Assembly (NCBI GenBank): GCA_008632985.1 | Contig: QPGO01000261.1 | Location: forward strand, 1-64,000 | Reading direction: 5' to 3' | Length of the DNA stretch: 64,000 nucleotides | Source of the DNA: Psammoneis japonica | Lineage: Eukaryota | Part shown: positions 1 to 64,000 of the stretch, piece by piece | Layout: each line of letters begins with the position of its first letter | How positions within the stretch are numbered: the first letter of the stretch is position 1 | Translations under genes and position numbers: made by a program | The notes under the pieces: model-generated | Told to the model about the DNA's origin: nothing | The model's input: the letters and a program-made list of their open reading frames with translations, nothing else | Database searches by the model: none

Positions 1-1609
1 TTCTTCATCAGCATCTGCACCGCACTGAAGAACAGCACCCAAGAATTTCCATAGATCCTGCCATGACTTTGGGATTAGCGTACCGACACTTGACAACCTC
101 GCCTCAACATGATCCTGTGTGTGCCTAAATATGGCATTGCTCACATCTTCCCTCGCGCGTGAAATGGCACTTTCACTCGTTACGGATAGTCCCAGGACAT
201 TGGGTAGGATCCGGAGCAGCAGTGGCTTCTTTTTCTTCGAGTCCTCTGGGATGACACGACCGTAACGAGCATCTTCCTCTCGATCAGCGGCGTCATCACG
301 CCATGCTTGAAGCTGACCGCGGACTCTATTCTTGAGCCATTGCACCCTATTCCAGAGGTATTGCTTTCGCTCCCACTTGTCCAACTCGACAGGCACAAGA
401 TCAACCTTGGACAGGACAAGTTGCACCACGGCACCCGGTGCCCTTGCCTGTAGTAGCACAAGAAAGCGATGTACTACTTCTTCATAGAAATCGTCGTGTG
501 CCTTATCCGCAGCCACGACAAGTAAAAATAGCGACGACGCTGTCATGAATGGAGCCTGCCCCACAGCATAGTCTTGCTGACCGCCGCAGTCATAGACCAT
601 TAACGTAATTGGATCATCGCTGTATCCTTCGGGTGCATCTATCCGCACAGGTTCCACATTGAGATAAATGGTCCGTTCCTCCTCAACCTCTGTCCGCGCC
701 GGGAAACGGCCGGCAATGGCATTCCGCAGGCTCGTCTTTCCTGCTTCCCCGTCCCCCACCAGCACCGTCTTGAGCTGTCTGGATGTAATTGCCCCCCCCT
801 TTATCCACGGCTTCAAAGTAACGAGCAATCGCCTCGAGGCCCCGTTTGGCAATCTCGAACGGGGGTTCCAATAGTGGATTTCCGTCCACATCAAAATATT
901 CGCACGTTCCCTCAAGTTTGACAAAGGAGCGTGGAAGTCTTGCAATGCCGTTGTAGCTCAGGCTCAGCCATCGGAGGTTCGACGCCAATGTTTTATTCGT
1001 TTCCAGCGCTTTTCCAATGGCCGCGGCACCCTCGTCTCCAATGGAATTGCCCCAGAGATTAAGCACCGTCAATGTTTTATTCTTTTCCAATGCTTTTCCA
1101 ATGGCCGCGGCACCCTCGTCTCCAATGGAATTGTCATTGAGAAAAAGCTCTGCCAATGTTGTATTCATTTCTAGCACTTTTCCAATGGCCGCGGCACCCT
1201 CGTCTCCAATGGAATTGAAGCCGAGAAAAAGCTCCGTCAATGTTTTATTCGTTTCTAGCGCTTTTCCAATGGCCGCGGCACCACCATCTCCAATGGAATT
1301 GGCCCAGAGAACAAGCACCGTCAATGTTTTATTCTTTTCTAGTGCTTTCCCAATGGCTGCGGCACCCTCGTATCCAATGGAATTGCCACCAAGTATAAGC
1401 TGCTTCAATGTTTTATTCGTCTCTAGCGCTTTTCCAATGGCCGCAGCACCCTCGTCTCCAATGGAATTACCGTCAAGATCAAGCACTGTCAATGTTGGAT
1501 CATTCTCTTGGAAGCGACGAATGCGCTCTTGCTGAAATTCTGGCAAAGCGACGAACCAATCCGCTGACATGTCAATGCTGCTGCTGGAACTTGACGAAGA
1601 CTGTTCCAT
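1..1609 (-). CDS. LRR-ROC-COR(-TIR) ROCO-family receptor-like protein, copy 1 (runs off the window start; one homopolymer frameshift)
   Basis: ATG at 1609. Six 28-aa RI-like LRRs (LxxLxLxxNSIGDEGAAAIGKALExNxT), then ROC GTPase motifs in the shifted frame (VLVGDGEAGKT, YDCGGQ). A C8 run at ~792-799 (C7 in copy 2) shifts the frame; otherwise collinear with copy 2. Confidence 0.9.
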
Positions 1610-2202
1610 GATTTTGAAAACGAGACTTGTTTCCAAGCACTCCTGCAGCGCCAGTATCTTTTTCGTTTCACTCGAATATTTTGCGCAAGGATGAGTCGTC
1701 CGTCACATTCGTTGGCTGCGTTGCCTCTCTGCGATGAAACTGCTCGAATGGAATGGAGCAAATGTGTTGGTGTATCTGACGAGAAGGGGACAGTATAGTA
1801 TCAAGGATGGGAATGTTATATTGTAAATGGATAATGGCTCTTGCACAAGGGTAATGGCGATGCGGTCATGCCACACAAGATCCAAAGATGCCAAATGCCG
1901 GAGGAGAAAACGGAAGAAGAACATAAATCCTCATCATTCTCGTGCGTCAGTGGCGTTTTGCGAACGGATTGATTCTGATTCCTTTTTACAGTTAACTTAG
2001 TACAAGAGACTACGTTGAAAACTGAAGAAAAAGGAATCTTGGGCGAGTGTATCTTTTGATAGATCGTCACCCAATCAAAAAAGAACACCGCCGCACTCGT
2101 CCATTCATCACAGCCATCCCCATGCATCAAAGGAAACCCAGTTGCATCACTGCTGTTGCTCTGCTCTAGCACACATCACACACTCGAAAACAAACAAACA
2201 AA

Positions 2203-3228
2203 ATGGGAAAAAAGACAGCTGATGCGAGTCTCAAGGGCAAAAAGCCCATTCATCGAGGCACTTCAAAGACTGCCATTACGTCCAATCCGGGTCGGATCGG
2301 GAACAAGCTGAAACGTTCGGAAATGTACGGAAAGTATCTCATGGAAAAGAAGCGTCAAAAGAACATGGCTCGTCGTCAACGCGCCAAGGAAGCCGAGGCA
2401 CTCGGAGAAGAAGCTCCCGAAAAACCCACGCCGCGAACTCTCGAAAACACGCGCGAGTTGGAACCGACGCTGGTAAAACCAAACGATGAAGAAGTTGCCG
2501 CCGACCAAGCCGACGATGAGTTTGCACCGTACTTTAACGATCAAGTACGGCCCAAAATCCTCATCACCACACGACCACGTCCGTCGAAACAACTCTTTTA
2601 TTTTATTGCCGATTTGCAACGATTCGTTCCGCAAATGCATTTTTATCCTCGTAAATCTTTTACGGTCAAGGAAATTTGTGGCTTTGCTGCCAATCGCGGC
2701 TTTACCCATTTGATTGTGTTGAGTGAAAAGTCCAAGGTATGCAACGGCATGACCATATCCCATTTGCGGGTGCATGACGGACACGTGACGGCCGGTCCCA
2801 CGGCCTTTTTCAAGGTGAGCAATGTCATTACGTCGACGGACGTTCCCAATCACGGCTCCGCGACAAGTCACATTCCCGAATTGGTCTTGAATGGATTTGG
2901 AACACGACTTGGACATCGTGTTGGACGCTTTTTGGGAAGTTTGTTTCCGCACAATGCTCAGTTTCAGGGACGGCAGGTGGCGACCTTTCATAATCAGCGG
3001 GACTTTATCTTTGTGAGACATCATCGATATGTCTTTGAGCCGTCCAAGAATATCAATGAAGAAACAAAGCAACCCAAGACCAAGGCGCGATTGCAAGAAT
3101 TGGGACCTCGATTTACTCTCAAGCTCCGGTGGATTCAGGAGGGTACCTTTGATACCATGTTTGGTGAATATGAATGGATTCACAAGCGCAAAGAGATGGA
3201 CACGACGCGGAGAAAGTTTCACTTGTAA
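2203..3228 (+). CDS. RPF1: Brix-domain ribosome production factor 1 (intact)
   Basis: 341-aa ORF with [56 protein letters not shown] and a C-terminal RRKFHL, typical of Rpf1. Confidence 0.93.
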   Translation: MGKKTADASLKGKKPIHRGTSKTAITSNPGRIGNKLKRSEMYGKYLMEKKRQKNMARRQRAKEAEALGEEAPEKPTPRTLENTRELEPTLVKPNDEEVAADQADDEFAPYFNDQVRPKILITTRPRPSKQLFYFIADLQRFVPQMHFYPRKSFTVKEICGFAANRGFTHLIVLSEKSKVCNGMTISHLRVHDGHVTAGPTAFFKVSNVITSTDVPNHGSATSHIPELVLNGFGTRLGHRVGRFLGSLFPHNAQFQGRQVATFHNQRDFIFVRHHRYVFEPSKNINEETKQPKTKARLQELGPRFTLKLRWIQEGTFDTMFGEYEWIHKRKEMDTTRRKFHL

Positions 3229-4861
3229 GATCCCACTAGTAGTGACGGTAGCACAGCTGATGGTTGTCAGTGATCTTTTGTTTGTTAGTTGGTTTTTTCT
3301 TGATGTGCTGCTGCAGTAAAGGATACAGACACGGATTGGATATGACCCAGTTGGACAGCTGTCGCATCTTCGACATGCCGCCGCCGTCTTGCACTGTTTC
3401 GTTGACAAGTCGCACCCGACACTGTCTTCTGCCTCGCCTCGAGTCAAGGCCAGTGGGTCTTGTTTTCACAAAATAAAATGCTGCATACGCGGCCCACCAA
3501 TGTGATCTCGCATCATGGTTGTTCCATCGCTCCCATCGAGGAATTCGACTTGTGCTCTCCAACCTTGCGGTCTGTGGTCACATGTGCACAGTCCGAGAGC
3601 ACCTGCACTTGACTTGATGGTGATGGAGGAGATGCGCCATTGATTGTCTCACAGTCATGTCATGGCATGATTCAAAGACAGCTGCAGAGTTGCAAATGCT
3701 CCAGAGCCAGACATGATGGGTTGTCGGGAGCACTGACAACATGCACAGCAGGCAAAAAATGAGCATTGGCAGCAATTGTCAAGAACACACAACAGATGTG
3801 TGGCACTCCAATCCAAAAGATCTTGTTGCCTGGATGGGCGCCATGTAAAAAGTGCAGAGGCAGGAGAAGAAGGGTGCATCATTTTGCTCTTGCACTGAAA
3901 AACAGACCAGCAAGAGCAAGCCTTCTTTCCATTTTGCCGTCTCCTTTTTTCCAAGCTGACTCTGCAGCCAAGCAACAAGTGGGAGCAGGTGCCAAGGTTG
4001 TGGGGTTCGTGGGTGCTGGGTTCTTGCAGCTCATCATGGTGTGGTGCCGGCAGCAGTGCAAATCAGGTGGCATTCTTGTCAACACAAAGGATGCAGAGAT
4101 GGCCATTGGCTCCAGCTCTAGAAGGCGTGCAAGAGGAGCTGCAAGGGGGCTGGCATGGAGTGCCAGCTCTGAGAGACTTGCAATGAAGCTGCAGTTTCTG
4201 GGGGTGAACACACAAGCTGGCCAGTTTGTGGGCTGTGTGTCTGATGTGGAAAATGTGGCACAGGCCAAAACCAAACAGCTGTGCATTCCCAGGCCATTCA
4301 TGAGCAAAAAGGTTCAGCACCCTCTGGTCTGCTGGTCAGGCATGAGACATGCTGGTCTGTGTGGAGCTCCAAGTTGCTCAGACCCAGGGGCAAGTGAGCC
4401 AGGTGGTGAAGCCACACTCCGCGGGGCTCAGCACTCTGGCATGCATGCATGTGAGCTGCGCCCCATGGGAGTGCAAGGGCTGGCCAAGGGCCAAATTCAT
4501 CAACCCACTTTTTGCCTGAACAAGGACAAAAAACTGAGGTGCCCCCTGTTTTCTGATGCTGCACATTGTCAAACAGGCTGAAATTTTCTTCCCAAAACAG
4601 CTTGGCCTGGAATCAGCATTGAGTCTACTGAGGAAGTTTATGACACATGTCCCTTGACGATTTGAGTGCCACTCAAAAAACTATTTAAGTGTTCATACTC
4701 TAGAAGCCTATAAAAGTCAATCCGTCTAAGTATTTTTATTAAAATACTATATACACTAAAATATACATAAATTATATTCAAAATCCGATTGTCGTTTTGT
4801 GCGTCACCTGGGACTGGAACACGTCACACCACAGAGCAAGCTTCATGCAAACATCATGTCA

Positions 4862-5683
4862 GAGCATCTTCGCCAGTGAGTCGTAAACATAAACATAAAC
4901 ATAGGAACATAACCTAAAAGGACAAGCGAACAGACTGCCCCGTATAAGTTTACGATTCTGCACGCGACCATCATTTTCAGTCGATCACAATCGTATTCAC
5001 ATTCGGCCGATGGTTGGGCAGACGTTGAGGTAACAACCAACTTCATACACGTATATCAATAACTAACTGATGGTAGGACGGACTTGTTGAATTTTACATG
5101 ACGCCATGGCGGCTTTGAACGCAATATACGACACAAATCACCGTCTATTCAAAGATATGTCGACGTCTATCAATAGAGAATAATTCATATTATATGTCTA
5201 TGTGTTACTATGTTGTGAAAGTCATTCTACATCGCGAAAACAAGCGAAATGTTATCACACGATGTATGCCTTATTCTCTTCTGACCCCATAAACCCCCCA
5301 TATGTCGGTTCTCCTCCCATATCTCGATGCGGCCGTATGTAAGTTCATAAGATACGACAAGGTCTTAATTGTTGGGCCTCTGTAAGGTCCTCTCATCAAG
5401 AAAGCGTCGATTGTCGTTTCGTCATGGTGACACGCACTTTCTACAGGATTTCTACACCCTTTTTGTACCAGAAATTTACGATTTTCGTTTACGATTTTGG
5501 AGGTGGATCGTATCCAAGGCCTGATTTGCGATTCACTTTCATGAATCGTAAATTCGAAAAGGGTTATTAGCGCAAAAAATATGTTTACGATCCACCGAAA
5601 ATGATGATTTTTTGTGAATCTCATTCGTATCGGAAGACGTACGGACATAGGTTTATGTTTACGACTCACTGGCGAAGATGCTC
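4862..5683. mobile_element. Non-autonomous PIF/Harbinger-like MITE (822 bp)
   Basis: Perfect 33-bp TIRs (GAGCATCTTCGCCAGTGAGTCGTAAACATAAAC at 4862-4894; reverse complement at 5651-5683) and a 3-bp TSD TCA (4859-4861, 5684-5686). No coding capacity seen. Confidence 0.8.
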
Positions 5684-8600
5684 TCAGCACACAAACGTTT
5701 TTCTTTCTGCAAACACCTGGGAGGAGAAGTCATTGGTCAACAACAAATCACTGATGTGAAGCTCAAAACACTGCACAACACTTGTCATGATGTGGGCACA
5801 ACAGCCCAAAACCCAAAAAACCAAGAGTGGGTGAGGGCTGTTGTTGTCTGCTGTTGGTCAGATCTCATCACTCCCTTCTTGATTTAAAAGCCCTCTGCAC
5901 AAAGAAAACATGGCCAGCTCATTGCAACCTGGTCATGTTGCAATGATGAGCACTGGCAATGGTGCAGATTTGTTGGAGGCCATTGCTGCAGCCAGCTGCT
6001 GGGGACCTGCCTGCCACTCTGACTGCAGGGAAGAGAGAACTCACCACCAGCCAGCAGCAGATGCTTTGCACAGAGACATGCCATTGTGGTGCACACACAT
6101 GCACAATGCATCTAAAATCACCTTTGCCAGCCTCCAGTCAGAAACTTCACATGTGATCCATTCTCAATTTGCCTCAGCAACATGCCCATGCACAGCCACA
6201 GAGCTGATTTGGTTCTGCTGCAAGCTCTTTGATGAAAACACAATCACACAAGTTGTCATCACTCTGCAGTGGCAAGAGGCAACATGAGAGTGCAAAAAAG
6301 TTGAACACAAGTCAATCTTGTGCATTTGACAAACACATCAGTCAGCTGTGCTTTCCCCCTGGGTGTGGAAAAAGTGCAAGCGTTCTTCACGCACAGCCCA
6401 GCAGAGAGTGGGCTGTCATTTCTTGTGTCTCAAATGTTGACCTGTGCTGTTGCATTTTCTAATGGCAAAGCCAAACATCCAGTCAAAAGACCACTGCTGC
6501 TGGCATTTTCCATGGCATTGTCACTTTTTCTGTCTTTCAAGCTGTGTCAATCCCGAGCCAGTCTGTTTGTCAATGACGACACCATTTCTTTGCTCTTGCG
6601 TGAGGTTTGAGACCTCACAGATTCATGGGAAGTGTGCACATGGGTGCTGGCTGGCTCTGTGGTTTGAGAAAAAGGTTTGGCAGCAGCAGCTTGGAAGTGA
6701 GGGGTTGGTCATTGAGCTTGCAAGCAAATTCCTCTTCAATCCGATCGTCCAAAATGTCGCTCTCTGCTGGCTTTGATTCTGAAGTGGGCAATTTGGAAAT
6801 GTGCACATGATGTCGCCACATGTCCCAGGCTGTGTTCCACAGTTGTTGCATCAGCCCGGATGGCCATCTCAGCCCTGCATTGAGTCGACTCAAATGTTGG
6901 CAGTGGGCTTCTTGTGTGTCTGTCCATCCAACCAAGAAGAAGCCCCTGACCAGCACGTTGCTCCCCACAATGTCAATGCTCTTAACTGCGGATTGTCAGT
7001 GGCAGGGCAAACAGTTTCCCGCTGTTGCCATTGTGACAGACAGCGAAGCAGCTCCTTTTGTGGGTCTGGTTGTGTGTGCTGCTCCTTCAACCACTTGTCA
7101 AGATCATCTGCCTTCTTGTCCCACAATGATCTTGCTGCCATCGCCAGAAATCGCAACACATGGTCAATGCCCTTTTCAGCCTCCCCACACCTGGGGCGTG
7201 CCGGCGTGTTCAAAATCTTCCACCTCTCTGGGTTCTTGCCAGTTGCCACAAAGCCTGTTGACCATTTCAGTTGCCGCAATTTCTGAAAGGCAGGTGTTCT
7301 CTGCATCGCTTTGCCCAAGGCTTCCCAGTTGATCTCCGCCGCAGTGGGTTCCAAGCAAAGCTTCTCAGACCAGTGCTGCTTCACCTGTGGTCCACAGATG
7401 TGATCAGTCAACCTGTTTTTATCTCAGCAACTCATCACCTCGCCATGAAGCTTGACATGCCATCTGTTTTGGTCCGGCATCTCACAACATTGCATTTCCA
7501 TTGCCTGTGGGTCCTCCCAGTGTGCTTTGGCCAGCAAGTCCATCATTTCCACATTCAGCTGTTCCATGGGTGCAAGTTGCTGCAGCAGAATCTTGTCATC
7601 TTTGTGTGCCTCTGTTTCTTCTGGAATTGCAAGGATGGGGAGTTCACAAAGCATCCTTCGAACAGGTTGGATCAAATCACAGTTCCACTGTTTCGGGTCA
7701 TTGTGCTCATTGTAAAAACAAGTGAGAAGTGCTGTGTCGCAGTCACATCCCATGATGATTCAACCATTCCTCATGCCGTGATCTTTGCACAGATCAACAA
7801 GGTGCTGCAGCAGTCCATGGATTCCCCCCAGCTCCCCGCGGCAAGCAGTGTGATCCTCCTTTCTCCCTGGAGTTTGATTCACTCCTCGACATCTGTGAGT
7901 GTGTCCGAAGGCTGGGAGCAAGATCACAGCTGCTGCAGCCAGGGGGCTCTTTGAACGATCCATCCACTGCACATGCTGCTGTCCTGTCAATGATGCCTTG
8001 GAGTGATGGTGCTGTTGGAGGCTCCCACTCACACGGACCACAGCACCACTTAAATTCTTCTTCTGGACTGGGTTCCTGAATTTGTTCCGAGGTGCCTGTG
8101 TGCCTGTGTGAGCAACACGGCTCATGTTTCTGATCGTCTGAGTTGGGTGAGAGCATGGTGTGGGGTCTCAACACCGTCACTTGTGCAGCGACAATGTCGT
8201 TTCCTCCTTCTCCTGGATTGAGGAAGCACAGAAAACACCTGATGCCTTCTGTCCTCCTTGCGGCAATGAACTCTGTCCTCATTCCCGGAGTGCCGCCACT
8301 GTCGGGAGCTGGTGTCAGTCGTCCATCATCCGAGACTGCGTTGCAGGTGCAGGTCGTGATTCCTGCCTGGCAGCAGCAGGCATTCTGTCAGCGCTTCCTG
8401 CCAAAGTCTCCAACACAGTGCTGATGGAAACCCCGCTTTTGGCCAGTCACAGCTGCTTTCACATGTCTTCGAGCCTTTGCAGCAGTCCTGGAAAGTGCAT
8501 TTTCCGTCTCCTGATGCCACATCCAAGACCCACAGTGCCTTGATCCACATTCTGCATGGGTCGATTTTCCTCAGGCACCCACCTTTGCACCCATGTGCTG

Positions 8601-8703
8601 CGATCCTTTCCATGAGAAATGAGTCATCTTCCCGTTGGAGAGGAGTGGGCATCTCCGGTGACACAAGTTCAATGTTGCATTCCCAACAAAATGCCCAAAG
8701 TGA

Positions 8704-9160
8704 CCCATGTAGAAATGGGGAATGAGTGCTCAAACCGCAGAGACAGAGATTTTCTGTGTGTGCAAAAATTGTGAGATTGTTTCAGTTAGAGTGCAAACAC
8801 GTGATGGTGTCTTTTTCCAAGAAACAAGAATTCTTGTTGCACAACAAGTCATTGGAAAGACTCAAGCACAAGTCTTTTGCAACACTTTGTTGACACTCAT
8901 GCGGAGCCAATTCGCGGGCTCATGCTTGGTGCTGTGTGCCGGTGCATCCTGCGCAGACCCTTCATGCAAGGTGAGTCACGTGCGCGATGGCCAGTCGCGC
9001 CGGTCTCAGTTGCATGGGTCGCTCCTGTGGCCTGTCGCAGGTCTCGCACCAGGAGTCGTGTTTTCTGCAACATGCTTCTGCAGGATCAGCATCGCTGCGG
9101 ACAGCCCACAGACACAGGAAAGTGGCATCATCGGCGGCCACGGCAGGGATGCCCACTGCA
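8704..9160. mobile_element. 457-bp insertion within retrotransposon A, family unknown
   Basis: Flanked by the direct repeat AAAGTGA (8697-8703, 9161-9167). Removing it restores the in-frame peptide LVTNTWVRSL-WAFCWECNIEL. Confidence 0.75.
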
Positions 9161-9294
9161 AAAGTGATCTGACCCATGTGTTGGTGACCAGCAGTGCCAG
9201 TTTCTTGCAGCCCATCTGACAGATTGTGCCACATGCCCCAAGCTCTAGCTGCATGTTCTCCCGCACTGCTGCCAGTTCTTTCCCTGTCACAAAA

Positions 9295-12115
9295 AAAACC
9301 AAACTCTAATTTTCAAGTGCCACCACACCTTTGCCCAGCAACACCGGCGCCGGCTAACCCACACTTCCAGCACACCCTAAAAGGATGCGGCAGAAATTGT
9401 GTGCAATTGGCCTGACCCGGCGCCCCCAGTGGGGGGCGCCCGACGGAAGCAGCTGCGAATGGTGCAAGTGCCACGTTTGGCCAGGCGTTTGGCTTCTTTC
9501 AAGCTGTCTTGGAGGCTTGGTCGCACCATTGAAATCCAATTTTGAATCCTCGTCGTCGAAAATGTACGGTGTTCCTCGACCGAGTCAAGCAGTGCGCCTC
9601 TGTCTTTCGCCAAATGCTCCTGACGTTTGTTGCAAATCGCAGTCAATTCGGCCTCCACCCTTCGCCGCTGGGAAGACTTACGAGATTCCACGTCGTGCCC
9701 GTGGACAAGCTTGTCATGTTCCTCCCACAGTTCCCACCAACTTCTCCATGTGCATGATCCGACCTGGACGGTCCAATCCGGTGGCTGCTTGTTCTCTTCT
9801 TGACATTGCCTCAAGATGCCTGAATCACAAAGGTGGCCGGATTGCAGCAGGTTCCACATGAGCGAACATCGACCGTCAAAGATCTGTCTCCAGCCAATGT
9901 CAGTCTGGGCTTTCCACAACTCTTTGAGTCTGCAATCCACTTCCGCAAGACAAGTGATTTCCTCGTTAAACCAAGCCTGCAACACATCCAGAAGAAAGTC
10001 ACGCAGGACAGGCATGGTGTCCACCTTATCACAATGGCGGCGCAATCCTTGTAAAAACTTCCTCCTCCACTGCTCGTTGTTGGGGCATCGTAGAATGTGA
10101 TCCCTGTCTTCCATTGGATGATCACACGCAATGCACTGGTGGGGACGCACCGGGTTGTGTCTGTGGACGATTTTATTCATGGGTGGCAAATCGTGAACCA
10201 ATTTGACCGTGTTCACGTGCTGCTTTGAATGGCGTTTCACTGGGATTGCGTGTGCATTCCAGTCAACTTGCTCGATCACCGTGTTGGTCCATTGGTTACG
10301 TTCGACGATGTGCTCTAGCAGTGGGGGAGCTGTGGCAGCGCATCTGATTTGTTTCTTGTAATTGGAAGTCACCGCACCGCCCTCTGTCTCGAAATAAGAA
10401 TGGCAATGAGGAAGATGCTTGACCTGATCGGTGTCGCACAGGCAGTGGCCTTGATGTGATCCTGCTTGTCTGTCCGCCCGGATGTTGACTCTTGCATTTG
10501 AGGGCAAGGCATGAACTGGAGTGTGCCTGTCTTGATGTCCTTTCACCCAAGAAACTGTAGGAAGAGTCATGTCCGTCGACTCCGAGAGCAGCTTCAACGT
10601 TCGCTGGGTGTAAAGAATTTCGTTCAAGACATCCCAGTCTGAGGACATGGCATTGGCGCCGTGATGCCGAATGTGAAAATCATGCATGGTGTGTGCTACG
10701 TCTCCTGGGTCGATCACAGGTGGAGCAGATGTCAACCGAGATAGGCATTCGACCAAAGCTTTATTGTCACAGTGAATCACCGCGTCCAGTGGAGCAGAAA
10801 TCCGACAACATTCACACAATCGGTAAATGAACCGAGCGATTGAAAGAACACCGTAGGCTTCCGCGCGATACGAGGAAGGTTTCTTCCCGAACACAGGGCC
10901 AGCACAATCGACCAGTGGAGTGCCGTTCAAGGTAATCGTCCAGCCGAACGTGGCTCCCTCACGTACAGAGCCGTCACTGCCTGCAGTAAGAGTTGACGAA
11001 AGAAAGTGTTGAACCAATGCTTGAGAGGACACATGTAGTTCCAAAGCATCAAACAATGTAGACTCCCAAAGTTCCAATCGTTGCAGGCTCTCGAGAAAGG
11101 AGTCTGGTGCATCCGGAATTGATGGAGGTGTGAGTGATGTACGCGGAATTTCAAATCGCCATCGTCCGTCCTCGAGTGTAGAAACCTCTGCTGGACAAGA
11201 CTCTTCGGAGGGGGTTGGAACGGTCTCGATCTCGACAATTGAATCAGTTGTAGTTCCGTTCGCCTGGAAAATGTCACAACCTTCCAATGAACGAACGTAC
11301 AAGTGCTCTTCAGACGGGGAACAGCAAGCGGTAGATTGCATCCTCATTTTTGACGGAGGAAACAACCAATCGCCGAGAGGTTCCTTCAGTTGAAGTGATT
11401 TCGGACGACACAAACTTGCACAGAATTTCCCCCACGCTGTCCAAGCTCGCTTGCACGGTTTGCATTGTTCGACGTTGTCAAGGGTGCTTGTGCCACTGCG
11501 CAGAGAGGGTTCCCCTTTCACTTTTGAACCGTCAATTGTAACACCATCTGAAAGAGTGACATCCGAAACAGATGAGACCCGAAGGAACAATCGGCAACAA
11601 TTAATCCACCGAATCTCTCGTGCAGAGAAGGTCTTGGATCTCAAAACGACATCCATCAGATGCTGGTCGTCATCTCGTTGTAGCGGAAGCACTCCATCAT
11701 GAGTTGGGAACACTCGGCCGTTGATCCGTTGCAGAAATGCTCGGACCGACGCGAACCATCGCGATTCCATGTGTGGTGACTCTGTCTCCACGTCCCACAA
11801 AAAAAACTGTCGCCTGTCCCCAAGTTTAACTGAATCCATGCGACGGCAATGTGAAGTAACTTGCATGGTTGATCTTCCCCAAGTTGAAGATGGGCAACTC
11901 CTCTTGAGTGCTTCAGCAGTTGCAGCAACTGGGCGACTCCTTGTTCTGTGTCGAGCGATCGAAACCCTCCTCCTCCTAAAGCCTGGGGACCGTAAAGGAC
12001 AAGACGTTTCGTGTTTCTGTTGTAGCCGCATTTCACAAAAATCGTTCGCACAGCCTTCTGTTGTGCCTGTTGCAATTCTTTCGGGAGAAAATTAGAGTTA
12101 GCCAGAACACATGTC
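9295..12115 (-). mobile_element. 5'-truncated non-LTR retrotransposon B (post-RT region, RNase H, zinc knuckle) nested in element A
   Basis: CGYNRN..LYGP..GGGGF..TEQG; RNase H motifs AGSDGSV, SSYRAEAYG, HCDNKAL, WVKGHQD; CIACDHPMEDRDHILRC; stop at 9377. Less mutated than A. Confidence 0.85.
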
Positions 12116-13415
12116 ATCGATGAGAGGTGACAGGCATGGCAAGCAAGCAAGCTGCCAATGGGCATTCGATGCTTCTCATCACGCCTCCCGTCAAGGACAA
12201 CCATGCCTCCATTTCCATTCAATTGTCCGCATCTTGCTCCATCAGCCCACTTCTCCACCTTCATGTTCAGTGCTTCAACTTGATGTTCCATTGATCCATC
12301 CAGCACTGCCCATGCTCCTGAGGTTTCTTCTGCGTCCCATGCCTCCAGCCATTGGATGGTCACCCGGTTTCCTTTGTGGTCCAAGATTGAGATGTCTCCC
12401 AGGGCTTCCACAATCGTTTGATGATGCCATTGGTCATCACACCATTTGAAGGTTGCCAGGGACCAGCGACTCTTGCTTGGCACCAAGGCACCTCTTGCAG
12501 CCCAAATCTCCTTCCCAGTGACAGTCCACCATGTGTTGCGTGCCTTCTGCAACCATCTCGTGTGTTGATTCCAAGTCCACTGATGTGTGGGGCAGGTCGG
12601 TGTCATCAACAAAGGCACAGCAGACACAATGAAATGTGTTCTGTGTGATTGGTGTTTTCGCCTGTGTCCCAAAACCTTCTTCTTTCAGCGTGTTTGTCAC
12701 AGGGATGCTTGCCAACAGCCAAATCCCGGGTGCAGCTCCGTGTCCCTGGAACATCCCTTGCAATGGGATTTCTGGCACTCTGCAGGGCTCGTCCGAGACT
12801 CCGTGTGCTGTTCGTGCACAGTGCTCAATCTGGCTGAGAGTTGCCACTGTCATGAAAAGTTTGTCGTCCTCCTCATCTGCACACATCCTTCTCATGCACA
12901 GGCATGCAATTGAGTGTAAGATCCTGTCGCAACATGATTTCGCGTCCGCACTGGTGACAGCTCCTGGTCAGTGGACTTGTCCAAACACATCACCCGCAAG
13001 AACTTTGTTGAATGCACAGATGATTGCCCTTTGTCTCTTCCTGCTGCTGTGTGCTTCTCCCATGGCATTTGTCTGTGCACGTCCGCCTGTTGTGCAATGG
13101 CCCACCTGCAGCATTTGTTCATTTTGTTGCACCGGGCATTGAAGAGTGCAATGACATGCAGTTTCTTGACATGACTGGACTCCTGTTTCTTTGGAGTCTT
13201 TACATCCACTGCCTTTGTCCAGCATTTGGGTGCATGGCCATGCTTTCCTGGGATTGCGGACACGCAAGCATCAAATTCAGCTGCTGCAGGATGTTGGCAA
13301 CTGGCTTTGCAATCCAAAAAGGCTGGTCCAAAGGGGCCACTCGATGTGTGTGCCTTCATTTTTTCCCATCCGTTGACATGTTCTTCAGCAGTGCATTTCA
13401 CATTGAGCTTTGGCA

Positions 13416-13594
13416 GGGGGGGGGGGGGGGGGGNNNNNNNNNNNNNNNNNNNNNNNNNNNNNNNNNNNNNNNNNNNNNNNNNNNNNNNNNNNNNNNNNNN
13501 NNNNNNNNNNNNNNNNNNNNNNNNNNNNNNNNNNNNNNNNNNNNNNNNNNNNNNNNNNNNNNNNNNNNNNNNNNNNNNNNNNNNNNNNNNNNNN
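13416..13594. other. Poly-G run and assembly gap
   Basis: G18 at 13416-13433 followed by an N run at 13434-13594. Confidence 0.98.
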
Positions 13595-16500
13595 GGTCGC
13601 CGTTTTCTCAATGGCACCATCTTAAAGAGCCACAACAATCAACAGTGTGTCGTGTGTCGTCAACTCACACACGGTGGTGTTGACACATGAGAGTGCAACG
13701 GGCTCATTGTTGGCTCATGCGGTCAAAAAGTGATGGGCAAACAAATTTGACATTTCAGCTGTTTTTGCTGCAATCAATCAATGTCAAAGCACAGCAAGGC
13801 ATGTGCATGTGAAATGAATTGTGTGCTGTCGACACATGTCAGTGTCATGGCGAGATCATGGCTGTTGATGGAGACATTGCGTTTGCGGTTGCCATTGTCG
13901 TCGCGTTTCGACAAGTCGTGAAAAATTTTGAAACATCAAACATTCGTGCATGTGGGCATGTTTTTGCTCATGTGTTCTGCATGTTGAAGATTGCTGCATT
14001 CGCGGAGTCGTCACATTTTTCATGCGTGACAAGAACATCGCATGTCTTGATGGGAGAGCAAGCAGACCGAGTGTTGAGAGCACACTGTTCCTGGATGACC
14101 TGTCCTGCCATGCACCGGTCTGCACGCCATTGTCATTCTCGCATGTGTGCCCTCCTTTTCTTTGAATCTAGCCCAGATCCATCTTCCTGGTCCAGTTGGG
14201 TCACTTCCTTTTGAGACGAGGTCGTGGCTGAGTGTGCGCTGGACCAGTTGTCCCACCCCTCTGCATTGTCTTTTTCCTGATGTGGAGTGATGCGCGGTGT
14301 TGGTGGCGACCAAGGTGTGGGATCGACGAAGTGTGCACCAGCAATCATTCCATTGTTGATTTTTTGGGATCCGCTCAAAGTTCAAGTTTGCCTCAATGAT
14401 TCCCATGGAGTCCACCTTGCACTTTGTTGTCCATTGTTCAACTTCGTTGTGCTTGTCATGCTTTGTTTTTTCCACTGGGAGGCCTCCAATGTTGTGGAAA
14501 GCCAAACGGCAGGCACTCTGGATTTTGATGTCAATGGAATCTCCCCACCATTCATCTGAATGCTGGCTGTTGTTTTCCAAATTTACATCCTCCTCAGGTG
14601 GTCGCCGGCCATTCCGCTGAGGATGATGTGGTCAAGGGATCTCCTCCAGTGCCCTCGGCCATGGCACTGGTGTTGTCATCCACCATTGACTCTCCTTCTG
14701 GTGTCTTTGGTGTGGCCAGATTATCTGCATCCTCTTCCATCCCTGGGCAAGCTTGCAGCTTGGCAAGTTCCACTTCAACCCTTTCCCCAGCTTGGCGTGG
14801 GTGGAGGGTGTGGTGGCCAGGGAAGCTCCGTCATGATGCGTTTCTGACTGATTGGCTTCTGCTGCATCCATTCCCTGAAAGTCCACTGACTTCTCCTCTG
14901 TTTTGGAGCATGTCATGTCGCCATCCTTGTTGCGGGCCATTTCAACTGAGCTGACGTCATCCGTGTTTTCCAGACATGCTGCCACTTGCTCCATTGCAGT
15001 CTTCACCTGTTTGACATTTCCCTTCTTCGGTTTTTTGTTTTGTTTGGATGATTCCCGCTTTTGGTGCTCCTGCTGCTCAGTGCTGATGTTGGACTGCCAG
15101 CTGTCTTTGATGCTCCACAGATCATCTTCAACAATCTCTGGGAGTTTCTCGTTGTCTTTGGAAGTTGTTGTGCCTGCATCTGGATCGTAGACTGCATCTT
15201 TGTAGATGGCAACACCAGCTGCTTTGAACCATGATGCCGCTTTTGGTCCAAGAAAGTGCAGCACCTCTGGAGCAAGGTCATTGATGGTCTGCATTGCTTC
15301 AACATGCACTTTCCTTGGAAAGGTTGTTGCGTGTTTGTTCGGCCGATTCCATTTGCAGCCCACGTGATGAAAGAGAGGGATCATCTTGTGTTTGTCAGAG
15401 GCAGGGTTGGCAACTCTTTTCCTCATTAGATGGCATTGGAGGTTGATTGGTTTCCCTTTTGGGTCCTTGATGGTGCTGTCAAGATCTTTGAACAGAGCAC
15501 AATCCACCGCAATGATTGCCTGCTCTGTGAAGCAGTGCTGGCATTGAGCAAGTTCTGTGACATTCTTCTTTGCATTGTCTGGGGCGCAGTGGAGTGCTTG
15601 GGAGGAGAAGTGTGGAACGAAGCACAGCATTGAGCCCAACATCTTCTTCCTTGCTCCTGCCCTCCAGATCCTCTCAGCTTGGATTCTTGCTTTGCATGCT
15701 TGACGGATCTCTGCATCAATGTGCAATGCCATGGGGTTCTTTTTTGGGTCGCCTCGATCAAATTTTGGACGTTTGCCGTCTGCCCCACATGTGATTCTCC
15801 ACTGCAGTCCCAGGTCTTGTGAATTCTGGATGCCCAGGCAGCACCTGACATTGTTGTGGAGAGTGACCTCTGTTGCAGTTTTGCTGCTGCAACAGAGCCA
15901 TCCTGTGCACTCAGCATGCATTGCTTGACAAGGAACAGGGTTCTGAGCAACAGAAAACTTTCCACATTCGATGTCCTCCATTGTTCTGTGCAGTTTTGAT
16001 CTGAACTCAGCCAGGCAAAATTTCGGTTCACCTTCAACTGCAAAGCAAATCAAGCAGCACATCACATGTTCTTGATTTCACTCATGGGTTGCAACGTCCC
16101 ACCTCCAAGAAGGAACTGAAGAGCTCCCTTTCTTGTGCCTTTCCTTCTGGAATGTCTTCTAGAGAGGTCCAATCACCGCAGGTCTCGCAAAGATCTGGGT
16201 CCCATGGACCAATGTGTGCATTGTCTCCTAAAACATTTTGAATGATTTCAAGAGCCTGTTCCAGCATTTTTGCTGTTTCCTTGAAGGGCTTGTCTGTCGA
16301 AGGGGCAGCCAACCACGCGTTGCATCTGATGTTCCAACAAGTTGCAGACGACTCTTCTTCTTCATCATCATCTTCTTCAGACTCTTCCATCGCTGATGCA
16401 TCTTGACAGTTGGTGCTCCTCAGATTTTCTGTTGGACCATCTTGTCCTTCTTCCATGCTGGTGTCTTCTTGTGGACCATCTGTTTCCGTTTCTTCCTCCT

Positions 16501-17059
16501 CATTTTCCTGAGTTTTTTCCTGACCCGATTCTTCTTGATCAGTTTGTTCCGGCGTGAAAGAAACATCCTGGACCATCAAATGCGTTGTCGCAGGTGTTCT
16601 CTTCTTCTTCGTTGTCTTCGCCATCTTCTGTCATGTGATCCTGACTGGTGATCTGTAAGTCTTTATCGTGCTTGTTCTTGCTTCGCGTACATTGACCATG
16701 AACCGGGGGCGTGACTATGAATGCTGTCTGGTCTCGTTTTCCTTGGTACGTGAATTTTGTGTAGAATCAGTACCAGAGTTACTGCCTCTATGTTGAAATG
16801 AGAAACGTTGAAGATTCTTTCGCTCAAAAGCTAGCTCTCTAGAGAGAGAGCGAGAGGACCATGTGTCGATCGGTCGATCGATTACTTTAGCGTTGCTACG
16901 CATCCGCACTGCAGCGCCGGCGTAACAGGTTAGCCACACAATGTGAACTCTACGAAAGCTTTCCAAGCTCGAGTCAATACCTGAATCTCTTTCACCCCGG
17001 GTTCTCTTCGACGTACTGTACTGCATTAGCTTGTCAGTACAGTGAATCCTAATCTGATC

Positions 17060-17340
17060 GGTCTGGCCACAGTATCTCCACCAAATAATATGCCGGTCCT
17101 CCGTCCGAGACTTCCACCAATTGATCTCCTTTACAGCTGTGGTGCGAATTTATTTTATTGACTTTCAGCATTATTATCCAAAGATGTGGCAGCACAGCAA
17201 ATTTCCTGTCACCGACGCATCATAAAGGTAATAAGACCCATAACACCGTAATCACACTCTCGAAAACAAGAGGACAGCAAAGCCAAGGCATTCGAAGAGC
17301 TATGTGTAACTTTCATTTTCACTAGCTCTGCGGTGCTATC
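17060..17340 (-). pseudogene. Degenerate second TIR half-domain downstream of ROCO copy 2
   Basis: Minus strand reads SSNALALLSSCFRECDYGVMGLITFMMRR*, resembling CTHAVIILSPNFRESRYCVMELNTFMMRR of the upstream TIR; out of frame with it. Confidence 0.65.
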
Positions 17341-17347
17341 CTTATCA

Positions 17348-20300
17348 CTAGAAGCGACTAGACCCAGTATTTTGATCATGAGCATATTCTACCAAACTTT
17401 CGGGAATGGGAGGAGTAGTTTCGTCTAGACGATGCTCCTCAACGTATCGCACCAGCTCATCTTCCAATGATAATTCATCCCATTCTGGCTTGTCGCGATC
17501 ACATTTGAGACGTTCAATGAGGTCTGGCCACAATCTTCCGACTAGATACCTTGCGGGATCATCTATCCGAGCCGGAAAGTAGATGATTCTCTTTAGAGCT
17601 GGAGCAAACCTGTCGACTTCGTCGAGCTTCCAAAGATACGGGAATACCTTCAAGTTTTTCTGCTCCCGTCGCATCATGAAAGTGTTGAGCTCCATGACAC
17701 AGTAGCGACTCTCTCGAAAGTTGGGTGACAATATAATCACGGCATGGGTACACGTGTGCGCAGCTTCGAGTAGAGAACGCATCTGGTCTTCCCCAGTTTT
17801 CAAGCTTCCATCATCGATGAAGGTCTTGACGCCCAATCTTTTGGTGAGAAACCAACGCGTAGGACGAGCAATAGTCTCTTTGGTATCACCTCTATGCGAC
17901 AGAAACACATACGGATCACCACCAAGGTTGACCTGCCAAACACTGCTAGGATCCAGAACACCTTCCATTGACAACTCTCCCACATCTGTCTCGATACCAT
18001 CCAACCGTGCTTGCGTGTACAAGCTGGAAACGTTTCGTCCGTCAACTACAATCTGCGAGTGGGTGCCGTGGTGGCCGATTTCTTGAGCTTGAGAAAAGTG
18101 AGCAAGACGAGCCATCATTTGATTCAGCAGCGCCTTGTGCCTCGATGCCTTTCCGATCTTGTTGTAGCTGGCTTCTCCGTTCGTACAAACCACCGGAAAA
18201 TTAACATTTCTTCTGCGCTTGCGACAAAAATGCGAACTCATTCTCCTCTCTGGATTTGTCACTTTCGACCACCCAAATAACTGGGAATCTTGTCCTCTGC
18301 CAGCACTAACGCAGCAATGACATGCTAGCACCTCGTCATACTGCAAACCTGCGAAGTGATCCGTCACTTCGTCACGAACAAAGCTAACGGCACCGTTCAA
18401 CAGGCCCCAAGTTTCGTCCCTAAGCACGTCGTCCTTCGGACAGCGTACAGAAAACGACAAGTACGGCTCGCGGCCGACTATCTCCACAAGCTCGGACCGG
18501 ATCCATCGATCCTTCTCGTCAACCACAATCGCGCCATTCAGATATGTGCATACACAATTCCCATATGCATGGGTTGCAGCAGCAAAGTGTGCAGTAAGAC
18601 TCGAAGGGCAGCCCCTGTACATTATCAAGCGCAAATCTCGCTGCTCTTGTCCGGCTGGTACTTGCTCCGGCCACATATCCTCCCAATCTGACGGTATTTC
18701 TTTCTTTAAACGGAAGAGAACCACGGGAATAACATCAGCTGTGACTCGGGAACTGGTGTTCGTAGAAGAGTTCGGATGAGGTGACGAAGCAAATATGACG
18801 TCCGATTCAAGAAGCATCTGCAGAATCATTTGGTAGTCTTCTCGATCAATATTGAACTCACGCCACAAAAAGGGAAGAATCAGTGCGTCCAGCTCTCCGT
18901 TATATGTCAAATCTTTCAGCCCCTCCATTAAATCTTGTCGTAGTCCAATTCTTTTACTCTCGCAATTCTCGACGAAACTCTCAACTTCCTCGCCAAACTC
19001 CGATGAGTCTATTTTTTCGAGTGTCAAAGTATGGTCTATGAGAGGTGTGATCAAGTCGGTTACAAAAGACGGTTGCAAATACGCCAGCCCAGCATCAACA
19101 AAAATACTGCCCCGGGCTTCAAGAAGTCCTAGTGCATCGTCAAACGTAGTGTTGTCAGCCAGGGGGGCGTGCAAGAAGCGGAATTGATCCCACAATGAAT
19201 TGAGCCTTTCAACTGAACAGTATGGTCCTTTGGCTGGTATCTCAATCTCGCCGTCTGTAGTCGTCTTCATGTTCCCAATCTCGCCCAACGGGATAGCATC
19301 ATCGGAACTTGCTGCAGAGAAAAGCTCTTCTTCATCGGCATCTGCACCGCACTGAAGAACAGCGCCAAAGAATTTCCACAGCTCCTGCCATGACTTTGGG
19401 ATTAGCGTACCGACACTTGATAACCTCGGCTCCGCATGATCCTGCGTATGCCTAAAGATGGTATTGCTCACCTCTTCCCTAGCGCATGCAATGGCACTTT
19501 CACTCGTTACGGATACTTCCAGGACATTGGTTAGGACCCGGAGCAGTGGCGGCTTCTTTCTTTCCGTCGATTCCTCAGGTATGACACGATCATGAAGAGC
19601 AACTTCCTCTCTTTCTCTATTCGCGGCGGCATCACGCCATTTTTGAAGCTGCCCTTGGACTTTATTCTGGAGCCATTGCACTCTTTTCTCGAGCCATTGC
19701 TTTCGTTCAACCTCGTCCAACTCGTCCGGCACAATATCAACCTTAGATAGGACAAGTTGCACCACGGCACCCGGTGCCCTTGCCTGTAAAAGCACAAGAA
19801 AGCGATGCACTACTTCTTCATAGAAATCGTCGTGTGCTTTGTCCGCCGCCACGACAAGTAAAAAGAGTGACAACGCTGTCATGAATGGTGCCTGCCCCAC
19901 AGCATAGTCTTGCTGACCGCCGCAGTCATAGACCATTAGCGTAATTGGATCATCGCTGTATTCATCGGGTGCGTCTATCTGCACAGGTTCCACATCAAGA
20001 TAGATGGTCCGTTCCTCCTCACCCTCTGTGCGCGCCGGGAAACGACCGGCAATGGCATTGCGCAGGCTCGTCTTTCCTGCTTCCCCGTCCCCCACGAGCA
20101 CCGCCTTGAGCTGTCTGGATGTGGTTGCCCCCCCTTTATCCACGGCATCAAAGTAACGAGCAATCGCCTCGAGGCCCTGTTCCGCAATCTCGGACGGGGG
20201 TTCCAACAGTGGATCTCCAACCACATAAAACTCGCAGTTTCCCTCAAGCTTGACAAAGGAGCGTGGAAGTCTTGAAATTAGATTGAAACTCAGATCAAGC

Positions 20301-21106
20301 TTCCGGAGATTCGACGCCAATGTCTGGTTCGTCTCCAGTGCTTTGCCAATGGCCGCGGCAACCCCGTCTCCAATGGGATTGGCGAAGAGAGAAAGCTCCG
20401 TCAATGTTTTATTTCTTTCTAACGCTTTTCCAATGGCCGCGGCACCCTTGCGCTCAATGGAATTGCCGTCGAGAAAAAGCCCCGTCAATGTTTTGTTCGT
20501 TTCTAGCGCTTTTAAAATAGCTACGGCACCCTCGTCTCGAATGGCATTGTTTGTAAGATGAAGCACCGTCAATGTTATATTCATTTCTAGCGCTTTTCCA
20601 ACAGCCGCAGCACCCTCATGTCCGATGGAATTGGCACCAAGATAAAGCACCGTCAATGTTGTGTTCGTTTCCAGTGCTTTTCCAATGGCCACGGCACCTT
20701 TGGCTCCAATGGAATTTTCGCCGAGATGAAGCCACGTCAATGTCGTGTTCCTTTTCAGCGCTTTTCCAATGGCCGCGGCACCCTCGACTCCAATGGAATT
20801 GTTGGAGAGATAAAGCACCGTCAACGTTGAATTCGTTTCTAGCGCTTTTCCAATGGCCGAAGCACCCTCGTCTCCAATGTAATTGTATCCAAGATTAAGC
20901 TCTGTCAATGCAGTGTTCATTTCTAGTGTTTTTCCAATGGCCACGGCATTCTCATCTCCAATGTAATTCGTGTAGAAACTAAGCTCCGTCACTGTTGGAT
21001 CATTCTCTAGGAAGAGACGAATGCGCTCTTGAGCATGTGGCGACAAATGAATGAACCAATCCGCTGACATGTCAATGCTGCTGGAACTTGACGAAGACTG
21101 TTGCAT
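17348..21106 (-). CDS. LRR-ROC-COR-TIR ROCO-family receptor-like protein, copy 2 (intact, ~1252 aa)
   Basis: Eight 28-aa LRRs; ROC (LVGDGEAGKTS, RTIYLDV, YDCGGQQDY, LSKVD); COR region with a CxxC; C-terminal TIR (YVFLSHRG, TFIDD, AVIILSPNFRESRYCVMEL, with the Glu expected at the TIR catalytic position). Confidence 0.93.
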   Translation of the reverse strand: MQQSSSSSSSIDMSADWFIHLSPHAQERIRLFLENDPTVTELSFYTNYIGDENAVAIGKTLEMNTALTELNLGYNYIGDEGASAIGKALETNSTLTVLYLSNNSIGVEGAAAIGKALKRNTTLTWLHLGENSIGAKGAVAIGKALETNTTLTVLYLGANSIGHEGAAAVGKALEMNITLTVLHLTNNAIRDEGAVAILKALETNKTLTGLFLDGNSIERKGAAAIGKALERNKTLTELSLFANPIGDGVAAAIGKALETNQTLASNLRKLDLSFNLISRLPRSFVKLEGNCEFYVVGDPLLEPPSEIAEQGLEAIARYFDAVDKGGATTSRQLKAVLVGDGEAGKTSLRNAIAGRFPARTEGEEERTIYLDVEPVQIDAPDEYSDDPITLMVYDCGGQQDYAVGQAPFMTALSLFLLVVAADKAHDDFYEEVVHRFLVLLQARAPGAVVQLVLSKVDIVPDELDEVERKQWLEKRVQWLQNKVQGQLQKWRDAAANREREEVALHDRVIPEESTERKKPPLLRVLTNVLEVSVTSESAIACAREEVSNTIFRHTQDHAEPRLSSVGTLIPKSWQELWKFFGAVLQCGADADEEELFSAASSDDAIPLGEIGNMKTTTDGEIEIPAKGPYCSVERLNSLWDQFRFLHAPLADNTTFDDALGLLEARGSIFVDAGLAYLQPSFVTDLITPLIDHTLTLEKIDSSEFGEEVESFVENCESKRIGLRQDLMEGLKDLTYNGELDALILPFLWREFNIDREDYQMILQMLLESDVIFASSPHPNSSTNTSSRVTADVIPVVLFRLKKEIPSDWEDMWPEQVPAGQEQRDLRLIMYRGCPSSLTAHFAAATHAYGNCVCTYLNGAIVVDEKDRWIRSELVEIVGREPYLSFSVRCPKDDVLRDETWGLLNGAVSFVRDEVTDHFAGLQYDEVLACHCCVSAGRGQDSQLFGWSKVTNPERRMSSHFCRKRRRNVNFPVVCTNGEASYNKIGKASRHKALLNQMMARLAHFSQAQEIGHHGTHSQIVVDGRNVSSLYTQARLDGIETDVGELSMEGVLDPSSVWQVNLGGDPYVFLSHRGDTKETIARPTRWFLTKRLGVKTFIDDGSLKTGEDQMRSLLEAAHTCTHAVIILSPNFRESRYCVMELNTFMMRREQKNLKVFPYLWKLDEVDRFAPALKRIIYFPARIDDPARYLVGRLWPDLIERLKCDRDKPEWDELSLEDELVRYVEEHRLDETTPPIPESLVEYAHDQNTGSSRF

Positions 21107-21743
21107 CTTTTTGAAGACGAGACTTGTTTCCAAGCAATCCAACAATCCCAGGCAAGCAGCGCCAGTATCTTTTTCGTCTCACTCGATTTTGTGCAAGGAT
21201 GAGGAGTCCGTCACATTTGCTGGCTGCGTTGCCTCTCTGCGATGAAACCACTCGAATGGAGCAAATGTGTTGGTGTATCTGACGAGAAGAGACATTATCA
21301 AGGATGGGAATACTGTGTTGTATGAGGGATCATGGATAATGGCTCTTGCAATGGTGTCATGATAATGGCGAACGATGATTCTCCGTAGACGAGATGCCAA
21401 ATAATGCCGGAGGAGAGAACGGAAGAAGAATCATCATCGTCGTGCGTCAGTGGCGATTTGAGCACGGATTGCTTCTAATTCCTTTCTTTCAAGTAAAATT
21501 AGTACCACATTGTACGTAAAAAGGAATGAAAAGAAGGAATCTTGGGCGAGTGTATCTTTTGATCGTCATCACCCAATCAGCAAATTAATGTCACCGCCGC
21601 ACTCACTCGTCCATTCGTCCATTCATCCCGCCTCCATCCTCCATCACCCACCACGGCCACGTCGTTGTTGAAAAGGCCATTGTGGTTGCATGACTGTTGC
21701 TCTGTTCCAGCCAACATCACACACACACAAAACAACAAACAAA

Positions 21744-22774
21744 ATGGGAAAAAAGACCTTGGGTGCGAGTCTCAAGGGCAAAAAGCCCACCCATCGAGGC
21801 ACTTCAAAGACTGCCATCACGTCCAATCCGGGTCGGATCGGGGACAAACTGAAACGTTCGGAAATGTGCGGAAAGTGTCTCATGGAAAAGAAGCATCAAA
21901 AGAACATGGCTCATCGTCAACGTGCCAAGGAAGCCGAGGCACTCGGAGAAGAAGCTCCAGAAAAGCCCGCGCCGCAAACTCTGGAAAGCACGCGTGAGTT
22001 GGAGCCAACGTTGGCAAAACCAAACGATGAAGAAGTTGCCACCGACCAAGCTGAAGGTGAGTTTGCACCGCACTTTAACGATCAAGTGCAGCCCAAAATT
22101 CTCATCACCACATGACCACGTCCGTCGAAGCAGCTCTTTTGTTTTGTTGCAGACTTGCAAAGATTCTTTCGGCAGGCGCGCTTTTGTCCTCGCAAATTCT
22201 TCACAGTCAAGGAAATTTGTGGCTTTGCTGCCAATCGCGGCTTTTCCCATTTGACTGCATTGAGTGAAAAATCCAAGGCATGCAACGGCATGACCACATT
22301 TCGCGTTTGCGTGTTTGTGAAGGACACAACGTGACGGCCGGCCCCACGGCCTTTTTCAAGGTGAGCAACGTCATTTCGTCGACTGACATTCCCAACCACG
22401 GCTCCGCCACAAGTCACATTCCCGAATTGGTTTTGAGTGGATTTGGAACATGACTTGGACATCGTGTTGGGCATTTTTTGGGAAGTTTGTTTCCGCACAA
22501 TGCTCAGTTTCAGGGACGGCAGGTGGCGACCTTTCACAATCAGCGGGACTTCATCTTTGTGCGGCATCATCGACATGTCTTTGAGCCATCCAAGAATGTC
22601 AGCAAAGAGACAAAGCAACCTAAGACCAAGGCAAGATTGCAAGAACTGGGGCCTTGATTTGCTCTCAAGCTCCGGTGGATTCAGGAGGGTGCTTTTGACG
22701 CCATGTTTGGTGAATGTGAATGGATTCACAAGCGCAAAGAGATGGACATGATGCGCAGAAAGTTTCATTTGCAA
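21744..22774 (+). pseudogene. RPF1: RPF1 pseudogene, hypermutated
   Basis: Collinear with 2203-3228. CGA-to-TGA stops at 22113 and 22451, indels near 22300-22330, stop TAA changed to CAA, and Tyr codons changed to Cys or His. Confidence 0.95.
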
Positions 22775-24065
22775 TGAGATTTTGGCAGCACAGATGATGA
22801 TTGTCAACAATCTGTTGTTTGTAAGTTGTTTTTTTTTGTCCAGTGCTGCAACAAAGGATGCGGACACGGACTGGAAATGACCACCAGTTCGGTCAATGTG
22901 GCGCGCATCTTTGACATGCCGCTGTTTCGTCTTGCACTGTTTCATTGACAACTTGTGTGCGGCACTCTTCTGCCTTCCTCACTCTTGTCCACAAAACAGA
23001 ATGCCAGTGTGGCCCAGCCCACATCAGTGTGGTTTGGGGTCTCAATTCATGGTTGTTCTGTCAATCTGTTCGATGAATTCAACCAGCTGTGCTCTCCAAC
23101 CTTGCGGAATGCTGTCTTGCACACAGCCAGAGAGCACCGGTGCTTGACTTGATGGCAGCAAGATTCAAAAGTGGCTGCAGAGTTGCAAATCAAAATGCTG
23201 CAGAGCAAGACATGATGGATTGTTGGGAGTGCTAAAAACACACAACAGTGGCTTGCCTTTTGTTCGAAATGTCTTTCATTTGAAATGCTCAGCCAATCTC
23301 GCCATTGGTGAGCACTCCAGTTGCAACCTGCCTGCAAACACAAGTGAGAGTGAGCATGGCAAAAACCAGGCACTGGCAACAATCACCAAGAATGAACACA
23401 ACATCAATGTGGCACTCCAAACCAAAAGAGCTTGCTTGGAAGGGCGCCACGCAACAAGCGCAGAGGCAGGAGCAGAAGGGTGCATCATTTTGCTCTTGCA
23501 CTGAAAAACAGAACAGCAAGAGCAAATCTTCTTTCTGTTTGGCCCTTTCCTCTTTTCCAGAATGCTGCTCTCATTGTGGCCAAGCAACAAGTGGAAGCAG
23601 GTGCCAAGGTTGCAGGGTCAGCGGCCTGTTGCAGCTCTTGGCTTGGCACCAGCAGCAGCAGCAGCACAGCAAGCTGCGCCATCAAAACACAAAGGGTGCA
23701 GAGATGATGACCATGGGCTCCAGCTTTGCAAGGCACAAGAGGAGCCACAAAGGTGCTGGTGGCATGGAGCCTGAGCTCTGAGAAACTCACAGAAGCTGCT
23801 GTCATCTCTGGGGGCAAGCACGCAAGTTGGCGCATTTGTGAGCTGTGCATCTGATGTGGTGAAATGCAAACTAACTGCATCTGTGAAGTGGAAGCAAGAG
23901 CTCAGCTCCCTGATGTGGAAAAAGTGTTGTGGTCCAAGGCCAAATGATTGTGCAATTCTGGGCCATTCACAAGCAAAAGGTGCAGAGCACCCCAGTCTGC
24001 TGGTCAGGCGTGTGAAACATGCTGGTCTGGGCAGAGCTCCATGCAGCTGTGAGACCCAGGCCTCA
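22775..24065 (+). repeat. Diverged copy of the sequence downstream of RPF1 copy 1 (~3230-4400)
   Basis: Shared blocks such as GGTGCATCATTTTGCTCTTGCACTGAAAAACAGA at ~3872 and ~23479. Confidence 0.85.
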
Positions 24066-27000
24066 AGCAACTTGAAGCTGGCATCACAGGTGCGCTCCGG
24101 ACAAGCACACAGACCATCACCACGGCAACAACATGGAAAACTTGTCAAAAAACCACCAGAGCTGATGACGACATTGGCGTGGCAGACAAGGCATCTAAAC
24201 ATCAGCCGTTTTTTGGACCATTGCAACAGAAGCTCTGTCAGACCCACATCAGCACACCATTGCAATCATCCATTTGGAGACGCACATTTTGGTGAGAAAT
24301 GTTGAAACATGCCATTGCACTCCTTCATAACACCATGTTGCATGCAGATGATGCACCAACTTGCCATTTGCTGGATTTTTGGCACCCACTGAGTTAAAGT
24401 CTGAGTTTGTAAAAAGGCAAGCAAATTGAAAATCAAAATGGTGTCGTCAGCATGTCCAAGGCTCGCCACTTGTTGTCTCACTCAACTTTCTTGCCAGAGC
24501 AGCCAATTCTCGCTGTCTTTCCCAGCATGAGCACATTGACAAATCCAACATCATCATCACACAGTCAAGCCCATTTGAGTGGTCAATGGCATTGACCAGA
24601 TGAACATTTTTGAAGACTCTGACAAAGCAGCTGCGGTGCACTCAGCCAAGCATTTTTGAGCGGAAGAGAGTCAGGCGGATGGGAGTGAAAATGAAGAATG
24701 AAGTTGGCACATGGTTCAAGAAAAAAGCAGTGATGAAATGTTGACAAAACACTCTGATGCTGCTGTCACTCCACAGAATGATGAACAACAGCAAACAGAG
24801 CTCCTCCCTGGCTTGTGTGCACTCTAGATTGGTTGCAAAGACACAAACATCAAATCTGAAAATGGAAAAGTGTGGCTTGCAAATCAGTGCTCACGGATTG
24901 CTTCACCCATTTGCAGCATGAAACAGGGCAGACATGGTTGTCACGAGGTCAAAGACAAATTGGAAAGCAGAGCATTGCCATGAAATTGGTTTGTGATGAT
25001 GTTGTCATCCAGCCTTGGTGTCAAGAATGGGTCAATGTCAATTTCACCTCATCGCAGTGCAAGTCACGTGCATTGAATCCCATGGGACCCACTTGACTTG
25101 ACATTTTTGGTGGAACTGGCTAGACTTTGACCCCAGCCAGAGCCACAAAACACAGAAGACATGAGCATTGTTAGTCTCCCACCCTTTGGAACATTGTCTT
25201 GCAAGAACAAAACAGGCATGCATTGCTCATGGTGTCAGGCATTTGAAAATGGAGCTGACATTTTGCGGAGCACCTTTGTCACACGTGAAAGTGCAAGGGA
25301 CAATTTTCAGTCATGGCTCTGCAGCCAACGCAACCCTCTGCTTGCGACCCCAAAAGTCATCGGGAGCTTTGCACCAGCACGACATCAGTCAGCTGGAAAT
25401 GCACCTTGGCAAAAAATGGGGGGTTTTGTGATCACATGTGGAAGCATGGCATTGGGGCCCACAGCTGCCAGGCATCTGTTGTGCATTGTGAGTTTGAAGT
25501 TTGTGTTGACAACTTCTGGGCACCCCGTGTCTGCTGCAAGCAGCCAAGGCAAGTGTGACAAGCAGCACAGGAAGCCCCACAGGATTCTCTTTTGGCACAC
25601 CAACTTGCTGGTTCAACGCTCACTCCAAAGAGTTGCCGGCACTGCATTTGGTGCCCAACAATGTCAACACTCTGCTTGCAGTCAATTGATTGCTGCAAAC
25701 CTGCACAACAAGTGGCAGAGGAAGCAGCAGACCCAACAGCTGAGGTGAAAGATGTGGTTGTGGAAGAGACAACAAGAGCCGCTCACAGGCCCTCTGACCC
25801 AAAAAATGAAGCCAATGCCAAGAGCCACTTGCAGCCTGAGAAGAAGTTCCGTCCTTCATCACTGAACAGCAACACTCACAATGCAACATGCAAAGCTGTC
25901 AAAGAGAAGATCATCCATCAGCACATGCAGAATGTTGCAGATGGCATGATCTCAGAGCTGATGTCTGCAAACACTGTCAACCACACTCTTTTAAGTTGGG
26001 CAAAGCATTGAGGCTGTCAAGGAGCAAACTCAAACTGCTGCACTCTGCCTGCCATGCAGATGACACCCAGGTTGATGCGCGAGCACTCAATGATCAAGAA
26101 CACTGCCGCAGCAAACACGCGCCCCCACAGAAGGAAGGAATCTCTGATGTGCACAGTCCACACAAAGTTGTGCAATGAAAAACCTTGACCATGACAAGCA
26201 CTTCAAGTTCAGCACCTTCAGCTCATTTGTCCTGTCTCACATTGATTCAACCCAATGAACACCATGGGCACATGTGCAGGCTTTGAAGCAGAGTTGCAAC
26301 AACGGACATGAAGAAGTGCTCACGGCCACTCCAGAAAACAATGGTGCGTTTGAGTTGTGACACACAGCCAGCCCATTTCTGTGGCTGCTCAACAACACAC
26401 AATGATGCACATGACATCAGAGCTCCTTGTTGTGATGGTTTTTCATTGTTTTCATGGATGATTGAGCAATTGCTCAAACTTGCGCACCACAAGTTTGAGC
26501 AGTCTTCTGAGTTTGAGCAAATGGGCAATGCAAATTTGAGCAATTTCTCAAACTTTTGATGGCAAAAGCAAAGACCAGAACTCTCAATCATGGCCGTCAA
26601 GTCTTGCTTGGTGTGGGCTTCACTGCAACTCAACACACAGTTTGGCGCCAAAGCACAGCTTTCCGCCCCAGCTCCATGCTTCCACGTGCAAAAATTGACC
26701 CCCTGTTTTTAACCAAATGCCCACCTTGATTGACCAACAGCACACAGATGTGAAGTTCATGATGCTTTTGGGGTCCCAGAATGGGGGTGAATGTCAGTTG
26801 CTGGCCAATCACTGAAAATCGTCCCCCCACACTTTCACGTGCAACAAAGGTGCTCCATGAAAAGTCACCTCCATTTTGAAATGCCAGATGCCATGAACAG
26901 TGCATGCCTGTTGCATCCTTGCGCAAGACATTGGGTTAAAGAGTGGCTGTGAGACCAATGATGCTCACATGTTGAGCATTTTGTGGCTCCAGCGGGGGTC

Positions 27001-28400
27001 AAAGTCAAGCCAAAACTTCCAAAAAATTTGAGTTGAGAGTGGGTCCCACAGGATTCAATGCTTGTGACTTGGAGTGTGAGTTGACCCTTTCTCAACACTG
27101 AGACAGACAACAACAACATCACAAACCAATTTCATGGCAACACTCTGCTTTCTAATTTGTCTTTGACCTCATGACAACTGCACTTGACCTCTTGCAAGAA
27201 AGTTGAGTGACGCAACAAGTGACGAGCCTTGGATGCATTGACGACACCATTTTGATTTTCAACTTGCTTGCCTTTTTACAAAGTTGGAGCTCAACTCAGC
27301 AGGTGCTGGAAATCTGGTTGGTGGTGGGTGCATGAAGAATTGTCGTGCAACGTGCCATCACGACAAGCAAAAGGGTCCCACAGGATTCAATGCTCATGAC
27401 TCAGAGTGTGAGTCAACCCTTTCTCAACACCGAGACAGACAACAACATCATCACAAACCAATTTCATGGCAACACTCTGCTTTCCAATTTGTCTTTGACC
27501 TCGTGACAACTGCATTTGACCTCTTTCATGCCACAGACAGGCCAAGCAATCCATGAGCACTCATCTGCAAGCCACACTTTTCCATTTTCAGATTTGACGC
27601 TTGTGTCTTTGCAATCAATCTAGAGCACATGCAAGCCAGGGAGGAGCTCTGTTCACTGTTGTTTGTCATTCCACAGAATGACAGCTTCAGAACATTTTGT
27701 TGACATTGTTTGACTGCTTTTTTCTTGAACCACACACCAACTTCATTCTTCATTTTTGCTCCCATCTGCCCGACTCTCTCCCATTCAAGAACACTTGGCT
27801 GAGTGCATTTCAGCTGCTTTGTCAAAGTCTTGAATGAGATTTGTCTGGTCAACAACATTGCTCAAATGGGCATGATGACGTGACGATGACATGATGACAA
27901 CGTTGGATTTGTTGATGTGCTGATGCAATGAGAGTCGGCTGTGGCGGCAAGAAAGTTGAGTGAGACAACACCAAGTGGTGAGCCTTGGATGCATTGACAA
28001 CACCATTTGATTTTCAATTTACTTGCCTTTTTACAAACTTGGAGTTTAACTCAGCGGGTGCTGGAAATCCGGTTGGTGGTGGGTGCGTGAAGAATTGTCA
28101 TGTGACATGCCGTCACAACAAGCAAAAAGGCATGTTTCAAAAATTCTTGCTAAAATGCTTGTCTCCAACTGGACTTTTACAATGGTGCAACGTGTGGAGT
28201 CTGACAGAGCGACAGTTGCAAATGTCAAAAAATGATGATGGTTTAGACACTTGTTGAAGCAATGCAATTGTCGCCATTGTCGGTGAGAGATTGGATCAAT
28301 TTCCCCACGTTGTCACCACGGCGACAGTCTGCACACTCATCCAGAGCACACCTGCCATGCCAGTTTGGAGTTGCTCAAGGCCTGGGTCTCACAGCAGCTG
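24045..28400. repeat. Large diverged inverted repeat (arms ~24045-25460 and ~26660-28400; internal duplications in the right arm)
   Basis: For example, 24045 CAGCTGTGAGACCCAGGCC matches the reverse complement of ~28378-28400; 24780-24900 matches the reverse complement of 27545-27660; 25080-25460 matches the reverse complement of 26660-27060. Confidence 0.85.
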
Positions 28401-29894
28401 TTGATGCTCAATGATCACAAAGTGGTGCCTCATTTTCAGTGCACTCATTTTTCTCAAATGGGTGTTCAGCACCTCCATTGACACACACACATCAGCAATG
28501 CAGCTGTGACATTGAGTGGCTCAGGGTGGGATCACTGCACAGCAGACAGCTGTGTGGGCTGAAGAGACACTCTGCCTTCCCATCTTGCTCTGTCTGGCAA
28601 GGACTGACTGTGCACCATGGTCCATTTTCTGCAGCCGCACCCTGACATTGACCCGTCCAGGGCAGGTTTTCTCAACTGAGAAATGTGGCTTGCTGCAAAT
28701 GCCTCATTTCAATGTGATGCAACTGCGTTGTTGTGGGCTCTTCCAACAGGACTTCAATCTGGCACAACATGGCGGAGCAGCACAACTTTGCAAACATGCC
28801 AGGCATGTGAGTTGCACAGTGAATTTCTGCACCACATTGGGCAAGCCTTGAAAGGGCCTTTTCTTCAATGCATTTCACAATTGACAAAGCTTCAAAATCT
28901 GTTCATTCATCCAAGAGCAACACCAGAGCAGGAATCCTGCCATTGTCTGAGCTGCAGTCAAGAGCTGGCAAGATGCTGTTTTGAGACCAGCAAAAGCTTG
29001 AGGGGTGTTCACAACATGATGGCATCATCTGGTGCCATGTTGCAGATTGTGCCACAAACACCACTGCTTGTTGAACACATGTCAGCTGTCTTGCAGCACC
29101 ACCATGCAGTCTGACAATTTCTTTCAAAATTTTGTTAAGTGATCGCCGCAAATCAGTGCTCGCAGGTTTTGATCTGAATGAGTGGGTTTTCCTTCTTGAG
29201 CTCAAACTTGACCTGATGCAGGTGTCTCAGCTCTCACCACAAGGTTCATTGGGGCAGATTTGCCACTCAACAAAGCTCCAAGCAGGAGCATCATTTGGGC
29301 TTGAACACAGAGTGAAACACGCAGTGGATGGCAAACTCTTGCTTGGGTGCCGACAAAAAGAGGGTGCAGAAAAGAGTCAGAGGGCACAAGAGAGGGGGGA
29401 CACTTCATCAAGCTTTGCCAAAGCAGGTTGAAACTTGATGTTGTGGGGTGCCATTGCAATGAGTGCATCCGTCATGAGACAGCACAACCAGCCAAGAAAG
29501 AGGAGAAGCACTCTGAGAAATCGACTTGTCATTGTGAGTTGAAGTGACCCTTTCATGAACTTTGCTTGCAGTGCCTCCACATCATCACTTCCTCCTTCCT
29601 TGACTCTTCCAGAACATGTGAATGTTGCTCTCTTGAGAGTTGGTTAGAAGATCAACATCAACAATGACGACATTGCCACGACAGCACACAACAACACAAG
29701 AGAAAACTTTCACATGGCACGAATGCTGACATGCCACAGCTGCTGCTTGCTTCTGTGCAGGGCTTGTGCTGGCTTTCACCTGGACATGTGTTTTGGCATG
29801 CAGATCGATTTCTGGTGCACCTCACACTCTGTTGCGTGTCACTGTTGCATTGCACTGCTCTTCTTGATGCTGTTGTTCGCACACGGCATCCACC

Positions 29895-30150
29895 ATGGCC
29901 AGAGCACACAAGAAGACGGAGCTTGTCCCTGCATCAATGCATCTGACTTGGCTTCAGGACAGCATGCTGGAAGCATTGTGAGTCTTGTCAGGACAGTTGA
30001 ATCCTTTGACGGAAACACGATTCAATTGCGATGCTCCGACGGCGGCACGGCACTTGCCATTCCCGATGCCGCAGCTGACTTTGACATGCCAGCCAGAGCC
30101 AAGGTGGAGTTGATTGGTGCCACTCAAGCCAAGAGTGGACAGCTTTCCAA
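29895..30150 (+). pseudogene. RPA3: RPA3 (RPA14 ssDNA-binding subunit)-like relic
   Basis: DGACPCINA..GQHAGSIVSLVRTVESFDGNTIQLRCSDGG..KVELIG resembles the RPA14 OB fold once Cys/His are reverted (DGAYPRINA, GQYAG). The nearby ATG is out of frame. Confidence 0.6.
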
Positions 30151-31631
30151 GTTTCATTTTTGGCATGCCAGTGGGAATTCAATGTGTTTCTGCATGTGAC
30201 AGTTTCTCACACATGCGCACAAACATCATGAACTCTGCGAGCTCCAACACGAGAATGACACAAAGCACAAAGAGTTTGCAAGAGAGCAAACAGCATTGCC
30301 AACACACTGTGAACGTAAAGCAAAAATGCCAAAACATTGTTGTTGCATGACACACAGATGGTTGGTCTGTCGACAGACAAAACAAATTGCCTTCAAAGCT
30401 GGTCAGAAGCTTCGGTGGACTTTGCAGCTGCTTGCATGCAGTTGGGTCACAACAGAGGCCTGCGTCACCCACTTTGAATCATTCTCAAATGACAACCACA
30501 GCCAACTCCTCCACCAATGTTGCTGACACCTTCTCTGTCAAGTTGCCATTCAACTCAACAAATGCTCTCTGCAGCAGGAGAGCAAATGATGAGACTTCTG
30601 GCTCGTCCACCAAGATGACAACGTTGCTGACTGGACAACTCTCCAGCATTTTTATTTCAGTCACAGATTTGTCGTGTGACTGGTCAACATCCACAACCAC
30701 AAATCTTTTTGGAAGTGTCGCTTGTTTTGCACCCACAAAGCAGAGCCCTCTAAACTGCTGCTGCTGCATGGAGAAAAGGAGACAAAGCAGCCAGCCACAG
30801 TTCCTGGATGAGCAACCTTTTTTCAGAACAAGTCCTCCTTGGGACATCAGGCTAAACTCACTGTCATGCCACCAACCCCAGCTCTGCTGAGTCATCCACA
30901 CCAGTTGTGTTTGCCACAGTGCTACCAAAGCAACTTCCAATGGGGCCAACGTGTCATTTGCAGCTCTTGCATCCACAGAAACACATTCAGGGTGTGGGGC
31001 TGTGACCAGCATAAAATGCAATGTGATGCATGCAATGACATGTAAAAAACATTTTTGTGCTCCACACATGCGGAATGTCTCTTTTAACACATGATGACTG
31101 CATGTGACTCTTTGTGTAGAATTTCTGCCTGCCTGCGTGCTCAGGGAGAAATCACAAATGTTCAACGTAGAGTGTCTTTCTTTCAAGTAAAAAATGTTGT
31201 GGATGCAGATCAAAATTTTCTCTTCTTTCACTCGTGCATGCTGTCACAAAATGACAATCGGTGCTGCATCAATCATCTCTCGTCATGCATCTCCACAACC
31301 ACTGCACACCACACCCAGAGCCGTCCAACCATGTTTTGCAGACGACTTTGCATGACACATTGATGTGGTGCAAAAAGGTGACACAGGTGCATTCCAAGGA
31401 CAAGCTTTTGTGTTTTCTTGCACTGTTTCATTTTCATTGCTGTCTCACAGAACTTGCCATGCTCAATGTGCACGTGAAAAAGTGATGTGGGCTGCTGCTG
31501 CTGTTGTGAATGAAGTGCCACATCATTGATGTGGCAATGCATGGCAAAGCCAGTCACGAGCCACGCCTTCCTCTTTGTCATTCACTCCCCTTTGAAATGA
31601 CAACAAGCCATGCCTTCCCCTTCATCATCAC

Positions 31632-34600
31632 TCATGCCCCTGTGTCACCTGGCGCTGTCTTGCCCGCTGCGAGGTCCCGCTCCCAAGACACCAACTCTTG
31701 TTCCCATTTGCTCATGTGCAAATCCCATTCTTCCTTGGTGATGGTGACTTCGTTTTTCTCCAAGCGCTTCAGGAGCTCCTCTTGGGTCCCACTTGTTGGC
31801 AGTCCTTTGAATCGAAGCACCATTTTCATGATGTCAGTTGGTGGTTTTTTAGATGCCAATCGAACCACATCCCAACATTCCCCAGACTTCTCCTTTCTGG
31901 TCTTCTCTGCATCAACAATCCACATTTTGCGCTTGTTTTTGATTTGTCCTTCAAACCGGGTGATGGCCTCTGCGGTCTTCTTTGCGTCTTGCTCTTGCTG
32001 AAACTTGAGCATGCCCAAATGAGTGGTCACTGAATCAACTCCACACTTTTGTTGTGGAACCCCCATTCCTGGTCCCTTGGCCCAATTGGATGTGTCTTTT
32101 GCACCTCCCCTTGTTGAAAAAAACAAATCTGCAACAGCTTTCTGCACAAAAATGCTCATGGTGCCCTCTTCACACCGAGACACCACCACGTCAATGGGGT
32201 CCACTGTGCCATCAACGTCAGTCTCTGCTCTGTCCACAAAGGTGGCCTCGAGCAATGAATGAGATTTGACAACGACTCTTCTGCATTCTGCTCGTACGTT
32301 GAGTTGCTGCCATTGATTTTGTGTTTCACAATGATTTCCTCGTGTGCACGCCGGGCAAGTTCCTTCAGGGGGTGCTCGATCGCTTTTTCTTGAAACGCAT
32401 GAAAATGAAGAAAATGGCGCATCAAAGAATGAACTTGTGCATGCAAGAGAAGCAACATCAAATGTGAAATGCACCATTGCCACTGCCTTTGCCATGTGGC
32501 TCCGTTCAACTGCAGTCTCTCAAGCTTTTCTTGCTTTGGATTGAAGCAACTTTCTTTTTTCCTCGTCTGAGATGACCGCTTGAGGGCGCTGCACTTTGTG
32601 CTCTTCACTGCAAGCAAAAGCTTCAATGGAAAGACCCTTTGCTCCTTCTCCAGGTGCAAACAGCAGAAATTGGTCTTCTGATTGCTTTGCAGCAGTGGAC
32701 TCCTTGCCATCTTGGGTGCGAAACTTGATGGAATCACACAGCACGACATTGTGGAGGACATTGACAATTGTTGATGCTGCAACCTCTTTCAGATTTGATG
32801 GCAAAGATGGCTTTGTGTCAATGGGCTTGTTGGAGCAAACAAAATGGCGCACTTTCATTGCTGCGACGTGTGCTTCACCAAGCTGCTCCCTGATGCAATC
32901 CTTGAGACTCTCGGGGTTTTCTCTGCACCTGAAGAACTCGCCCGTCTCCTCATCTCTACAATTGACAAGGAGATTCAACAGCGCGTGCGACCGTTCAACA
33001 AAGCCATTGTCCATGCTCAAGGACATTGGCTGGCCGCAGATGAATGCCTCATTGGGTGCGATGGCCTGAATCCAGGACTTTTCTTGGTCGGTGAGTGGCT
33101 CCCGGTCAACGTGAACACGGGGGCACCAAGTGCACGGCTTGTCCTTGTGTGGGCCACCAAACTTCTCTTGTGCTGCCCTCTGCTTTTGGACATGGAATCG
33201 TCCCAAGGCAAGTGTGCACTCCCAGCCTTTGCAATGAGGGTTGAGAGGGTGCAACCCGGCAAACTCCATGCCTGACATGGCCTTGTTCTTGCCAGTGGGA
33301 CCATCCATGCTGACCCTTTCCTTGTCAAAGAACTTTGTCAGGCCTGACCAAAGCACTTGATTTAACTCAAGCTGTCCACTTGACTTTGCCACAACATCCA
33401 TTCCCAACAAACCACGAATTTCCTTTGCTGCATCAGCACAACAACAGTGGATCAAACAGTTGATGCCTTGGTCATTTGGTTGACCAAAGAAGCTGGCCTA
33501 GGATGGAAGAAAAATTGGGTGCACATCATGCCTTCTAAGAAACCTCATGAATGCCTTGGAAAACCCAGAGCCATGTCCATCAATGACAAGTGTCATTGGC
33601 AGCTTGGACATGTCTCCAGAACCCAGTTGACAGACACTCGGGTCTGCAGTCTCCACCAAGTGCATTGCATGCTCCATCAGAGTTTCTTTTGTCTGAGACC
33701 CGTTGTCAGAAATTGAAATGTGAATTCCCAAGGGGTTGTTTGCAGCTGTGATCTCGCCCTTGTGATTCTTCACAAAATCGAATGTCTCTTCCATGAATCT
33801 TGGTGGAACGGGCTTGCCCTTGACAGTTTCATCATTGATTTGATCAAGTTGCGTGGCTCTTTCCATCTTGTCTTTCGGGACGTCATTCTCTGCTCCATCA
33901 CAAGCCCAAATCACCTGGAAACCACACGGTCCTTTCTGACCATGGAGTGGAAAGTGGTGTGAGCCTGTGACAGTGCAGAACAATGACAACAGAAGGCAGC
34001 ATCAGCAATGACAGCAAAGGTTCGCATCTGACTGTTTGTCAATGCACGCACCATCAGCACAAGAGGTGGCAGTGACAGCACCATGACCTTTGACACTTTT
34101 ATTTCCTTCAGGAGCAGCAGCAACTTGCTGACACTTGTTGTTGCACCAAAACTCTTCAGATGCGAGTGCGTCACACGCATGTCCCAGTGGACAAAAATTG
34201 AGCTCACCCACATTGGCAATGCAGTCGGGCGACACATCTGCGAGCTGTTTCCAAGGCCAAGCTTCTGGATCTTGACAGTGCTGCATGTGGCAGCAGTTGT
34301 CAATTGACAAAAAGAAAGTGTTGCACATGATTCCTTGACATGCATCAAGTTTCTCAGTTCCAAGAGATGAAGACTTGCGCGCCCGGACCTTGTGTCACTC
34401 AAGGTGGTGAACCACCATTCGGCTCAAAACAGGCATGACGTCTTCAACATCAACCCGCAAAGAAATGACACTGTTGACACTTGCTTCCAGGTCTCTCTTG
34501 TCTGTTCCAGCACCTGCCACAGCGAATTCATCCATTGGTGAAAACACAAAGTGCTCTTCGGAAGCTGTGAGACAACCACGCAACTCTCCAGGTCTGCCAC

Positions 34601-35522
34601 CCCATTGCGCAACCATGCCATCAACCATTCTTTGTGCGGTGGGGTCTTCCCAATGTGTGCCTCATTCTTTGAAAGATGCCAGCTCACATTTGTTGCAGCC
34701 CGACTTGACTTTTGTTTGGTGGGTGCGACTGAGATTCATTTGAGAACAAGTGGCTGCAAAACTGTCCTGTCCGCCACGTGAATGATGTTCATCAAACTTG
34801 TCTTGACAAAAAAGAGCTTTGAGTGCATTCCAACAGTTCTGATCACTCAATCTGACGCAATCCCTTTTTGTGGCAGCAGCACTCCAGTCTTCATCGTCAA
34901 CATCCATGCCAGCAATGCTGCTGGCTCCATTGTGAATGACAGTGTGAATGGGTGCTGCTGTGTCCCGAGCACTTTGCATGATTTGAGAGTGCAGATGCAA
35001 AGCAGTGCTGGGAGGAGCAGACAAGGACTGACGGGGTGGTGGGGGTGACGGTGGAACTGGGGAGTTGCTTTGAGATGGCAAAGGGGAGACCCCACTCATG
35101 CTTGAAACTGATCCCAAATCACTGGGTGAGGAACAATGCTGCTGATGCTGCATCGAGCGAAACAACTGCACTTGCTGTGGTGGCGGTGTTGAAAACCTGT
35201 GCTGACTCGACTGTTGATGATGTCCAATTCGAAAAGCTGGGAGAGATCCACTTGGTGAAGAGTGTCACTGCTGCTGCTGCTGCTGCACGGGAGCAAAAGT
35301 GTTTTGTGTCACCCCACTTCTTTGTTGCTGCTGCCACTGCCTGAATCCAGCATTGTTCCCTCCCCATCTAAACGGTGGCGGCTGCTGTGGCCAATTCAAA
35401 GATTGAGGTCGAGGCAAGTCATGAAAAGGCAGCGGCGATGGAATTTGCAAGCAACTGCTGTGAGAATTGCTGTGAGACCCATTGTCGGCACAGAAAGTGT
35501 TGTTTTGATTTGAAAATGCCAT
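31632..35522 (-). mobile_element. Decayed pogo/Tc5-like DDE transposase gene with a downstream SAP-like motif; element ends not found
   Basis: SDNGSQTKETL..LVIDGHGSGF..HPIFLPS at 33989-33498 matches the DDE_1 pattern. MKMVLRFKGLPTSGTQEELLKRLE at ~31830-31760 matches SAP. All pieces are on the same strand. Confidence 0.6.
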
Positions 35523-36019
35523 TCCAACAATGCACCCAGAATGGCAGTCTTGCCTCGAAGCAATCCTCGAAGCTTCATGGCCGTGACCAAAGGGCCATTT
35601 GTGGCTCTGGACTTCTGGTCCTCTTCAGAAAGGAGGTGAGCTGAATCAACGGTCTTGCACCACCGCCTTTTGCTTTGTTCCATGTGGCTCAACAAAAAAG
35701 TTGATGAGTTGATGCCAACACCAGCCATGTCATTGGACAAAACAATGTCAAAATTTGAGAGCAATTTTAAATGGGGGACATCTGCAAAACCATCTGAATG
35801 ACAACACAAGCATCATTTTTTGAGATCAATTTGCGTGGGCAACACATGTGAAATCTGCCATTTGTTTTGGAAAGAGCCGTTGTCATCAAACAAAGGGGTT
35901 CATAAAATTTGATGCAAAATGTCTGACCAGTGTGACAGGCGCGTTTGTGCCAGTCACAGCCTCACAAGTCCTCCTTGGCCTCCAGCTGGCTCCACCGTCA
36001 TGCCACCACATTGAGAACT

Positions 36020-36770
36020 GCTGAGTCTAGACGTCTTCCATGCTGCACTGCCAAGGACACTTCAAATGGGGTCAACACATCATTGCAATTCCAACACCGA
36101 CCATTGTGCATCATGTTGATGGGTCCAACGGCATCTTTTTGTGGTGAAACAAAACCCTGCAACTCAGTCACGACTGGCCATTTTCTTGAACCAATTGTCA
36201 GCGACATTCTAAAACTTCATGGCAAGGGAGACATGATGTGGAAAGGCAGCATCAGAGCACAAACAATGCCGTCACATCATTGCCATCATTGTGAGTGCAG
36301 CATGCACGGGCAGGTCACCACAGAAATTTGAATGAGCGGATGGGCCCAACTGCCATTTGTCCAACGGCATCTTTTTGTGGCAAAACAAAACCCTGCAACT
36401 CGGTCATGACTGGCCATGGCTGAGTCTTCCATGCCACATGCCAACGTCACAATGCTGCTGAGGATGCTTCAAACAGAGTCAATGCATTGCCACAATTCCA
36501 ACACCAACCATTGCACATCATGTGGATGGGTCCAACGGCATCTTTTCATGGTGAAACAAAATCCCTGCAACTCGGTCACGACCGGCCATTTTCTTGAACC
36601 AATTGTCAGCGACATTCCAAAACTTCATGGCAAGGGAGACATGATGTGGAAAGGTGGCATCAGAGTGCAAACAATGCTGTCACATCATTGCCATTGTGAG
36701 TGCGGCATGCACGGGCAGGTTGCCGTGCAAATTTGAATGAGCGGATGGGTCCAACTGCCATTTCAGGCAT
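36020..36770. repeat. Tandem duplication, ~407-bp unit
   Basis: The block AATTCCAACACC..CATTTTCTTGAACCAATTGTCAGCGACATT..GAATGAGCGGATGGG occurs at ~36088 and ~36494; the copies differ largely by TG/CA swaps. Confidence 0.9.
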
Positions 36771-38324
36771 GTTCCCACCCCGACAATTTTGGCCACAAAA
36801 CAAATGCAATTTCGTTCTACACAAAATTCCTGCAGAAACTCTTGCACAAGAAAAATTGCACGTCTGTTTTCCATCCTTCAATTTACAGCCGCAATTGTCA
36901 GCAAATTACGATGACAGGTGTCGGTTGTCGCAAATTCTCTCCTGTGAATGTAATTTTCACGGCAAATTTGGCGTTTTGGGAGCTCGAACGTGCCACATCA
37001 CAAGCTCCCCATTTTTCTTTCTCCACTCCGATTGCACAACAACCATGATGGCTGCTGCTGTAAATGGACCCGTTCATGCACGAATGACCGTCCTGTCCAC
37101 GAAGGTGAGAATGTAGAGACAGGTTGGTGACACTGCGCTTGATGCGATCAAGTTGTCAGAATTGTGATTTTTTGTTGTTGTTGTGGCTTGTGATGACCAT
37201 GTTGACTGACAGCATTTTTGATGTCTTTCTTTCTCTTGCTCAGATTTCGCGTTGGGGGATTCTTCACAAACCATGCGTCTGCAGACTTGAGGCCGAATCT
37301 TCACAGCAATGTGTGATCTGATGTCACGTTGAGGGGGTTCTTTGGTGCATGCTCAAGGTTGTCACTTGATGGACTGTCACGAGTCAAGAACACAAGAATT
37401 TTGGTCACGTTGACGACAACAGCAAGGCTTGTGCTCCGTTGTGACAGAACACAACTGTGAAGAAGGCTGTGTGCACTCATTTCATCAATCTTGTTGCAAG
37501 TTTGGACAATGACGCTGGTGGGGGTCAATGTTTTGCACTGCGTTGTTGGCATTGTGCCTCACAGTGCCTTGCTCCATTGTCTGCAGCCCTTCTGTTGCTC
37601 TTTGAAATGGATTTGGGCCATTGGCAAACCGCAAGAGTTGAGAATGCTGGTGCCTTTTGGCACCTGACATTCTGCGGAAATTTCATTTGACAGTTTTGCG
37701 TGCTGCAGTCTCTCACTGCACGCCAATGTTTTTTTCTGCAACTCTTGCTGTTGACAGAGGATTGAACGTTGGTGTGTTTCTTCTGTCCTTCACTGGTGTT
37801 GTCACCAGTCTTGGGTTGCTGCAGAGCAAAATCGCAAAATGGGCAACGATTGTCCCTGACAATGTCATGGTGACTCTCTAGCTGGCAGCTCTCTAGAGCC
37901 AGCTAGCAGCAGAGAGAAGTGGTGTGAACAGTGCTGCAGCGTGGTGCTGCAGCGTGCAGCGTCCTCGCCGAGCTTGACATGAGATTTTGATCTTTTTTGC
38001 CGATCGAATTTGTTCCCAGCCTGACGCCCGTAAATGTGCAAATTTGGCCAAAACATTTGTTTCATGTCATGCGGCCGAAATTGTCAGGGTGGGAACGTGC
38101 CTCAGTGCAAACGCACGTAGAAACAACTTTGTGCTGGCACACCAAAAATGAACTTGGCAAGCTGTCTGCACATCTGTGAGCAACAAATGAAAATGAGAGA
38201 GGGGGGACGCGAGTGGTGCACACATTTTAGCTCACAACTCACTGCATTCTGCATTTGCCATTTGTTTTTTCGCGCAGCTTTTTTTGTTGCAAGAGACCTT
38301 GGGAGCGAGATGGACTTGGATTCC

Positions 38325-39132
38325 TGCTGCAACACACAGCTGCTGATGAGAGTTGATGCATCACGGCGACGTGTTGCAGCCTTTAAATGTCACAAAGGGC
38401 ATGACAAAAATGACCTTTTGTCTGCATGCATGCTGCATTGTCCCTGCTTGTGCACACGAACCACCTGGTGGCTCGTGTGCATTTTTGGGTGCACGCGAAC
38501 CACCTGGTGGTTCGTGTGCACCCTGCGCAAAATCCTGCGTAGATTTGCACCGAGTTAAATCTGAGTGCCTGCATCTGCAGTGGGATCTGTGTGAAAACGC
38601 ACTCGAAACGTGTCCACCGAGCCGGCAGTCATGTGCCGGCCGTCGTGAAAAGCACCCCATGTCTGAGAAAGAGTTCGTCAGGGCCGGCGAACAGCACCCC
38701 TCTATGATGCGATTGGTGCAAAATCTACGTAAATGCACAGAAACCAGCGTGTGGCTTCTGTGCAAATTAGAGCTTGTGAAAAACAAGCAGGGTCATGAAT
38801 TCACAGCGGAGTGGTTCATCGCAACCATTGGGCAGGAGGCCAGGGGTTCGAAACCCTGAGTGGGAGTTGTCTGCAGCAACGTTGATCACTGTCGAACGCG
38901 CAAAACTCTGTGCAGTTCTGCATGTTCCTTCGTGCGCACCCACACTGTTCCGCCAAAACCGTGCAGTGTCAGCACACGTTGGTAAAGAGCCGTGTGGACG
39001 CGTGACACATGGGGAGGAGTGCAACACACAGCTGCCAACAAGAGTCAATGCATCACGGCGACATGTTGCGGCCTTTAAATGTCACAAAGGGCGTGACAAA
39101 AATGACCTTTTGTCTGCATGCACACTGCACTG
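38325..39132. repeat. ~110-bp direct repeats (38325-38440, 39020-39132) enclosing two palindromes
   Basis: TGCAACACACAGCTGC..CCTTTAAATGTCACAAAGGGC..TGACAAAAATGACCTTTTGTCTGCATGCA occurs twice; palindromes at 38451-38481 and 38487-38523. Confidence 0.85.
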
Positions 39133-39480
39133 CAACATGCCGAGTGTCACGGTCATCTGTGTTCATTCGTGGGTGTCAGCCCGGTGTCAAAAGGATGTCA
39201 ACGATGACACTTTCTAGAAACCTCTTCTCTTTTCTCGACACATCTCGATGCCTCTCGAAAGATTGTTTCTTTGTGTTTCTGCGCAGTTTCTTGGTGTTAA
39301 TTCTGTGAGATTTCGGAGCAGCCGAATCTCTTTCATTTCTTCTCACAACATTGGCAACAGTCAACTTTACAACGCCATTTTACACTGCCACTTGGCACCA
39401 CTTGGCACAGCAAATTTGCTCCCAAATGCTTGTTCATCTCTCTTGAGACATGTCCACCGACCACATTGTCCTGACCAGAC

Positions 39481-42400
39481 ATGTCAGCAGAAAACTGCCC
39501 ATTCAAACTCAAGCGTCCTGATCACTCTGAAGAAGAGCGACGCAAACACCAACTCGTGTCTTTTGAAAGCCCCATTGATCCTGACGATCCAGATGGGCTC
39601 AAAACTACGATCGAGGCACAAAAGCCAGCTTCAACTGAACCGGAAGATGTTCTCACCTTCTGGTCAAACTTCGATGAACTTGTCGACGATCTTGGCACGG
39701 CTGAAGGACAGCCACGTTTCCGACTTGTGACCAGACTTATGACCGGAACACCGAAAGACGACTGGGAAATCGTCACAAACGAACACAAAAACCGCGACCA
39801 AGTTGCATTCGATGCTTGTCGCGAAGAATTTCTACTCCAATGCATGGACAGAGAAATTGCCCTTGACACCAAGGAATGGCTTCAAAATCTCAAGAAGCCC
39901 AGGAATCAAACTGTCAAGTCATTTGTTGATGACATCCGTTGCTTTGACAAGTTGATCGACATCATGCCTGCGCCATCCGAAGACAACACCGAAAGGGTTC
40001 CGTCATTCACGGAAGCGGAATTGTCCGTGATCCTTTGAAAATGTGGACCCAGATCATGGGCCGAAACTCAGACTGAAGCCCGTCTTTGCAATTTAAACTT
40101 AAACGACCAAGCTCAATGCTACGAGAGTCTCCGACGCATGGAACAACGTGGTGACAAAAGGTCTGCCGACAACAACAGACGCAACAACAACCGGAGTCGA
40201 TGCAACAACGGTCGAAATGCGCGTCGTGGCCAGAATGACGACCAAAATCGTGATGCCAGGAATAGAAACCAAAACAATCGTGGACAAACATGTCCGATCC
40301 ATGGCGTTGTACATCCAAACGGTCAAGAGTGCAATGTCATCCGTCGTGAACATGAAAATTACGAGCGGAGCCGCGCAAATCGGAGCGCGCCAAATCAACA
40401 AAACAACTCTCGAAACGAGCCGACACATCACCATCCAACACGGAGTCGCACACGAAACGTTGAAAACAACAATGTGGATTCCAGAGCCAGTCGCTCCGCA
40501 TCAAACGACGCCGACAGCGTCGCGTCAGACGACATCAACGACATTTTTGAAGACGCCACATCTCTCCCAGACGATTCTGCTGAATCCGAGGTAGAAGACA
40601 ACCTTGCCACGGAAGCGCGTGTCCAGATGATTGATGCTCATTCTGGAATGCACAAGTTCCGCGTTGCCTCACTCGATGCCGGCGCAAATCGCAACTTTGT
40701 GAAGCGCTCAGCCCTTCGCGGAATTCCTCACAAAATCCGCAAATGTGACGTTCCCGTTAAAGGCCGTTACAGTGCCGTTAACTTGCGCGAAATTGCGACA
40801 CTGACATTGAAGTTTCCAGACTTCGCATCATCCAAGAAAGTTTCCTTCAATGCTTGTGTGGAAGACAAAGCCACAGGAAAACACGACATTGTCATCGGAA
40901 GAAAAACCGCCACAGAAATGGGACTCGTTTTTGATTTTCGACATCAAACAATCACGTGGGACGATGTTGCCCTGTCCATGTGATCTGAAGGTTCTTTCGA
41001 CCAAGTCGAGGTCAACGCGATTCATCCCGGCGATGCTGAGTTACCCAAGTTCTTCCAGAATGCCATCAACCGTCAGGTTTGGGGTGTGACGAGCAACACG
41101 CATGACAAGCGCAATTGTCGCGATGTGGTTTTACGCTGCAAACACCTTGATGATGATCAGCAGCACCAACTCATTGAGCTTTTTGGACGATGTCCGCAAC
41201 TGTTCGATGGCATGCTTGGAGCTGTGCCTGGAAAACCTGTCCATTTGACCCTGAAACCAGGATCACGCCCATGTTGTGCAAAAGCTCACACCATTCCGCA
41301 GGCGCCACATCCCATGGCTTGCAAAGAAGTGGACGAATTGGAAAAAATCGATGTCATTGCACGCAAGCTCCATTCTCCATGGGGAGCACCCTGTCTTTTC
41401 CGATCAAAGAAAAGCAGTGGCATCCGTTTCTTGTCCGACTTGCGAAAGCTCAACGAATGTCTCAAACGGCATCCATGTCCACCACCTGTCATCAACGACG
41501 TCGCATGGAAAATGAACGGATTTACCTGCGCGACTTGTTTGGACCTGAACTGAGGTTGTTGTCACTTTGTGCTTGACGATGAATCAAAAAAACTCTGTGG
41601 TGTCATCCTGCCGTGGGGCAAGCACTGTTGCAACCGCCTGCCACAAGGAATCAAACCAGCAAGTGACATTTTTCAAGCTTGCATGACAGACATTTTTCAC
41701 GACATGGAAGATGTCATGGTCTACATCAACAATGTCATCCTCTTTGCCAAGAATGACTTCAACCATCACTGCCAACGACTCAAACTCGTCTTGCAGCGGC
41801 TCCTTGCGAACAATCTTCACGCACACGTCGAAGAATCCCATCTTGCCGCCAAGACCATCAACTGCTTGGGCTGTGCCATGACTGCGAAAGGCATTCAGCC
41901 TCAAAAGAAAAAAATCCTGCCTTTGCTTTGCTTCGCTCGCCCTCAGAACCGTCGACAATTGCGCGGTTTCATCGGGTTCGTGAATTGTTGCAAAAAATTG
42001 TGGCACCGACGCAGCCACACTCTCGCGCCCTTAACTGCGCTGTCATTGGACAAAGTCAAATTCAAGTGGACTGACGTCCACACCGAAGCTTTCAATCAGA
42101 TGAAAAAATTGTGGCGCGCGAAATCCTCCTCCGATTCCCCGACTTCTCTCGACCTTTCAAGATCTATCCGGACGCGAGTGATTGTCAACTTGGTGCAGTG
42201 ATTGCTCAAGATTTTGATGATGGCGAATGGCCAATTGCACCCCACAGTCGAAAATCATCTCTGGCACAACGAAGCTGCACAATGATGGAAAAAGAACTGC
42301 TGTTGCTCGTCGAGACGACCGAAAATTTCAAGAGCATCCTTTTTGGCCATCGATGCTGCCTTTTTGCCGATCACAAAAACCTTGCATTTGACAAATTCAA

Positions 42401-43702
42401 GTCAGAGCGCGTCAAACGTTGGCGCTTGCTTCTCAAAGAGTGCGGTTGCTCTTTGAATGCTCGCCAGGCCACAAGAATGTCGTGGCTGATTTTTTGAGTC
42501 GCCACCCTGTCGTCCAAGTCGACCAAAGCGACCACAAGGAAATGACTTCATTGGAAATCGATCCTCAGACATTCCCCATTACTTTCGACATTGTCGCCGA
42601 CCATCAGAAAAAAGATTCTGCTCTCCAGCAGTGGCTCGACAAGTCTGAATCCTGCTCAGCCAAACCACTCAACAGAGAACAGATCATCCTTTGCAAAGAC
42701 AAGATTGTCCTCCCTCCAATGCTTTTTCCTGCAGTTCTGCATTGGCATCATGAAACTCTCTGCCATCCTGGTGCCAATCGCACCTGTCAAACCTTGGCTT
42801 CACATTTTTACATCCGCGACATGCAGACGAAAGTCCGTGCTTTTGTCCACAAATGCCACATGTGTTCCAAATCCAAGCGCACCACAGCAAACTGTGGTGA
42901 ACTGCCTCTTCCAGATGCTGTTTACAAGCCTTGGCAAGCAACTCAAGTCAATCTTTTTGGTCCCTGGACGCATGCTGACAAGAATGGTGCCGATCGCAAA
43001 ATCAGAGCCGTTTCGATTGTTGACATCGCAACCCGTTGGATCAAACTCGTGAACCACAAGTCCAAAACGTCTGAAGACATTTCACTTGTCGTTGATTGCG
43101 AGTGGTTTTGTCACCATCCGCGACCAGAAATTGTTGTTTGTGACAACGGCTCTGAATTCACTTCCGAGCCCACAGATCTCCTCTGCAGTTGTGGTGTTAA
43201 ACTGAAACCCACAACAATCAAGAATCCTCAAGCCAATGCGTTCATTGAACACATTCATCAAGCAACAGCCGATTCTCTCCATGCGATGGATCTCCCTTCT
43301 TGCAATTGTGATGAAGACACAATTCATGGAATTTTGCAATCCGTTGCATGGGCCTTGCGCAGCACCTGCCACACTGCCCTCATGTCATCTCCCGGACAAA
43401 TTGTCTTCGGTCGAGACATGGTCATTTCCGCTGCTTGTCTTGCAAACTGGAAAATGATTGATGCCCGTCACAAGCGCGATGTCCTGCGCAACAATCTCCA
43501 TGAAAACGCAAAACGTCTTGCTTGCGACTGCAACATCGGTGATCAAGTCTTCGTCATGACCAAAGACATCCAACGCAAACTCAACACCAAAGATGGTCCC
43601 TTCCGCATTGCACGTGTCCATGCCAATGGAACCGTTGCCATCCAGTGCTCGCCTCACGTCACCGAACACATCAACATCTGCCGTCTTCACCCTGTCTTCT
43701 AA
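39481..43702 (+). pseudogene. gypsy gag-pol (Gag, protease, RT, RNase H, integrase)
   Basis: Protease LDAGA..HDIVIGR; RT DLRKLN, RLPQG, YINN (from YIDD); RNase H DASD..EKELL..DHKNL; integrase HPG..CHMC, CDNGSEF, ANAFIE. In-frame TGA stops at 40036, 40981 and 41551; frameshifts near 42110 and 42455. Confidence 0.93.
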
Positions 43703-44996
43703 CGCCTCAATTGGGGAAGCGAGCGCCGAGTGTCACGGTCATCTGTGTTCATTCGTGGATGTCAGCCCGGTGTCAAAAGGATGTCAACGATGACACTTTC
43801 TAGAAACCTCTTCTCTTTTCTCAATGCATCTTGATGCCTCTCGAAAGATTGTTTCTTAGCATTGATTCTACAAGATTTCGGAGCAGCCGAATCTCTTTCA
43901 TTTCTTCTCACAACATTGGCAACAGTCAACTTTACAACGCCATTGGTTCCTCCTCTTTTAGGTGGAACTCTCTAGATCGAAGTCTGAAACCGAAAGATTT
44001 TGGATTGCTGCCCTCGCCACTGTCAGAAAATAGAGCCATGACGATTGCCTGCACCAATCATTTTGCTGCATTTTGCGCCGGGCGTTTGAATTAATTGCAA
44101 CACATGACGGTTGTTTCGGTGCACACTTTTGCGCAACCAACGCGACATGACCAATGTGCGTCAGTGTGTGGTGCTGGTTGTTTTGCTTCTGACCGTTCTG
44201 TCTTCTGTGAGGTTTCATGAGGCTGTCTCTGCACATTGATGTTGTCCAGTTGTGCATGTTGATGTTGTCTAAGGCAAGCTGCGTTGGATTAAGTGAGTGT
44301 GGAAATGTACGAAATTTACGCGTTGTTGCAGTTTCTTTGCCAAACAGTCAGCCCTTGTTCATGGCCATGCTCAATCCGCGGCGGCTTAAGTGAAAGTCCA
44401 TGTGCATGCATTTTGCTTGTTGATGCGGTTGTCTTTGCCAAACAGTCATTTGCAACTTGCTCAATTCCATTGTTTCTGGCCATGCTTCTTCTGAAGGGAC
44501 TTTGCTTGCTCCTTCTCCTGCTCTGCCATCTCCTCCTCGGTGAAAAATCTCCCCGACCGCTGTGGAATCACCGCTGCATGTGCTGCCTTTAGCTCCTCCA
44601 TGGTTGAGTCATCCTTGGGCGCGACCGTTGTTTCCACATGATGACTGTCCGCTGTCGTGTTGTCTTGCACAAGTGCAGAAGTGACATCAAAATTTCCCGA
44701 GGTGAGGTCAAACGCCACTCTTGCTTCTTCCAAGGTAATCTCCTCTTCGTCTTCCTTGTTCATCAATGACTGAAGAAGTTCCGCACGTGTCTGCACCTTT
44801 TTCTTGTCCTCACCAGTTTTCTTTGGCTCATCTGCCTTCTTTGTTTGTTGTTGCAAATCCATGTTTTCTCTGTTGCTGCATTTTCTGTGACGGTTGCGTT
44901 CGCGTTTCTTGGTTTGTTGGTTAAAATCCATTCGACGTTGTGTGACGCATGTGCAGATTTCCACGCAATGTGCTGATCTAATTGAAACACATCACT

Positions 44997-47900
44997 TTAC
45001 GAAATTTCCACATTTTTGCGGTTGGGGTCGCCAAACAGTTGCACAGTGGTTGAGCATCCTAATCCAATGTTTGCGCACTGCATCAACATTTCTGCGTGCT
45101 GTTGCTGAGAAAAACATGTGGCGCTTCTCTCCTTCATGAGTCTTGTCAAGGCTTCGCAGCCTTCTGGGACCTTGCATTTTTGCAGGTCCTTGCTTGGTGG
45201 CTTTCGCATGAACAGCCCTTCTCTGGTCTTTGCTCTGGAGAGCACAACATGCACCCAATTCTGAGTGTAGCTCCAAGAGTGTGCAAACAACTGCGGGACT
45301 CCACTCCCTTGCAGTTTGTGCCCTGCAGTGGCATTGTTGATGACAAACGGCAGCTGGGTTGCCTTCAGTTGGAAAGTGTGCCTTTGTTTGTCGCCTTCTT
45401 CTAAAATTAGGCTGGGCTTGGCGATGCAAGCCCTGAAAGCATTTGTTTTTGGCTCAACTAAAAACTTCGCGGGGTCGATGCTTTTGTTGCAGTGTTCCAA
45501 TGCATCGTGGTCTACCTGACTGGCAAGCACAGCAGGAATGCTGATGTTGTTGTCTAAAGTCACCAGTCTTGGTTCCTGTCCTGGTTTGAGAACGACCTCG
45601 TCAACAGTGGCTTGCGTTCCATTTGCTTGACCGTTTGCTGCATTTTCATTGAAAGGTGTCATGACTCTGCATCTTCTGTAAATTCGTAAGACTGGGTCCA
45701 TTCTTCCTGATTGCATGATGACGTCTCCTTCACCACAGTTGTTCCAGAAGCTGTTGCAAACCGGAAATGGTTGGCAGAGTCTCGTGCCATTCTGCACCTG
45801 CAAGTCGTCACTGAAAATCAACATTGAGTCAAGGACGTCTCCATCTCTTCTGTGCAGTGTTTCTGCTCTTTTTTCGAATGGGCCAGTGTTGATTGCATCT
45901 CTGTCCTTGTTTGCGTGCGCAGCATGGCGGAGGTCACTGGACAGATCATCTTCATTCTGAACCACTCGTTCGTTGATGTGCTCTACATCGTCAACTGCAA
46001 TCTCACCAGTGCGGAATCTCTCAAGCAGTTTTCCCCATGATGGATCGTCTTTAAACCTGTGCACACCACGAAGTTCTATGCAGCAGCTGATCCACTCGTG
46101 AAACTCGGGACATGCATCTTTGCACAGTGGTTTCACTCCTTTTCCGACTGGCTCTAGTTGCCTGAGGTCACCTGCAAAAACAATGTTGACACCACCGCGC
46201 GGCTTGCTCAATTCGCTCTTCAATGCTGTTAAATTCTCATGGAGTTTTTCTAGTTCTCTCTTGCTTGCAAAAGAAATCTCGTCTGCCACCAAAAGTCTCG
46301 TGTCTGACCATGCTTCAATTTGCTCTTCGGTTGTTTGCTTTCTTCTCATGAGGCATGCAACTCGGTGGATTGTGTCCCCTTTGAGAACAGTCGCAGCCAC
46401 TCCGGTCAGTGCAGTTGCTCTGATTGTGCTTGTTGTGAACGGCTGCTCAACAAGCGAGCAATGCTCTCTTCCGCATTCCACGACGAGGTCCATTGTGGTT
46501 GATTTGCCACTTCCACCTGCACCATGTAAAAAACACACAAGTTGCAACGTTCCACGTCTTTGCACTTCCACGAGTTTCTTCAATCGGCGAAGGTTTGTTG
46601 CGAATTCGTGTCTGCCATTTCTCCTGTTAAGTCCATTGCGTGACGTCTTGTCTTGAAGAGCGTCTTGGCAGCAAGTGAGCACAAAGGTTCCTGCTAGAAT
46701 TTCAAAGGCACGCTGCTGTTGCCCATCCAGTCTTGCTTTCCTGGCCCAGTCTACGATGCTCACTGCAGATCCGTTTGCTTGACGTACATCGACGTGTTCT
46801 TCCAAACCTGTTGTGTCCTCAAACGACCTTCTTGTTCTTTGCGTTCTAGTCAGTGTCACTCAAACAATGTCATCTCTTGACAGAGGTCTGCTGTGGATGT
46901 GTTGTTGCACTCCTTCATTCTGGTCTTCCTCGTCGGTGTCATCGCCGCCCTCTAGATTCTCAAAAAGTTGTCGTTCATCAACCTGGCTTTCCTCGTTTGG
47001 TGGGTCAGTGTGCATGTCTGCCAAGCATTTGCAACCACCCATGTGTGAACCTTTCTGTCTTGCACGTTTGCTGCTCAAATGCGCAGGAATGACTGCTTGG
47101 TTGCTCAACCCAATGTCATCGTCTTCTGGCTGCTCTGCCATTTCTTCCAAAAGTGCATCCAGCAGTTGACCCTGAATGGCGCCTGAAAGACCTTCTTCCT
47201 CGTCACTTTCGCAACAGTCAAACGCAACGTCAGCAGGTCTAAATTGCTCCGTCTTTCTTTGAAGATCGTCAGATGTGCTTTTGAGACGAAGGCAGTTGGA
47301 CTTGGCATCCTGCAGGTTCTGCAAGAAGTTCAAGTTTTCCTCTGCAATGACACCGGCTGCTGCGGAGAGTTGGAATTCACACAGGCATGCATGGGTCATT
47401 GGTTTGAGTTCCGTCATTGTTCTGCAAGGTGCAAACAAGGCCAATGCCAACTTGCAGCACAATTCTTTGTCCAGTGTTGTTGGTTGCTGCGGATCTGTGA
47501 GGCAACTGCCAAACTTGGCTGCATCAGGAAAATCATGCTGAAGTGCTTTTAACAATCGCGGTTGCTGTCGCTGTCTGACACCTTGAAGAAACTTGTTCTT
47601 CGTTGAATCACAAGACAGGTGCCTGTGTGCTCTGTTGTCGAACATCATCATGCCATGTTCGTTTTTCCTTGTGTTGCGAAGAACTTCGCACTCACTAAAA
47701 AATGCAAACGGACTGAGATTCTCCAGTGCTGTTGGACGACATGGGCAGTGCAAGGCCTGGCATTGGAAGAATGGTGCATCGCCAAAATGGGCTACAGTCG
47801 CAGACACTTCGTCTCTTTCTAGTGTGCTGACAATGTCTTTCAAGGGGCACCATGCGGTCAAATGAGATTCGATGAAACGGCTTCCGTTCCTTGTCATGTA

Positions 47901-50727
47901 AGACGCAAGTGGTGGTCCAATGACGTTCGTCTTGTCATGCGAACAAGCACCCCATGTGAGACGTCTGATTGCTTCCGATGCATCAGATGCATGTTTCCGT
48001 AATTCCGTTGCCATCCTGTTTGCAGTTTGAAGCACTTCGTCGTACGATGCAGTGTCATCTTTCTGGGCATCTTTTAGGATGCACTTGGTCGTGCATTGAG
48101 CAGACGGTCCAGGCATCAACAAAGCAATGTTTGTGTTGCATGTCAGTTTTGATCTGCTTGTTGCAGGGCATGACACGTCTTGAAAAGCATTGTGCTTTCT
48201 CCTCTTCGGAACAACTTCCTTCACGTGCCAATGCGCAAAAGTTCCATCCCAGCTGAACCACTTTATCTGAGTGTCATCTGCATTCCTTGCCAAATCATTT
48301 GGACACAAAGCAGCTGGTTGCCTGTGACGGCAGTCACCCAGTTTGAGCTCCTCTCATTTCCTTTTCCTTGACTGCATGTCCAGCTCCTCGTGTGGGGTTT
48401 TTTCACGCATTTTGTGCAACTCTGCGCATTTGGGAAAACACGACTTGTAATGTGCATGTGATGGTTGTAAGCTGCGTCCGGCACACATGCCTCCATTGTC
48501 CCTTGCGGACCACTTCGCTGGTGTTGCACACACATTGTTTTTAGTTGCTTTGCATGGTTGTCTGGACAGCGAGTCAGGCCAGGTGCACGGTGCCGTGACT
48601 GTAAAAAGCTTTCTACAAACTCGACGTTTGTCCAGTGCTTGGTGCAGTGACGACAACAAGCAAACATTCCGTTCTTCGACTGCTGGCCGTCTTTGTGCCT
48701 CAGGTTTCTTAGCTGTTGGTCGTCCACTGCTTTTGGAGAGGTGCGATGCATTTTTGGCACTGTGCAGTCATGATCGAATGCTTCACGCAACGCGTTAGTG
48801 CTGAAGTCCTCGCTGCAGATTAATTCCATGCTGCAGATCTTCTGAACTGTGTTGGCAAGGCACTCAGCACCTTCGCGTCGGATCTGTCTTGTTGGCGAAT
48901 GCAGTTTCTCTCTTGCATTGTGATCGATGCGAGCCAGATCTGCATGTGTCCGTGCACTGTCAGACGTCCCTGCTCCTCAACTGTGGCTAAAAATGTGGCT
49001 GGCCTGCCAATGCAGAAGTTAAAGTTTTCTCTTGGTTGGTCAGTGCTCAGATCCCAACCCACTGCCTCTTCTGTTGCAATGTCAAACAAGCACTCAAGTG
49101 CAAAGGCTGTTAGACCGGGAAACTTTAGACGCAGTTCATTACGTTGCTTGGCCCTGCTGGCAAGAATTTCGTCTGTCAGTTGTGTCACGTCTTCGTTTGG
49201 GTCCAGGATGACACCCGAGCACAGTTGCACAAGAAACGAATTTGCATCGTCCGGACTGACGGTTAAGAAAATGCCACCCTGACCAAAATGATGCTGACAA
49301 GTTTCGGCGTTTCTCCTCATTTTCTTTGCTGCTTTGTCACTGTGTGGCAGAGACGCAGATGCAATGTCGAGTGCGCGCAAAAAGTGGTGCCCGAGTCCAT
49401 GGTCTCTTCTCTTGCCCAAGTTGCGATCACAAACAGCTCCATCCACATCGTCCGCTGTCAGTTCGTTTGCAAACTGTGCAGCCTGATTCTTGTCCCTGAC
49501 TTTCCACCCTGTGCTCTGCAGCATCCTTTGCTTCATTGTCAAGTTGTGGCATGTTAACACGAAGAGCTGCTCGTGGAAGTGAGGCTGGGAAATCCGTGCC
49601 AAGTGGTCGGCACAGTGTGCAAGGTTGGTGCCATCTGCAAGACTTCCGTCTTTCTTCATTCTCGTCTCATTGATTCCTCCTCTGCCAAAAGGAAACTGCA
49701 GCAGACACGCGTCAATGAAGTTGTTGCCTTTGAAATCACTCGCAGATTCTTCAGACAACTGTGCTTGCACCTCTAAATCAAATCCGTTGGCAGCAGCTTC
49801 GTGTGCAAGATCTTTGAAGCAGTCCAGGTTGCGCTGACCACCGGTCGCAGGAGACATGGTTCCATCAGGAAAGTGAACATGAAATGACTCTGAGGTCTCA
49901 ATGTTCGTGTTTTCTCCTTCTTCTTTGCTGGTGCTGTCGACAAGCACGGGATTCCGCAGATTACGCCCAACTTCGTCTAGATTCATCTGTTGGCACACCC
50001 ACTCTTGGTTGTGGTGCAACAGCCATTCCATCGCCCTTGGCATGCAGTGCGCCCTAATTCTGTTCTTTGAACGCGCAAGTTGTCTTTGCTCCGGAGTCAT
50101 CTTTCCAGTCATCAGTGCAATCACATTCTGATGTAAATTCAGCACGTCGAAGTGCACAACAGTTCTTACGATGCTTTGCATCTTGACTTTGCAGTGTGTC
50201 AGACTTCCCTGAAGCTTCTTCTGTTTGCCGCCAAGGCAACTGAAGCAGCATCCGCATGTTTTCACTGGTGTGAGCATTGCCAATTCTGCTTCGGTTAGAG
50301 ACAACAGTTTGTGCGGCAGGGTGCCGAAACAGCAGTTGTTCGCTGTCGCGTGCATTGGCACAATGGCTCTTCCCAGGCTTCTTCGGCATTCGCTGCAGCA
50401 AGTGAATCCATCGACGCGTTGTCTGTCTTCCTGTGCTGCGTGTTGGGCACGGGGAGAAAGCAGCAGGTCTTTGATCCAATCAGCATCTTCATGCTCTGCA
50501 GTGCAGCAGGACTTGAGACGATCAGATGTGCTGTTCCAGTCTGAAGGGGTGAGTGAGTTTCTTGCTGATTCCAATGTTTCGAGCGGCAAGTGGCAAACTT
50601 CTCTAGGTTTCAGCAGAATGTCACAGACTGAACATGCGTGTGGTCTAAATTCTCCATCTCTGTGTGGACAAAGCATCTCAAACTTTCCATTGATTGCATT
50701 GCAAACACGGGAGTTGGCCTCGTCCAT
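44997..50727 (-). pseudogene. Helitron Rep-helicase (HUH endonuclease plus PIF1 helicase), fragmented
   Basis: CLLQFPFGRGG, IFLTVSPDD, HUH motif VEEQGRLTVHGHMQIW; PIF1 motifs HGAGGSGKS, ALTGVAA, DEISF, GGVNIVFAGDLRQLEPV, HKLQG, VVLSR. In-frame TGA at 46860 and frameshifts at ~48300-48900. Confidence 0.92.
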
Positions 50728-50819
50728 TTTAATTTAAGCTGACACTTTGGCTCAACAAATTTCAAGAAGTCACTCAGCAAAAACAGTTGTTTTTTCAGTG
50801 CGATCACCGTGAAGCTGCG

Positions 50820-51495
50820 ATCGGTGCCATCCAATCACCACAGCGATGTGTGTTTTCTCACCACCTGCAGCACTGCAACTGGTGTCGTCCAGTCACCACA
50901 GTGGTTCTGTCTGGTTGATCAGCGAACCGCGTCGGTGCCATCCGTTCACCACAGCACTGTGTCGTCTTCTCACAACCTGTGCAATCAGGTTGCTGTGAGC
51001 ACTGCGACTGGTGCTGTCCAGTCACTGCAGCCGAGTTGATTGGTTGCTTGACGAACTGTGTCGGTGCTGCCCGATCACCGCAGCGTTGTGTCGTGTTCTC
51101 ACAACCTGTGCGATCAGGTCTCTGTGAGAGCTGCAACTGGTGTCGTCCAGTCACTGCAGCTGAGCTTGTGCGTCATCTCACAGCCTGCGTTGCGAGGTGC
51201 AGCGCTGTGTTGTTTGCTCACAACCTGTGCAATCAGGTCGCTGTGAGAGCTGCGACTGGTGTCGTCCAGTCACCGCAGCCAAGTGAATCAGTTGCTTGAT
51301 GAACTGCGTCGGTGCCATCTGATCACCGCAGCATTGTGTCGTGTTCTCACAACCTGTGCAATCAGGACTCTGTGAGAGCTGCGACTGGTGTCATCCAGTC
51401 ACCGCAGCTGAGCTTGTGCGTCATCTCACAACCTGCATTGCCAGGTCACTGTGAGAACTGAGAACTGCGATCGGTGTGGCCCAATCACCGCAGTT
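50820..51495. repeat. Degenerate tandem repeat (~110-130-bp units, about 5 copies) upstream of Rep
   Basis: Recurring TCGGTGC..TCACC.CAGC, CTCACAACCTGTGC.ATCAGG and CTGC.ACTGGTG..GTCCAGTCAC.GCAG. Confidence 0.85.
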
Positions 51496-52295
51496 GGATG
51501 CTTTTCGTTTCCCTTTGCGCAAAGGTTCTGTCACAAAAAAGTGAGACGAAAGTGTGCCTCTTTCACCTCGACGGAAGAGTGACGTGCGCGTTCCTCCCAT
51601 GTCCTTCTTCGCACCAGACGTGCGACACCCTGCTCAGTTTCGTCGACATTGAACATCCCATGGGATGAGATTTGGATCTTGTTCAAGTTGTTTCGACCAT
51701 CTGCTCTGAACATTCCATGGGGTGAGATTCAGATCTTGTTCAAGTTGTTTCGGCAATCTTGGTGGTGGGCGCAGCTTTACGTGAATTCCGCAGAATCATG
51801 CTTTAACGAGTGGCGGGGCAGTTGAGTTGGTCGTGTGGCAACAACAATGCGATTGACGTCATTCGTGTTTCCAAAGTGCGCGCGAATCCTCCAAATGGGT
51901 GATGGGCCCACCTTAGCTGGCTGCCGGCACAGCAGTGACAGCGATGGCGTCGACCGTTTGGCGACTGGATTTCGTGTGCGATGGCCACGCGGCAGCAACG
52001 GCTGAAATGCACACGAAGCACGGACGGAATTGCACGTGATTTTATGCATTTTCAGCAAACTCAGCGCGACTTTGCGTGCTCCGATCCTTGCATCTGTTTT
52101 GTTCAAATTGAATCCATGCACCACTTGCAAGTGCTGACACCTGGAAGGTCACCTTGTTGCAGTTCGACGTGTTTGGATCTAGTTGCTGACGTTGCCAGTT
52201 CTCCTTGGTGTGATGTGCGCAGCTCCACTGGGTCTTTCTTGGCACTTCTGAACGATCGCACTTTTTGTTCCCACAATTTCTCTCCGACTGATTCG

Positions 52296-53168
52296 ATGGC
52301 ATGCAAAAGAAACACAACGACCTCCCCGGCTGCGAAAGCCAAAGTCGCCGAAACCAAACAGAAGAAGGCAAAGACGAAGTTTTCTGATGCTCTGTTGAAG
52401 AAACTAAGTCCGCCCCGCAAGACCAACGGCTTGACCGACGACGACCTTAAACCGGAAGACTGCCTTGCCAAGCACGGGTTCAAGCTTTCCAAATCTGCCG
52501 GTTCTGATGATGGCAGCCATTCCGACAAGGACGCCCTCCTGCGCTGCGCCACCATCACTGTCGGCCGCAAGAAAGGCGTCGTTTTTCGTCTCCAAGCCAA
52601 GAATCCCATTTTGGCCAATGTTTGGTCAGAGAAGGTTCTGTTTGACAACCTTCGCAGCAGGACTCCGTGGGCGGTTCAAGTCGGATTCCACCCTTGCACT
52701 GGCAGGTGGGTTCACGAAGGCGAGTTGCAGACGAACGCCAAGAACTGCGCCGTGCGTCTCTTCTTCATCTTCCTCGAAGAAGTCCCAACTGATGCTAAAG
52801 TGCAAGGCCTCGGGAAGTGCATTGCGAAGCAGCTCAACGATGACCCTGAGAACAACACCGAGGTCTTCGTTGAAGACGACTTCTTCTGGATGAAGGATGC
52901 TGTTTGGTCCGAAGTGATCGGCAACGAGGCGGCGCTTGCCAAGCTTCAGAAGGAAGGTGGTCAGTTTCACATCGGTTGGTGCGCCCAAAACAAGAACTCA
53001 CTTCACAGTTGCTTCTACGAGGGGTCATTGCCTGTGGAACTCTGTCGTCTCATTGGAGCTCCTGCAGAAGAAGCTGGAGAAGAGGCCGACGATGATGTCG
53101 AGCTCAACTGTGAAGTTGACCTGAACGTCAATGACGACTTGGTGCTTCAGGACAGCGACGAAGACTGA
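52296..53168 (+). CDS. Helitron cargo protein of unknown function (basic N-terminus, acidic tail), hypermutated
   Basis: 290-codon open frame with clear codon bias and protein-like composition, followed by a T-tract. Confidence 0.6.
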   Translation: MACKRNTTTSPAAKAKVAETKQKKAKTKFSDALLKKLSPPRKTNGLTDDDLKPEDCLAKHGFKLSKSAGSDDGSHSDKDALLRCATITVGRKKGVVFRLQAKNPILANVWSEKVLFDNLRSRTPWAVQVGFHPCTGRWVHEGELQTNAKNCAVRLFFIFLEEVPTDAKVQGLGKCIAKQLNDDPENNTEVFVEDDFFWMKDAVWSEVIGNEAALAKLQKEGGQFHIGWCAQNKNSLHSCFYEGSLPVELCRLIGAPAEEAGEEADDDVELNCEVDLNVNDDLVLQDSDED

Positions 53169-53253
53169 GTTTTTTTTTTTTGCCGGTGCAGTGTAAATTT
53201 GTAAATGTTTGGCAAACTAAGTGTCGATTGCAACTCAGCTTTCCTCTGTCTCT

Positions 53254-54240
53254 TCAAGCACGCACCATCTCCGATGACAACTTGTTGTTGCCGCGAAGCA
53301 ATGGCGAATTGAGCAGAGCAACTAGCGTGTGACGTCTGGTGCAGTGACAGCAAAAAAACAGCTCAGTTGAGTTCTTGAGCAAAATTGGCCATTTTGCGAC
53401 GGGTGAACACTTCCGTTCCAAGTGTGTCGGAGTGGGATGTTGCATGTGCTGGCTGGTTGACTGAGAAGTCTCCTCTTTCTTGGTGCACTTGTGGAAGACG
53501 AGATGTTTCACATCTCCGCTGTGCCACAAAAAGTCGCCATCATGGCAATCCGCCGTGAAGGACTCGCACATCCACTCTCCCGCGTACGACGCGAACAGCG
53601 GATCTAGCGCCACCACCACGGTCCCAGCACGACACAACTTTGAAAGCATTGCCTCTGCCTTCTGCTGTGTGTTCTTGTCGTCGACCATGCGGGAGTTGCA
53701 GTTGTTGAAGAACACCTTGAGTCCTTTCTTTTTCCACAAAGGAGCCAGCCTCTTGTCCAAGAATGACTTGTGGATCAACTCCAACCCGCCGTTCGAGCGA
53801 AGGCCAGCACAATGAGCCCAATGCACAGCCTCTTGGTGACGATCGTGGTCGGCCTCGATGCTCACCATGGTGCAACGGTGACGAAGTGACTTGAGCCCGA
53901 TGCTGGGTCCGGCAACTCCCCCGCCCATGTCGACAGATGCATCGCAGGTGTGATTCACGCCAAGAAGGCATTGGTTCAAAAACACTTCGCTGCTCAAAGC
54001 GAAGCCAACTTCGCCACCGTGCGAAGATCCGCTTCCGTCTCCGGAGACATGCCTGCTCTGGAACGCGGAGTCCGGAGCCGTTTGAAGATGAAACTCCCCA
54101 ACACTTCTGCAACGATGGTTCATCGCACCCAACCTTGTGGCAACATCAACCTTGCTTGCAGCGGGTTCGACCAGACGTCGCATTTCCAAACCAAACTGTG
54201 ACGTGCGCAGAATGCGTAAAATTGCCGTCGTGCCCTCCAT
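53254..54240 (-). CDS. DOT1-like class I SAM-dependent methyltransferase (Helitron cargo, hypermutated)
   Basis: Ordered motifs SSHGGEV (YGE-like), DASVDMGGGVA (motif I), SIEADHDRH, LIHKSFL, VFFNNC (NN motif), GTVVVALDPL. Confidence 0.65.
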   Translation of the reverse strand: MEGTTAILRILRTSQFGLEMRRLVEPAASKVDVATRLGAMNHRCRSVGEFHLQTAPDSAFQSRHVSGDGSGSSHGGEVGFALSSEVFLNQCLLGVNHTCDASVDMGGGVAGPSIGLKSLRHRCTMVSIEADHDRHQEAVHWAHCAGLRSNGGLELIHKSFLDKRLAPLWKKKGLKVFFNNCNSRMVDDKNTQQKAEAMLSKLCRAGTVVVALDPLFASYAGEWMCESFTADCHDGDFLWHSGDVKHLVFHKCTKKEETSQSTSQHMQHPTPTHLERKCSPVAKWPILLKNSTELFFCCHCTRRHTLVALLNSPLLRGNNKLSSEMVRA

Positions 54241-54663
54241 GCGCGCAAAATTTTCAAACGCGGCGTGCTGCCTCTACCTGCGCATGGAGCAACGTACAAA
54301 GTCATTTTAAACAGATGTGCAGACGCGTTGAAATGATGAGACGCCTTCAGGCGATAAAATTTGTTTTGAATCTCGGCCTGCTTCTCATCGTCACCGTACT
54401 TGCACATCCATGTAATTCAAACGCACGAGCTGGCACGGCACGTAACGCATTTCTACGCGAGAACTCGTGCTGAGATTGCCGTGGGATGATCCTCCCTCCG
54501 CGGAGACAAAAACAACGCGACAACACTTCCGTCATTGCATTTTGAAACACATTTCAAATTGAGACACACCATGTCACAACTGCCTCGTGCCTCGCTGCGT
54601 CGTCCTGCCAACGACAAGCACTTGTCGTGATCGAGTTACAGCCGGTCTCGACAGTGTGGGGGT

Positions 54664-56004
54664 TTGGGACGTGCAGCTTGCAGCCCGACAACAAGCAAAT
54701 GCTTCTCGCGATTGGGTTTCGACCCCACTCCCCTGGAGTCCGCCGGTCCCTGTCAACAGAGTTTTGCTTTGGGTGCTCTTGAGGCAACGGAAAGCAGACA
54801 CATCTCTCGATTAGGTTTTGACCCCACTCCCCTAGAGTCTGCCGGTCCCTGTCGACAGAGTTCTGCTTTGGGCACTGTTGAGACAACAGTGACAGTGTCA
54901 AGCAGCGGAACATTTGCCGGCAAGTTTGCACACACGTTCTCTGCAAACACCGCATCGTCAATGCGCACCAGGATGTACGAGAACATGTTGAGGGCTCAAC
55001 CGCCACTTCGTAAGGCCCACCGCAGCTGCAGGCGAATCTGCAGCCACGCCAGCAGGAAAACATCCAAGATCACTCGCCTTGCTCCACTCGCACCGTGCGC
55101 CACTAAGAGTCTCTCCACACACTGCGCAGCCAACCGCACTCCAGTTTACAACGGCAACTGCACTCAGCCTGCACCACCTTGTCTTGCTGACATTGACTTT
55201 GCCGAATTGGCTCCTCTGGTCGTCTGTGACCCTGTGCTTGATCTGAAGCCTTTCTTTGGCTTGGACGGTTGCCGCTGCGACAACACCTGCACCCTGCTGC
55301 TGCGTTCTGCTGTGGTGTTCAGCTCCCCCAACCCAGCAGAGCCAGTTGCTCAGCACCAAGCGCTCGAAGCACTAGAATGCTGCACCGCCCAGTCCACCGT
55401 GCGCGGCAAACAATGCGTCACCTTCATGGAGACGGACAGGAGCAAGCATTCCACGATTGGCCTGGCTGCCACGAGAGATGCTCGAATTTCTTGCAAGCAG
55501 CCTGGCATGGCCGACCAACACACTCACCACCTCACCAGACTTCTTTCACGCATGGAGCACCTTGTCAATGAGCGCGTGGACTGTGCCATCCTCAAGGGTG
55601 TCGCTCGTGTCAAAAAGTTTCACAACTGGAAATCCCTGGTGCGGTCAGATGGCATTTTCTCCTCTCTGGCGGCTGGGTGCAATGTCTTCCTCAACGCCCA
55701 TCGGGACCAGGACTTCTTCCTGTCAGCAGTCACCGTGGTGGGAGTCCCTCCATCCGGCAGCCACACCATGAATGACGGGATTGTGGCGCACTTCTGCTTC
55801 CCTGCCGAAGGCATCTCCGTTGCACTCTGGCTTGGTGATGTCATCATTTTTAACCCCACCAAGTGCCACTGCATCTCCAGCAGGACAAACTCAAACGACG
55901 AGTTCTTCTGCATGTCTCTCTGCCTGAAGAGTGCTGCAGTGGGCAAGAACAACAATTCAATCCCCCTTTCTCTAGAGGAAGAGACCATTCTCAGGCGACT
56001 GTGA
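54664..56004 (+). CDS. TET/JBP-like Fe(II) dioxygenase (Helitron cargo, hypermutated; true start uncertain)
   Basis: NVFLNAHRDQDF (HxD), HFCFPAEGISVAL.LGDVIIFNPTKCHCIS (distal His), CMSLCLK (R-x-S-x-Y position). A ~100-bp tandem duplication lies at 54703-54890. Confidence 0.65.
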   Translation: MGRAACSPTTSKCFSRLGFDPTPLESAGPCQQSFALGALEATESRHISRLGFDPTPLESAGPCRQSSALGTVETTVTVSSSGTFAGKFAHTFSANTASSMRTRMYENMLRAQPPLRKAHRSCRRICSHASRKTSKITRLAPLAPCATKSLSTHCAANRTPVYNGNCTQPAPPCLADIDFAELAPLVVCDPVLDLKPFFGLDGCRCDNTCTLLLRSAVVFSSPNPAEPVAQHQALEALECCTAQSTVRGKQCVTFMETDRSKHSTIGLAATRDARISCKQPGMADQHTHHLTRLLSRMEHLVNERVDCAILKGVARVKKFHNWKSLVRSDGIFSSLAAGCNVFLNAHRDQDFFLSAVTVVGVPPSGSHTMNDGIVAHFCFPAEGISVALWLGDVIIFNPTKCHCISSRTNSNDEFFCMSLCLKSAAVGKNNNSIPLSLEEETILRRL

Positions 56005-56226
56005 CAGTGCAAAATAACTTGCTAAATTTGCGTAAATTTGCTGACTTTCTGCACTCAGGCGACTGTGCAGCTACCCACCAATTTGCTAGATTTGCGCAAA
56101 TTTGCCGACTTTCTGTTCTTCCTCGTTCCCATTTTTCGAACCACAACTGGGGCTGCGCCTTTCCAACTGATGCAACAGTTTCGCTGAAAAACACCAACAC
56201 ACTGTGCTGCTAATTTGCAGAGCACA

Positions 56227-57789
56227 CTACACGGCAGAGCTTCTCCCCCCCGACTTGGGGAGTAGACGCGATTTCTTCTTCCGATTCATGGCACCCGACG
56301 TCGCCTTCCTCTTCTTCTTCTTCTTCTCTGATTCATCCAAGTTGCATCTGGAGAGAAATTCCTCCCCGGGCATGATTCGCTTCGTGACTGCCAAGCACCC
56401 ATCGTTGTAGAACTCGCAGTTGTTGTCCATGTGTTGGCTTGCCTTGATCTTCTTCTTGTCCTTGAACAACTTGGTGGCATCGTTCACGCAGTGCATTCCG
56501 AGGTAGAGTGGATGGGAATTCTTGTTCCCTGGACCGCTAAAATCAAGCGGTTTTGGCTCCACTGTGACGTGGCAGCCCTCGCTGTCACGGATGGTGGAGC
56601 AGCACACGCTGTGGTCTTCTCCAAACTTGCTGTCGTGGTCGCACCACGAGCAGCTCCTTGTTGCACCGGGCACCCTGGGGCCCACGTAGATTCCAACCGT
56701 GCTGCCTTTCTGGAACTGGCGCAAAGCAAAAAAACCAATGCCTGCGCCCCTCCGTTGCGACACGCGCAGCTCGCCCACCTCCACCTCCTTGGGGCCTGCA
56801 GAGCGAACGGACTTTTTGAGGCAAAACAACGCAGGTTGAAGTGACACAGCGCCTCATCCAAATGTGCACACTTCTGCACTGTCTCTCTTCATGAGGCAGA
56901 CCAGTGCGAGCAACCACCCCGCTTCGAAAGCCTCGACGGCGGTCTTGAACACTTTGTTGCTCTTCGGCGTCGAGTCTGGGATGCCCCTCTCGCCGACTTC
57001 CATGCGGCACCTCCACACCCACTTGCAGCGTTCGCCGTGAGCATTCGCAACGGCTTTAGGGTCTCTCCTGATGCACCCCAGTTCTCCCAGCGCGGGGAAC
57101 CAGAGGTCGGGATCATTCGGCGCATCCTTCATCAGGCACATGGACTCCTGGAAATTATCGGATTTTTCATGCCGCAACACCCAGCCCCACAAGTCGAGTG
57201 ACGGCTCGTTGGGGTCCGGAAATTGCTTTCCTTCTTCTTCCTCTTCTGCCGTTGCTTTCGCGACCACTTTGGCCGCGGGCTTGGCTGCCTCCTCACTTTT
57301 GCCGCTGCAAAAAGGTGGGACCTCCGGTTTCACAAAGGTGGCCTGATCACCCACCAACTCGATCTTGCAACCGGCCTTGAGGAGCTGCTCGGTGGTGCAA
57401 CCCAGCTGCTGTGCTTCATTCCAACCACAAATTTGAAAGGTTGGCTCCGGCGGCACGGCTTTCTCCCTCTTTTCAGTTTGGGACTGCGCTGGCTTCTCTG
57501 ACATCCTTGCGCATTCGGACTCAATGGACACACCCTCGGCACTTCCCTCGGCGCCAAGTGCAGTCATGGCAGCTGCCGCCATGTCTTCGGTGCCCGTGAG
57601 TTCTGCCATGACTTCCGGAGCTGCCACATCCTCTGCTTTGCCAGACGCAACGATGTTGTCCTCCACCATTCTAGCGCCGTAATGACAGAGCTGCACTGAC
57701 TGCTGTGTGGTGTGCTGCTTTGTTCCAGCCGTTGGCGATCCACATCCTTCTGCGCACACAAACGTGTGACACTTTGCACCAAATTCCAT
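56227..57789 (-). pseudogene. SET-domain lysine methyltransferase-like protein (Helitron cargo) with one in-frame TGA
   Basis: VSQRRGAGIGFFALRQFQKGSTVGIYVG, MHCVND, NNCEF, TKRIMPGEEFLSRCN. ORFs 57789-56854 and 56847-56227 are in the same frame. Confidence 0.8.
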
Positions 57790-58437
57790 GTGCCTGACGC
57801 ATCAGGATGCAGTGCGTCTGCACCTGTCTACATCCGTCTTCACTGCTGCACGCACTGCGGTGCTGCAGCGCACCCTTTCAAACCTTCATTGATGTTCATT
57901 TTTTCCTTCCTTTTCCTTTTCTCTTCTTCTTCCATCTGGCTGGGAGGAACTGCTGGACAGCCGGTGTCATTTTACACTGCTGCTTGGCGCCACTTGGCAC
58001 AACAAAATGATCAGCCTCCAGCGCGAACCTCGTTTTGCCGAGTGTTTCACGTCCCAAGGCTGAGGGCTTGTGGGAGGAGCAGGTTGGGAGTGTGTCATCT
58101 GTCTCGATGCAGCAAGTTAGGCATGCTGGACATTCAGTTGCGCAAGGACAATGACGTTGGGCATGGCCAGATTACAATAAAGTGACAAGGACCAAACTGG
58201 CAGAGAAGTGTGGAATCGTTCTCTTCTTTTTAATTTGTGGCAAATGCAAACAGTCAGTTGTGTTTGCAAGTTCGTCGAAAGGTTCTTCAAAGCAGGACCC
58301 ACAGCATTTTTTCTCATCTTAGCGACTTTCTTAAAGCTCTGGCGTTGCAAGGAGCTCCTCAAAGGCTAATCCTTCATCATGCCTGAACAACAGTACAAAG
58401 TTCTGTTGGCTCGTATACAAGAGCGATTTAGTGTTAA

Positions 58438-58834
58438 GGGTGGTCGGTTGCTACTTTTTTTAGCTCGAATTCGGCCGAATAGCTCGTGTTTTGCATGATT
58501 TTTCCTGAATTTCACCGTGCTTCACCGTGGTGAAAACAACAAGCCATAAGTCTGTGACGGAGGTGGTCCGTCTACCAACTCTCATTTTTTATTTTATGTT
58601 TGTTATGTATCAAAGATTGTATATACATGAAAAGTTGGTAGACGGCAAACTACGTTTTTGAGAAACATCGATGATTGTCATCATCGTCGTGCTTCGATCG
58701 CGGTGCTGATGGTTCTCGTTTTCGTGCGCGATCGGGTGTGACTATGAACAATTCTTGTATTCAAAAATAAAGACTATAAAAAACCTTATTCAAATGCAAC
58801 GGTAATTTTAGGATAAACGCGGGGATGACCCCCC
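58438..58834. mobile_element. Possible non-autonomous Kolobok-like DNA element (397 bp)
   Basis: TTAA at 58434-58437 and 58835-58838; ends GGGTGGTC / GACCCCCC (7/8 inverted match); internal IR CCGTCTACCAACT / AGTTGGTAGACGG. Confidence 0.45.
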
Positions 58835-59239
58835 TTAATCGGACAACTAGAAAAAAGAAAAAAGAGGAGTCGTATTTACGATGTGTGCATATAGAAAAAA
58901 GATACGTCAGATATTGCCTCTACAAGTTGAAAGTAGGAACGTTGAAAGGTGTCAGATGCTTTCATTAGGGCCTTCTCTCTTCACCGTCTAGTGTTGAGTA
59001 AAGCTCAAAACCTAGCTCTAGAGAGGAACAGGTGTCGATTGGTCGATCCATTATTTCAGAGCCACCCTGCAACGGCGTTGTAACAGGCTAGCCACTTCTT
59101 AGCACTGCCTGCTTTCCACCGTTGTGAACTCGAACAAAGCTTTCCACGCTCGAGTCAATACCTGGAATCTCTTGCTTGCCCCGTTCTCTTCGACGTACTG
59201 TACTGCAGTAGTTTGTCGTGCAGTACAGTGCATCCCAAT

Positions 59240-59520
59240 CTGATAGTTCTGGCCACAGTATCTCCACCAAATAATATGACGGGTCGTCTGAGACTTGCAC
59301 CAATTGATCTCCTTTACAGCTCTGGTGCAAATTTATTATCGACTTGTAGTATTTTCCAAAGATATGGCAGAACAGCAAATTTCCTGGCTCCGACGCATCA
59401 TAAAGGTATTAAGCTCCACAACACCGTAATCACACTCTCGCAAACAAGAGGACAGCAAAACCAAAGCATTCGAAGAGCTTTGTGTAACTTTCATTTTCAC
59501 CAGCTCTGGTGCTATCATTA
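59240..59520 (-). pseudogene. Degenerate second TIR half-domain downstream of ROCO copy 3
   Basis: NALVLLSSCLRECDYGVVELNTFMMRR and DDPSYYLVEILWPEL mirror the C-terminal half of the TIR. Confidence 0.7.
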
Positions 59521-59526
59521 TCACTA

Positions 59527-62500
59527 CTAGATGCCGCTAGACCCAATATTTTGAGCATTAGCATATGCTTCCAAACTTTTGGGAATGGGAGGAGTTGTTT
59601 CGTCCACGCGATGCTCCTCAACGTATCGGACCAGCTCATCTTTCAATGACAATTCATCCCATTCTGGCTTGTCTCGATCACACTTGAGACGTTCAATGAG
59701 GTCTGGCCACAATCTTCCGACTAGATACCTTGCTGGATCATCTATCCGAGCCTCGAGGTAGATCATCCTCTTTAGAGATGTAGCAAACTTGTCGTCTTTG
59801 TCCAGCTTCCAAAGATACGGGAAAACCTTCAAGAAACTCCGCTCCCGTCGCATCATGAAGGTATTGAGCTCCATGACACAGTAGCGACTCTCTCGAAAGT
59901 TGGGTGACAGTATAATCACGGCATGGGTACACGTATGCGCAGCTTCGAGTAGAGAACGCATCTGGTCTTCCCCAGTTTTCAAGCTTCCATCATCCATGAA
60001 GGTCTTGACGCCCAATCTTCTGGCGAGAAACCAATGCGTAGGACGTGCAATAGTCTCTTTGGTATCGATACCTCTATGCGACAAAAACACATACGGATCG
60101 CCACCAAGGTTGACCTGCCAAACACTGCTAGGATCCGGAATACCTGCCATGGACAACTCTCCCACATCTGTCTCGATACCATCCAACCGTGCTTGCGTGT
60201 ACAAGCTGGAAACGTTGCGTCCACCGGCTGTAATCTGGGGGGCAACCGTACGAGCTGTGTAGCCCGTTCCGTCGAGAGGAGATTGTAAACTGGAATTAGA
60301 TTCATGTTTGGCTTCGTTCGGCTTGGCATCCTCAGGTATATCTTTTGCCATATAAAGGTGATTGAGGCGTTCCATCATTTTGTCAAGCATCTCATCCTTC
60401 CGAGCTTTCTTGCTCTCGTGGAAAGTTCCATCTCCAGTATGGAACACCCTTCCGACTTGAACAACTTCTTTGCATATATCACACACGAGAGAATCTGTTG
60501 TCCTCTCCTCAGCTACTTCAGACCAGTCGAACTCGTGGCACTCGTCGACGGCTCTCCCGAGCTTAATGCAGCGTGCACAAGCGAGTACACAGTCGAAATC
60601 CAAACCTGGAAAATGATCGTTTCGTTCCGCGATAACAAATTCGACGGCACCTTGTAACAACCTCCACATGTCCCGGTCAACGCGAGCACCACGAGCTGTG
60701 AATACTAACCATGCCTCTCCTTCCATCTCAACAATCTCCGACCGCAAGCGACGGTTGGTGTTCTCGTCGAGGACAATCGCACCATAAAGCCATGCACAGA
60801 TACATTTCCCATGCGCATGAGTCGCGGCGGCAAAATGTGCAGCGAGACTTGGAGGACAGCCTTCCCACATCTTCAGGCGTAGCTCTTGTTGCTGTTCATC
60901 ATCAGATAATATTGGCCACGCCTTTTGCAACTCTTCGGGTTGTACTTCTTTTCGTTGTCGAAAGAGAACCACGGGCTTGAGGCCACCCAAACTCTCATCA
61001 AGCGAAGATCCAAAAATAACGTCCGCATCCAGAAGCATCTGGAGGATCATTGGGAAATCTTGGTAATCATTTACCAGGTCATGCCACAAGAAGGGAAGAA
61101 TCGCGGGGTCTAACTCTCCCTTCTTTGTCAGCTTTTTGAGTCCGTCAATAATTGGATTCCGCAGTCCAGTAGGCCGAGCCACGATGCCTTTTAGAAACAT
61201 TCCGACAGTCCTTTTGAAAGCCTGCGCATTTATTCTTTCGAGCGTTAACGTGTGGTCTATGAGAGGTTTGATCAAGTCGGTTACAAAAGACGGTTGCAAA
61301 TACGCCAGCCCAGCATCAACAAAAATACTGCCACGGGCTTCAAGAAGTCCTAGTGCATCGCCAAACGTTGTGTCGTCAGCCAAGGGGGCGTGCAAGAAGC
61401 GGAATTTATTCCACAATGACTTGAGCCTCGCAACTGAAGAGTAAGGTCCTTTGGCTGATACATCCGCTTCGCCGCCGTCTGTAGTCGTCTTTATGTTCCC
61501 AATCTCGCCCAATGGAATGGCATCATCCGAACTTGCTACAGAGAAAATCGTTTCTTCATTGGCATCTGTGCCGCATTGAAGAACAGCGCCAAAGAATTTC
61601 CACAGCTCTTGCCATGACTTTGGGATTAGCGTACCGACACTTGACAACCTCGGCTCCGCATGATCCTGCGTGTGCCTAAAGATGGTATTGCTCACCTGTG
61701 CCTGCGAGCGTGCAATGGCGCTGCGGCTCGTTACGGATACTTCCAGGACATTGGGTAGGATCCGGAGCAGCGGCGGCTTCTTTCTTTCCGTCGAGTCCTC
61801 TGGAATGACACGATCATAAAGAGCACTTTCCTCTCCATCTCGACTGGCGGCGGCATCACGCCATTTTTGAAGCTGCCCTTGGACTTTTCTGAGCCATGCA
61901 CTCTTTCCTCGAGCCATTGCTTTTGTTCAGCCTCGTCCAACTCGTCCGGCACAAGATCAACCTTGGATAAGACAAGTTGCACCACGGCACCCGGTGCCCT
62001 TGCCTGTAGTAAAACCAGAAAGCGCTGCACTGACTCTTCATAGAAATCGTCGTGTGCCTTGTCCGCCGCCACGACCAGTAAAAAGAGCGACGACGCGTCA
62101 TGAATGGTGCCTGCCCGACAGCATAGTCTTGCTGACCGCCGCAGTCATAGACCATTAACGTAATTGGATCATCGCTGTATCCTTCGGGTGCATCTATCTG
62201 CACAGGTTCCACATTGAGATAGATGGTCCGTTCCTCCTCACCCTCTGTGCGCGCCGGGAAACGGCCCGCAATGGCATTCCGCAGGCTCGTCTTTCCTGCT
62301 TCCCCGTCCCCCACGAGCACCGTCTTGAGCTGTCTGGATGTGGTTGCCTCCCCTTTGTCCACGGCTTCAAAGTAACGAGCAATCGCCCGAGGCCCGTTGG
62401 CAACCTCGGGCGGGGGTTCCAACAGTGGATTACCATCCACATTAAAATATTTGCACGTTCCCTCAAGTTTCACAAAGGAGCGTGGAAGTCTTGTAATGTC

Positions 62501-63063
62501 ATTGTGCTCAATGTCCAGCTTTGGAGATTGACGCCAATGTTGGTTCTTCTAGGCTTTTCCAATGGCCGGCACCCTTGTCTCCAATGGAATTTGTAGAGAT
62601 AAAGCACGTCAATGTTTATTCGTTCTAGAGCTTTTCCAAAAGCCACGGCACCCTCGTCTCCAATGGAATTGCTGTCGAGATTAAGCTCCGTCAATGTTTT
62701 ATTCGTTTCTAGCGCATTGCCAATGGCCGTGGCACCCTTGTCTCCAATGGAAGTCCAGCCGAGATAAAGCCCCTTCAATGTTTTATTCTTTTCCAATGCT
62801 TTTCCAATGGCCGCGGCACCCTCGTCTCCAATGGAATTGCTGTTGAGATAAAGCCTCGTCAATGTTGCATTTGTTTCTAGTGCTTTTCCAATGGCCGTGC
62901 GCCCCTCGTCTCCAATTGAATTCCAGCCGAGACCAAGCTCCGTCAATGTTGGATCATTCTCTTGGAAGCGACGAATTTTCTCTTGCTCATTTTGTGGCAA
63001 AGCGACGACCCAATCCGCTGTCACGTCAATGCTGCTGCTGGAACTTGCCGAAGACTGTTCCAT
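59527..63063 (-). CDS. LRR-ROC-COR-TIR ROCO-family receptor-like protein, copy 3 (several small indels, possibly consensus errors)
   Basis: About five LRRs, ROC (61856-62473) and COR-TIR (59527-61917). Indels cluster at ~62470-62620, ~62095 and ~61890. Confidence 0.88.
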
Positions 63064-63658
63064 GATTTTGAAAACGAGACTTGTTTCCAAGCACTCCTGC
63101 AGCGCCAGTATCTTTTTCGTTTCACTCGAATATTTTGCGCAAGGATGAGTCGTCGTCCGTCACATTCGTTGGCTGCGTTGCCTCTCTGCGATGAAACTGC
63201 TCGAATGGAACGGAGCAAATGTGTTGGTGTATCTGACGAGAAGAGACAGTATAGTATCAAGGATGGGAATGTTATATTGTAAATGGATAATGGCTCTTGC
63301 ACAAGGGTAATGGCGATGCGGTCATGCCACACAAGATCCAAAGATGCCAAATGCCGGAGGAGAAAACGGAAGAAGAACATAAATCCTCATCATTCTCGTG
63401 CGTCAGTGGCGTTTTGCGAACGGATTGATTCTGATTCCTTTTTACAGTTAACTTAGTACAAGAGACTACGTTGAAAACTGAAGAAAAAGGAATCTTGGGC
63501 GAGTGTATCTTTTGATAGATCGTCACCCAATCAAAAAAGAACACCGCCGCACTCGTCCATTCATCACAGCCATCCCCATGCATCAAAGGAAACCCAGTTG
63601 CATCACTGCTGTTGCTCTGCTCTAGCACACATCACACACTCGAAAACAAACAAACAAA

Positions 63659-64000
63659 ATGGGAAAAAAGACAGCTGATGCGAGTCTCAAGGGCAAAAAG
63701 CCCATTCATCGAGGCACTTCAAAGACTGCCATTACGTCCAATCCGGGTCGGATCGGGAACAAGCTGAAACGTTCGGAAATGTACGGAAAGTATCTCATGG
63801 AAAAGAAGCGTCAAAAGAACATGGCTCGTCGCCAACGCGCCAAGGAAGCCGAGGCACTCGGAGAAGAAGCTCCGGAAAAACCCACGCCGCGAACTCTTGA
63901 GAACACGCGAGAGTTGGAACCGACGTTGGTCAAACCACACGATGAAGAAGTTGCTGCCGACCAAGCCGAAAGATGAGTTTGCACCCTACTTTAACGATCA
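63659..64000 (+). CDS. RPF1: RPF1 copy 3 (partial at the window end; 1-bp insertion at ~63970)
   Basis: Near-identical to 2203 onward, with mostly synonymous differences and Tyr codons retained. Confidence 0.9.

Follow-up and report, generated by a model that had tools for sequence, protein, structure and literature searches.

A cluster of LRR-Roc-COR-TIR genes in a diatom: candidate immune receptors with variation concentrated on the predicted face of their LRR units

The window analyzed here, the whole stretch of 64 kb of DNA under study, contains three paralogues of an LRR-Roc-COR-TIR gene, all on the minus strand (Table 1). Variation among their LRR units concentrates where the predicted β-strand face is exposed, and the paralogues have a mosaic make-up, with young segments beside old ones. 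We consider it reasonably probable that these paralogous diatom genes encode a cytosolic single-chain protein made up of sensor, switch and effector, which would make it a candidate immune receptor.

Organization of the cluster

Copy 2 is the complete gene and extends exactly from its stop codon to the first ATG, at 21106. From N- to C-terminus, its product comprises an N-cap, an array of eight RI/NLR-type LRRs of 28 residues each, a pair of ordinary LRRs, Roc, COR, a Cys-rich knuckle and TIR. The original prediction of an LRR-Roc-COR-TIR architecture is supported by Pfam for LRR, Roc and TIR, and for COR by fold only, not by Pfam; the single uninterrupted open reading frame that it had proposed is present in copy 2 (1252 codons). 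In a phmmer search, the match to the C. tepidum Roco protein 6hlu_A spans P0001 residues 51–474, while TIR-only relatives align with the query as far as residue ~960 of 966. A metagenome scan with P0001 yielded 17 pattern matches, none of which (0 of 17) gave relatives by tblastn.

As copy 1 is truncated by the start of the window, its TIR lies outside our view. The best named relatives of the neighboring Brix gene are from diatoms, and we therefore place the host among the diatoms; the window also contains a Helitron and an LTR integrase, and it does not have the characteristics of DNA from a prokaryotic host.

Table 1. Coordinates of the three paralogues and adjoining features in the window
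Feature	Coordinates	Strand	Basis
Copy 1 (5' part only), with six LRR units at 986-1496	1..1609	-	
Intergenic region common to copy 1 and the divergent Brix/RPF1 gene	1610..2202	.	Near-identical to 63064-63658
Gene for ribosome production factor 1 (Brix domain), within the duplicated unit	2203..3228	+	Pfam Brix 1.4e-27
Copy 2, complete gene	17348..21106	-	1252 codons + stop; ORF translation; Pfam LRR_6, Roc, TIR_2
Copy 2 C-terminal tail, ~70 residues, accompanying this TIR type	17351..17566	-	TIR-only relatives
Copy 2 TIR domain	17567..17908	-	Pfam TIR_2; alignment to RPV1 and Roq1
Copy 2 COR-A/COR-B region, Cys-rich knuckle and linker	18017..19735	-	Model pLDDT 84.7; Foldseek
Copy 2 Cys-rich knuckle CHCC	18311-18322	-	
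Copy 2 Roc GTPase domain	19736..20107	-	Pfam Roc and motifs
Copy 2 two ordinary LRRs and DPLLEPP...AIARYF linker preceding Roc	20108..20296	-	phmmer vs C. tepidum Roco 6hlu_A
Copy 2 LRR array, eight 84-bp/28-residue RI/NLR-type units	20297..20968	-	Tandem Repeats Finder; register; model; fold matches
Copy 2 N-terminal cap, Ser run and first β-strand (residues 1-46)	20969..21106	-	Helices and first strand in model
Copy 3, ~5 LRR units at 62547-62950	59527..63063	-	
Intergenic counterpart of 1610..2202, upstream of copy 3	63064..63658	.	

Number and fold of the LRR units

The 84-bp arrays, in which each unit in register corresponds to one 28-codon LRR, were delimited with Tandem Repeats Finder. 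This program reported 6.1 copies with 83% matches in copy 1 (986–1496), 8.0 copies with 75% matches in copy 2 (20328–20997) and 4.9 copies with 80% matches in copy 3 (62547–62950), matching the counts of 6, 8 and ~5 units given in the original prediction. The difference in unit number is one between paralogues in a single assembly. Higher-order periods of 252 bp (three units) and 168 bp were also detected in the arrays.

LRR_6 scored 99.5 bits in copy 2, above the Pfam cut-off. The LRR model of this copy (pLDDT 90.6) has a strand every 28 residues, predicted at unit columns 23–25, with helices at unit columns 5–17, and its best fold matches are NOD2, NLRP3 and ribonuclease inhibitor. Pfam, the 84-bp period and the model thus agree on 28-residue repeats of the RI/NLR type, in which the strand LxxLxLxxN is followed by a helix and the units form a horseshoe fold.

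Variation on the LRR face

Variability was computed from 15 whole and five partial LRR units. Amino acid entropy is highest at columns 28, 25, 27 and 23 (3.13, 2.97, 2.59 and 2.11 bits, respectively), four codon columns that the model places at exposed positions on or just past the predicted β-strand. All 18 face tetrads are distinct, and the six face strings that the original prediction had quoted as examples of variation were all located (units c1u-1, c1u0, c1u1, c1u2, c2u2 and c3u0). The nearly fixed scaffold that it had described holds for the 14 of 28 columns that are invariant or have only one deviant unit, but was somewhat overstated for columns 5, 6, 9, 17 and 19, which are moderately variable, mostly in copy 2; the exact 16-mer NSIGDEGAAAIGKALE is found in only four of 17 unit heads.

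To compare face and scaffold, the face columns were fixed a priori as 22, 23, 25, 27 and 28. Pairwise comparison gave pN 0.49, pS 0.32 and ω 1.89 for the face codons, as against pN 0.116, pS 0.28 and ω 0.36 for the remaining codons of the unit. Parsimony gave a face ω of 1.61, so that the two estimates range from 1.6 to 1.9, and the jackknife range was 1.74–2.28. By parsimony, 47 nonsynonymous and 8 synonymous changes fall on the face and 43.5 and 36.5 on the scaffold (Fisher P 1.8e-4), counts for which comparisons are few (15 whole units) and recombination among units violates the tree used. Units c1u4 and c3u1 illustrate the pattern: their scaffolds are identical at 69 of 69 bases, while their face codons differ at seven of 15 bases, all of them nonsynonymous. 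The nonsynonymous excess that had been anticipated at exposed positions is therefore present relative to the scaffold, but the face ω does not significantly exceed 1 when tested against neutrality in the 15 whole units (binomial P 0.14), so that relaxed constraint at surface residues is a possible reading.

The Roc-COR switch

The Roc domain was identified by Pfam (PF08477, 35.4 bits, cut-off 27; P0001 residues 347–470). In copy 2, the P-loop GDGEAGKT (20069–20092) and the DxxGQ motif, DCGGQ (19913–19927), are intact, and G4 reads SKVD (19736–19747) instead of the canonical NKxD. As the copy 2 protein has no match to Pfam COR at E<=0.01, COR was assessed by fold comparison. The model of Roc-COR (residues 300–1060; pLDDT 84.7, pTM 0.86), whose input alignment held canonical Roco proteins that possibly aided the fold, found LRRK1 as its best Foldseek match (8e05_A, E 2.5e-18), and also LRRK2, the CtRoco RocCOR structure 3dpu_A (TMt 0.65), M. 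barkeri Roco2 (4wnr, TMt 0.71) and a structure of COR only (3dpt_A, E 7.2e-6, TMt 0.62). It aligned to LRRK1, LRRK2 and CtRoco RocCOR over ~700 columns, and places a predicted COR domain directly C-terminal to Roc. A profile of alignment A3 also matched LRRK2, LRRK1 and CtRoco across Roc-COR in the PDB, a result to which we give little weight because A3 includes canonical Roco proteins. A first broad alignment (A2; 54 sequences, 3227 columns) was set aside as too ragged.

TIR and the C-terminal effector position

The TIR of copy 2 scored 48.1 bits with TIR_2 (cut-off 28) and 40.9 bits with TIR (cut-off 21.3), and matched 18 PDB TIR sequences at E<=0.01. The Glu (codon 17690–17692) of its SRYCVMEL motif (17687–17710) aligns with that of SRWCLDEL in RPV1, STWCLEEL in Roq1 and a bacterial TIR in four of four printed alignments, and is retained in the SRYCVMEL of copy 3 (59866–59889). 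The Glu of RPV1 and Roq1 at this position is one that we take to be the catalytic residue. The alignment with plant TIR NADases supports the original proposal of a TIR with a catalytic-type Glu. Eukaryotic TIRs are described as producing cADPR in a Glu-dependent manner in the available text of a recent preprint (bioRxiv 10.64898/2026.04.20.719644).

Relatives identified at the level of Roc carry various C-terminal domains: TIR (P0002), PNP_UDP_1 (P0013), Trypsin_2, SPRY, GT4-conflict, OTU, Death and caspase. They retain LRR-Roc-COR while exchanging the C-terminal effector.

Copies 1 and 3

Copies 1 and 3 were said to have almost identical upstream DNA and different LRR faces, and the alignments agree: positions 1637–2202 match the region upstream of copy 3 at 563 of 566 positions (two mismatches, one gap; 99.5%), whereas LRR units aligned unit for unit are only 81–86% identical. 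Over the first 84 coding bases the two copies match at 80, and identity is ~85% for 1–1412 against 61552–62950.

The frame of copy 1 is broken once (+1), at a C8 run (792–799) whose counterpart in copy 2 is a C7 (20128–20134). In copy 3, the window sequence shows three net changes of frame along with many deletions of 1–2 bases, clustered within ~800 bases (62670–61887); an open frame of 796 codons (59527–61917) encodes its COR, a CARC/CDIC knuckle and TIR. Read-derived contigs, compared over 58500–64000 and thus for copy 3 only, restore four letters (62096, 62385, 62392 and 62399), with an in-frame reading there, and a loose end at 62624 bears two further letters; the four directly corrected letters are part of roughly two dozen that are missing. 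These reads are not independent of the assembly, since the runs are probably from the assembly's own sample. The frame breaks of copies 1 and 3 look like consensus errors, the read support coming from copy 3.

A 132-base read contig (62947–63078) joins, with zero differences, the shared segment to copy 3-specific sequence, and a loose end at 62840 carries a copy 1-type unit tail. The word depth of a read contig from the shared upstream region (63245–63582) is 130.9, about twice that of unique pieces (58–76), and hints weakly at two loci.

Recombination, constraint and TpA content

Between copies 2 and 3, dS is 0.14–0.24 in residues 490–700 and in the TIR, but 1.5–2.0 in residues 701–1000, and dN/dS is 0.18–0.56 across all eight C-terminal segments. 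The global nucleotide alignment of these copies cannot be relied on across the old middle segment, and only the indels in its conserved 5' part were used. The differing unit numbers, the three-unit higher-order repeats and the mosaic units fit the unequal crossover proposed at the outset, together with gene conversion.

The dinucleotide TA occurs at 0.4–0.7 of expectation in all three genes and at 0.03–0.2 in surrounding repeats. TpA hypermutation was rejected as the source of the differences between copies on the basis of these values for the genes; it did act on the Brix pseudocopy adjoining copy 2, from which TA has been lost.

Alternative explanations

The proteins may instead serve housekeeping or developmental Roco signaling (for example in the cytoskeleton, the cell cycle or cell-cell recognition), with TIR as an adaptor and LRR variation reflecting weak surface constraint after duplication. 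Roco proteins have non-immune roles in other eukaryotes, many proteins outside immunity contain RI-type LRRs (axonemal proteins and RanGAP are among the matches), and a face ω not significantly above 1 is compatible with such a role. We nevertheless regard it as unlikely, as the TIR retains the Glu aligned with enzymatic TIRs, and relatives have caspase, Death, GT4-conflict, PNP and protease domains at the equivalent position. Furthermore, the variation falls mainly on the strand face, whose column set ranks 22nd by pN of the 98,280 five-column sets, no two of the 18 faces are the same, and the scaffold is unchanged between c1u4 and c3u1.

Two other explanations concern copies 1 and 3. If copy 2 were the sole living gene, these copies would be pseudogenes in decay, which would account for some of the apparent diversity, as the +1 break at the C8 run of copy 1 and the frame changes and small deletions of copy 3 might suggest. 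This we consider distinctly unlikely: copy 3-specific read contigs supply the letters listed above, including two at the loose end, the deletions are limited to ~800 bases and give way to the 796-codon frame, every segment compared between copies 2 and 3 gives a dN/dS of 0.18–0.56, and TA is kept in copies 1 and 3, whereas it is lost in the Brix pseudocopy. That a single locus was written twice, an assembly artefact that would explain the 99.5% identity upstream and accord with the small errors in the window consensus, is highly improbable, given LRR identity of only ~81–86% and ~85% over the longer alignment; the possibility, raised with the original prediction, is further countered by the copy-specific read contig and loose end, the doubled word depth adding its weak hint.

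Comparison with known systems

A role as counter-invader systems has been predicted for prokaryotic LRR-AP-GTPase-COR proteins with variable C-termini (Kaur, Iyer, Burroughs, Aravind 2021, PMC8195603). As far as the available text of that paper describes them, these proteins share with the genes reported here rapidly varying N-terminal LRRs, Roc and COR, and a swappable C-terminal effector slot; the present genes differ in being encoded in a diatom nucleus, in having a 28-residue RI/NLR-type array that precedes the ordinary Roco LRRs, and in forming a three-copy cluster of paralogues with conversion between copies. The sea-anemone protein NG1 consists of LRR, Roc/Ras, a low-score COR and TIR_2 (van der Burg et al. 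2016, PMC5094078), the identical four-part order in a eukaryote with COR again weakly detected. This likeness is one of domain order; NG1 is from an animal lineage, and neither a variable-number RI-type array nor a tandem cluster is reported in the available portion of that source.

Brown-algal LRR-ROCO genes are likewise stramenopile LRR-Roc-COR candidate receptors with shuffled units and a variable concave face, and COR was missed there by InterProScan as it was here by Pfam (Zambounis 2012, PMC3341825; Teng 2024, PMC11378527). In the accessible parts of these papers, the brown-algal genes have one LRR per exon, phase-2 introns and exon shuffling, and most lack a C-terminal effector, whereas the array of copy 2 lies within one open frame that ends in TIR. 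The same parts of the second paper give diatoms four ROCOs per species at most, and name TPR-ROCO-TIR for the red alga Chondrus only (Teng 2024, PMC11378527).

Plant TIR-NB-LRR and animal NOD/NLRP proteins share the logic of sensor, nucleotide switch and effector; the LRR fold of copy 2 is closest to NOD2 and NLRP3, and its TIR sequence to TIRs of plant TNLs and of bacteria. Here, by contrast, the switch is a Roc-COR GTPase, LRR comes first and TIR last, and the 11 Pfam families matched at E<=0.01 include no NB-ARC/NACHT STAND NTPase. By the proposed logic, the protein would work like an NLR without being one. C. tepidum Roco and human LRRK1/LRRK2 have the Roc-COR fold and the LRR-to-Roc linker motif in common with it, but identity is 12–15%, kinase and WD40 are absent here, and G4 is SKVD. 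In the literature as available to us, the LRR-Roc-COR-TIR layout is described from sea anemones and bacteria; a literature search, with subscription journals outside its coverage, did not find such genes in diatoms.

Proposed function and significance

We infer an immune role for the cluster, whose products are candidate pathogen sensors. In the mechanism that we envisage, the variable concave LRR face would bind a non-self or altered-self ligand, and binding would shift Roc-COR to another nucleotide and dimer state, gathering the TIR domains; the assembled TIRs might then cleave NAD+, leading through its depletion or through ADP-ribose-type signals to defence or cell death. Unequal crossover between 84-bp units and their conversion over short tracts, within and between copies, could generate new specificities, with selection retaining face differences among LRR units. 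More tentatively, it is possible that diatoms use a Roc-COR-switched counterpart of NLRs, that is, a germline-diversified innate immune repertoire of intronless genes that gain new ligand faces by exchanging 84-bp units and sub-unit face segments within and between tandem paralogues, and that the cluster was spared the TpA-erasing repeat mutator of this genome, which destroyed a co-duplicated neighbor.

To our knowledge, little is known about how diatoms, which are major marine primary producers, recognize viruses, bacteria and eukaryotic parasites. TIR-based antiviral systems were previously undescribed in microalgae, according to the available text of a 2025 paper on another microalga (PMC12489294). 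The cluster provides concrete candidate genes, with a putative TIR enzyme and a putative Roc-COR switch that are both open to testing, and with an LRR surface legible from sequence. It adds a photosynthetic stramenopile to the bacteria and sea anemones from which the LRR-Roco-TIR design has been reported in the literature available to us, and this occurrence in a diatom bears on whether the design is of ancient origin or has been assembled repeatedly.

Three paralogous receptor-type genes and their host

Three paralogous receptor-type genes are carried on the minus strand of the 64-kb window (see the table below), and the reading frame of the second, copy 2, coincides exactly with the coordinates of the original prediction. 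The window is eukaryotic, containing a Brix-domain gene, the integrase of an LTR retrotransposon and a Helitron-like element, in which TA stands at 0.09–0.2 of expectation. Diatoms supply the best named relatives of its Brix protein: Ditylum (74%) and Thalassiosira oceanica (73%), together with Eucampia, Aulacoseira, Nitzschia, Fistulifera and Chaetoceros.

Features of the window
Feature	Position	Strand	Description
Copy 1	1-1609	-	Truncated by window start
271-aa ORF	3766-4581	+	No Pfam match; segment duplicated at 23353-23859, 75% identity
Copy 2	17348-21106	-	Single unbroken frame, 1252 codons counted from first ATG
Brix/RPF1 copy	21744-22774	+	Upstream of copy 2; 88.8% identical to intact gene 2203-3228
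Inverted repeat pair	24043-25100 and 27364-28398		About 1 kb, 74% identity; within TA-depleted DNA
Integrase ORF	42419-43702	+	Pfam domains Integrase_H2C2 and rve; probably an LTR retrotransposon relic
Helitron-like element	44461-50727	-	ORFs with PIF1/AAA_30 helicase, DUF6570, Helitron_like_N
Tandem repeat	50873-51446		Periods 129, 119 and 248 bp; immediately past Helitron-like ORFs
Copy 3	59527-63063	-	Full extent present

Architecture of the copy 2 protein

Pfam matches to the copy 2 protein comprise LRR_6 (99.5 bits), Roc (35.4 bits; cut-off 27) and TIR_2 (48.1 bits; cut-off 28), while neither COR nor a STAND NTPase was found by this search. We therefore rely for the COR domain on a structural model of residues 300–1060 (pLDDT 84.7, pTM 0.86), the top structural matches of which are LRRK1 (E 2.5e-18), LRRK2, the RocCOR of the C. 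tepidum Roco protein (3dpu_A, TMt 0.65), 6hlu_A, M. barkeri Roco2 (TMt 0.71) and the isolated COR domain 3dpt_A. On the strength of these matches copy 2 contains a Roc-COR tandem, with the caveat that the model's input alignment of 37 relatives included five canonical Roco proteins. The GTPase motifs are in place, the P-loop (GDGEAGKT) and DCGGQ being intact and G4 reading SKVD.

C-terminal to COR lies a small Cys-rich element (CHCC at 18311–18322 in copy 2; CARC...CDIC at 60568–60579 and 60472–60483 in copy 3), which recurs as CxxC...C between COR and TIR throughout the aligned family and resembles a zinc knuckle. Within the TIR domain, the glutamate of the motif SRYCVMEL falls on that of RPV1 (SRWCLDEL) and Roq1 (STWCLEEL) in all four printed alignments, and we take it to be the catalytic glutamate. 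Such a residue is required for enzymatic TIR activity (PMC12489294; bioRxiv 10.64898/2026.04.20.719644, section 8). Since no membrane-like segment was found in the copy 2 protein outside the Roc core, the protein is probably cytosolic.

LRR arrays and variation among their units

Tandem Repeats Finder (TRF) reported 84-bp arrays of 6.1, 8.0 and 4.9 copies in copies 1, 2 and 3, respectively, with higher-order periods of 252 and 168 bp, one 84-bp unit corresponding to one 28-residue LRR. When the N-terminal 332 residues of copy 2 were modelled (pLDDT 90.6), a three-residue strand recurred every 28 residues, with strands on unit columns 23–25 and helices on columns 5–17; the closest folds are NOD2, NLRP3 and ribonuclease inhibitor.

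Variability, assessed over 15 whole and 5 partial units, is highest at columns 28, 25, 27 and 23, and 14 of the 28 columns are invariant or have a single deviant; all 18 face tetrads are distinct. Ahead of data inspection, columns 22, 23, 25, 27 and 28, which hold the x residues of LxxLxLxx, were fixed as the exposed face. This set ranks 22nd in pN among the 98,280 possible five-column sets, with pN 0.49, pS 0.32 and an omega (nonsynonymous/synonymous ratio) of 1.89, against 0.116, 0.28 and 0.36 for the other columns; omega at the face remained at 1.74–2.28 when any single unit was omitted. Parsimony mapping on a tree built from the 15 whole units placed 47 nonsynonymous and 8 synonymous changes at the face, compared with 43.5 and 36.5 in the other columns (Fisher P 1.8e-4). 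The nonsynonymous excess that had been expected at exposed positions is therefore present relative to the scaffold, i.e., the remaining columns, although the parsimony ratio at the face (1.61) does not exceed neutrality significantly (P 0.14); by the same counts the scaffold falls significantly short of it (P 1e-4). The accompanying description of the scaffold as nearly fixed was somewhat overstated, as the exact 16-mer is found in 4 of 17 unit heads and columns 5, 6, 9, 17 and 19 are moderately variable.

Integrity of copies 1 and 3 and origin of the diversity

In the window sequence, the frame of copy 1 is broken once, at a run of eight cytosines (792–799) where copy 2 has seven. Copy 3 as given there has three frame changes, produced by many deletions of 1–2 bases, of which several fall in short homopolymer runs; these deletions are restricted to 62670–61887 and are followed by an open frame of 796 codons. 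We compared the region 58500–64000 with contigs from two DNA runs of one sample, which are probably the assembly's own source and hence not independent. The read contigs restore letters at 62096 (61.2 of 61.2 depth), 62385, 62392 and 62399, and a loose contig end at 62624 holds two more. With the restored letters the stretch reads in frame and retains the copy 3-specific variants; thus at least part of the damage to copy 3 is consensus error, located where the paralogues are most alike. Small indels relative to the window were seen in the read contigs at 58585, 62096, 62385–62399, 63149 and 63969, so the assembly consensus has residual indel errors at those places. The read contigs lack the 3-base difference seen at 63149 between the upstream regions of copies 1 and 3.

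The near-identity upstream raised the possibility that copies 1 and 3 are an assembly duplicate. We reject this explanation: the two diverge by about 15% over the gene, and a read contig that starts in the shared segment continues into sequence specific to copy 3 with zero differences. The word depth of the shared upstream contig, about twice that of unique pieces, also speaks against it, though this measure is weak.

These two copies agree at 563 of 566 bases in the intergenic region and at 80 of 84 where the coding sequence begins, after which identity falls to 81–86% in the LRR units. The arrays are non-collinear, the best partner of unit c3u1 of copy 3 being unit c1u4 of copy 1. In this pair all 69 scaffold bases are identical and 7 of the 15 face-codon bases differ, all 7 nonsynonymously, a pattern that is not predicted by neutral point mutation and that fits either strong selection acting on the face or a recombination breakpoint immediately ahead of the strand. 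In the comparison of copies 2 and 3, dS is 0.14–0.24 in residues 490–700 and in the TIR domain and 1.5–2.0 in residues 701–1000, with dN/dS of 0.18–0.56 in all segments compared. Judged from these alignments, the pairing of units, the drop in identity between copies 1 and 3 and the segmental dS indicate that the paralogues are mosaics, which gene conversion and unequal exchange would have produced, under purifying selection outside the face.

Genomic context

Over most of the window (3001–16000, 22001–57000) TA occurs at 0.03–0.2 of expectation, CG often being low too, and in the three islands holding the receptor genes (1–3000, 16500–21500, 58000–64000) at 0.4–0.7. The base composition would fit a TpA-to-TpG/CpA repeat hypermutation, and the receptor genes are spared TpA loss despite being repeated. 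Of the 25 TA sites in the intact Brix gene, 20 read CA or TG in the Brix copy that was duplicated together with copy 2, and no plus-strand ORF of at least 150 aa is listed over this Brix copy; beside the unmutated copy 2, it looks like a mutated pseudocopy. The segment of the 271-aa ORF was co-duplicated with the receptor-Brix unit.

Relatives and proposed function

A word-indexed search returned 8 proteins at E<=1e-3, of which the best, P0002 (1139 residues, LRR-Roc-TIR_2), is 41% identical to copy 2; the next are proteins of the pelagophyte Chrysophaeum taylorii. An exhaustive search gave 2464 matches at the same threshold, the Roc-COR and TIR parts matching different proteins. Among 37 relatives (14 + 23) scanned with Pfam, Roc and TIR occur together only in P0002. 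Other Roc relatives end in PNP_UDP_1, Trypsin_2, SPRY, GT4-conflict, OTU, Death or caspase domains, the pattern of effector swapping described for prokaryotic AP-GTPase conflict systems (Kaur et al., PMC8195603), and TIR domains of the copy 2 type are elsewhere joined to Kelch, NACHT-WD40 and WD40 domains.

The LRR-Roc-COR-TIR_2 order is known as 'NG1' from sea anemones and is also noted for several bacteria (PMC5094078). Brown-algal LRR-ROCOs are diversified by exon shuffling (PMC3341825; PMC11378527), and the latter report (Teng et al.) credits no diatom species with more than four ROCOs and names TPR-ROCO-TIR only for Chondrus. In our literature search, neither the LRR-Roc-COR-TIR architecture nor a cluster of this kind was described for diatoms. 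By their sequences, the P. japonica genes appear to be a eukaryotic form of this known design, with an RI-type LRR array in an uninterrupted, putatively intronless ORF.

The analysis shows the order of the domains, residues of the catalytic type, variation focused on the face, and a mosaic structure of the paralogues. In the mechanism we propose, the LRR face would bind a ligand, the GTPase would control assembly of the protein and the TIR domain would cleave NAD+; on balance, we lean towards regarding the LRR-Roc-COR-TIR proteins as candidate immune receptors.

Follow-up and report, generated by a model that had tools for sequence, protein, structure and literature searches.

What removes a single dinucleotide, TpA, from tens of kilobases of a diatom chromosome, and by what rule? 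In the window, the 64,000-nucleotide stretch of Psammoneis japonica contig QPGO01000261.1 analysed here, TpA is nearly absent from ~21,587 to 58,400 and from three smaller blocks, and TG and CA are enriched (Table 1). The TpA-poor domain is a real feature of the sequence. Over its 36.8 kb the observed/expected ratios (O/E) are 0.10 for TA, 1.61 for TG/CA and 0.64 for CG, versus 0.53, 1.16 and 1.00 in unmutated DNA, and the GC content is hardly raised (0.496 versus 0.484). Calculated per kb, TA O/E is 0.02-0.24 over 22001-58000 versus 0.37-0.70 over 17001-21000 and 58001-64000. Within 22001-38999 it is 0.02-0.19 in all 17 windows, with TG and CA mostly at 1.5-2.0 and the mean of the TG and CA ratios at least 1.52 in 16 of the 17. 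The domain edges are sharp. No TA lies between 21586, the final one upstream, and 22076; TA density recovers at ~58320-58400, and mutation ends within ~100-400 bp where it meets intact flanking genes.

Table 1. Features of the 64-kb window, in order of position
Feature	Coordinates	Strand	Basis
RPF1 (Brix domain) copy A, intact, unmutated, reference state	2170..3228	+	Pfam Brix 1.4e-27
TpA-erased block immediately downstream of intact RPF1 copy A	3400..4620	.	4 TA only between 3342 and 4625
Small element, 37-nt terminal inverted repeats (TIRs), TA-normal, within mutated block	4861..5684	.	TIRs 97% complementary
TpA-erased block	5700..10000	.	TA O/E 0.04-0.14 per kb; context order same as main block
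Partly mutated stretch, 904-aa ORF without Pfam family	9377..12091	-	TAN ratios versus baseline
TpA-erased block, N gap at 13434-13594	11200..16650	.	TA O/E 0.04-0.07; edge 16229/16656
LRR-Roc-TIR gene copy B, unmutated, duplicated, ~400 bp from domain edge	17348..21178	-	Pfam LRR, Roc, TIR; TA O/E 0.41-0.70
Main TpA-erased domain: transposon relics and one captured host-gene copy	21587..58400	.	Edges are TA positions
RPF1 copy B, pseudogene within main domain	21711..22772	+	Alignment with copy A
Long inverted repeat, arms differ mainly by CA/TG swaps	24046..28395	.	Arm alignment
Ty3/gypsy-type LTR retrotransposon relic; LTRs 39139-39379, 43725-43944	39139..43944	+	Pfam RVT_1, RT_RNaseH, Integrase_H2C2, rve
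Helitron relic: Rep/Helitron_like_N 48820-50733, PIF1 helicase 44997-46859	44997..50733	-	Pfam
LRR-Roc-TIR gene copy C (TIR part), unmutated	59527..61926	-	Pfam; TA O/E

A duplicated host gene gives the direction of change

Direction and in-place action are established because a duplicated RPF1 copy lies inside the block, with the intact copy and 30 orthologues as reference. Copy A is 65-85% identical to the relatives listed, the named ones being diatoms. From copy A to copy B, 31 of 32 aligned TA are altered, 24 of the 32 to TG or CA, and one is kept; 24 of 87 CpG have also become TG or CA, and there are three CGA>TGA stops. All seven Tyr codons now read Cys or His, although Tyr is found in 29-30 of 30 orthologues at six of these codons and in 9 of 30 at the seventh. 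The sequence-only reading had derived a TAY motif, acting on either strand, partly from this gene, and its counts were recovered in the coding sequence. All 10 TA>TG changes are at TAC or TAT, 8 of 11 TA>CA changes are at RTA (a double change at 3153 included), and the other three are synonymous third positions (2277, 2661 and 3006; ATT>ATC and, twice, TTT>TTC). TAY accounts for 20 of the 25 coding TA sites to begin with, so ten out of ten at TAY has only P of ~0.06 (hypergeometric, by hand). At sites with TAY on one strand only, the TAY strand was mutated in 10 of 13 cases (binomial P=0.046, by hand), a direct paralogue test that is small, 10 versus 3.

A graded, strand-additive context rule

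The rate varies with the base that follows the mutated A on its 3' side, in the order T >> C > G >= A. If the ancestral mix of NTAN sites resembled that of the flanking genes or of unmutated Helitrons, as the estimates assume, survival in three separate blocks is 0.01-0.03 for TAT, 0.07-0.22 for TAC, 0.15-0.35 for TAG and 0.20-0.46 for TAA. A four-rate model, per-strand and additive over both strands, was fitted to the 10 NTAN classes and gives log-survival values of 3.1 (TAT), 1.1-1.3 (TAC), 0.4-0.6 (TAG) and 0.1-0.4 (TAA). Its deviance is 13.6 on 6 df, versus 135.8 on 8 df for a model that distinguishes only Y from R and 337 on 9 df for a uniform rate; with 33 unmutated Helitron loci as a second baseline, the four-rate and Y/R deviances are 16.9 and 97.6. 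The leftover misfit of the four-rate model has P=0.034 and 0.0097 with the two baselines. The products agree, with (RCAR+YTGY)/(RTGR+YCAY) at 1.31-1.62 in mutated blocks versus 1.04 in unmutated DNA, an asymmetry in the predicted direction. The mutator works on both strands, whose rates add up to determine the fate of an NTAN site. The enzyme-like trinucleotide specificity on either strand that had been suggested is thus supported by the model fit and by the product asymmetry.

Survivors follow the same pattern. Within 21601-58400 there are 234 surviving TA, none of them in ATAT or in ATAC/GTAT, and 121 (52%) are YTAR compared with 93 of 490 (19%) in unmutated DNA, in line with the earlier remark that survivors are mostly TTAA, CTAG, CTAA or TTAG; in the example then cited (37875-37906, + strand), read directly, every surviving TA is in CTAG. 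Densities in mutated relative to unmutated DNA are 0.024 for RTAY, 0.147 for RTAR plus YTAY and 0.46 for YTAR, and equal depletion of all NTAN classes is rejected in the three blocks (chi-square P=1.6e-10, 5e-24 and 1.4e-7). YTAR is therefore spared relative to the other classes and not in absolute terms, being depleted about two-fold.

The motif itself had been read as binary, with TAY the sole target and the YTAR survivors untouched ancestral sites. The RPF1 counts and the share of YTAR among survivors are what such a rule would give, but it is very improbable: the Y/R model is rejected with both baselines, TAC survives 3-8 times as often as TAT, TAG and TAA are also mutated, YTAR sites are lost, and in RPF1 copy B two of three YTAR sites and three TAA-strand sites are mutated.

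Relics, repeats and loss of tyrosine

The targets are mobile DNA (the Helitron, the LTR retrotransposon and repeats) plus one host pseudocopy. The retrotransposon relic carries reverse transcriptase, RNase H and integrase, and its two LTRs differ by T[A/G] twice and by CA/TG once. The arms of the long inverted repeat have 30 CA/TG double differences in 932 aligned bases versus 0-2 in unmutated controls, and repeat pairs within the domain, the two LTRs included, diverge mainly through CA/TG swaps.

Tyr is encoded by TAT and TAC, and translation stops at TAA and TAG; the relics therefore swap Tyr for Cys or His and retain long false ORFs. There are no Tyr residues in 637 aa of the Helitron Rep relic and two in 620 residues of the PIF1 helicase relic, in which 12 of 14 conserved Tyr columns are lost, 11 of these to Cys or His. 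The proposal that catalytic tyrosines of RT, HUH and SET enzymes are preferentially lost holds in part. Tyr loss is evident in RPF1, PIF1 and Rep, but the reverse-transcriptase box, taken as YxDD, reads YINN and so retains its Tyr, and neither a SET domain nor a deaminase domain was found in the 66 ORFs of the window that were scanned. For annotation, TA-free DNA is a hazard: it contains no TAA or TAG stops and no Tyr codons, so that long false ORFs result, with 'proteins' that lack Tyr and are rich in Cys and His.

Smaller blocks, spared genes and CpG decay

Partly mutated stretches indicate that TAT is lost first. In 9377..12091, where the 904-aa ORF had no match in the Pfam scan, the ratios to baseline are 0.09 for TAT, 0.44 for TAC, 0.36 for TAG and 0.41 for TAA, such that TAT is already ~10-fold depleted and the remaining TAN ~2.4-fold. 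A TA-rich island, 4626-5660, coincides with the small TIR element, which is a later insertion into the mutated block; its normal TA content amid mutated DNA implies that the mutator is either not continuous or selective.

The LRR-Roc-TIR paralogues are triplicated and 85-90% identical, with normal TA even at synonymous sites. Duplication as such is not the trigger and, as these synonymous sites are normal beside a saturated RPF1 copy, selection alone is not sufficient. CpG decay (CpG>TpG/CpA, with CpG depletion) is present in the same blocks as a second process and leaves the TA loss unexplained. CG O/E is 0.19-0.6 over 23-38 kb but 0.86-1.37 over 40-44 kb, where TA O/E is 0.06-0.16, and TA loss is separate from CpG decay.

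Support from reads and metagenomes

Contigs assembled from run X1 reads reproduce 17001-37000 (word depth ~68 where coverage looks single-copy), with 0-4 differing letters per listed piece of 0.5-2.1 kb. Of 15 differences between reads and assembly in the domain, four are TA/TG, though TA sites number only ~55 in 15 kb, and the mutator is possibly still active. Of 73 unrelated metagenome contigs that carry related Helitrons, four show the same signature, and in these TAY is ~2.5-fold more depleted than TAR (P=0.0027). When these contigs are pooled, TAT (0.047) and TAC (0.042) are equally depleted, and the strong preference for TAT over TAC may therefore be lineage-specific.

Proposed mechanism and alternatives

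A domain-limited, in-place TpA mutator with a graded 3' rule is, as a phenomenon, very well supported. The fuller reading, to which we assign a probability of about 0.55, is that silent, transposon-rich domains of the diatom chromosome are mutated in place by a sequence-selective enzyme, presumably guided by chromatin state and most likely a DNA adenine deaminase that would turn A into inosine, which is then read as G. A:T in the TpA step would thereby become G:C, TA>TG on one strand being TA>CA on the other, in a process probably of the same kind as that caught live in mutation-accumulation lines of Bigelowiella natans. More tentatively, and with the odds somewhat against it, diatoms and chlorarachniophytes may share a natural DNA editor, guided by silent chromatin and widespread in marine algae, whose deamination of adenine at T-A-T/C would clear transposons and integrated viruses of TpA.

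TA>CA and TA>TG are complementary readings of one change, and sequence alone therefore does not separate A>G from T>C on the other strand. Alternatively, an enzyme active in silent chromatin might alter the thymine of TpA, for example to 5-hydroxymethyl- or 5-formyluracil, which would mispair with G and give T>C; the motif would then be A-T*-A >> G-T*-A > C-T*-A >= T-T*-A. In dinoflagellates 5-hydroxymethyluracil favours TpA, 5-formyluracil does mispair with G, and all of the sequence data fit such chemistry as well as they fit adenine deamination. We nevertheless consider it unlikely, as no sign of such a base in diatoms emerged from the analysis and the B. natans study argues for adenine deamination, likewise unproven (bioRxiv 10.64898/2026.01.13.699255).

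TA might also be worn down by the WA>WG errors of a Pol-eta-like polymerase, recruited through repeated repair of deaminated 5-methyl-CpG in methylated transposons. The CpG-poor composition over 23-38 kb and the CpG changes in RPF1 copy B are in keeping with this, and AAT>AGT is modestly increased (9/40 versus 3/37 in the reverse direction). The Pol eta motif is WA, which needs both TA and AA to be mutated, but AA is undepleted (O/E 1.24-1.25 in mutated blocks versus 1.18), TA loss is no weaker in stretches with intact CpG and, at 31 of 32 RPF1 sites, loss is near-total, all of which make this origin improbable.

ADAR-like A-to-I editing of transposon transcripts, fixed through reverse transcription and reinsertion, is scarcely credible. 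One domain element is a retrotransposon, and the 5' U/T preference is ADAR-like, as remarked for B. natans (bioRxiv 10.64898/2026.01.13.699255), but in-place changes on both strands are seen in the host pseudocopy, the Helitron, the LTRs and unannotated DNA that lacks a recognisable coding domain. The order of preference 3' of the A is T>C>G, and the differences that arose in situ between one LTR and the other, and between the inverted-repeat arms, speak against this route. That no mutation process is involved (an assembly or base-calling artefact, foreign TA-poor DNA, selection against TA or GC-biased gene conversion) is hardly tenable, for although sharp compositional blocks can mark foreign DNA and modified bases can mislead some base callers, the run X1 contigs agree with the window, unrelated metagenome assemblies share the signature, the paralogue comparison proves in-place change and GC is barely raised.

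Comparison with known systems

CpG methylation decay through 5-methylcytosine deamination also occurs in transposons and also yields TG and CA, but cannot remove TA, and the TA loss is equal where CpG is intact. Fungal RIP is likewise a defence-like, context-specific transition mutator that disables transposons where they lie, leaving a scar in dinucleotide composition. RIP makes TpA from CpA, whereas here TpA falls and CpA and TpG rise; RIP is triggered by duplication, whereas here the LRR-Roc-TIR paralogues are untouched and the adjoining RPF1 copy is saturated. Were diatoms and chlorarachniophytes to share an adenine-deaminating editor, it would parallel fungal RIP and APOBEC defence with A:T>G:C as its change, and would be the first adenine deaminase known in nature to act on DNA in genome defence. 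For base editing, a natural editor of A to G (or T to C) in DNA would be of research interest.

ADAR hyper-editing of repeats has A>G changes and a 5' U preference in common with the diatom process. ADARs, which to our knowledge are confined to animals, prefer a 3' G and have RNA as substrate, whereas here DNA is changed in place and T is preferred 3'. TadA/ADAT2 and the laboratory adenine base editors share A>I chemistry and a 5' U/T, and TadA also favours a 3' C, its natural site being UAC in tRNA-Arg; here TAT is the best site and TAC second-best. We know of no natural ADAT2/3 substrate that carries U after A34. The suggested analogy with TadA and its UAC site is only a lead, and amphioxus ADAT2, the sole natural ADAT2 shown to deaminate DNA adenine, prefers GAA and not TA (PMC10354150).

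The closest precedent is the chlorarachniophyte B. natans, in which integrated viral DNA undergoes TpA-to-TpG/CpA hypermutation (Mettrop et al. 2026, bioRxiv 10.64898/2026.01.13.699255). Nearly all changes there are A>G/T>C at TpA, and they stay within blocks of foreign or mobile DNA; the lines have 231 de novo events, the rate of such events in culture is ~1e-7 to 1e-6 per site per generation, the long-term trace is a clustering of 1-kb windows that are TpA-poor, CpA+TpG-rich and enriched in reverse transcriptase and DDE transposase domains, and a deaminase-type defence is proposed (bioRxiv 10.64898/2026.01.13.699255). Our literature search found this single prior report and none in diatoms. 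In its main text the terms trinucleotide, context and flanking have no matches, although its Table S2 may hold contexts; relative to that main text, the graded rule TAT >> TAC > TAG >= TAA, its strand additivity and the sharp, gene-respecting edges are new, and both the rule and the edges constrain which enzyme and which mode of targeting to look for. Were the editor shared, the TAT >> TAC > TAR fingerprint would be expected among the B. natans de novo events. The two systems have in common A>G/T>C at TpA giving TpG/CpA (24 of 32 TA in RPF1), mobile-DNA targets and TpA-poor windows. They differ in host, B. natans being a rhizarian and Psammoneis a stramenopile, on another supergroup branch, which extends the TpA>TpG/CpA mutator from a single chlorarachniophyte to a major algal group. 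They also differ in extent: the B. natans NCLDV block has a Rho of 0.45 (bioRxiv 10.64898/2026.01.13.699255), whereas erosion here is near saturation (O/E 0.02-0.1) and has swept in a host gene copy, making the end state visible as tens of kilobases of DNA nearly without TA.

Two kinds of DNA in the window

The 64-kb window is an alternation of normal and TA-poor DNA (see table of features), and the edge of the main block is sharp, with a TA at 21586 and then none until 22076. The normal parts consist of three copies of a cassette that combines an intronless LRR-Roc-TIR gene with RPF1, which encodes a Brix domain protein. The LRR-Roc(GTPase)-TIR genes have tandem LRR units of 84 nt (28 aa), the number of which varies among the copies, and the cassette resembles an expanding innate-immunity-like gene family. 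The protein encoded by RPF1-A, the intact copy, has a best match with 85% identity; its best named relatives are from diatoms (Ditylum, 74%; Thalassiosira oceanica, 73%), with others in Eucampia, Aulacoseira, Nitzschia, Fistulifera and Chaetoceros, and a protein atlas search returned only the annotation 'Brix domain'. Cassette copy B spans the block edge, its LRR-Roc-TIR gene being normal and its RPF1 pseudogene, RPF1-B, lying inside the block.

The TA-poor parts contain relics of a Ty3/gypsy-type element and a Helitron, together with repeats and long ORFs that have no Pfam family. With TAA and TAG nearly gone, there are 109 stop-to-stop ORFs of at least 130 aa on the two strands between 3400 and 58400, with frequent overlaps, and most of these are surely not genes. 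One erased block also includes a run of 161 Ns, an assembly gap.

Features of the window, of related metagenome contigs (L-numbers) and of sequencing run X1
Feature	Position	Strand	Description
Normal DNA	1-3400, 16650-21586, 58400-64000		O/E: TpA 0.4-0.7, CpG ~1, TG/CA ~1.1-1.3
TA-poor DNA	~3400-4620, 5700-10000, 11200-16650, above all 21587-58400		O/E: TpA 0.02-0.24 per kb; TG and CA raised to 1.15-2.0; CpG depletion variable, 0.19-1.37
Cassette copies	1-4255, 16942-23866, 59123-64000		78-93% identity
RPF1-A	2170-3228	+	intact
LRR-Roc-TIR gene B	17348-21178	-	TA normal
RPF1-B	21711-22772	+	pseudogene inside main block
TIR element	4861-5684		37-nt terminal inverted repeats, 97% complementary
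TA-rich island	4626-5660		overlaps TIR element
904-aa ORF	9377-12091	-	no Pfam family; partly mutated
Assembly gap	13434-13594		161 Ns
Ty3/gypsy-type relic	39139-43944		LTRs, RT, RNase H, integrase; in TA-poor DNA
Helitron relic	44997-50733		in TA-poor DNA
L005	1-7761 (7.8 kb)		TA O/E 0.03
L013	500-3907		nearly TA-free
L021	1-1752		nearly TA-free
L066	2900-5493 (3' half)		nearly TA-free; normal to TA-free within ~250 bp
TA/TG differences, X1 vs window	24329, 30083, 30924, 36908

TA was lost in place

Alignment of 2153-3408, which contains the intact 352-aa ORF of RPF1-A, with 21694-22951 (1,244 aligned bases) revealed 151 differences, dominated in the A to B direction by A>G (34), T>C (30), C>T (24) and G>A (23). 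Only one of the 32 TA steps of copy A, within a TTAA, is kept in copy B; 13 are CA, 11 TG, 1 CG and 6 otherwise changed. In addition, 24 of 87 CpGs have become TG or CA, and RPF1-B carries three stop codons that arose by CGA>TGA. The seven Tyr codons of RPF1-A correspond to Tyr in 30, 29, 30, 9, 30, 30 and 29 of 30 orthologues and to Cys (five) or His (two) in RPF1-B, establishing that RPF1-B is the derived copy and that the change took place in situ.

Repeat pairs within the main block, once alike, now differ chiefly by CA/TG double differences, which number 30 over the 932 bases of an inverted repeat and 5 and 8 in pairs of 270 and 491 bases, respectively, as compared to 0-2 in two unmutated controls. 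The LTR pair differs twice by T[A/G] and once by CA/TG. These differences argue for mutation after insertion, although CpG could also yield such swaps. The bases flanking the discordant sites (n=38; R..Y 10, Y..Y 8, Y..R 7, R..R 13) are uninformative, probably owing to an admixture of sites derived from CpG.

Outside TpA, AAT>AGT is raised in RPF1-B (9 of 40, versus 3 of 37 in the reverse direction; 0-2 per comparison, or 0-5%, in unmutated controls). This modest excess shows that a 5' T is not absolutely required, and suggests that a 3' T has an influence also after a 5' A.

The 3' base sets a graded preference

A sequence-only reading had proposed that the target is TAY on either strand, with YTAR spared. 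Its counts are exact: within the RPF1 coding sequence TA>TG occurs at TAY in 10 of 10 cases and TA>CA at RTA in 8 of 11, the other three being synonymous third positions. The first of these counts is weak alone, as 20 of the 25 coding TA sites are TAY anyway (P~0.06, hand calculation); at sites with TAY on one strand only (YTAY, RTAR), the TAY strand is mutated in 10 of 13 (P=0.046, hand calculation).

Specificity was surveyed with ten strand-symmetric NTAN classes in 46.4 kb of mutated blocks and 14 kb of unmutated DNA. Per-base densities relative to unmutated DNA are 0.024 for RTAY, 0.147 for half-sites and 0.46 for YTAR, so that YTAR is the least depleted class but, at less than half its unmutated density, is spared only in relative terms. 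Equal depletion of all classes is contradicted in each of three blocks (P=1.6e-10, 5e-24 and 1.4e-7).

Occurrence of NTAN classes
Class	Mutated	Unmutated
ATAT	0	35
ATAC	0	82
GTAC	12	34
ATAG	5	48
ATAA	14	80
CTAC	38	53
GTAA	63	65
CTAG	30	37
CTAA	65	36
TTAA	47	20

Survival in the three blocks is 0.02/0.03/0.01 for TAT, 0.07/0.22/0.11 for TAC, 0.15/0.35/0.17 for TAG and 0.20/0.46/0.23 for TAA, in identical order in all three. Under a Poisson model with additive contributions from the two strands, each governed solely by the base immediately 3' to the A, the rates in log-survival units were 3.1 (T), 1.1 (C), 0.6 (G) and 0.12 (A), with a deviance of 13.6 (6 df) versus 135.8 (8 df) for two classes, Y and R, and 337 (9 df) for equal depletion. 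With a second baseline of 33 unmutated Helitron loci (189 kb), the rates were 3.12, 1.32, 0.47 and 0.38, and the models ranked as before. The products concur, with (RCAR+YTGY)/(RTGR+YCAY) ratios of 1.31, 1.62 and 1.40 in the blocks versus 1.04 outside. The TAY motif is thus real, acts per strand and favors Y over R, but is graded rather than binary, with TAT foremost.

In partly mutated stretches TAT is lost first. Within 9377-12091, TAT survival is 0.09 versus 0.36-0.44 for the other three TAN, and in four partly mutated metagenome loci (L002, L064, L067, L023) it is 0.20-0.38. The 904-aa ORF that occupies 9377-12091, with TAT ~10-fold and the other TAN ~2.4-fold depleted, seems to have been caught early in the process. 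None of the 73 loci retrieved is an unmutated relative with more than ~70% nucleotide identity.

The same TA-free signature is present in 4 of the 73 metagenome contigs with related Helitrons (O/E 0.03-0.13). Pooling of these four fully depleted pieces (50 sites in 15.5 kb) shows a ~2.5-fold stronger depletion of TAY (0.047 and 0.042) than of TAR (0.117 and 0.108; P=0.0027), with TAT equal to TAC. The preference for Y over R is therefore general, and the strong excess of TAT over TAC is firm for the P. japonica genome only.

Events of one strand appear grouped in RPF1-B, where TA>TG and TA>CA form 8 runs versus 12.9 expected (sites numbered 2167-3324 as in RPF1-A; P=0.03), a weak hint of strand-coordinated bursts that neither the inverted repeat (P=0.79) nor a third pair (P=0.25) reproduces. 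The three 'wrong-strand' events in RPF1-B fall within CA runs.

Consequences for encoded proteins

Tyr makes up 0-1.0% and Cys 2.5-5.7% of ORFs in the blocks, as compared to 1.9-2.4% and 0.6-1.6%, respectively, in unmutated genes. In the PIF1 helicase relic, 14 columns are at least 60% Tyr across 30 homologues and only 2 of them retain it, the remainder being C (6), H (5) and R (1); retention is 59-100% for most other residue types, the exceptions being Ile (50%) and Met (25%). Preferential loss of catalytic tyrosines from HUH, RT and SET enzymes, also proposed from sequence inspection, holds for the first: the Helitron Rep relic lacks Tyr entirely, which rules out intact catalytic tyrosines. 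A PDB sequence search with this relic gave no matches. In the RT, the box within the Pfam RVT_1 match (41554-42201, +) that we take to be YxDD reads YINN, with Tyr retained, and no SET domain was found among the 66 ORFs scanned. Both Asp residues of the box are Asn, the first consistent with CpG>CpA decay.

Edges and timing

Duplication is not the trigger: although 85-90% identical, the three LRR-Roc-TIR copies have normal TA, silent sites included, and the saturated RPF1-B starts ~530 bp past the start of gene B. Nor could selection guard synonymous and untranslated TAs while 31 of 32 were removed next door, so the process must be physically confined. One edge falls at 21587-21708, within the divergent copy B promoter, one ~110-260 bp past the RPF1-A stop codon and one ~700 bp past the 3' end of an LRR-Roc-TIR gene, positions that would fit a silent-chromatin mark or shielding of active units. 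TA loss is separate from CpG decay, as CpG is intact at 40-44 kb (0.86-1.37) where TA is 0.06-0.16.

The small TIR element is TA-normal within a mutated block, and so either inserted later or escapes the mutator; the process is not continuous, or is selective. TAT in this element is at 2.4 times baseline.

The sequence is supported by reads of run X1 (platform unrecorded, and possibly the assembly's own sample). Contigs built from its shared 31-letter words cover all 30 bins of 17001-37000, with a word depth of ~68 where seemingly single-copy and 0-4 other letters per listed 0.5-2.1 kb piece. Such contigs require accurate reads, making a base-calling artefact unlikely, and the signature in the four metagenome contigs is independent evidence that it is genuine. 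Run X2 has bins in 17001-22336 and almost none in the rest of the compared stretch (one bin, depth 1.4) and run X3 has zero coverage, and coverage by these two runs says nothing on expression. Four of 15 differences between X1 and the assembly in 21.6-37 kb are TA/TG, though only ~55 TA sites remain there; two further differences that resemble paralogue cross-mapping were left out. The mutator may still be active, but alleles or strain or culture drift would look alike.

Mechanism and known systems

A:T>G:C change at TpA has therefore occurred in place, on both strands and within limited domains, following a graded 3' rule. The near-total loss, strict dinucleotide, reproducible flank order and sharp edges, which spontaneous damage or drift would not give, point to an enzyme as the agent. 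The simplest chemistry, and our preferred mechanism, would be adenine deamination, with A converted to I and read as G. The sequence data fit a thymine-centred modification at A-T*-A just as well. The lack of AA depletion speaks against Pol-eta-like errors at WA, and artefact, foreign-DNA signature, selection, gBGC and ADAR-type editing were rejected on evidence.

None of the known candidates fully matches the flank rule. The tRNA site of TadA, which had been likened to the motif, is UAC, and TAC is second to TAT here; ADAT2/3 substrates are not known to have a U after A34; and ADARs prefer a 3' G. Amphioxus ADAT2 acting on DNA is described as preferring GAA (PMC10354150).

In the literature searched, which includes few subscription journals, neither TpA erosion nor TpA hypermutation was found to be reported for diatoms. 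The closest parallel is in Bigelowiella natans mutation-accumulation lines, for which a preprint (bioRxiv 10.64898/2026.01.13.699255) reports 231 of 302 mutations in integrated giant-virus and virophage regions, 230 of these 231 being A>G/T>C, and states that the GC-biased mutations are all at TpA. The rate given is ~6e-7 per site per generation, in some lines only. The same preprint describes 124 genomic clusters of windows that are poor in TpA, rich in CpA+TpG and enriched in transposon domains, and its authors propose an ADAT2-like adenine deaminase; its main text contains no flanking-base analysis. The window shares the sequence features by which the preprint defines the phenomenon, but is known from sequence whereas the B. 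natans event was caught live. It is a diatom example of a phenomenon described once before, in another lineage, to which the flank rule and gene-respecting edges add new detail that makes a search for the enzyme tractable.

Follow-up and report, generated by a model that had tools for sequence, protein, structure and literature searches.

The window analysed here, a stretch of 64,000 nucleotides of the Psammoneis japonica contig QPGO01000261.1 (GCA_008632985.1), contains three copies each of a ROCO gene and an RPF1 gene, with the ROCO genes on the minus strand and the RPF1 genes on the plus strand. ROCO copy 1 (1..1702) is cut by the start of the window, ROCO copy 2 (17348..21178) encodes an LRR-Roc-TIR protein (Pfam LRR_6, Roc, and TIR_2) in an intact frame of 1276 codons, and ROCO copy 3 lies at 59527..63159; copies 1 and 3, also identified with Pfam, differ from copy 2 by one and three frame changes, respectively (tblastn). 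RPF1 copy 1 (2203..3228) is, according to its translation, an intact Brix gene of 341 codons (Pfam Brix 1.4e-27), RPF1 copy 2 (21744..22778) was recognized as a hypermutated pseudogene by comparison with copy 1, and RPF1 copy 3 (63659..64000) is represented by its aligned 5' part, the window ending within the gene. All of these genes have a normal content of TA dinucleotides with the exception of RPF1 copy 2. A protein atlas gave no finer taxonomy than 'Brix domain, Eukaryota'.

A two-state HMM on the probability of A after T (0.144 in the normal and 0.023 in the erased state) was used to call the borders between TA-normal and TA-erased DNA. Borders were placed at 3341/3343, 4624/4626, 5660/5666, 16654/16656, 21586/21589, and 58117/58118, i.e., at or near all six positions named in the initial annotation, with a less abrupt transition at 58.1-58.4 kb than elsewhere. 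The three islands with genes (1-3341, 16656-21586, and 58118-63998) have TA o/e values of 0.45-0.56 and all coincide exactly with gene units; the island holding ROCO copy 2 has a TA o/e of 0.56 and a CG o/e of 1.00. The TA o/e of the erased domains is 0.06-0.10, with CA and TG raised to 1.6-1.85 o/e (the widest ranges recorded being 0.02-0.1 for TA and 1.6-2.0 for CA and TG; rho between TA o/e and CA plus TG: -0.82), so that the change is confined regionally and contrasts strongly with its surroundings. The erased domains are 3343..4624 downstream of RPF1 copy 1 (TA o/e 0.06, CG o/e 0.32), 5666..16654 (TA o/e 0.10), and 21589..58117, which spans 36.5 kb (TA o/e 0.10, CG o/e 0.64). The first of these is homologous to 22952-23866 in copy 2, and among the 189 differences between the two sequences are 19 double differences of CA versus TG; conversion therefore occurred independently in each copy, after the duplication. 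The second contains a partly converted stretch at 9800-12100 and an ORF of 904 codons (9377-12091) with 0.8% Tyr, 4.5% His, and 4.2% Cys. Selected Tyr codons were considered as the origin of the TAs that survive in this ORF and were rejected, with 8 of 38 TAs in phase 0.

The mutational signature was read from RPF1 copy 2, which shares 87-89% identity with copies 1 and 3. Compared with copy 1, 25 of 32 TA sites were changed to CA or TG, one site was changed in the reverse direction, and one was kept (p=8e-7); 5 of the 6 TA sites that could be compared with copy 3 were likewise converted. The conversions comprise 14 CA and 11 TG and are clustered by strand (8 runs in 25, P=0.022). The change is one of A to G or T to C at TpA only, giving TpG or CpA, and the 5' base at converted sites is strictly T. 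Across the erased DNA, RTAY sites remain at 3% of their density in the islands, sites susceptible on one strand at 16%, and YTAR sites at 42%, with TAT and TAC the most strongly and TAG and TAA the least depleted contexts. RPF1 copy 2 is a dead gene with a stop at codon 124 (CGA to TGA), Tyr to Cys or His changes, and a later frameshift, and it carries about 8% other divergence besides the signature.

Erased targets include an LTR element, a Helitron, the RPF1 duplicate of the host, and much DNA without a recognizable domain. The LTR retrotransposon (39139..43944, plus strand; RVT_1, Integrase_H2C2, and rve) is TA-erased with a normal CpG content, and 11 of the 12 substitutions between its LTRs (39139-39379 and 43725-43944) fall within TA, CA, TG, or CG steps. 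The Helitron relic (44997..50733, minus strand) was identified by PIF1, Helitron_like_N, and DUF6570 domains. The mutator acts in place and on both strands, because the host gene carries 14 CA and 11 TG conversions next to an untouched homologous flank, because the substitutions of the LTR pair carry the signature, and because a DNA element, the Helitron, is erased as well. In two Pfam scans 57 of 62 tested ORFs of the erased domains had no match, and the second of these scans, on 45 further ORFs, returned RVT_1 and a sub-threshold SAP match and nothing else; most of the erased DNA thus has no Pfam classification.

One insertion within the erased DNA is unmutated. The island at 4626..5660 (TA o/e 0.85, CG o/e 1.37, GC 0.39) overlaps an element of 824 bases (4861-5684) with terminal inverted repeats of 37 nt, for which inspection by eye gave no convincing target-site duplication. 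The borders at 4624/4626 and 5660/5666 are the edges of this young insertion and not chromatin borders, so the six borders are not all alike as had been proposed initially. Either a position inside an erased domain is not sufficient for mutation or the insertion is very young.

The border upstream of RPF1 copy 2 was resolved with a site table of the three-copy alignment and with the HMM. The switch lies in 21587..21707, with 37-157 bases between it and the downstream ATG of RPF1 copy 2, and the interval widens to 21554-21707 if it is bounded by highly susceptible sites alone, giving a step width of 121-154 bases. Before 21586 copy 2 kept 9 TA sites and has 2 converted ones, and from 21708 onward it has 1 kept and 14 converted sites (Fisher p=0.00016). 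On the ROCO side 19 sites before 21590 have a TA in copy 1 or 3, and in copy 2, 9 of these are retained, 2 read CA or TG, and 8 are lost to gaps or other changes; copy 2 also has 8 private TAs there. On the RPF1 side (21708-22297), 14 of 16 sites with a TA in copy 1 or 3 are CA or TG in copy 2, one has another change, and the sole site kept is of the TTAA type (22076). The last intact highly susceptible site is a GTAT at 21553, as expected from the initial annotation, which had susceptible sites intact to about 21555, and the final TA before the switch, whatever its context, is at 21586. Conversion was also correctly assigned to the RPF1 side, with its start now moved from about 21816 to 21708, where a CTAG of the RPF1 leader, 36 bases ahead of the ATG, became CCAG. 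The TA-free gap from 21586 to 22076 measures 490 bases, compared with 187, 168, and 231 bases for the longest gaps within the islands, and at the TA density of the islands a gap of this length has a probability of about 1e-8.

Just inside the unmutated side of this border is a block conserved in all three copies (21530..21604, alignment read by eye), with a CCAAT at 21573-21577, runs of 30/30, 11/11, and 13/13 columns in which copy 2 matches copies 1 and 3, and poorly conserved flanks. Its conservation suggests that it is a shared promoter element. The border interval itself overlaps an indel-rich stretch of low complexity in which the inter-copy BLAST alignment breaks (copy 2 21604-21694), and an old rearrangement may have occurred there.

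Contigs of two sets, X1 and X2, were compared with the assembly; the three sequencing runs available are of one sample, and the DNA type of each was assigned by guess. A contig of the X1 set spans 21265-21953 and another matches 14398-16716, bridging the RPF1 copy 2 border and the 16.65-kb border with 0 differences; the X1 contigs were assembled separately, although from the sample used for the assembly, of which X1 may be the source. The RPF1 copy 2 border, being bridged, is not a contig join, which had been named as a possible refutation, and the only run of Ns (13434-13594) coincides with no border. Small indels between the assembly and X1 are present at 17094 and 17169. At 19448 X1 has G in place of the A of a TA; a mutation of ROCO copy 2 was considered and rejected, as this letter represents the paralogous copy 3.

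On the normal side of the 16.65-kb border an X1 variant contig defines a polymorphic patch (16687..16802). This minor form (depth 26.2 of 94.2) has three extra TA to TG changes on the same strand at 16717, 16748, and 16772, also has TG/CA at 16722-16723, and spares the single site that is susceptible only on the opposite strand. It points to recent or continuing activity of the mutator, and can be taken as a hint of de novo mutation. The contigs of the X2 set (30 Mb, the longest 16 kb) cover only about 16856-22232 of the window, and at 21913 and 21923 they match copies 1 and 3 exclusively. If X2 were a transcriptome, silence of the erased DNA would give such a pattern; as the type of the run was guessed and uncovered parts are no proof, the pattern was counted neither way.

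The paralogs allowed the role of duplication to be evaluated. ROCO pairs are 85-91% identical over stretches of 1.1-1.7 kb, and TA changes between them are roughly symmetric (13 versus 7, 12 versus 6, 7 versus 7, and 9 versus 7), with a slight lean in the comparisons sharing copy 1 (25 versus 13, p=0.07). Copies 1 and 3 are identical at 600 of 602 positions (99.7%) across the intergenic region, where their TAs are kept, and at 330 of 341 positions (96.8%) in the 5' part of RPF1, with TA changes of 2 versus 1. The description of the ROCO genes and of RPF1 copies 1 and 3 as untouched therefore stands. The normal state extends past the end of paralog homology by 288 bases in one case (16656-16941) and by about 1000 bases in another (58118-59122), and in copy 2 the erased state reaches into the homologous block. 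Mutation is not triggered by duplication, because the nearly identical copies 1 and 3 and the ROCO stretches keep their TAs while only one of the three RPF1 copies is erased, and because the borders are uncoupled from the edges of homology; the earlier statement that targeting is unlike homology-triggered RIP is borne out on both counts.

CpG decay, which cytosine methylation usually leaves behind, is an additional signature that is separable from TA loss. The islands have CG o/e values of 0.98-1.03, compared with 0.32-0.64 for the erased domains, and TA o/e and CG o/e are correlated over the 64 windows of 1 kb (Spearman 0.72). However, 13 of 45 TA-poor windows of 1 kb keep a CG o/e of at least 0.8, and TA loss therefore needs no long-standing CpG methylation. 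RPF1 copy 2 has lost about 93% of its TAs versus 23 of 75 CpGs (about 31%), from which TA loss is estimated to be about sevenfold faster than CpG loss; changes of CG to CA or TG relative to copy 1 number 24 versus 6. Strong CpG decay (CG o/e 0.2-0.4) begins past about 22900, some 1.3 kb beyond the TA border. It looks as if RPF1 copy 2 was engulfed later than the DNA deeper in the domain, because its TAs are nearly gone yet its CpGs are mostly kept, because strong CpG decay is found only past that point, and because in the copy 1 unit the border still falls beyond the 3' end of RPF1.

We give slightly better than even chances to an interpretation in which a mutator acts in place on DNA that is silent rather than repeated, up to the start region used by ROCO copy 2. 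A DNA-level mutator would convert TpA to TpG or CpA (A:T to G:C) on either strand, with a preference for T-A-pyrimidine, and its target would be DNA held silent by the cell. Once the unit of ROCO, RPF1, and flank had been duplicated, long ago, the redundant RPF1 copy 2 would have been silenced and taken into a silent, CpG-methylated domain on its 3' side, and TAs would have been erased as far as the boundary between the silent state and the start region still in use by the intact ROCO copy 2, leaving a step about one nucleosome wide. The link to a silent state is drawn because the normal islands are gene units and because CG o/e is lower in the erased domains and correlated with TA o/e. The deciding variable is probably chromatin or transcription state, and the locus is consistent with targeting by a chromatin state that halts at active promoters. 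The promoter of ROCO copy 2, judged solely from the intact frame of 1276 codons and the conserved block, is presumably active, and the mutator enzyme may be an adenine deaminase of the TadA/ADAT kind.

More tentatively, and with chances that we put below even, diatom-like algae may possess a chromatin-guided DNA adenine deaminase that acts in single-strand patches of <100 bases at T-A-pyrimidine, advances with the edge of silent DNA, halts within one nucleosome of a used promoter, and is active now, the last because one border is polymorphic. If so, the silencing of a redundant copy, and not repetition or foreign origin, would be the event that condemns it; the silent state would be written permanently into the sequence, and former chromatin borders would be preserved, as fossils, in the TA map of the genome.

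The mutator could instead be guided by RNA, with small RNAs derived from read-through or antisense transcripts of the neighbouring repeats, in which case the border would be the end of a transcript at the start site of RPF1 copy 2 and not a chromatin barrier at the ROCO promoter. The erased tract does span the whole transcription unit of RPF1 copy 2, from the leader (21708) to past the 3' end, the conversions form same-strand runs, and the possibility was raised by Mettrop et al. (bioRxiv 10.64898/2026.01.13.699255). We nevertheless consider RNA guidance unlikely, as RNAs of RPF1 copy 2 would match the untouched copies 1 and 3 at 87-89% identity, and it overlaps heavily with the chromatin model.

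No more probable is a frozen history, in which one or a few past bursts acted on DNA that was then silent and the borders are fossils, together with the edges of later insertions, that may mismatch present chromatin. The insertion at 4626-5660 makes two razor-sharp borders by timing alone, the degree of erasure varies among elements, and the process in Bigelowiella natans was active in some lines only (bioRxiv 10.64898/2026.01.13.699255). The minor variant at 16717-16772 (depth 26 of 94) speaks for recent or continuing activity instead, and such a history accounts for the timing but not for the sparing of gene units.

Purifying selection, with a ubiquitous mutator and TAs kept in functional genes only, would explain why the normal islands are genes, and is nonetheless very improbable. 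About 400 bases of intergenic DNA (21180-21586) and the 3' flanks at 16656-17347 and 58118-59526 are TA-normal, the TAs of ROCO copy 2 are normal with symmetric turnover (counted without regard to codon position), and selection acting site by site could not give so abrupt a step. Less credible still is RIP-like mutation triggered by homology: the duplicated sequences include RPF1 copy 2 with its flank, and much of the domain consists of transposon relics, but the locus already contradicts this explanation, as the chemistry is the opposite (TA is lost instead of gained), the best duplicates and the ROCO triplet are spared, erasure affects a single partner of the RPF1 pair, and the borders ignore the edges of homology. 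An artefact of an assembly join or of base-calling errors at modified bases is just as implausible, since X1 contigs bridge two borders with 0 differences, the sole N run lies elsewhere, and RPF1 copy 2 is further marked by a stop and a frameshift as well as by other divergence of about 8%, although the small indels relative to X1 and the shared sample might be held in its favour.

The process of TpA erasure is known from one 2026 preprint, and the locus constitutes a natural experiment on how it is aimed. Three paralogous gene pairs, with one member of one pair erased, provide a comparison of before and after at single-site resolution. Duplication and selection are excluded as the aiming rule, and the edge lies about 150 bases or less from a gene start that is shared. 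The sequence rule, T-A-pyrimidine in same-strand patches, narrows the search for the enzyme.

RIP in Neurospora and other Pezizomycotina consists of dense CpA to TpA transitions that are triggered by duplication and mutate both copies. As in RIP, dense transitions in a dinucleotide context kill repeats in place, and RIP sometimes leaks into neighbouring DNA. Unlike RIP, TA falls to 0.02-0.1 o/e here in place of C-to-T change at CpA with an excess of TpA, and near-identical duplicates are spared in place of both copies being mutated. Methylated, silenced transposons lose CpG through deamination of 5-methylcytosine, and a corresponding loss of CG to TG or CA is seen in most erased domains (CG o/e 0.2-0.6) and not in the islands (about 1.0); the TA loss is beyond the reach of 5-methylcytosine deamination and also occurs in the 13 CpG-normal windows. 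Like the editing of retroelements by ADAR or APOBEC, which is used against selfish elements, the changes would represent clustered, strand-coordinated deamination. ADAR, however, acts on RNA, would mark one strand of retro-copies, and prefers a 3' G, whereas here the changes affect both strands, reach a DNA transposon as well as a resident gene of the host, and favour a 3' pyrimidine. To our knowledge, a natural activity of TadA/ADAT2-type enzymes on DNA in algae is unproven. DNA editors derived from TadA are described as acting from A to G on single-stranded DNA with YAC or YAY>YAR preferences and a requirement for a 5' pyrimidine (PMC12528748). These hierarchies resemble the order of T-A-Y over T-A-R observed here, where the 5' base is strictly T.

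None of the papers returned by our literature search describes TpA hypermutation in diatoms, and the preprint on Bigelowiella was its sole match (bioRxiv 10.64898/2026.01.13.699255). Mettrop et al. described TpA-restricted hypermutation of integrated viral DNA in B. natans, observed as de novo mutations in cultured lines and directed at foreign or selfish DNA (integrated viruses and transposons), and proposed an ADAT2-like deaminase for the TpA signature (bioRxiv 10.64898/2026.01.13.699255). The main hypermutable region of B. natans (NCLDV) is single-copy and transcriptionally silent, and TpA-poor CDS of that species are enriched for transposon domains (bioRxiv 10.64898/2026.01.13.699255). P. 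japonica belongs to a different lineage, and the present locus differs in its near-saturated erasure (TA o/e 0.02-0.1 versus 0.45 in the viral region), in the erasure of a duplicated host gene, and in the CpG decay alongside. The T-A-pyrimidine preference, the same-strand patches, and a border of about 150 bases at a gene start were seen here, the accessible part of the preprint being without an analysis of borders. Both systems share the restriction to TpA to TpG or CpA changes, their regional confinement, an independence of copy number, and a long-term depletion of TpA with a gain of CpA plus TpG in clustered 1-kb windows (bioRxiv 10.64898/2026.01.13.699255).

The sequence of the window is eukaryotic and alternates between two compositional states: scored in 1-kb windows, the TA observed/expected ratio (o/e) was 0.4-0.8 over part of the sequence and 0.02-0.2 elsewhere, and CA and TG rose to 1.6-2.1 wherever TA was low. 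Using a two-state HMM (probability of A after T of 0.144 in the TA-normal versus 0.023 in the TA-erased state, in which TA steps were turned into TG or CA), borders were placed at 3341/3343, 4624/4626, 5660/5666, 16654/16656, 21586/21589, and 58117/58118, and all six borders named in the initial annotation were hereby recovered. The normal segments comprised three gene islands, carrying ROCO1 and RPF1-1, ROCO2 alone, and ROCO3 and RPF1-3, respectively, and a 1-kb island at 4626-5660 (TA o/e 0.85, CG o/e 1.37, GC 0.39). The right border of this last island coincides with the end of an 824-base element (4861-5684) that has terminal inverted repeats of 37 nt (97% complementary) and retains intact and numerous TAs amid TA-erased DNA; the borders at 4624/4626 and 5660/5666 are insertion edges, and the element either inserted too recently to have been hit or escapes. 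On its left, 235 AT-rich bases (4626-4860) were unmutated too, and no clear target-site duplication was found at the element.

Self-BLAST and a three-way MAFFT alignment identified an old duplicated unit in the order ROCO, head-to-head intergenic region, RPF1, and 3' flank, present at 1-4255 (copy 1), 16942-23866 (copy 2), and 59123-64000 (copy 3, truncated at the window end). Pfam searches placed minus-strand ROCO genes (LRR-Roc-TIR) at 1-1702, 17348-21178 (a 1276-codon open frame), and 59527-63159, and an intact 341-codon RPF1 gene (Brix domain, copy 1) on the plus strand at 2170-3228. The ROCO paralogues share 85-91% identity and RPF1 copies 1 and 2 share 87%; copies 1 and 3 are identical at 600/602 positions of the intergenic region and 330/341 of the 5' part of RPF1. 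The ROCO protein (1276 residues, three paralogues) has LRR repeats, then a Roc GTPase, and a TIR domain at its C-terminus, an architecture resembling immune receptors, and the LRR region of copy 2 is built from 84-base units repeated in tandem (20315-21010). Relative to ROCO copy 2 there was one frame change in ROCO1 and three in ROCO3, and at about 63970 RPF1 copy 3 had one base inserted as compared to copy 1; either these TA-normal genes are truly decaying or the differences are indels of the assembly. Indels between the assembly and X1, a sequencing run of the same sample with contigs of its own, were found at 17094 and 17169.

The border between ROCO copy 2 and RPF1 copy 2 was resolved site by site, taking copies 1 and 3 as the state before mutation and scoring each of their TA sites in copy 2. 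Before 21590, nine of 19 sites were kept, two were CA/TG, and eight were gaps or other changes, and copy 2 had eight additional TAs of its own; at 21708-22297, CA/TG was found at 14 of 16 sites, with one kept and one otherwise changed (kept versus converted, Fisher p=0.00016). Since the final TA lies at 21586 (the final intact highly susceptible site, GTAT, at 21553) and the earliest conversion at 21708, 36 bases upstream of the RPF1 copy 2 ATG (21744), the switch occurs within 121 bases, or 154 if only susceptible sites are considered. The sharp border proposed initially was thus confirmed and refined. The TA-free gap following the switch spans 490 bases, as compared to at most 231 within any gene island (P about 1e-8). 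Because a CCAAT at 21573-21577, just within the unmutated side, lies in a block conserved across the three copies and the ROCO copy 2 and RPF1 copy 2 ATGs are head to head with ~640-675 bases between them, this start region can reasonably be labeled a putative bidirectional promoter. In copy 1 the border lies about 260 bases past the RPF1 stop codon.

Over the whole RPF1 gene, copy 2 kept one of the 32 TA sites of copy 1 and had CA/TG at 25 (14 CA, 11 TG), as opposed to one change in the reverse direction. The conversions were clustered by strand, the 25 events forming 8 same-strand runs (P=0.022 in a shuffling test), and copy 2 shows Tyr to Cys or His changes throughout, a CGA-to-TGA stop at codon 124, and a frameshift further on. 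CpGs were lost 24 times relative to copy 1 versus 6 times in reverse. The TA loss of ~93% compares with a CpG loss of 23/75, and CG o/e falls to 0.2-0.4 only past about 22900.

Across the window CG o/e was 0.98-1.03 in gene islands and 0.32-0.64 in erased domains and correlated with TA o/e (rho 0.72, 64 windows), although the two losses are separable, CG o/e being at least 0.8 in 13 of 45 TA-poor windows, including the LTR element. Decay of CpG is accepted as the trace left by cytosine methylation, and the erased domains therefore look like long-methylated, silent DNA. The simplest scenario would be that the flank was silenced first, in both copies, that silence later extended across the redundant RPF1 copy 2, and that its spread halted at the start region still needed by ROCO copy 2. 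Judging from the sequence, we lean slightly towards targeting by a chromatin state that stops at active promoters as the best reading. Guidance of the mutator by RNA is a live rival, as is a frozen history in which the borders were left from past activity.

A minor X1 contig bears on ongoing activity. It covers 16687-16802, just within the TA-normal side of the 16.65-kb border, at a depth of 26.2 of 94.2 (adjacent single-copy contig, 89.4), and has A replaced by G at 16717, 16748, and 16772, each a T-A-pyrimidine site on the plus strand. A GTAG at 16762, susceptible only on the other strand, was unchanged, the flanking susceptible sites at 16688, 16780, and 16789 were intact, and 16722-16723 is CA in this contig versus TG in the window. 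The patch looks like a single same-strand event, no longer than 92 bases, in an allele or subclone and is possibly a live snapshot of one mutation patch; this one contig suggests recent or continuing activity of the process and borders that are able to creep.

Further differences from X1, at full X1 depth, were G in X1 versus A in the window at 24329 (TA to TG) and at 22895 (CA to CG). At 24401-24800 the X1 contig depths summed to as much as 943, as compared to about 90 in the vicinity, which suggests a repeat family of high copy number, and an inverted duplication of roughly 1 kb (24046-25005 and 27442-28395, 76% identity) lies within the erased domain. Contigs of a second run (X2) covered only the ROCO copy 2 gene region (16856-22232) and over RPF1 had the letters of copies 1 and 3; X2 comprises 30 Mb of contigs (longest 16 kb), which would fit a transcriptome, its type having been guessed as DNA.

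That erasure is not triggered by duplication alone is well supported. The best duplicates in the window, the 600/602 stretch of copies 1 and 3, kept their TAs (TA changes 2 versus 1). TA turnover in the spared ROCO triplet was roughly symmetric (13 v 7, 12 v 6, 7 v 7, and 9 v 7), with a slight one-way lean in the two comparisons involving copy 1 (25 v 13, p=0.07). Borders lie off homology edges: the normal state extends past the point where the paralogues cease to be homologous (16656-16941 and 58118-59122), and the erased state intrudes into the homologous block in copy 2. Selection as the keeper of TAs was rejected given the normal density across ~400 intergenic bases and 3' flanks.

The 3' flanks of copies 1 and 2 (3409-4255 and 22952-23866) are homologous and both TA-poor, and 19 of their 189 differences were CA-versus-TG double differences, compared to 5 in the RPF1 and 5 in the ROCO-body comparison (odds ratio 4.5, p=0.00013), which is what independent either-strand conversion of shared ancestral sites would give. 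In the retrotransposon at 39139-43944, 11 of 12 LTR-pair differences fell within TA/CA/TG/CG steps, and a Helitron relic was TA-erased too. The DNA itself was altered in place, after duplication, and RNA-level editing of retro-copies therefore cannot account for the pattern. Borders as assembly joins were likewise excluded, since separately assembled X1 contigs bridged two of them without a difference (21265-21953 and 14398-16716; a sample-specific oddity would escape this check, X1 sharing its sample with the other listed runs and possibly being the source of the assembly), and the only N run in the window (13434-13594) coincides with no border.

Relative to gene islands, survival was 3% for RTAY (T-A-pyrimidine on both strands; 0% for ATAT, 0.7% for ATAC/GTAT), 16% for sites susceptible on one strand, and 42% for YTAR, in support of the TAY preference noted initially. 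Surviving one-strand-susceptible TAs were strand-biased in opposite directions at 9800-12100, around a minus-strand 904-codon ORF (5 YTAY to 21 RTAR, p=0.03), and at 38001-44000, the plus-strand LTR element (20 to 7, p=0.0006; island baseline for both 101 to 147), and unbiased in the Helitron (12 to 12); the template strand seems to be attacked more heavily around the ORF and in the LTR element. This frame (9377-12091, minus strand; Tyr 0.8%, His 4.5%, Cys 4.2%; CG o/e about 1) is situated in partly erased DNA, had no Pfam match, and is probably what is left of an unclassified mobile element.

Among classical processes RIP comes nearest, yet both its defining tests failed here. The available text of a preprint on Bigelowiella natans (Mettrop et al., bioRxiv 10.64898/2026.01.13.699255) describes the same TpA-only signature, with A:T-to-G:C changes that appeared de novo within two integrated viral regions of mutation-accumulation lines, one region being single-copy and transcriptionally silent, TpA-poor windows clustering genome-wide, and an ADAT2-like deaminase put forward. 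As a lead, the T-A-pyrimidine rule would fit such an enzyme; TadA-derived DNA editors have YAC or YAY>YAR preferences (PMC12528748). No report of TpA hypermutation in diatoms was found in literature searches, and the erasure is a further case of a phenomenon described once. Borders, context beyond TpA, strand patches, and CpG, absent from that portion of the preprint's text, were analyzed here, and the locus contributes an aiming logic and exact, testable coordinates.

Follow-up and report, generated by a model that had tools for sequence, protein, structure and literature searches.

Probable enzyme-driven hypermutation of TpA dinucleotides in transposon-rich domains of a diatom genome

Over most of a 64-kb stretch of DNA from the diatom Psammoneis japonica (contig QPGO01000261.1, positions 1 to 64,000, here called the window) the dinucleotide TpA (TA) has nearly vanished, and the question raised by this locus is what removed it. 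The TA-depleted DNA amounts to 46 kb and holds 258 TA, compared with 2,883 expected. The observed/expected (O/E) ratios for TA are 0.03 to 0.16 in the depleted blocks, 0.45 to 0.85 in the normal blocks, and 0.55 in the gene-bearing blocks (Table 1). The first-pass annotation had outlined the extent of this signature in rough kilobase coordinates, which were borne out and refined to the limits given in Table 1 for D1 to D4. Within D4, the TA O/E of 0.03 to 0.16 is accompanied by TG and CA ratios of 1.4 to 1.8 and a CpG O/E of 0.35 to 0.94. The CpG O/E is 0.23 to 0.44 in the oldest depleted blocks and 0.85 to 0.94 in D4a and D4c. The AA, AT, and TT ratios in the TA-depleted blocks are 0.8 to 1.4, and the GC content is 0.48 to 0.54 versus 0.48 to 0.49 in the normal blocks. 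The end state is DNA nearly free of TA, with no Tyr codons, hardly any TAA or TAG stops, and TG and CA in excess. The window contains 81 stop-free frames of at least 150 aa; because TAA and TAG are lost from TA-free repeats, gene finders will call long false open reading frames in such DNA. A Pfam scan of 29 frames of the window detected no deaminase domain, and 17 of the 29 matched no family at all.

Table 1. Blocks, genes, and mobile elements of the 64-kb window
Feature	Position	Strand	Description
TA-normal block	1–3486		TA O/E 0.45; TIR-Roc-LRR copy A, RPF1-A and flanks
TIR-Roc-LRR copy A	frames 1–1702	−	truncated by window start
RPF1-A	2203–3228	+	ribosome production factor 1 gene, intact, 341 aa, Brix domain; TA-normal
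Depleted block D1	3487–4625		3′ of RPF1-A; 2 TA vs 64 expected; CpG O/E 0.23
TA-normal island	4626–5660		81 TA, O/E 0.85; surrounded by depleted DNA
TIR element	~4860–5686		34-bp near-perfect terminal inverted repeats; TA-normal
Depleted block D2	5661–9500		13 TA vs 224 expected; CpG O/E 0.38
904-aa open frame	9380–12091	−	without Pfam match
Intermediate block	9501–12000		TA O/E 0.24; CpG O/E 0.89
Depleted block D3	12001–16655		14 TA vs 269 expected; includes N run 13434–13594
TA-normal block	16656–21586	−	TA O/E 0.56; TIR-Roc-LRR copy B
TIR-Roc-LRR copy B	ORF 17351–21178	−	intact, 1,276 aa
Depleted domain D4	21587–58230		36.6 kb; RPF1-B, unclassified repeats, Gypsy, Helitron
D4 boundary interval	21587–21707		divergent intergenic region, 40–160 bp 5′ of RPF1-B start codon
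RPF1-B	21744–22774	+	pseudogene; three CGA>TGA stops, small indels, stop codon TAA to CAA
Gypsy-type LTR retrotransposon	39139–43944	+	LTRs 39139–39379 and 43725–43944
Gypsy pol frames	40039–43699	+	RVT_1, Integrase_H2C2, rve
Helitron remnant	44464–50733	−	Tyr content 0.3%
Helitron PIF1-type helicase frame	45000–46859	−	
Helitron_like_N/DUF6570 frame	48823–50733	−	
TA-normal block	58231–64000		TA O/E 0.54; TIR-Roc-LRR copy C and RPF1-C
TIR-Roc-LRR copy C	frames 59530–63159	−	
RPF1-C	63659–64000	+	third RPF1 copy, truncated by window end; TA-normal in visible part

The fate of individual TA sites can be followed in the copies of RPF1. The intact RPF1-A has homologues of up to 85% identity, with PF04427 in all of the matches listed, and RPF1-C equals it over approximately 93 codons before a 1-bp insertion. 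The regions of RPF1-A (2101–3420) and RPF1-B (21641–22965) were aligned with MAFFT, and the fate of each dinucleotide was counted. The 25 TA of the RPF1-A coding sequence correspond in RPF1-B to 11 CA, 10 TG, 1 CG, 2 TT, and a single surviving TA, located within TTTAAC, exactly the counts that the first-pass annotation had made by hand; its quoted examples (ATGTACGGAAAGTAT>ATGTGCGGAAAGTGT, CCGTAC>CCGCAC, and TAA>CAA) were all found in the alignment as well. Both strands were changed about equally (11 CA versus 10 TG). Over the whole alignment (2153–3408), 1 of 32 TA was kept. A second process, CpG decay, runs beside TA loss: RPF1-B has lost 30 of 78 CpG versus 24 of 25 TA. Thirty outgroup RPF1 proteins were compared at the altered codons, and Tyr occurs among them at every Tyr codon changed in RPF1-B (29 or 30 of the 30 proteins at six sites, 9 of 30 at codon 133). 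This comparison shows that TA, and hence Tyr, is the ancestral state and that the direction of change is TA to TG or CA.

The substitutions in RPF1-B are concentrated on this one dinucleotide. Bases inside ancestral TA account for 25 of the 111 substitutions in the coding sequence on 50 of its 1,023 positions (Fisher p = 8e-13), and transversions are rare. With the strands pooled, A>G changes were seen at 23 of 50 adenines preceded by T, 16 of 190 preceded by A, 8 of 137 preceded by C, and 9 of 149 preceded by G (p = 6e-12), or 46% after T versus 33 of 476 (6–8%) after the other bases. The enrichment at TA that a TA-specific process implies is thus confirmed, an adenine preceded by T being approximately 6 to 8 times more likely to change than one preceded by another base, with TA saturated. 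Each TA site is changed only once, because a hit destroys its own target. Bases flanking the TA impose a hierarchy: sites whose adenine is followed by T or C (ATA/TAT, GTAC) are lost first, and TTAA, CTAA/TTAG, and CTAG are the longest-lasting contexts. Survival, computed by hand from the counts against the TA contexts of the gene blocks as an assumed baseline, was 0 in the ATAT and ATAC/GTAT classes and approximately 55 to 65% in the CTAA/TTAG and TTAA classes. The identical ranking was obtained independently from an environmental pair of sequences, in which 81 of 100 TA had become TG or CA. When the two strands of a site are compared, the one with an A 3′ of its adenine is the loser, at 30:9 (p = 0.001).

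The rate of TA conversion was estimated in two ways. The RPF1-B value is only a lower bound, in the tens-fold range, because TA is saturated there. The two LTRs of the Gypsy element gave 6 TA-type sites versus 1 other in 211 bp, a hand estimate of approximately 300-fold whose interval is very wide because it depends on a single background event. These sequence comparisons would put TA conversion at least tens-fold, and probably hundreds-fold, above the background substitution rate. Within the same DNA it also outpaces CpG decay several-fold. The D4c segment, which holds the Gypsy element, is strongly depleted of TA at a CpG O/E of 0.94, so any link to CpG methylation is loose.

The affected sequences include a DNA transposon (Helitron), an LTR element (Gypsy), and a host pseudogene (RPF1-B). 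Conserved tyrosines of the mobile elements had been reported to read as Cys or His, and all three motifs named in that claim were located in plus-strand frames of the Gypsy pol region: GCCH (41554–41565), VNCCK (41980–41994), and HDIVIGR (40882–40902). At nine conserved-Tyr columns of the Gypsy integrase the residue is now Cys in six and His in three. The 15 conserved-Tyr columns of the Helitron helicase contain seven Cys, five His, one Arg, and two Tyr, and the control residues of that protein are largely kept (Phe 17/20, Trp 7/8, Cys 6/7, and His 7/7).

The process is regional and acts in place. All three copies of the TIR-Roc-LRR segment, which are 78 to 93% identical, are TA-normal, as are RPF1-A and RPF1-C. 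On the 5′ side of position 21600, copy B (own divergence 9.5%) keeps 28 of the 39 TA common to copies A and C; on the 3′ side it keeps 1 of 6. The last kept TA lies at 21586 and the first converted ancestral TA at 21708, and the block edges are sharp, with a width of approximately 120 bp or less. Conversion took place where the sequences now lie, once they had been duplicated or inserted there, and is restricted to domains that are rich in transposable elements (TEs), free of genes, and mostly CpG-decayed. The TIR element, which we read as a young insertion, remains TA-normal amid depleted DNA, and the process is therefore slow relative to the age of the insertion, episodic, or not all-encompassing. 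The proposal that a process separate from both fungal RIP and 5-methylcytosine (5mC) decay operates here stands in these respects (distinct, regional, in place); one of the agents suggested for it, polymerase eta, does not fare as well, as described below. Three findings that would have refuted the proposal were looked for, and none was obtained: the reads carry the substitutions, the outgroups have TA (Tyr) as the ancestral state, and A>G is enriched at TA.

On this evidence we consider it likely that particular domains of the diatom genome undergo a real, heritable, in-place hypermutation of TpA to TpG or CpA that is driven by an enzyme. The event would be an A:T>G:C transition on either strand. 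The depleted domains would be transcriptionally silent heterochromatin, for which TE content, CpG decay, and pseudogenisation serve as proxies, and the edge at RPF1-B may mark the limit of silencing that extends from the neighbouring TE island, at a promoter shared with an active TIR-Roc-LRR gene. The agent would most likely be a polynucleotide adenine deaminase dependent on a 5′ T, whose product, inosine, would be copied as G. TadA/ADAT2-type adenine deaminases have an HxE-PCxxC motif and an inosine intermediate, and their substrates present a U33-A34 geometry; by analogy, a DNA adenine deaminase requiring a 5′ T is our leading guess for the enzyme. Clustering of changes on one strand is typical of a processive single-strand deaminase. 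The changes in RPF1-B form 8 runs versus 13.3 ± 2.4 expected (p = 0.022), and those in the environmental pair form 36 versus 40.8 ± 4.4 expected (p = 0.17); these run counts were not used in reaching the guess. The effect would be irreversible inactivation of mobile and foreign DNA, resembling RIP in outcome but using the opposite transition, and duplication alone would not be a trigger.

Since TpA is self-complementary, all of these counts fit T>C as well as A>G, and the sequence cannot separate adenine from thymine as the altered base. A TET/JBP-type or other enzyme might mark the T of TpA in silent chromatin, for example as 5-hydroxymethyluracil or 5-formyluracil, and occasional pairing of the marked base with G would yield T>C as the by-product of an epigenetic mark. 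The CpG decay in the same blocks is a parallel for such a mutagenic mark, 5-formyluracil mispairs with G, and dinoflagellate 5-hydroxymethyluracil is reportedly enriched at TpA and TpC. However, the listed papers that came up for 5-hydroxymethyluracil together with diatoms were all on dinoflagellates, going by their titles and abstracts, and the relevant passage of a review places the base solely in dinoflagellates, with a random distribution. We regard a thymine mark as unlikely.

Polymerase eta had been put forward as another candidate: during error-prone repair in heterochromatin it would change A to G at WA motifs, much as happens during the A:T phase of immunoglobulin somatic hypermutation. 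Of the two WA motifs this polymerase mutates TA more strongly, and repair of deaminated 5mC in methylated repeats could recruit the necessary patch synthesis. The second WA motif is not raised, however: in the RPF1 pair AA>AG (9/105) is no more frequent than GA>GG (6/84) or background, and A>G affects 8.4% of adenines after A versus 46% after T. The paucity of transversions, the strong TA loss in D4c despite absent CpG decay, and the exclusively TpA events described in Bigelowiella natans (10.64898/2026.01.13.699255, sections cited here) also argue against this polymerase, and the candidate is disfavoured to the point of being very improbable.

A further group of explanations invokes no TA-specific mutation: miscalling of modified bases, assembly chimeras, selection against TA, or GC-biased gene conversion. 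Some long-read chemistries are known for miscalls at modified motifs that resemble TA>TG/CA and CG>TG/CA, and all of the reads come from one sample. The substitutions are nevertheless present in contigs that were assembled from exact 31-letter words of the public run X1: those matching 0.6- to 2.1-kb pieces of the depleted DNA have word depths of 62 to 72 and 0 to 4 other letters, and one contig (21265–21953, depth 89, 0 other letters) crosses the D4 boundary interval. Contigs of depth 60 to 90 thus give the same sequence and span the boundary; run X1 is probably the assembly's own sample, so this agreement excludes miscalling but does not represent an independent individual. The signature also occurs in unrelated metagenome assemblies and in the database proteins P0134 and P0122. 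Selection could not favour Tyr>Cys/His changes at conserved positions of dead genes, and under biased gene conversion AA, AT, and TT would also have been lost and the GC content would have shifted. We therefore give almost no credence to an artefact or a non-mutational cause.

The metagenome traces suggest that TpA-directed hypermutation is common in nature. Four of 80 Helitron loci combined a TA O/E of at most 0.23 with TG/CA of at least 1.49, and in a fifth locus (L048) the TA O/E switches from 0.44–0.86 to 0.00–0.09 inside one contig. Locus L008 (TA O/E 0.28) was not counted, its CpG of 1.24 and TG/CA of 1.10 denoting a different composition. Locus L021 has 1 difference from L013/L064 over its first 1,340 bp, after which nearly every TA is converted. 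We rejected its interpretation as a fresh burst: the mutated part also has 101 other substitutions and 89 gap columns in 1,142 aligned bases, so it is an older paralogue or an assembly join, and the comparison was used solely for polarised context counts and not for rate or edge sharpness. The read variants found in the window at 90% likeness gave no evidence of ongoing mutation. Paralogous copies cross-map at that likeness, so most of the positions with other letters are copy A/C variants, and the 12 with context examined (among 40 listed) include a single TA>TG change (24329 A>G).

The remaining alternative, that transposon RNA or cDNA was hyperedited from A to I by an ADAR-like enzyme and inserted already edited, could draw on the 5′ U preference of ADAR-type enzymes (10.64898/2026.01.13.699255, as stated there) and on the presence of retrotransposons among the affected sequences, but the LTRs and the pseudogene already contradict it, and it hardly deserves consideration: the Gypsy LTRs diverged from each other at TA sites once the element was in place (12 of 211 aligned bases differ, all by transitions, the dinucleotide sites being 3 TA/TG, 3 CA/TG, 2 CpG-type, and 1 other), RPF1-B is collinear with its untouched 5′ flank in a segmental duplication, the Helitron, an element that moves without an RNA intermediate, is affected to the same extent, the strands are about equal (11 CA versus 10 TG), and AA is not elevated.

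The first-pass annotation knew of no description of such hypermutation in diatoms. Our full-text literature search found no diatom report of TpA hypermutation either; the same TpA-only A>G/T>C hypermutation was, however, published in 2026 for B. natans (10.64898/2026.01.13.699255, according to the sections cited here). As far as our searches show, targeted nuclear A:T>G:C hypermutation was unreported before that one preprint on a single rhizarian alga. The window adds a diatom case of the signature, carried to saturation, in which ordinary transposons and a silenced host gene copy are targets, beyond viral insertions. It also constrains the enzyme through the lack of strand bias, the hierarchy of 3′ neighbours, edges of approximately 120 bp or narrower, and independence from CpG decay. 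If enzymatic, the process would give eukaryotes a second type of mutational genome defence, of independent evolutionary origin, and could supply natural DNA adenine deaminases. More tentatively, diatoms and chlorarachniophytes may share a DNA-editing defence that is widespread in SAR, in which an adenine deaminase with an absolute 5′-T requirement acts on silent chromatin and removes every TpA, permanently disabling transposons, integrated viruses, and silenced gene copies; this wider proposition is possible but falls short of an even chance. Were it true, TpA erasure would remove Tyr codons, TAA/TAG stops, and TATA-type signals, and the enzyme would amount to an adenine base editor of natural origin. 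For practical purposes, the Tyr>Cys/His changes will blunt homology searches for diatom TEs, and LTR divergence will yield dates that are far too old if TA and CpG sites are left unmasked.

Among known systems, fungal RIP makes C>T changes mainly at CpA, creates TpA, is triggered by duplication, and mutates both copies. The diatom process resembles ascomycete RIP in that dinucleotide-specific transitions scatter missense and nonsense changes throughout mobile DNA and duplicated genes, in its sharp edges, and in irreversible inactivation. It differs in destroying TpA by A>G/T>C (TA O/E down to 0.03–0.16) and in leaving the three duplicated TIR-Roc-LRR segments and RPF1-A/C untouched, and no role for a cytosine-methyltransferase-like RID can be inferred in the diatom. 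Deamination of 5mC at CpG occupies the same diatom blocks, also yields TG and CA, is regional, and destroys its own target, but it involves another dinucleotide and the opposite transition and cannot remove TA. Editing by deaminases (ADAR hyperediting, AID/APOBEC hypermutation of retroelements, and ADAT2 editing of DNA) shares with the diatom signature the use of context-dependent transitions against mobile or foreign nucleic acids, and ADAR and tRNA adenosine deaminases share the 5′ U preference. ADAR, known from metazoans, works on dsRNA and tolerates A as well as U on the 5′ side; APOBEC/AID enzymes differ in making C>T changes, and the diatom signature differs from deaminase editing in its lack of strand asymmetry. 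DNA editing by ADAT2 has been described in amphioxus and Trypanosoma (as cited in 10.64898/2026.01.13.699255). In mutation-accumulation lines of the diatom Phaeodactylum the mutable contexts are CG, CC, and TG with a GC>AT bias, and the term TpA does not occur in the cited sections of that paper (PMC6604790).

The closest match to the diatom signature is the TpA-only hypermutation of B. natans, described in a bioRxiv preprint by Mettrop et al. (2026) on integrated giant-virus and virophage DNA; the sections cited here do not mention diatoms (10.64898/2026.01.13.699255). According to those sections, mutation-accumulation lines yielded 231 mutations within two silent viral insertions, of which 230 were A>G/T>C, all at TpA; the rate was approximately 1000 times background, and the process arose de novo in cultured lines and was active in only some of them (10.64898/2026.01.13.699255). 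The two cases differ in host, a chlorarachniophyte (Rhizaria) versus a diatom (Stramenopila), and in depth, the TA O/E being 0.45 in a giant-virus region versus 0.03 to 0.16 over 46 kb in the diatom. The reported targets in B. natans are viral insertions, whereas those in the diatom are transposons and a duplicated host gene; the diatom signature co-occurs with CpG decay; and its flanking-base hierarchy and very sharp edges are absent from the cited sections of the B. natans main text. The B. natans events are de novo, whereas the diatom process is known from the historical record alone. In both, only A>G/T>C changes occur, only at TpA, and the products are TpG and CpA according to strand. Both are confined to discrete regions, which in B. 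natans are silent and non-host and mutate at rates orders of magnitude above background. Both have led to long-term TpA depletion with CpA and TpG enrichment, the B. natans clusters including reverse-transcriptase and DDE genes, and an ADAT2-like adenine deaminase has been proposed there as well.

Self-BLAST and Pfam searches placed three copies (A, B, and C) of one duplicated unit within the window, with repeat islands in between, each unit comprising a minus-strand TIR-Roc-LRR gene and a divergent plus-strand gene for ribosome production factor 1 (RPF1). The RPF1 gene of copy A (RPF1-A) encodes an intact Brix-domain protein of 341 aa that is 85% identical to its best database relatives; among the 120 relatives listed, those with names are all diatoms (Ditylum, Thalassiosira oceanica, Fistulifera, Nitzschia, and Chaetoceros; 67-74% identity). 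The first-pass annotation had described near-complete conversion of TA to TG or CA in the RPF1 gene of copy B (RPF1-B), and the alignment of the two genes with a dinucleotide fate table matched its counts exactly: the 25 TAs of the intact coding sequence became 11 CA, 10 TG, 1 CG, and 2 TT, with a single TA kept within TTTAAC. Over the full alignment (2153-3408), 1 of 32 TAs survived in RPF1-B; CpG was retained at 48 of 78 sites and the remaining dinucleotides at 62-92%, the lowest being AC, AT, and GT, which overlap TA sites. Bases of ancestral TAs occupy 50 of 1,023 coding positions yet account for 25 of the 111 coding substitutions (Fisher p = 8e-13). When the strands were pooled, A>G changes were found at 23/50 adenines after T versus 16/190 after A, 8/137 after C, and 9/149 after G (p = 6e-12), confirming enrichment at TA over the other contexts. 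The two strands were about equally affected (11 CA versus 10 TG). RPF1-B also has small indels and three CGA>TGA stops, and is a pseudogene.

The polarity of these changes was examined by aligning thirty outgroup RPF1 proteins to RPF1-A. At six TAY>TGY/CAY codons (42, 45, 110, 148, 276, and 323) the outgroup residue was Tyr in 29-30 of 30, and at codon 133 in 9 of 30; two GTA>GCA codons had Val in 30/30 and 19/30, the ATA>ACA codon had Ile in 22/30, and the three CGA>TGA stops each had Arg in 30/30. Because the outgroups carry these residues at the changed codons, TA rather than TG or CA is ancestral in RPF1, and RPF1-B is derived. The Helitron helicase frame contains 0.3% Tyr versus 2.3-4.5% in most of 58 homologues, and its 15 reference-Tyr columns read Cys (7), His (5), Arg (1), and Tyr (2), with control columns retained (Phe 17/20, Trp 7/8, Cys 6/7, His 7/7). 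The Gypsy integrase frame contains 0.5% Tyr versus 2.4-6.7% in 30 homologues, with Cys (6) or His (3) at the 9 conserved-Tyr columns. All three transposon motifs annotated earlier as reading Cys or His for Tyr were found in the Gypsy pol frames.

The observed/expected (O/E) ratio of TA per kb dropped to 0.02-0.24 in 6-9.5, 12-16.6, and 21.6-58.2 kb, and block edges were placed from TA positions. The resulting depleted blocks match the extent first annotated (roughly 3.6-4.6, 5.7-16.6, and 21.6-58.3 kb), except that 9501-12000 is only intermediate. In copy B, the last retained TA (21586) and the first converted ancestral TA (21708) confine the edge to about 120 bp of the sequence between the two divergent genes. 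In copy A the last normal TA stands at 3486 (about 260 bp past the RPF1-A stop codon), which puts the edge between that position and 3846; further edges at about 16655 and 58230 fall 0.7-1.3 kb past the 3' ends of TIR-Roc-LRR frames.

Features of the window and composition of its blocks
Feature	Position	Strand	Remarks
Unit copy A	about 1-4400	TIR-Roc-LRR minus, RPF1 plus	self-BLAST, Pfam
Unit copy B	16.9-24.0 kb	TIR-Roc-LRR minus, RPF1 plus	self-BLAST, Pfam
Unit copy C	59.1-64.0 kb	TIR-Roc-LRR minus, RPF1 plus	self-BLAST, Pfam
TIR-Roc(GTPase)-LRR genes	1-1702, 17351-21178, 59530-63159	all minus	diverged, 78-93% identical
RPF1-A, RPF1-B, RPF1-C	2203-3228, 21744-22774, 63659-64000	plus	
Depleted blocks	3487-4625, 5661-9500, 12001-16655, 21587-58230		edges from TA positions; TG and CA O/E 1.4-1.9; CpG O/E 0.23-0.94
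Depleted blocks, summed	46,117 bp		TA observed 258, expected 2,883, O/E 0.09
Four normal blocks, summed	15,222 bp		TA observed 576, expected 1,039, O/E 0.55
Intermediate block	9501-12000		TA O/E 0.24, CpG O/E 0.89
904-aa open frame	9380-12091	minus	no Pfam family; in intermediate block
MITE-like element	4860-5686		about 827 bp
Scaffold gap	13434-13594		161 Ns, within a depleted block
Helitron helicase frame	45000-46859	minus	
Gypsy integrase frame	42392-43699		
Gypsy LTRs	39139-39379, 43725-43944		

On both strands together, TAA and TAG fell from 17.6 and 15.4 per kb in normal DNA to 4.8 and 3.6 per kb in depleted DNA, and TGA rose from 35.6 to 45.8 per kb. Because TAA and TAG are scarce, depleted DNA contains many long meaningless open frames that are liable to mislead gene finders. 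On both strands of the depleted blocks, including the largest, many stop-free frames of 150-640 aa overlap one another; the window has 81 frames of at least 150 aa, and 17 of the 29 scanned gave no Pfam match. The 904-aa frame could belong to an unclassified element of younger age or to a gene now undergoing mutation. The MITE-like element lacks a long ORF and ends in near-perfect terminal inverted repeats of 34 bp; it is TA-rich despite the TA-free DNA around it, and the adjoining 235 bp on its left side (4626-4860) are likewise TA-rich, and also AT-rich. Such an element does not fit a simple model in which the whole domain is always mutated: the insertion may be very recent, or the process episodic, as the preprint text on Bigelowiella natans lines reports (bioRxiv 10.64898/2026.01.13.699255).

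The TIR-Roc-LRR genes have an innate-immunity-like domain architecture, seen as a single open frame in copy B only (1,276 aa), with an LRR tandem array of 84-bp period that varies in length among copies. Over about 720 bp that take in the promoter shared by the two genes and the 5' end of RPF1 (1624-2347 versus 63078-63803), copies A and C have 99-100% identity, compared with 79-94% in the flanks, which suggests that gene conversion has recently occurred between these units, 61 kb from each other. Relative to A and B, RPF1-C carries one inserted base near codon 104, which may mark a young pseudogene or may be an assembly indel; its 342 bp visible in the window are still TA-normal.

Whether the changes were acquired in place was examined in a three-way alignment of the unit. 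Upstream of 21600, copy B retains 28 of the 39 TAs common to A and C, where its 9.5% divergence predicts about 82% retention; downstream it retains 1 of 6. The two LTRs of a Gypsy element are identical when inserted. The present pair differs at 12 of 211 aligned bases, transitions throughout, the differences by site being 3 TA/TG, 3 CA/TG, 2 CpG-type, and 1 other. A CA-versus-TG pair requires that both copies started from TA or CG and lost it by separate decay, and such pairs also predominate in other repeat pairs of the depleted domain (the inverted pair at 24-28 kb, for example, has 52). A hand estimate from the LTRs (6:1, with a single background event and hence a very wide interval) suggests TA loss a few hundred times faster than background; RPF1-B, where TA loss is saturated, would give a lower bound only, tens-fold faster than background.

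Miscalling at a modified base would mimic these changes in an assembly. A public run from 2019 (X1), probably the assembly's own sample and not an independent individual, contains 91% of sampled words from 20001-30000. Its contigs at word depth 62-72 match 0.6-2.1 kb depleted pieces with 0-4 other letters, and one at depth 89 (21265-21953) crosses the 21.6-kb boundary with zero differences. The reads are accurate, since exact 31-letter words recur 60-90 times, and given that accuracy we infer that miscalling is excluded. Across 16001-36000, single-copy contigs of the depleted domain had depths of 62-72 and the edge contigs (16001-16716 and 21265-21953) 89, which could reflect allelic divergence or coverage bias.

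Independent support came from Helitron-helicase loci of JGI/ENA metagenomes, of which 364 were confirmed and the best 80 surveyed. Among these 80, L004, L009, L050, and L080 had TA O/E of 0.03, 0.09, 0.13, and 0.23 with TG/CA of 1.49-1.87, and 75 had TA O/E of 0.35-0.98; L008 (0.28) was set aside for its different composition (CpG 1.24, TG/CA 1.10). Within one contig, L048 changes from 0.44-0.86 to 0.00-0.09, and the database proteins P0134 and P0122 also have the Tyr>Cys/His pattern. In an environmental pair, 100 TAs of L013 correspond in L021 to 46 TG, 35 CA, 12 TA, and 7 others; most of the TAs kept lie within CTAG and TTAA. Compared with L013 and L064, L021 (1-2709) has 1 difference in its first 1,340 bp and then an 84%-identical version. 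A fresh burst was ruled out by 101 other substitutions and 89 gap columns in the hypermutated stretch; L021 would either combine an old hypermutated paralogue with a young copy through recombination or owe its structure to an assembly join within a repeat.

Surviving TAs are a non-random sample of contexts. ATAT, ATAC, and GTAT were absent from 44 kb of depleted DNA versus 132 occurrences in 14.7 kb of normal DNA. Hand-calculated survival, scaled to gene blocks as baseline, was about 3% for ATAG/CTAT, 5% for ATAA/TTAT, 9% for GTAC, 20% for CTAC/GTAG, 26% for CTAG, 27% for GTAA/TTAC, 55% for CTAA/TTAG, and 65% for TTAA. These values fit an additive model in which the adenine of each strand would mutate at a rate set by its 3' neighbor (T >> C > G > A). 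The model is supported by which TA base changed: where the strands have unlike 3' neighbors, the 3'-A strand loses 9:3 in RPF1-B and 21:6 in the environmental pair (30:9 pooled, p = 0.001). Under the model, Tyr>Cys should outnumber Tyr>His, as it did in our counts: 7:5 (Helitron helicase), 6:3 (Gypsy integrase), and 5:2 (RPF1-B). One-strand clustering gave p = 0.022 in RPF1-B and p = 0.17 in the environmental pair.

A TpA-specific A:T>G:C process has thus acted on either strand of DNA in its present location, in sharply bounded domains, much faster than background and also faster than CpG decay; the first-pass annotation was right to separate it from RIP and 5mC decay. We infer that the domains are silent chromatin because nothing but transposon remnants and one defunct gene copy lies in them, most show CpG decay, and their limits fall in the flanks of intact genes. 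It is probable that RPF1-B became silent and was then overrun from the neighboring island as far as the promoter that it shares with its active TIR-Roc-LRR neighbor. The tie to CpG methylation is loose, since the Gypsy block has TA O/E of 0.13 with CpG O/E of 0.94. tRNA adenosine deaminases target A34, which is preceded by the invariant U33. Given this specificity and the ADAT2 proposal in the preprint text for B. natans (10.64898/2026.01.13.699255), the favored agent would be an adenine deaminase that acts on DNA and strictly requires a 5' T. A thymine-modifying, TET/JBP-like route is the serious rival to this deaminase and is compatible with the sequence data. Polymerase eta mutagenesis, a candidate in the first-pass annotation, is contradicted because A>G after A is not raised. 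RNA-level editing is contradicted by the Helitron, pseudogene, and LTR data, biased gene conversion by the sparing of AA, AT, and TT with GC unchanged, and selection is likewise contradicted.

Fungal RIP works similarly, but both of its defining tests, direction and duplication trigger, fail in P. japonica; duplication alone is not the trigger, since all three TIR-Roc-LRR copies, RPF1-A, and RPF1-C are TA-normal. In Phaeodactylum, a mutation-accumulation study gives CG/CC/TG as mutable contexts (PMC6604790). Full-text literature searches found no report of TpA hypermutation in diatoms, in agreement with the first-pass annotation, and the main text of the B. natans preprint, as far as seen, mentions neither diatoms, stramenopiles, strand coordination, nor flanking bases beyond TpA (10.64898/2026.01.13.699255). 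That text does report the same signature: in mutation-accumulation lines, 231 of 302 nuclear mutations fell in two integrated viral regions, 230 of those 231 being A>G/T>C and every one of these at TpA; the rate, about 6e-7 per site per generation, was about 1000x that of the rest of the genome, and the mutations appeared in some lines only (10.64898/2026.01.13.699255). Our observation is real and highly non-random, and the P. japonica process is best filed, on what that text describes, as a diatom member of the TpA-hypermutation kind just reported in a chlorarachniophyte, seen here at saturation with transposons and a silenced host gene as targets, and with a flanking hierarchy and edge sharpness that constrain the putative enzyme.

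Follow-up and report, generated by a model that had tools for sequence, protein, structure and literature searches.

The window analyzed here, a 64,000-nucleotide stretch of Psammoneis japonica DNA, contains an LTR retrotransposon whose 3' LTR has been split by a second mobile element. On the plus strand, the host retrotransposon retains an intact 5' LTR (39139..39414), which has an empty target site, and an integrase ORF (42392..43702; Pfam Integrase_H2C2 E 1.3e-11, rve E 8.2e-7). In blastn, this 5' LTR aligns to 43725-43944 and then to 57968-58006, the two plus-strand pieces of the 3' LTR: the left piece (43725..43944), with CATT at its end, is 87% identical to 39139-39379, and the right piece (57968..58006), with CATT at its start, is 90% identical to 39376-39414. 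Because the match is broken between 43944 and 57968, the insert is placed at 43945..57967 (14,023 bp, with the minus strand as its RepHel strand). Contigs of run X1, which comes from the same organism, join 43940 directly to 57971, so copies of the LTR without the insert exist.

The tetranucleotide CATT flanks the insert as a 4-bp direct repeat (43941-43944 and 57968-57971) and occurs once at the corresponding place in the intact 5' LTR (39376-39379). It defines both ends of the insert without proving a Helitron-type insertion, because Helitrons normally make no target-site duplication. Canonical Helitrons begin with 5'-TC and end with CTRR-3', and a hairpin is set a few bases inside their 3' end. 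Taken along the RepHel strand, this element runs 5'-TGAC or ACAC ... AACCAA-3', which does not match the canonical pattern. The candidate hairpin near the 3' end (43946..43968, minus strand; 8-bp stem with one mismatch, 7-nt loop) folds at -5.8 to -6 kcal/mol with a z-score of -0.83, and 37 of 200 shuffled sequences fold as well. The ends may have been altered by TpA-directed mutation. They are not complementary to each other, none of the 25 longest inverted repeats is a terminal pair, and one 8-nt match is confined to the right end, 17 nt inward; likewise, no inverted or long terminal repeats bound a nested element within 43945-57967. The published rule is that Helitrons insert into AT (or TT) dinucleotides, between the two bases, and make no target-site duplication (PMC10288648). 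If the element followed that rule with an A/T insertion, it would span 43943-57969 and the 4 nt would be identical by chance; otherwise, CATT is a true 4-bp duplication. The Helitron in a split LTR described in the earlier note keeps its insert, its ends, and its RepHel gene, while the flanking CATT would, as a TSD, be unlike Helitrons and the termini are not canonical.

The insert is a Helitron-type element in that it has a RepHel gene, an HUH Rep followed by a PIF1-family helicase, although the gene is broken here. Its three minus-strand parts are the Rep part (48820..50733; DUF6570 E 2e-10, Helitron_like_N E 2.5e-9), a middle part (46860..48353) that matches residues 590-875 of the RepHel of metagenome contig L001 in tblastn, and the PIF1-like helicase part (44997..46859; PIF1 E 2e-14, AAA_30 E 3.1e-14), which is 31% identical to its L001 counterpart. 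The whole is colinear in tblastn with the intact 1629-aa RepHel ORF of L001, but in frames -2, -1, and -3, with frameshifts near 48920 and 48446. In X1 contigs, each of these positions is followed by one additional base. An in-frame TGA divides the middle part from the helicase part, and the Rep has no Tyr in 637 residues.

With two RepHel frameshifts, an in-frame stop, a Rep devoid of Tyr, and the conserved tyrosines of the ORF C dioxygenase (see below) all changed, this copy is dead. Its decay is due to hypermutation by transitions, which has left almost no TpA, together with CpG decay. Since hypermutation turned Tyr into Cys or His, the profile scores of the window copy are lowered. The family itself is abundant: summed over X1 contigs, depth is 2274-5565 in the bins between 43634 and 57808 and 553-1563 in four of five other bins, although these depths come from short Logan contigs and a summed depth is not a copy number. 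A depth of 1069 within ORF A (52836-53128) matches the 1024 found in Rep, which means that the cargo was not a one-off capture, the outcome by which the earlier note's claim could have fallen. The near-identical X1 contig across the right junction of this copy has a depth of 67. No second copy could be read with its flanks from the X1 contigs, so gene order and ends come from this copy.

Besides RepHel, five long ORFs (A to E) lie between 51939 and 57801. ORF C (54631..56004, plus strand) encodes a predicted 2OG/Fe(II) dioxygenase of the TET/JBP fold, and 657 relatives of it were found. Its first ATGs are at 54961, 54973, and 54985, and the folded part begins near residue 100. In the structure model (pLDDT 82.3), residues 1-93 are disordered; they cover the stretch of a 99-bp tandem repeat (54704..54887, 1.9 copies) between the divergent ORFs B and C. 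TET2, NgTET1, CMD1, and CcTet outrank all other dioxygenases against this model in both Foldseek and VIA-align, and the predicted double-stranded beta-helix is closest to known TET/JBP structures. Among 54 sequences of the family, whose consensus is H-x-D-x-D, none departs from H357 or H413 and at least 90% have D359; the window copy keeps all three, which from their position in the fold are the putative iron ligands. Ordinary profiles do not recover this relationship: Tet_JBP (PF12851) does not match the window ORF at E<=10 in Pfam, matches none of 25 relatives at E<=0.01, and matches 8 of 54 family members at E<=1 (best 0.0023), and no TET appeared among PDB sequences in a profile search. 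Family membership therefore rests on predicted structure. Even so, the TET/JBP-like ORF proposed in the earlier note has held up, and it is the sole cargo gene whose identity is well supported, as judged from the model.

ORF B (53254..54273, minus strand, probable start 54123) has one relative, P0151 (E 7.1e-70, 52% identity), and is on that ground a real gene. It is divergent from ORF C, and the two have one intergenic region in common. Its product is probably a SAM-dependent methyltransferase, as predicted from sequence: a two-sequence profile of ORF B and P0151 has as its best PDB match an O-methyltransferase (E 0.071, across the SAM-binding motif). The alignment shows the class I SAM methyltransferase order, with a SAM motif rich in glycine, then an acidic residue 25 positions on, and F-F-N-N-[Y/C] at the position of the amino-methyltransferase catalytic motif. 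This order and spacing seem to resemble DOT1, as does the N-N-[Y/F]-type motif. DOT1/DOT1L proteins are histone H3K79 methyltransferases, but ORF B has no statistical similarity to them, and its substrate could equally be DNA or another protein. At E<=10, neither ORF B nor its unmutated relative P0151 matches any Pfam profile, DOT1 (PF08123) included, and no DOT1 or DOT1L appears in phmmer or profile searches of PDB at that same cutoff, so the gene has survived scrutiny while its DOT1 assignment finds no support in these searches. Neither ORF B nor P0151 has a Pfam match to a C5-methyltransferase. The single-sequence structure model of ORF B (pLDDT 32.9) is too low in confidence for fold assignment.

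The remaining ORFs must be read against the base composition that hypermutation has left. The plus strand has 264 TGA, 57 TAA, and 36 TAG codons, and with TAA and TAG almost absent, long open frames form readily. When the insert was simulated 200 times with a second-order Markov model, the mean length of the longest ORF was 266 aa (95th percentile 356, maximum 401), and 3.9 ORFs of at least 200 aa are expected by chance; seven ORFs of at least 300 aa were observed versus 0.175 expected. ORF A (51939..53168, plus strand, ATG at 51981) has 409 aa and exceeds every simulated ORF. It has no Pfam or PDB match, and a 129-bp tandem repeat (50873..51412, 4.3 copies) separates it from the divergent RepHel. 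The same lack of Pfam and PDB matches applies to ORF E (56854..57801, minus strand, 315 aa), and neither its length nor that of ORF D (56227..56853, minus strand, 208 aa) is significant against the simulations, although D and E form one frame of 524 codons with a single TGA between them. The 3' ends of ORFs C and D are separated by a 64-bp tandem repeat (55990..56115, 2 copies). A K/E-rich ORF of 176 aa downstream of the helicase (44461..44991, minus strand) is a doubtful gene, with a length within the chance range and a weak TFIIS zinc-ribbon match (E 0.0032). No glycosyltransferase was found as cargo.

ORF D had been called a SET protein. SET (PF00856) is indeed its top Pfam match and covers profile positions 1-100 of 105, but at E 0.11 and 13.4 bits it falls below the cutoff of 22.4. 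Among the best PDB matches (E about 1) is the PR/SET domain of MECOM, and a word-based search found no relatives. In a hypermutated copy, this shortfall lowers the claim without excluding SET, and we regard a PR/SET-like domain in ORF D as a borderline possibility. Of the three enzyme motifs that the earlier note saw among four cargo ORFs, the TET/JBP one is therefore upheld, the DOT1 one is not, and the SET one is left at the margin.

Relatives of ORF C were found at 23 metagenome loci, and transposon genes adjoin the TET-like ORF in three of the seven loci of at least 5 kb. In L001, the one related Helitron that is nearly whole, DUF6570, Helitron_like_N, and PIF1 are followed by a TET-like ORF on the same strand; in L004, a TET-like ORF is followed by the DUF6570 start of a Rep; and L010 combines a Plavaka transposase with an ankyrin ORF and a TET-like ORF. 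The family of ORF C is thus large, is without Pfam annotation, and repeatedly travels with DNA transposons of the Helitron and Plavaka types. Relatives of ORFs A, B, D, and E were absent from all 23 loci (270 ORFs), L001 included, and the place and orientation of the TET-like gene differ among the window, L001, and L004. The cargo is therefore not a conserved unit across Helitron lineages, and the idea of the three enzymes as a conserved kit finds no repetition at the related loci.

The earlier note knew of no such combination on a Helitron. This needs correcting for the TET/JBP component, which was published in 2025 on fungal Helitrons, namely, Helitron1 in Puccinia graminis and Pezizales and Helitron2 in Agaricus bisporus (PMC12730594). 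As in the window, those elements unite RepHel with a TET/JBP-type dioxygenase too divergent for ordinary profiles and recognized by structure, and the likeness targets (CMD1, NgTET, CcTET, and TET2) are the same four that top the ORF C searches. The fungal family also occurs on Plavaka-type elements, as in L010, and its proposed role is escape from methylation-based silencing. The differences are that the paper treats fungi only, whereas the host of the window element, presumed a diatom in the earlier note, carries TIR-Roc-LRR genes; that the fungal transposons are stated to encode no additional modifying protein, whereas here there is gene B plus up to three ORFs; and that the most divergent fungal TET, the "PE" type, has an HxE hallmark, whereas the ORF C family has HxD. 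The H-x-D-x-D consensus does not fit a "PE-type" transposon TET for ORF C. TET-carrying Helitrons in the literature that we found are from fungi only, and the window element and the metagenome contigs extend them.

Iyer et al. (2014) reportedly tied TET/JBP genes to the KDZ (Kyakuja-Dileera-Zisupton) and Plavaka transposons of basidiomycetes. There, too, TET/JBP genes are expanded and dispersed as transposon cargo, and L010 likewise pairs a TET-like gene with a Plavaka transposase; however, KDZ and Plavaka are DDE-type cut-and-paste elements with TSDs, whereas the mobilizing enzyme of the window element is a Rep of the HUH type joined to a helicase. In Phytophthora, SET-domain genes are on record for the transposons HarbingerS and MuDR (Repbase Reports, cited in PMC12730594). 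If ORF D is SET, these DNA transposons with a gene of the histone-lysine-methyltransferase type would be its precedent, but the carriers belong to another transposon superfamily and the match of ORF D is below threshold. Phage cassettes for base hypermodification (PMC8256090, PMC12730594) resemble the B/C pair in that a mobile element has genes for a methyltransferase-like protein and a TET-like oxidase side by side. Their partners are C5-cytosine methyltransferases and glycosyltransferases, neither of which is matched here.

We consider it probable that the insert is a dead copy of a multicopy, autonomous, Helitron-type rolling-circle transposon with a TET/JBP-fold cargo gene, for which we propose an anti-silencing role. 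The transposon would have landed in the 3' LTR of the retrotransposon with its presumed accessory ORFs, intronless and alternating in orientation, upstream of RepHel in the order RepHel(-), A(+), B(-), C(+), E-D(-). By analogy with the fungal TET-carrying transposons, an active copy would express the ORF C dioxygenase, which could oxidize 5-methylcytosine or another methylated base on the element's DNA and so remove or rewrite the host's silencing mark. With the mark gone, RepHel would be transcribed and the element would copy itself. ORF B, as a probable SAM-dependent methyltransferase, may act alongside C, and ORFs D/E (SET-like) and A are possible accessory genes that might co-operate with them.

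How much of the cargo belongs to this scheme is a separate matter. ORFs A, D, and E, like the 176-aa ORF, could be non-genes left by mutation that removes TAA and TAG, with B and C as the real cargo. The excess of TGA, the simulated 95th percentile of 356 aa, and the absence from A, D, and E of any Pfam match above threshold or PDB match with E below 1 point that way, as does the fruitless search for relatives, which among these ORFs was run on D only. We nevertheless hold this reading to be somewhat unlikely, because ORF A beats all 200 simulations, D and E share a single open frame broken once, SET tops the matches of D over nearly the whole profile, and the number of ORFs of at least 300 aa is far above expectation. 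At the opposite pole stands a working chromatin kit of three enzymes (DOT1-type B, TET/JBP-type C, and SET-type D) for anti-silencing or self-marking. The TET-like fold of C, the SAM-motif order of the real gene B, the SET and MECOM PR/SET matches of D, the divergence of B and C around a common intergenic region, and the equal depth of cargo and RepHel are all in keeping with it, and hypermutation must depress the profile scores of this copy. Yet DOT1 matches neither B, in Pfam or PDB, nor P0151 in Pfam; D is below cutoff, without relatives, and of chance length; and the combination recurs at none of the 23 related loci. We think such a kit on a Helitron unlikely.

The cargo block might also be a nested non-autonomous element or captured host DNA, a passenger near the 5' end of the Helitron. 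Helitrons are known for host-gene capture, and according to PMC12730594, TET genes often pass passively from one transposon lineage to another. Within the element, G+C is 0.52-0.55 in the cargo half versus 0.48-0.50, the gap from ORF E to the right end is only about 170 bp, and the position of the TET-like gene varies among L001, L004, and the window. On the other hand, the match in depth means that any capture is old and has been copied with the family, no terminal inverted or direct repeats surround the block, and TET-like genes adjoin RepHel in two more independent contigs (L001 and L004). The ORFs are also complete, intronless, and packed in divergent and convergent pairs, unlike typical Helitron-captured gene fragments. 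Taken together, this makes a passenger block quite improbable. More speculative than our preferred reading of a TET-carrying autonomous Helitron, and in our estimation rather unlikely in full, is a high-copy Helitron family, possibly of a non-fungal host, with a toolkit of its own (a TET-type DNA oxidase, a DOT1-like amino-methyltransferase, and a PR/SET-like lysine methyltransferase, in two gene pairs with common intergenic regions) that would rewrite DNA and histone marks to stay transcribed; the extreme TpA/CpG hypermutation that killed this copy would then be the host's answer.

Transposons with anti-silencing enzymes allow the arms race between a genome and its parasites to be observed directly. 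A 657-member TET-like family that lacks Pfam annotation rides Helitron and Plavaka elements in environmental eukaryotes, as the window, L001, L004, and L010 illustrate. The decay of the window copy is instructive in its own right, because TpA-eroding hypermutation depletes coding sequence of tyrosines along with the stop codons TAA and TAG, and thus both hides real domains from profile searches and creates false long ORFs. In the window element, the TET-like gene is accompanied by at least one other real gene, the probable methyltransferase B. Should the partner genes be confirmed, we would know of no earlier transposon that encodes enzymes for both DNA marks and histone marks, and whether a transposon sets its own chromatin state would become a question testable with consensus proteins.

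The 14,023 bp at 43945-57967 form an insertion within the 3' LTR of an LTR retrotransposon whose integrase lies at 42392-43702 (Pfam Integrase_H2C2 and rve). In a blastn comparison, the 5' LTR (39139-39414) aligns to 43725-43944 and then, past a gap, to 57968-58006. Direct reading finds CATT twice around the block (43941-43944 and 57968-57971) but only once in the intact LTR (39376-39379), which shows that everything between was inserted. Contigs from X1, a public DNA sequencing run of the same organism assembled into short contigs, join 43940 directly to 57971 (depths 227 and 38) and represent uninterrupted LTR copies. Terminal inverted repeats are absent from the insert, and searches within the window found neither a further copy of it nor one of its proteins. 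A break at 57964 in one X1 contig, which resumes at 58432, weakly suggests that the right end of the element recurs.

The earlier note had described this block as a Helitron carrying DOT1-like, TET/JBP-like, and SET enzymes, a view that proves largely right with respect to the insert, the transposition gene, and the TET gene. The minus strand encodes a Rep with Pfam matches to DUF6570 (E = 2e-10) and Helitron_like_N (E = 2.5e-9) at 48820-50733 and a PIF1 helicase (E = 2e-14) at 44997-46859, and an intact 1,629-aa RepHel (Rep plus helicase) ORF on the metagenome contig L001 aligns along this gene, which bears out the Helitron assignment. The termini on the RepHel strand read 5'-(TG)ACACC...GGAACC(AA)-3'. 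The hairpin adjoining the 3' end of that strand (43946-43968; an 8-bp stem with one mismatch) is no better than shuffled sequences (z = -0.83). Helitrons are described in PMC10288648 as inserting between A-T or T-T without duplication, and the 4-bp direct repeat CATT around a Helitron-type insert is therefore unexpected. It is possible that the element inserted at A|T and that four nucleotides are identical by chance, that a target tetranucleotide was reused, as in IS91, or that the block was captured by end joining; we regard each of the three as a possible account of the repeat.

The window copy is no longer able to move. Aligned to the window, the L001 protein runs through frames -2, -1, -3, and -3; the frame changes near 48920 and near 48446, and X1 contigs contain one extra base at exactly these two sites. 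The middle and helicase parts of RepHel are divided by an in-frame TGA, and the Rep contains no tyrosine in 637 residues. HUH Rep proteins require a catalytic tyrosine. Given the two frameshifts, the TGA, and a Rep devoid of this residue, the window copy is dead, a fossil.

The missing tyrosines belong to a wider pattern in base composition. The observed/expected ratio of TpA is 0.15 in the insert and 0.03 to 0.2 in the other transposon islands versus 0.4 to 0.5 in host-gene segments; the depletion is window-wide and is strongest at 12001-16000 and 24001-36000. TpG and CpA are in excess in the transposon islands (1.5 to 1.9), CpG is likewise low there (0.27 to 0.5), and the 123 TpA left in the 14-kb insert are chiefly in the YTAR context. 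Tyrosine makes up 0 to 1.4% of every ORF in the element versus 3.3% of 150 relatives of ORF C, the TET-like cargo gene. In the window copy, His or Cys occupies all four columns in which the TET-like family conserves tyrosine, and the cargo gene ORF B has Cys at five of the nine positions where its protein relative P0151 has tyrosine. Such losses depress the profile scores of the window copy. These data point to a transposon-directed process that turns TpA into TpG or CpA on both strands and that hits the DNA transposon as well as the retrotransposons. Transitions account for 637 of the 759 places in X1 at which copies differ, and pairwise spectra of the transposon repeats gave 106 transitions and 19 transversions, 37 of the changes being CpG-type and 11 TpA-type. 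Neither these spectra nor a three-copy polarised spectrum from host-gene repeats fixes the direction of TpA loss. A literature search found no report of A-to-G hypermutation of diatom transposons or of such TpA removal.

TpA depletion also affects how the ORFs are to be read. On the plus strand, TGA occurs 264 times versus 57 for TAA and 36 for TAG, and the scarcity of the latter two lets long ORFs appear by chance. Across 200 Markov simulations, the longest chance ORF had a mean length of 266 aa (95th percentile, 356; maximum, 401), and ORFs of at least 200 aa were expected 3.9 times. Because seven ORFs of at least 300 aa were observed where the same simulations expected 0.175, the majority of the long ORFs are real. 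ORF A (51939-53168, +; 409 aa) exceeds every simulated length and has no Pfam or PDB match. For ORF D (56227-56853, -; 208 aa) and ORF E (56854-57801, -; 315 aa), which are in frame with each other with one TGA between, length by itself is not significant.

No Pfam profile matches ORF C (54631-56004, +) at E ≤ 10, and no PDB sequence matches it meaningfully; a word-based protein search found no relatives, and neither did a metagenome search with the window protein as the single query. When 1.84 billion representatives were scanned in full with HMMER, 657 relatives emerged at E ≤ 1e-3, of which the best, P0001, has 43% identity (E = 7.6e-64); a search of viral contigs found none. The window ORF was aligned with 53 relatives picked by coverage from the 150 listed; H357, D361, D403, H413, K433, R225, and G277 do not vary in this alignment, and at least 90% of the sequences have D359. 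AlphaFold2 run on these 54 sequences gave a model with a pLDDT of 82.3 and a pTM of 0.78, in which residues 1 to 93, including a 99-bp tandem repeat, are disordered. Foldseek comparison of the model with the PDB placed CcTet, TET2, CMD1, or NgTET1 at every listed rank down to 23 (E = 1.5e-8 to 1.4e-5) and FTO at rank 24. Weak Pfam matches to Tet_JBP occur in 8 of the 54 family members (best E = 0.0023) and to Cupin_2 in 9, and a search of PDB sequences with the family profile found nothing. We accept ORF C as a predicted TET/JBP-fold dioxygenase, as first proposed from sequence, belonging to a divergent family without Pfam annotation. The window copy retains the His-x-Asp...His triad, has lost every conserved tyrosine, and has tryptophan in place of the nearly invariant arginine R400.

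The other two proposed enzymes fared less well. A single relative, P0151 (244 aa; 52% identity, E = 7.1e-70), marks ORF B (53254-54273, -; start probably at 54123) as a real gene, and a search of viral contigs and prokaryote genome contigs found no others. P0151 is encoded on a contig of 10,692 bp. The DOT1-like label lacks profile support: Pfam matches neither ORF B nor P0151 at E ≤ 10, and DOT1 was absent from the PDB searches, in which the only hit was an O-methyltransferase (E = 0.071) whose alignment covers the glycine-rich SAM motif with the following acidic residue. The two proteins share a motif order (D-x-G-G-G, I-E 25 residues on, then F-F-N-N-[Y/C]) that fits a class I amino-methyltransferase and would also resemble that of DOT1; it provides a lead. 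A single-sequence AlphaFold model of ORF B was unusable (pLDDT 32.9). The SET claim for ORF D is unproven. SET is its top Pfam match, over profile positions 1 to 100 of 105, and the sole Pfam match among all cargo ORFs at E ≤ 10, but with E = 0.11 and 13.4 bits it falls below the cut-off of 22.4. A word-based search found no relatives of ORF D, which is weak evidence since the same kind of search was equally blank for ORF C before HMMER returned its relatives. PDB sequence searches with ORFs A, B, C, D, and E yielded nothing meaningful.

The X1 data bear on whether the cargo belongs to the family. At 80% likeness or more, 4,567 contigs fall on 42500-59500. Their summed depth is 2,274 to 5,565 in bins 43634 to 57808, with no fall over the cargo, and 712, 1,563, 1,294, and 553 in the remaining bins, apart from 9,087 at one unrelated repeat; summed contig depth is not equivalent to copy number. 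Single contigs reach depths of 1,024 in Rep (49190-49607) and 1,069 in ORF A (52836-53128), and a near-identical contig over the right junction of the window copy (57938-58277) has a depth of 67. No joints skipping the cargo were listed in X1, the only DNA run listed for the window (share 0.35), although contigs this short cannot show absence; no RNA run was listed for the window. We take the depths as evidence of only this much, that cargo and RepHel are about equally abundant, a result that speaks against a one-off capture.

Relatives of ORF C also reside on other transposons. A scan with a five-sequence alignment found 23 metagenome loci encoding them, and three of the seven loci of at least 5 kb contain a transposition gene. 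L001 (10.7 kb) encodes DUF6570, Helitron_like_N, and PIF1, followed on the same strand by a 636-aa ORF whose C-terminal half is TET-like; in L004, the DUF6570 start of a Rep lies 3.2 kb downstream of the TET-like ORF, on the same strand, at the contig end; and L010 (158-7267 of a 9.7-kb contig) combines a Plavaka-type transposase, an ankyrin-repeat ORF, and a TET-like ORF. From this last locus, the dioxygenase family rides on a cut-and-paste transposon besides Helitrons. The identity between L001 and the window is low (about 30% for RepHel and 39% for TET), which indicates distant lineages, and the TET gene lies upstream of Rep and antisense in the window, upstream and sense in L004, and downstream and sense in L001. 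No relatives of ORFs A, B, D, or E were found in the 23 loci (tblastn, E ≤ 1e-3; phmmer, E ≤ 5 over 270 ORFs). In seven of the 23 loci (L008, L009, L010, L011, L013, L015, and L016), a conserved ORF of about 650 to 780 aa follows the TET-like gene immediately downstream, in convergent orientation (e.g., L013:2017-4368, -). This ORF matches nothing in Pfam or the PDB and may be a fixed partner of the dioxygenase family.

The intergenic regions of the window element are precisely where tandem repeats of 129, 99, and 64 bp lie, the first two between genes pointing apart (50873-51412 and 54704-54887) and the third between two 3' ends (55990-56115); they may be promoter or terminator modules. No tRNA or Rfam match was found in 43000-59000, and these blank searches speak against a tRNA origin of the 99-bp repeat. 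In the host surroundings, three paralogous TIR-Roc GTPase-LRR genes and the Brix-domain gene segment adjoining each lie at 1-1702, 17351-21178, and 59530-62548 on the minus strand and 2170-3225 on the plus strand and form a segmental triplication. Tandem repeats of 84 bp are the LRR units of these genes, and the transposon islands sit between the gene copies.

TET-carrying transposons have fungal precedent. PMC12730594 (2025) reports that 11 lineages of fungal DNA transposons, among them Helitron1, Helitron2, and Plavaka, carry TET/JBP genes, some of which are recognisable only by structural comparison with CMD1, NgTET, CcTET, and TET2, and proposes escape from methylation silencing as their role. 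The same paper states that fungal TET transposons encode no additional modifying protein and cites SET genes on HarbingerS and MuDR elements of Phytophthora. The ORF C family differs in having HxD where the fungal "PE" type described there has HxE. Our literature search turned up neither DOT1 nor SET on a Helitron, and no TET-carrying transposons in diatoms. In sum, the element is a TET-carrying Helitron with extra cargo. TET-carrying Helitrons are already known from fungi, and the Psammoneis japonica element is possibly one that lies outside them.
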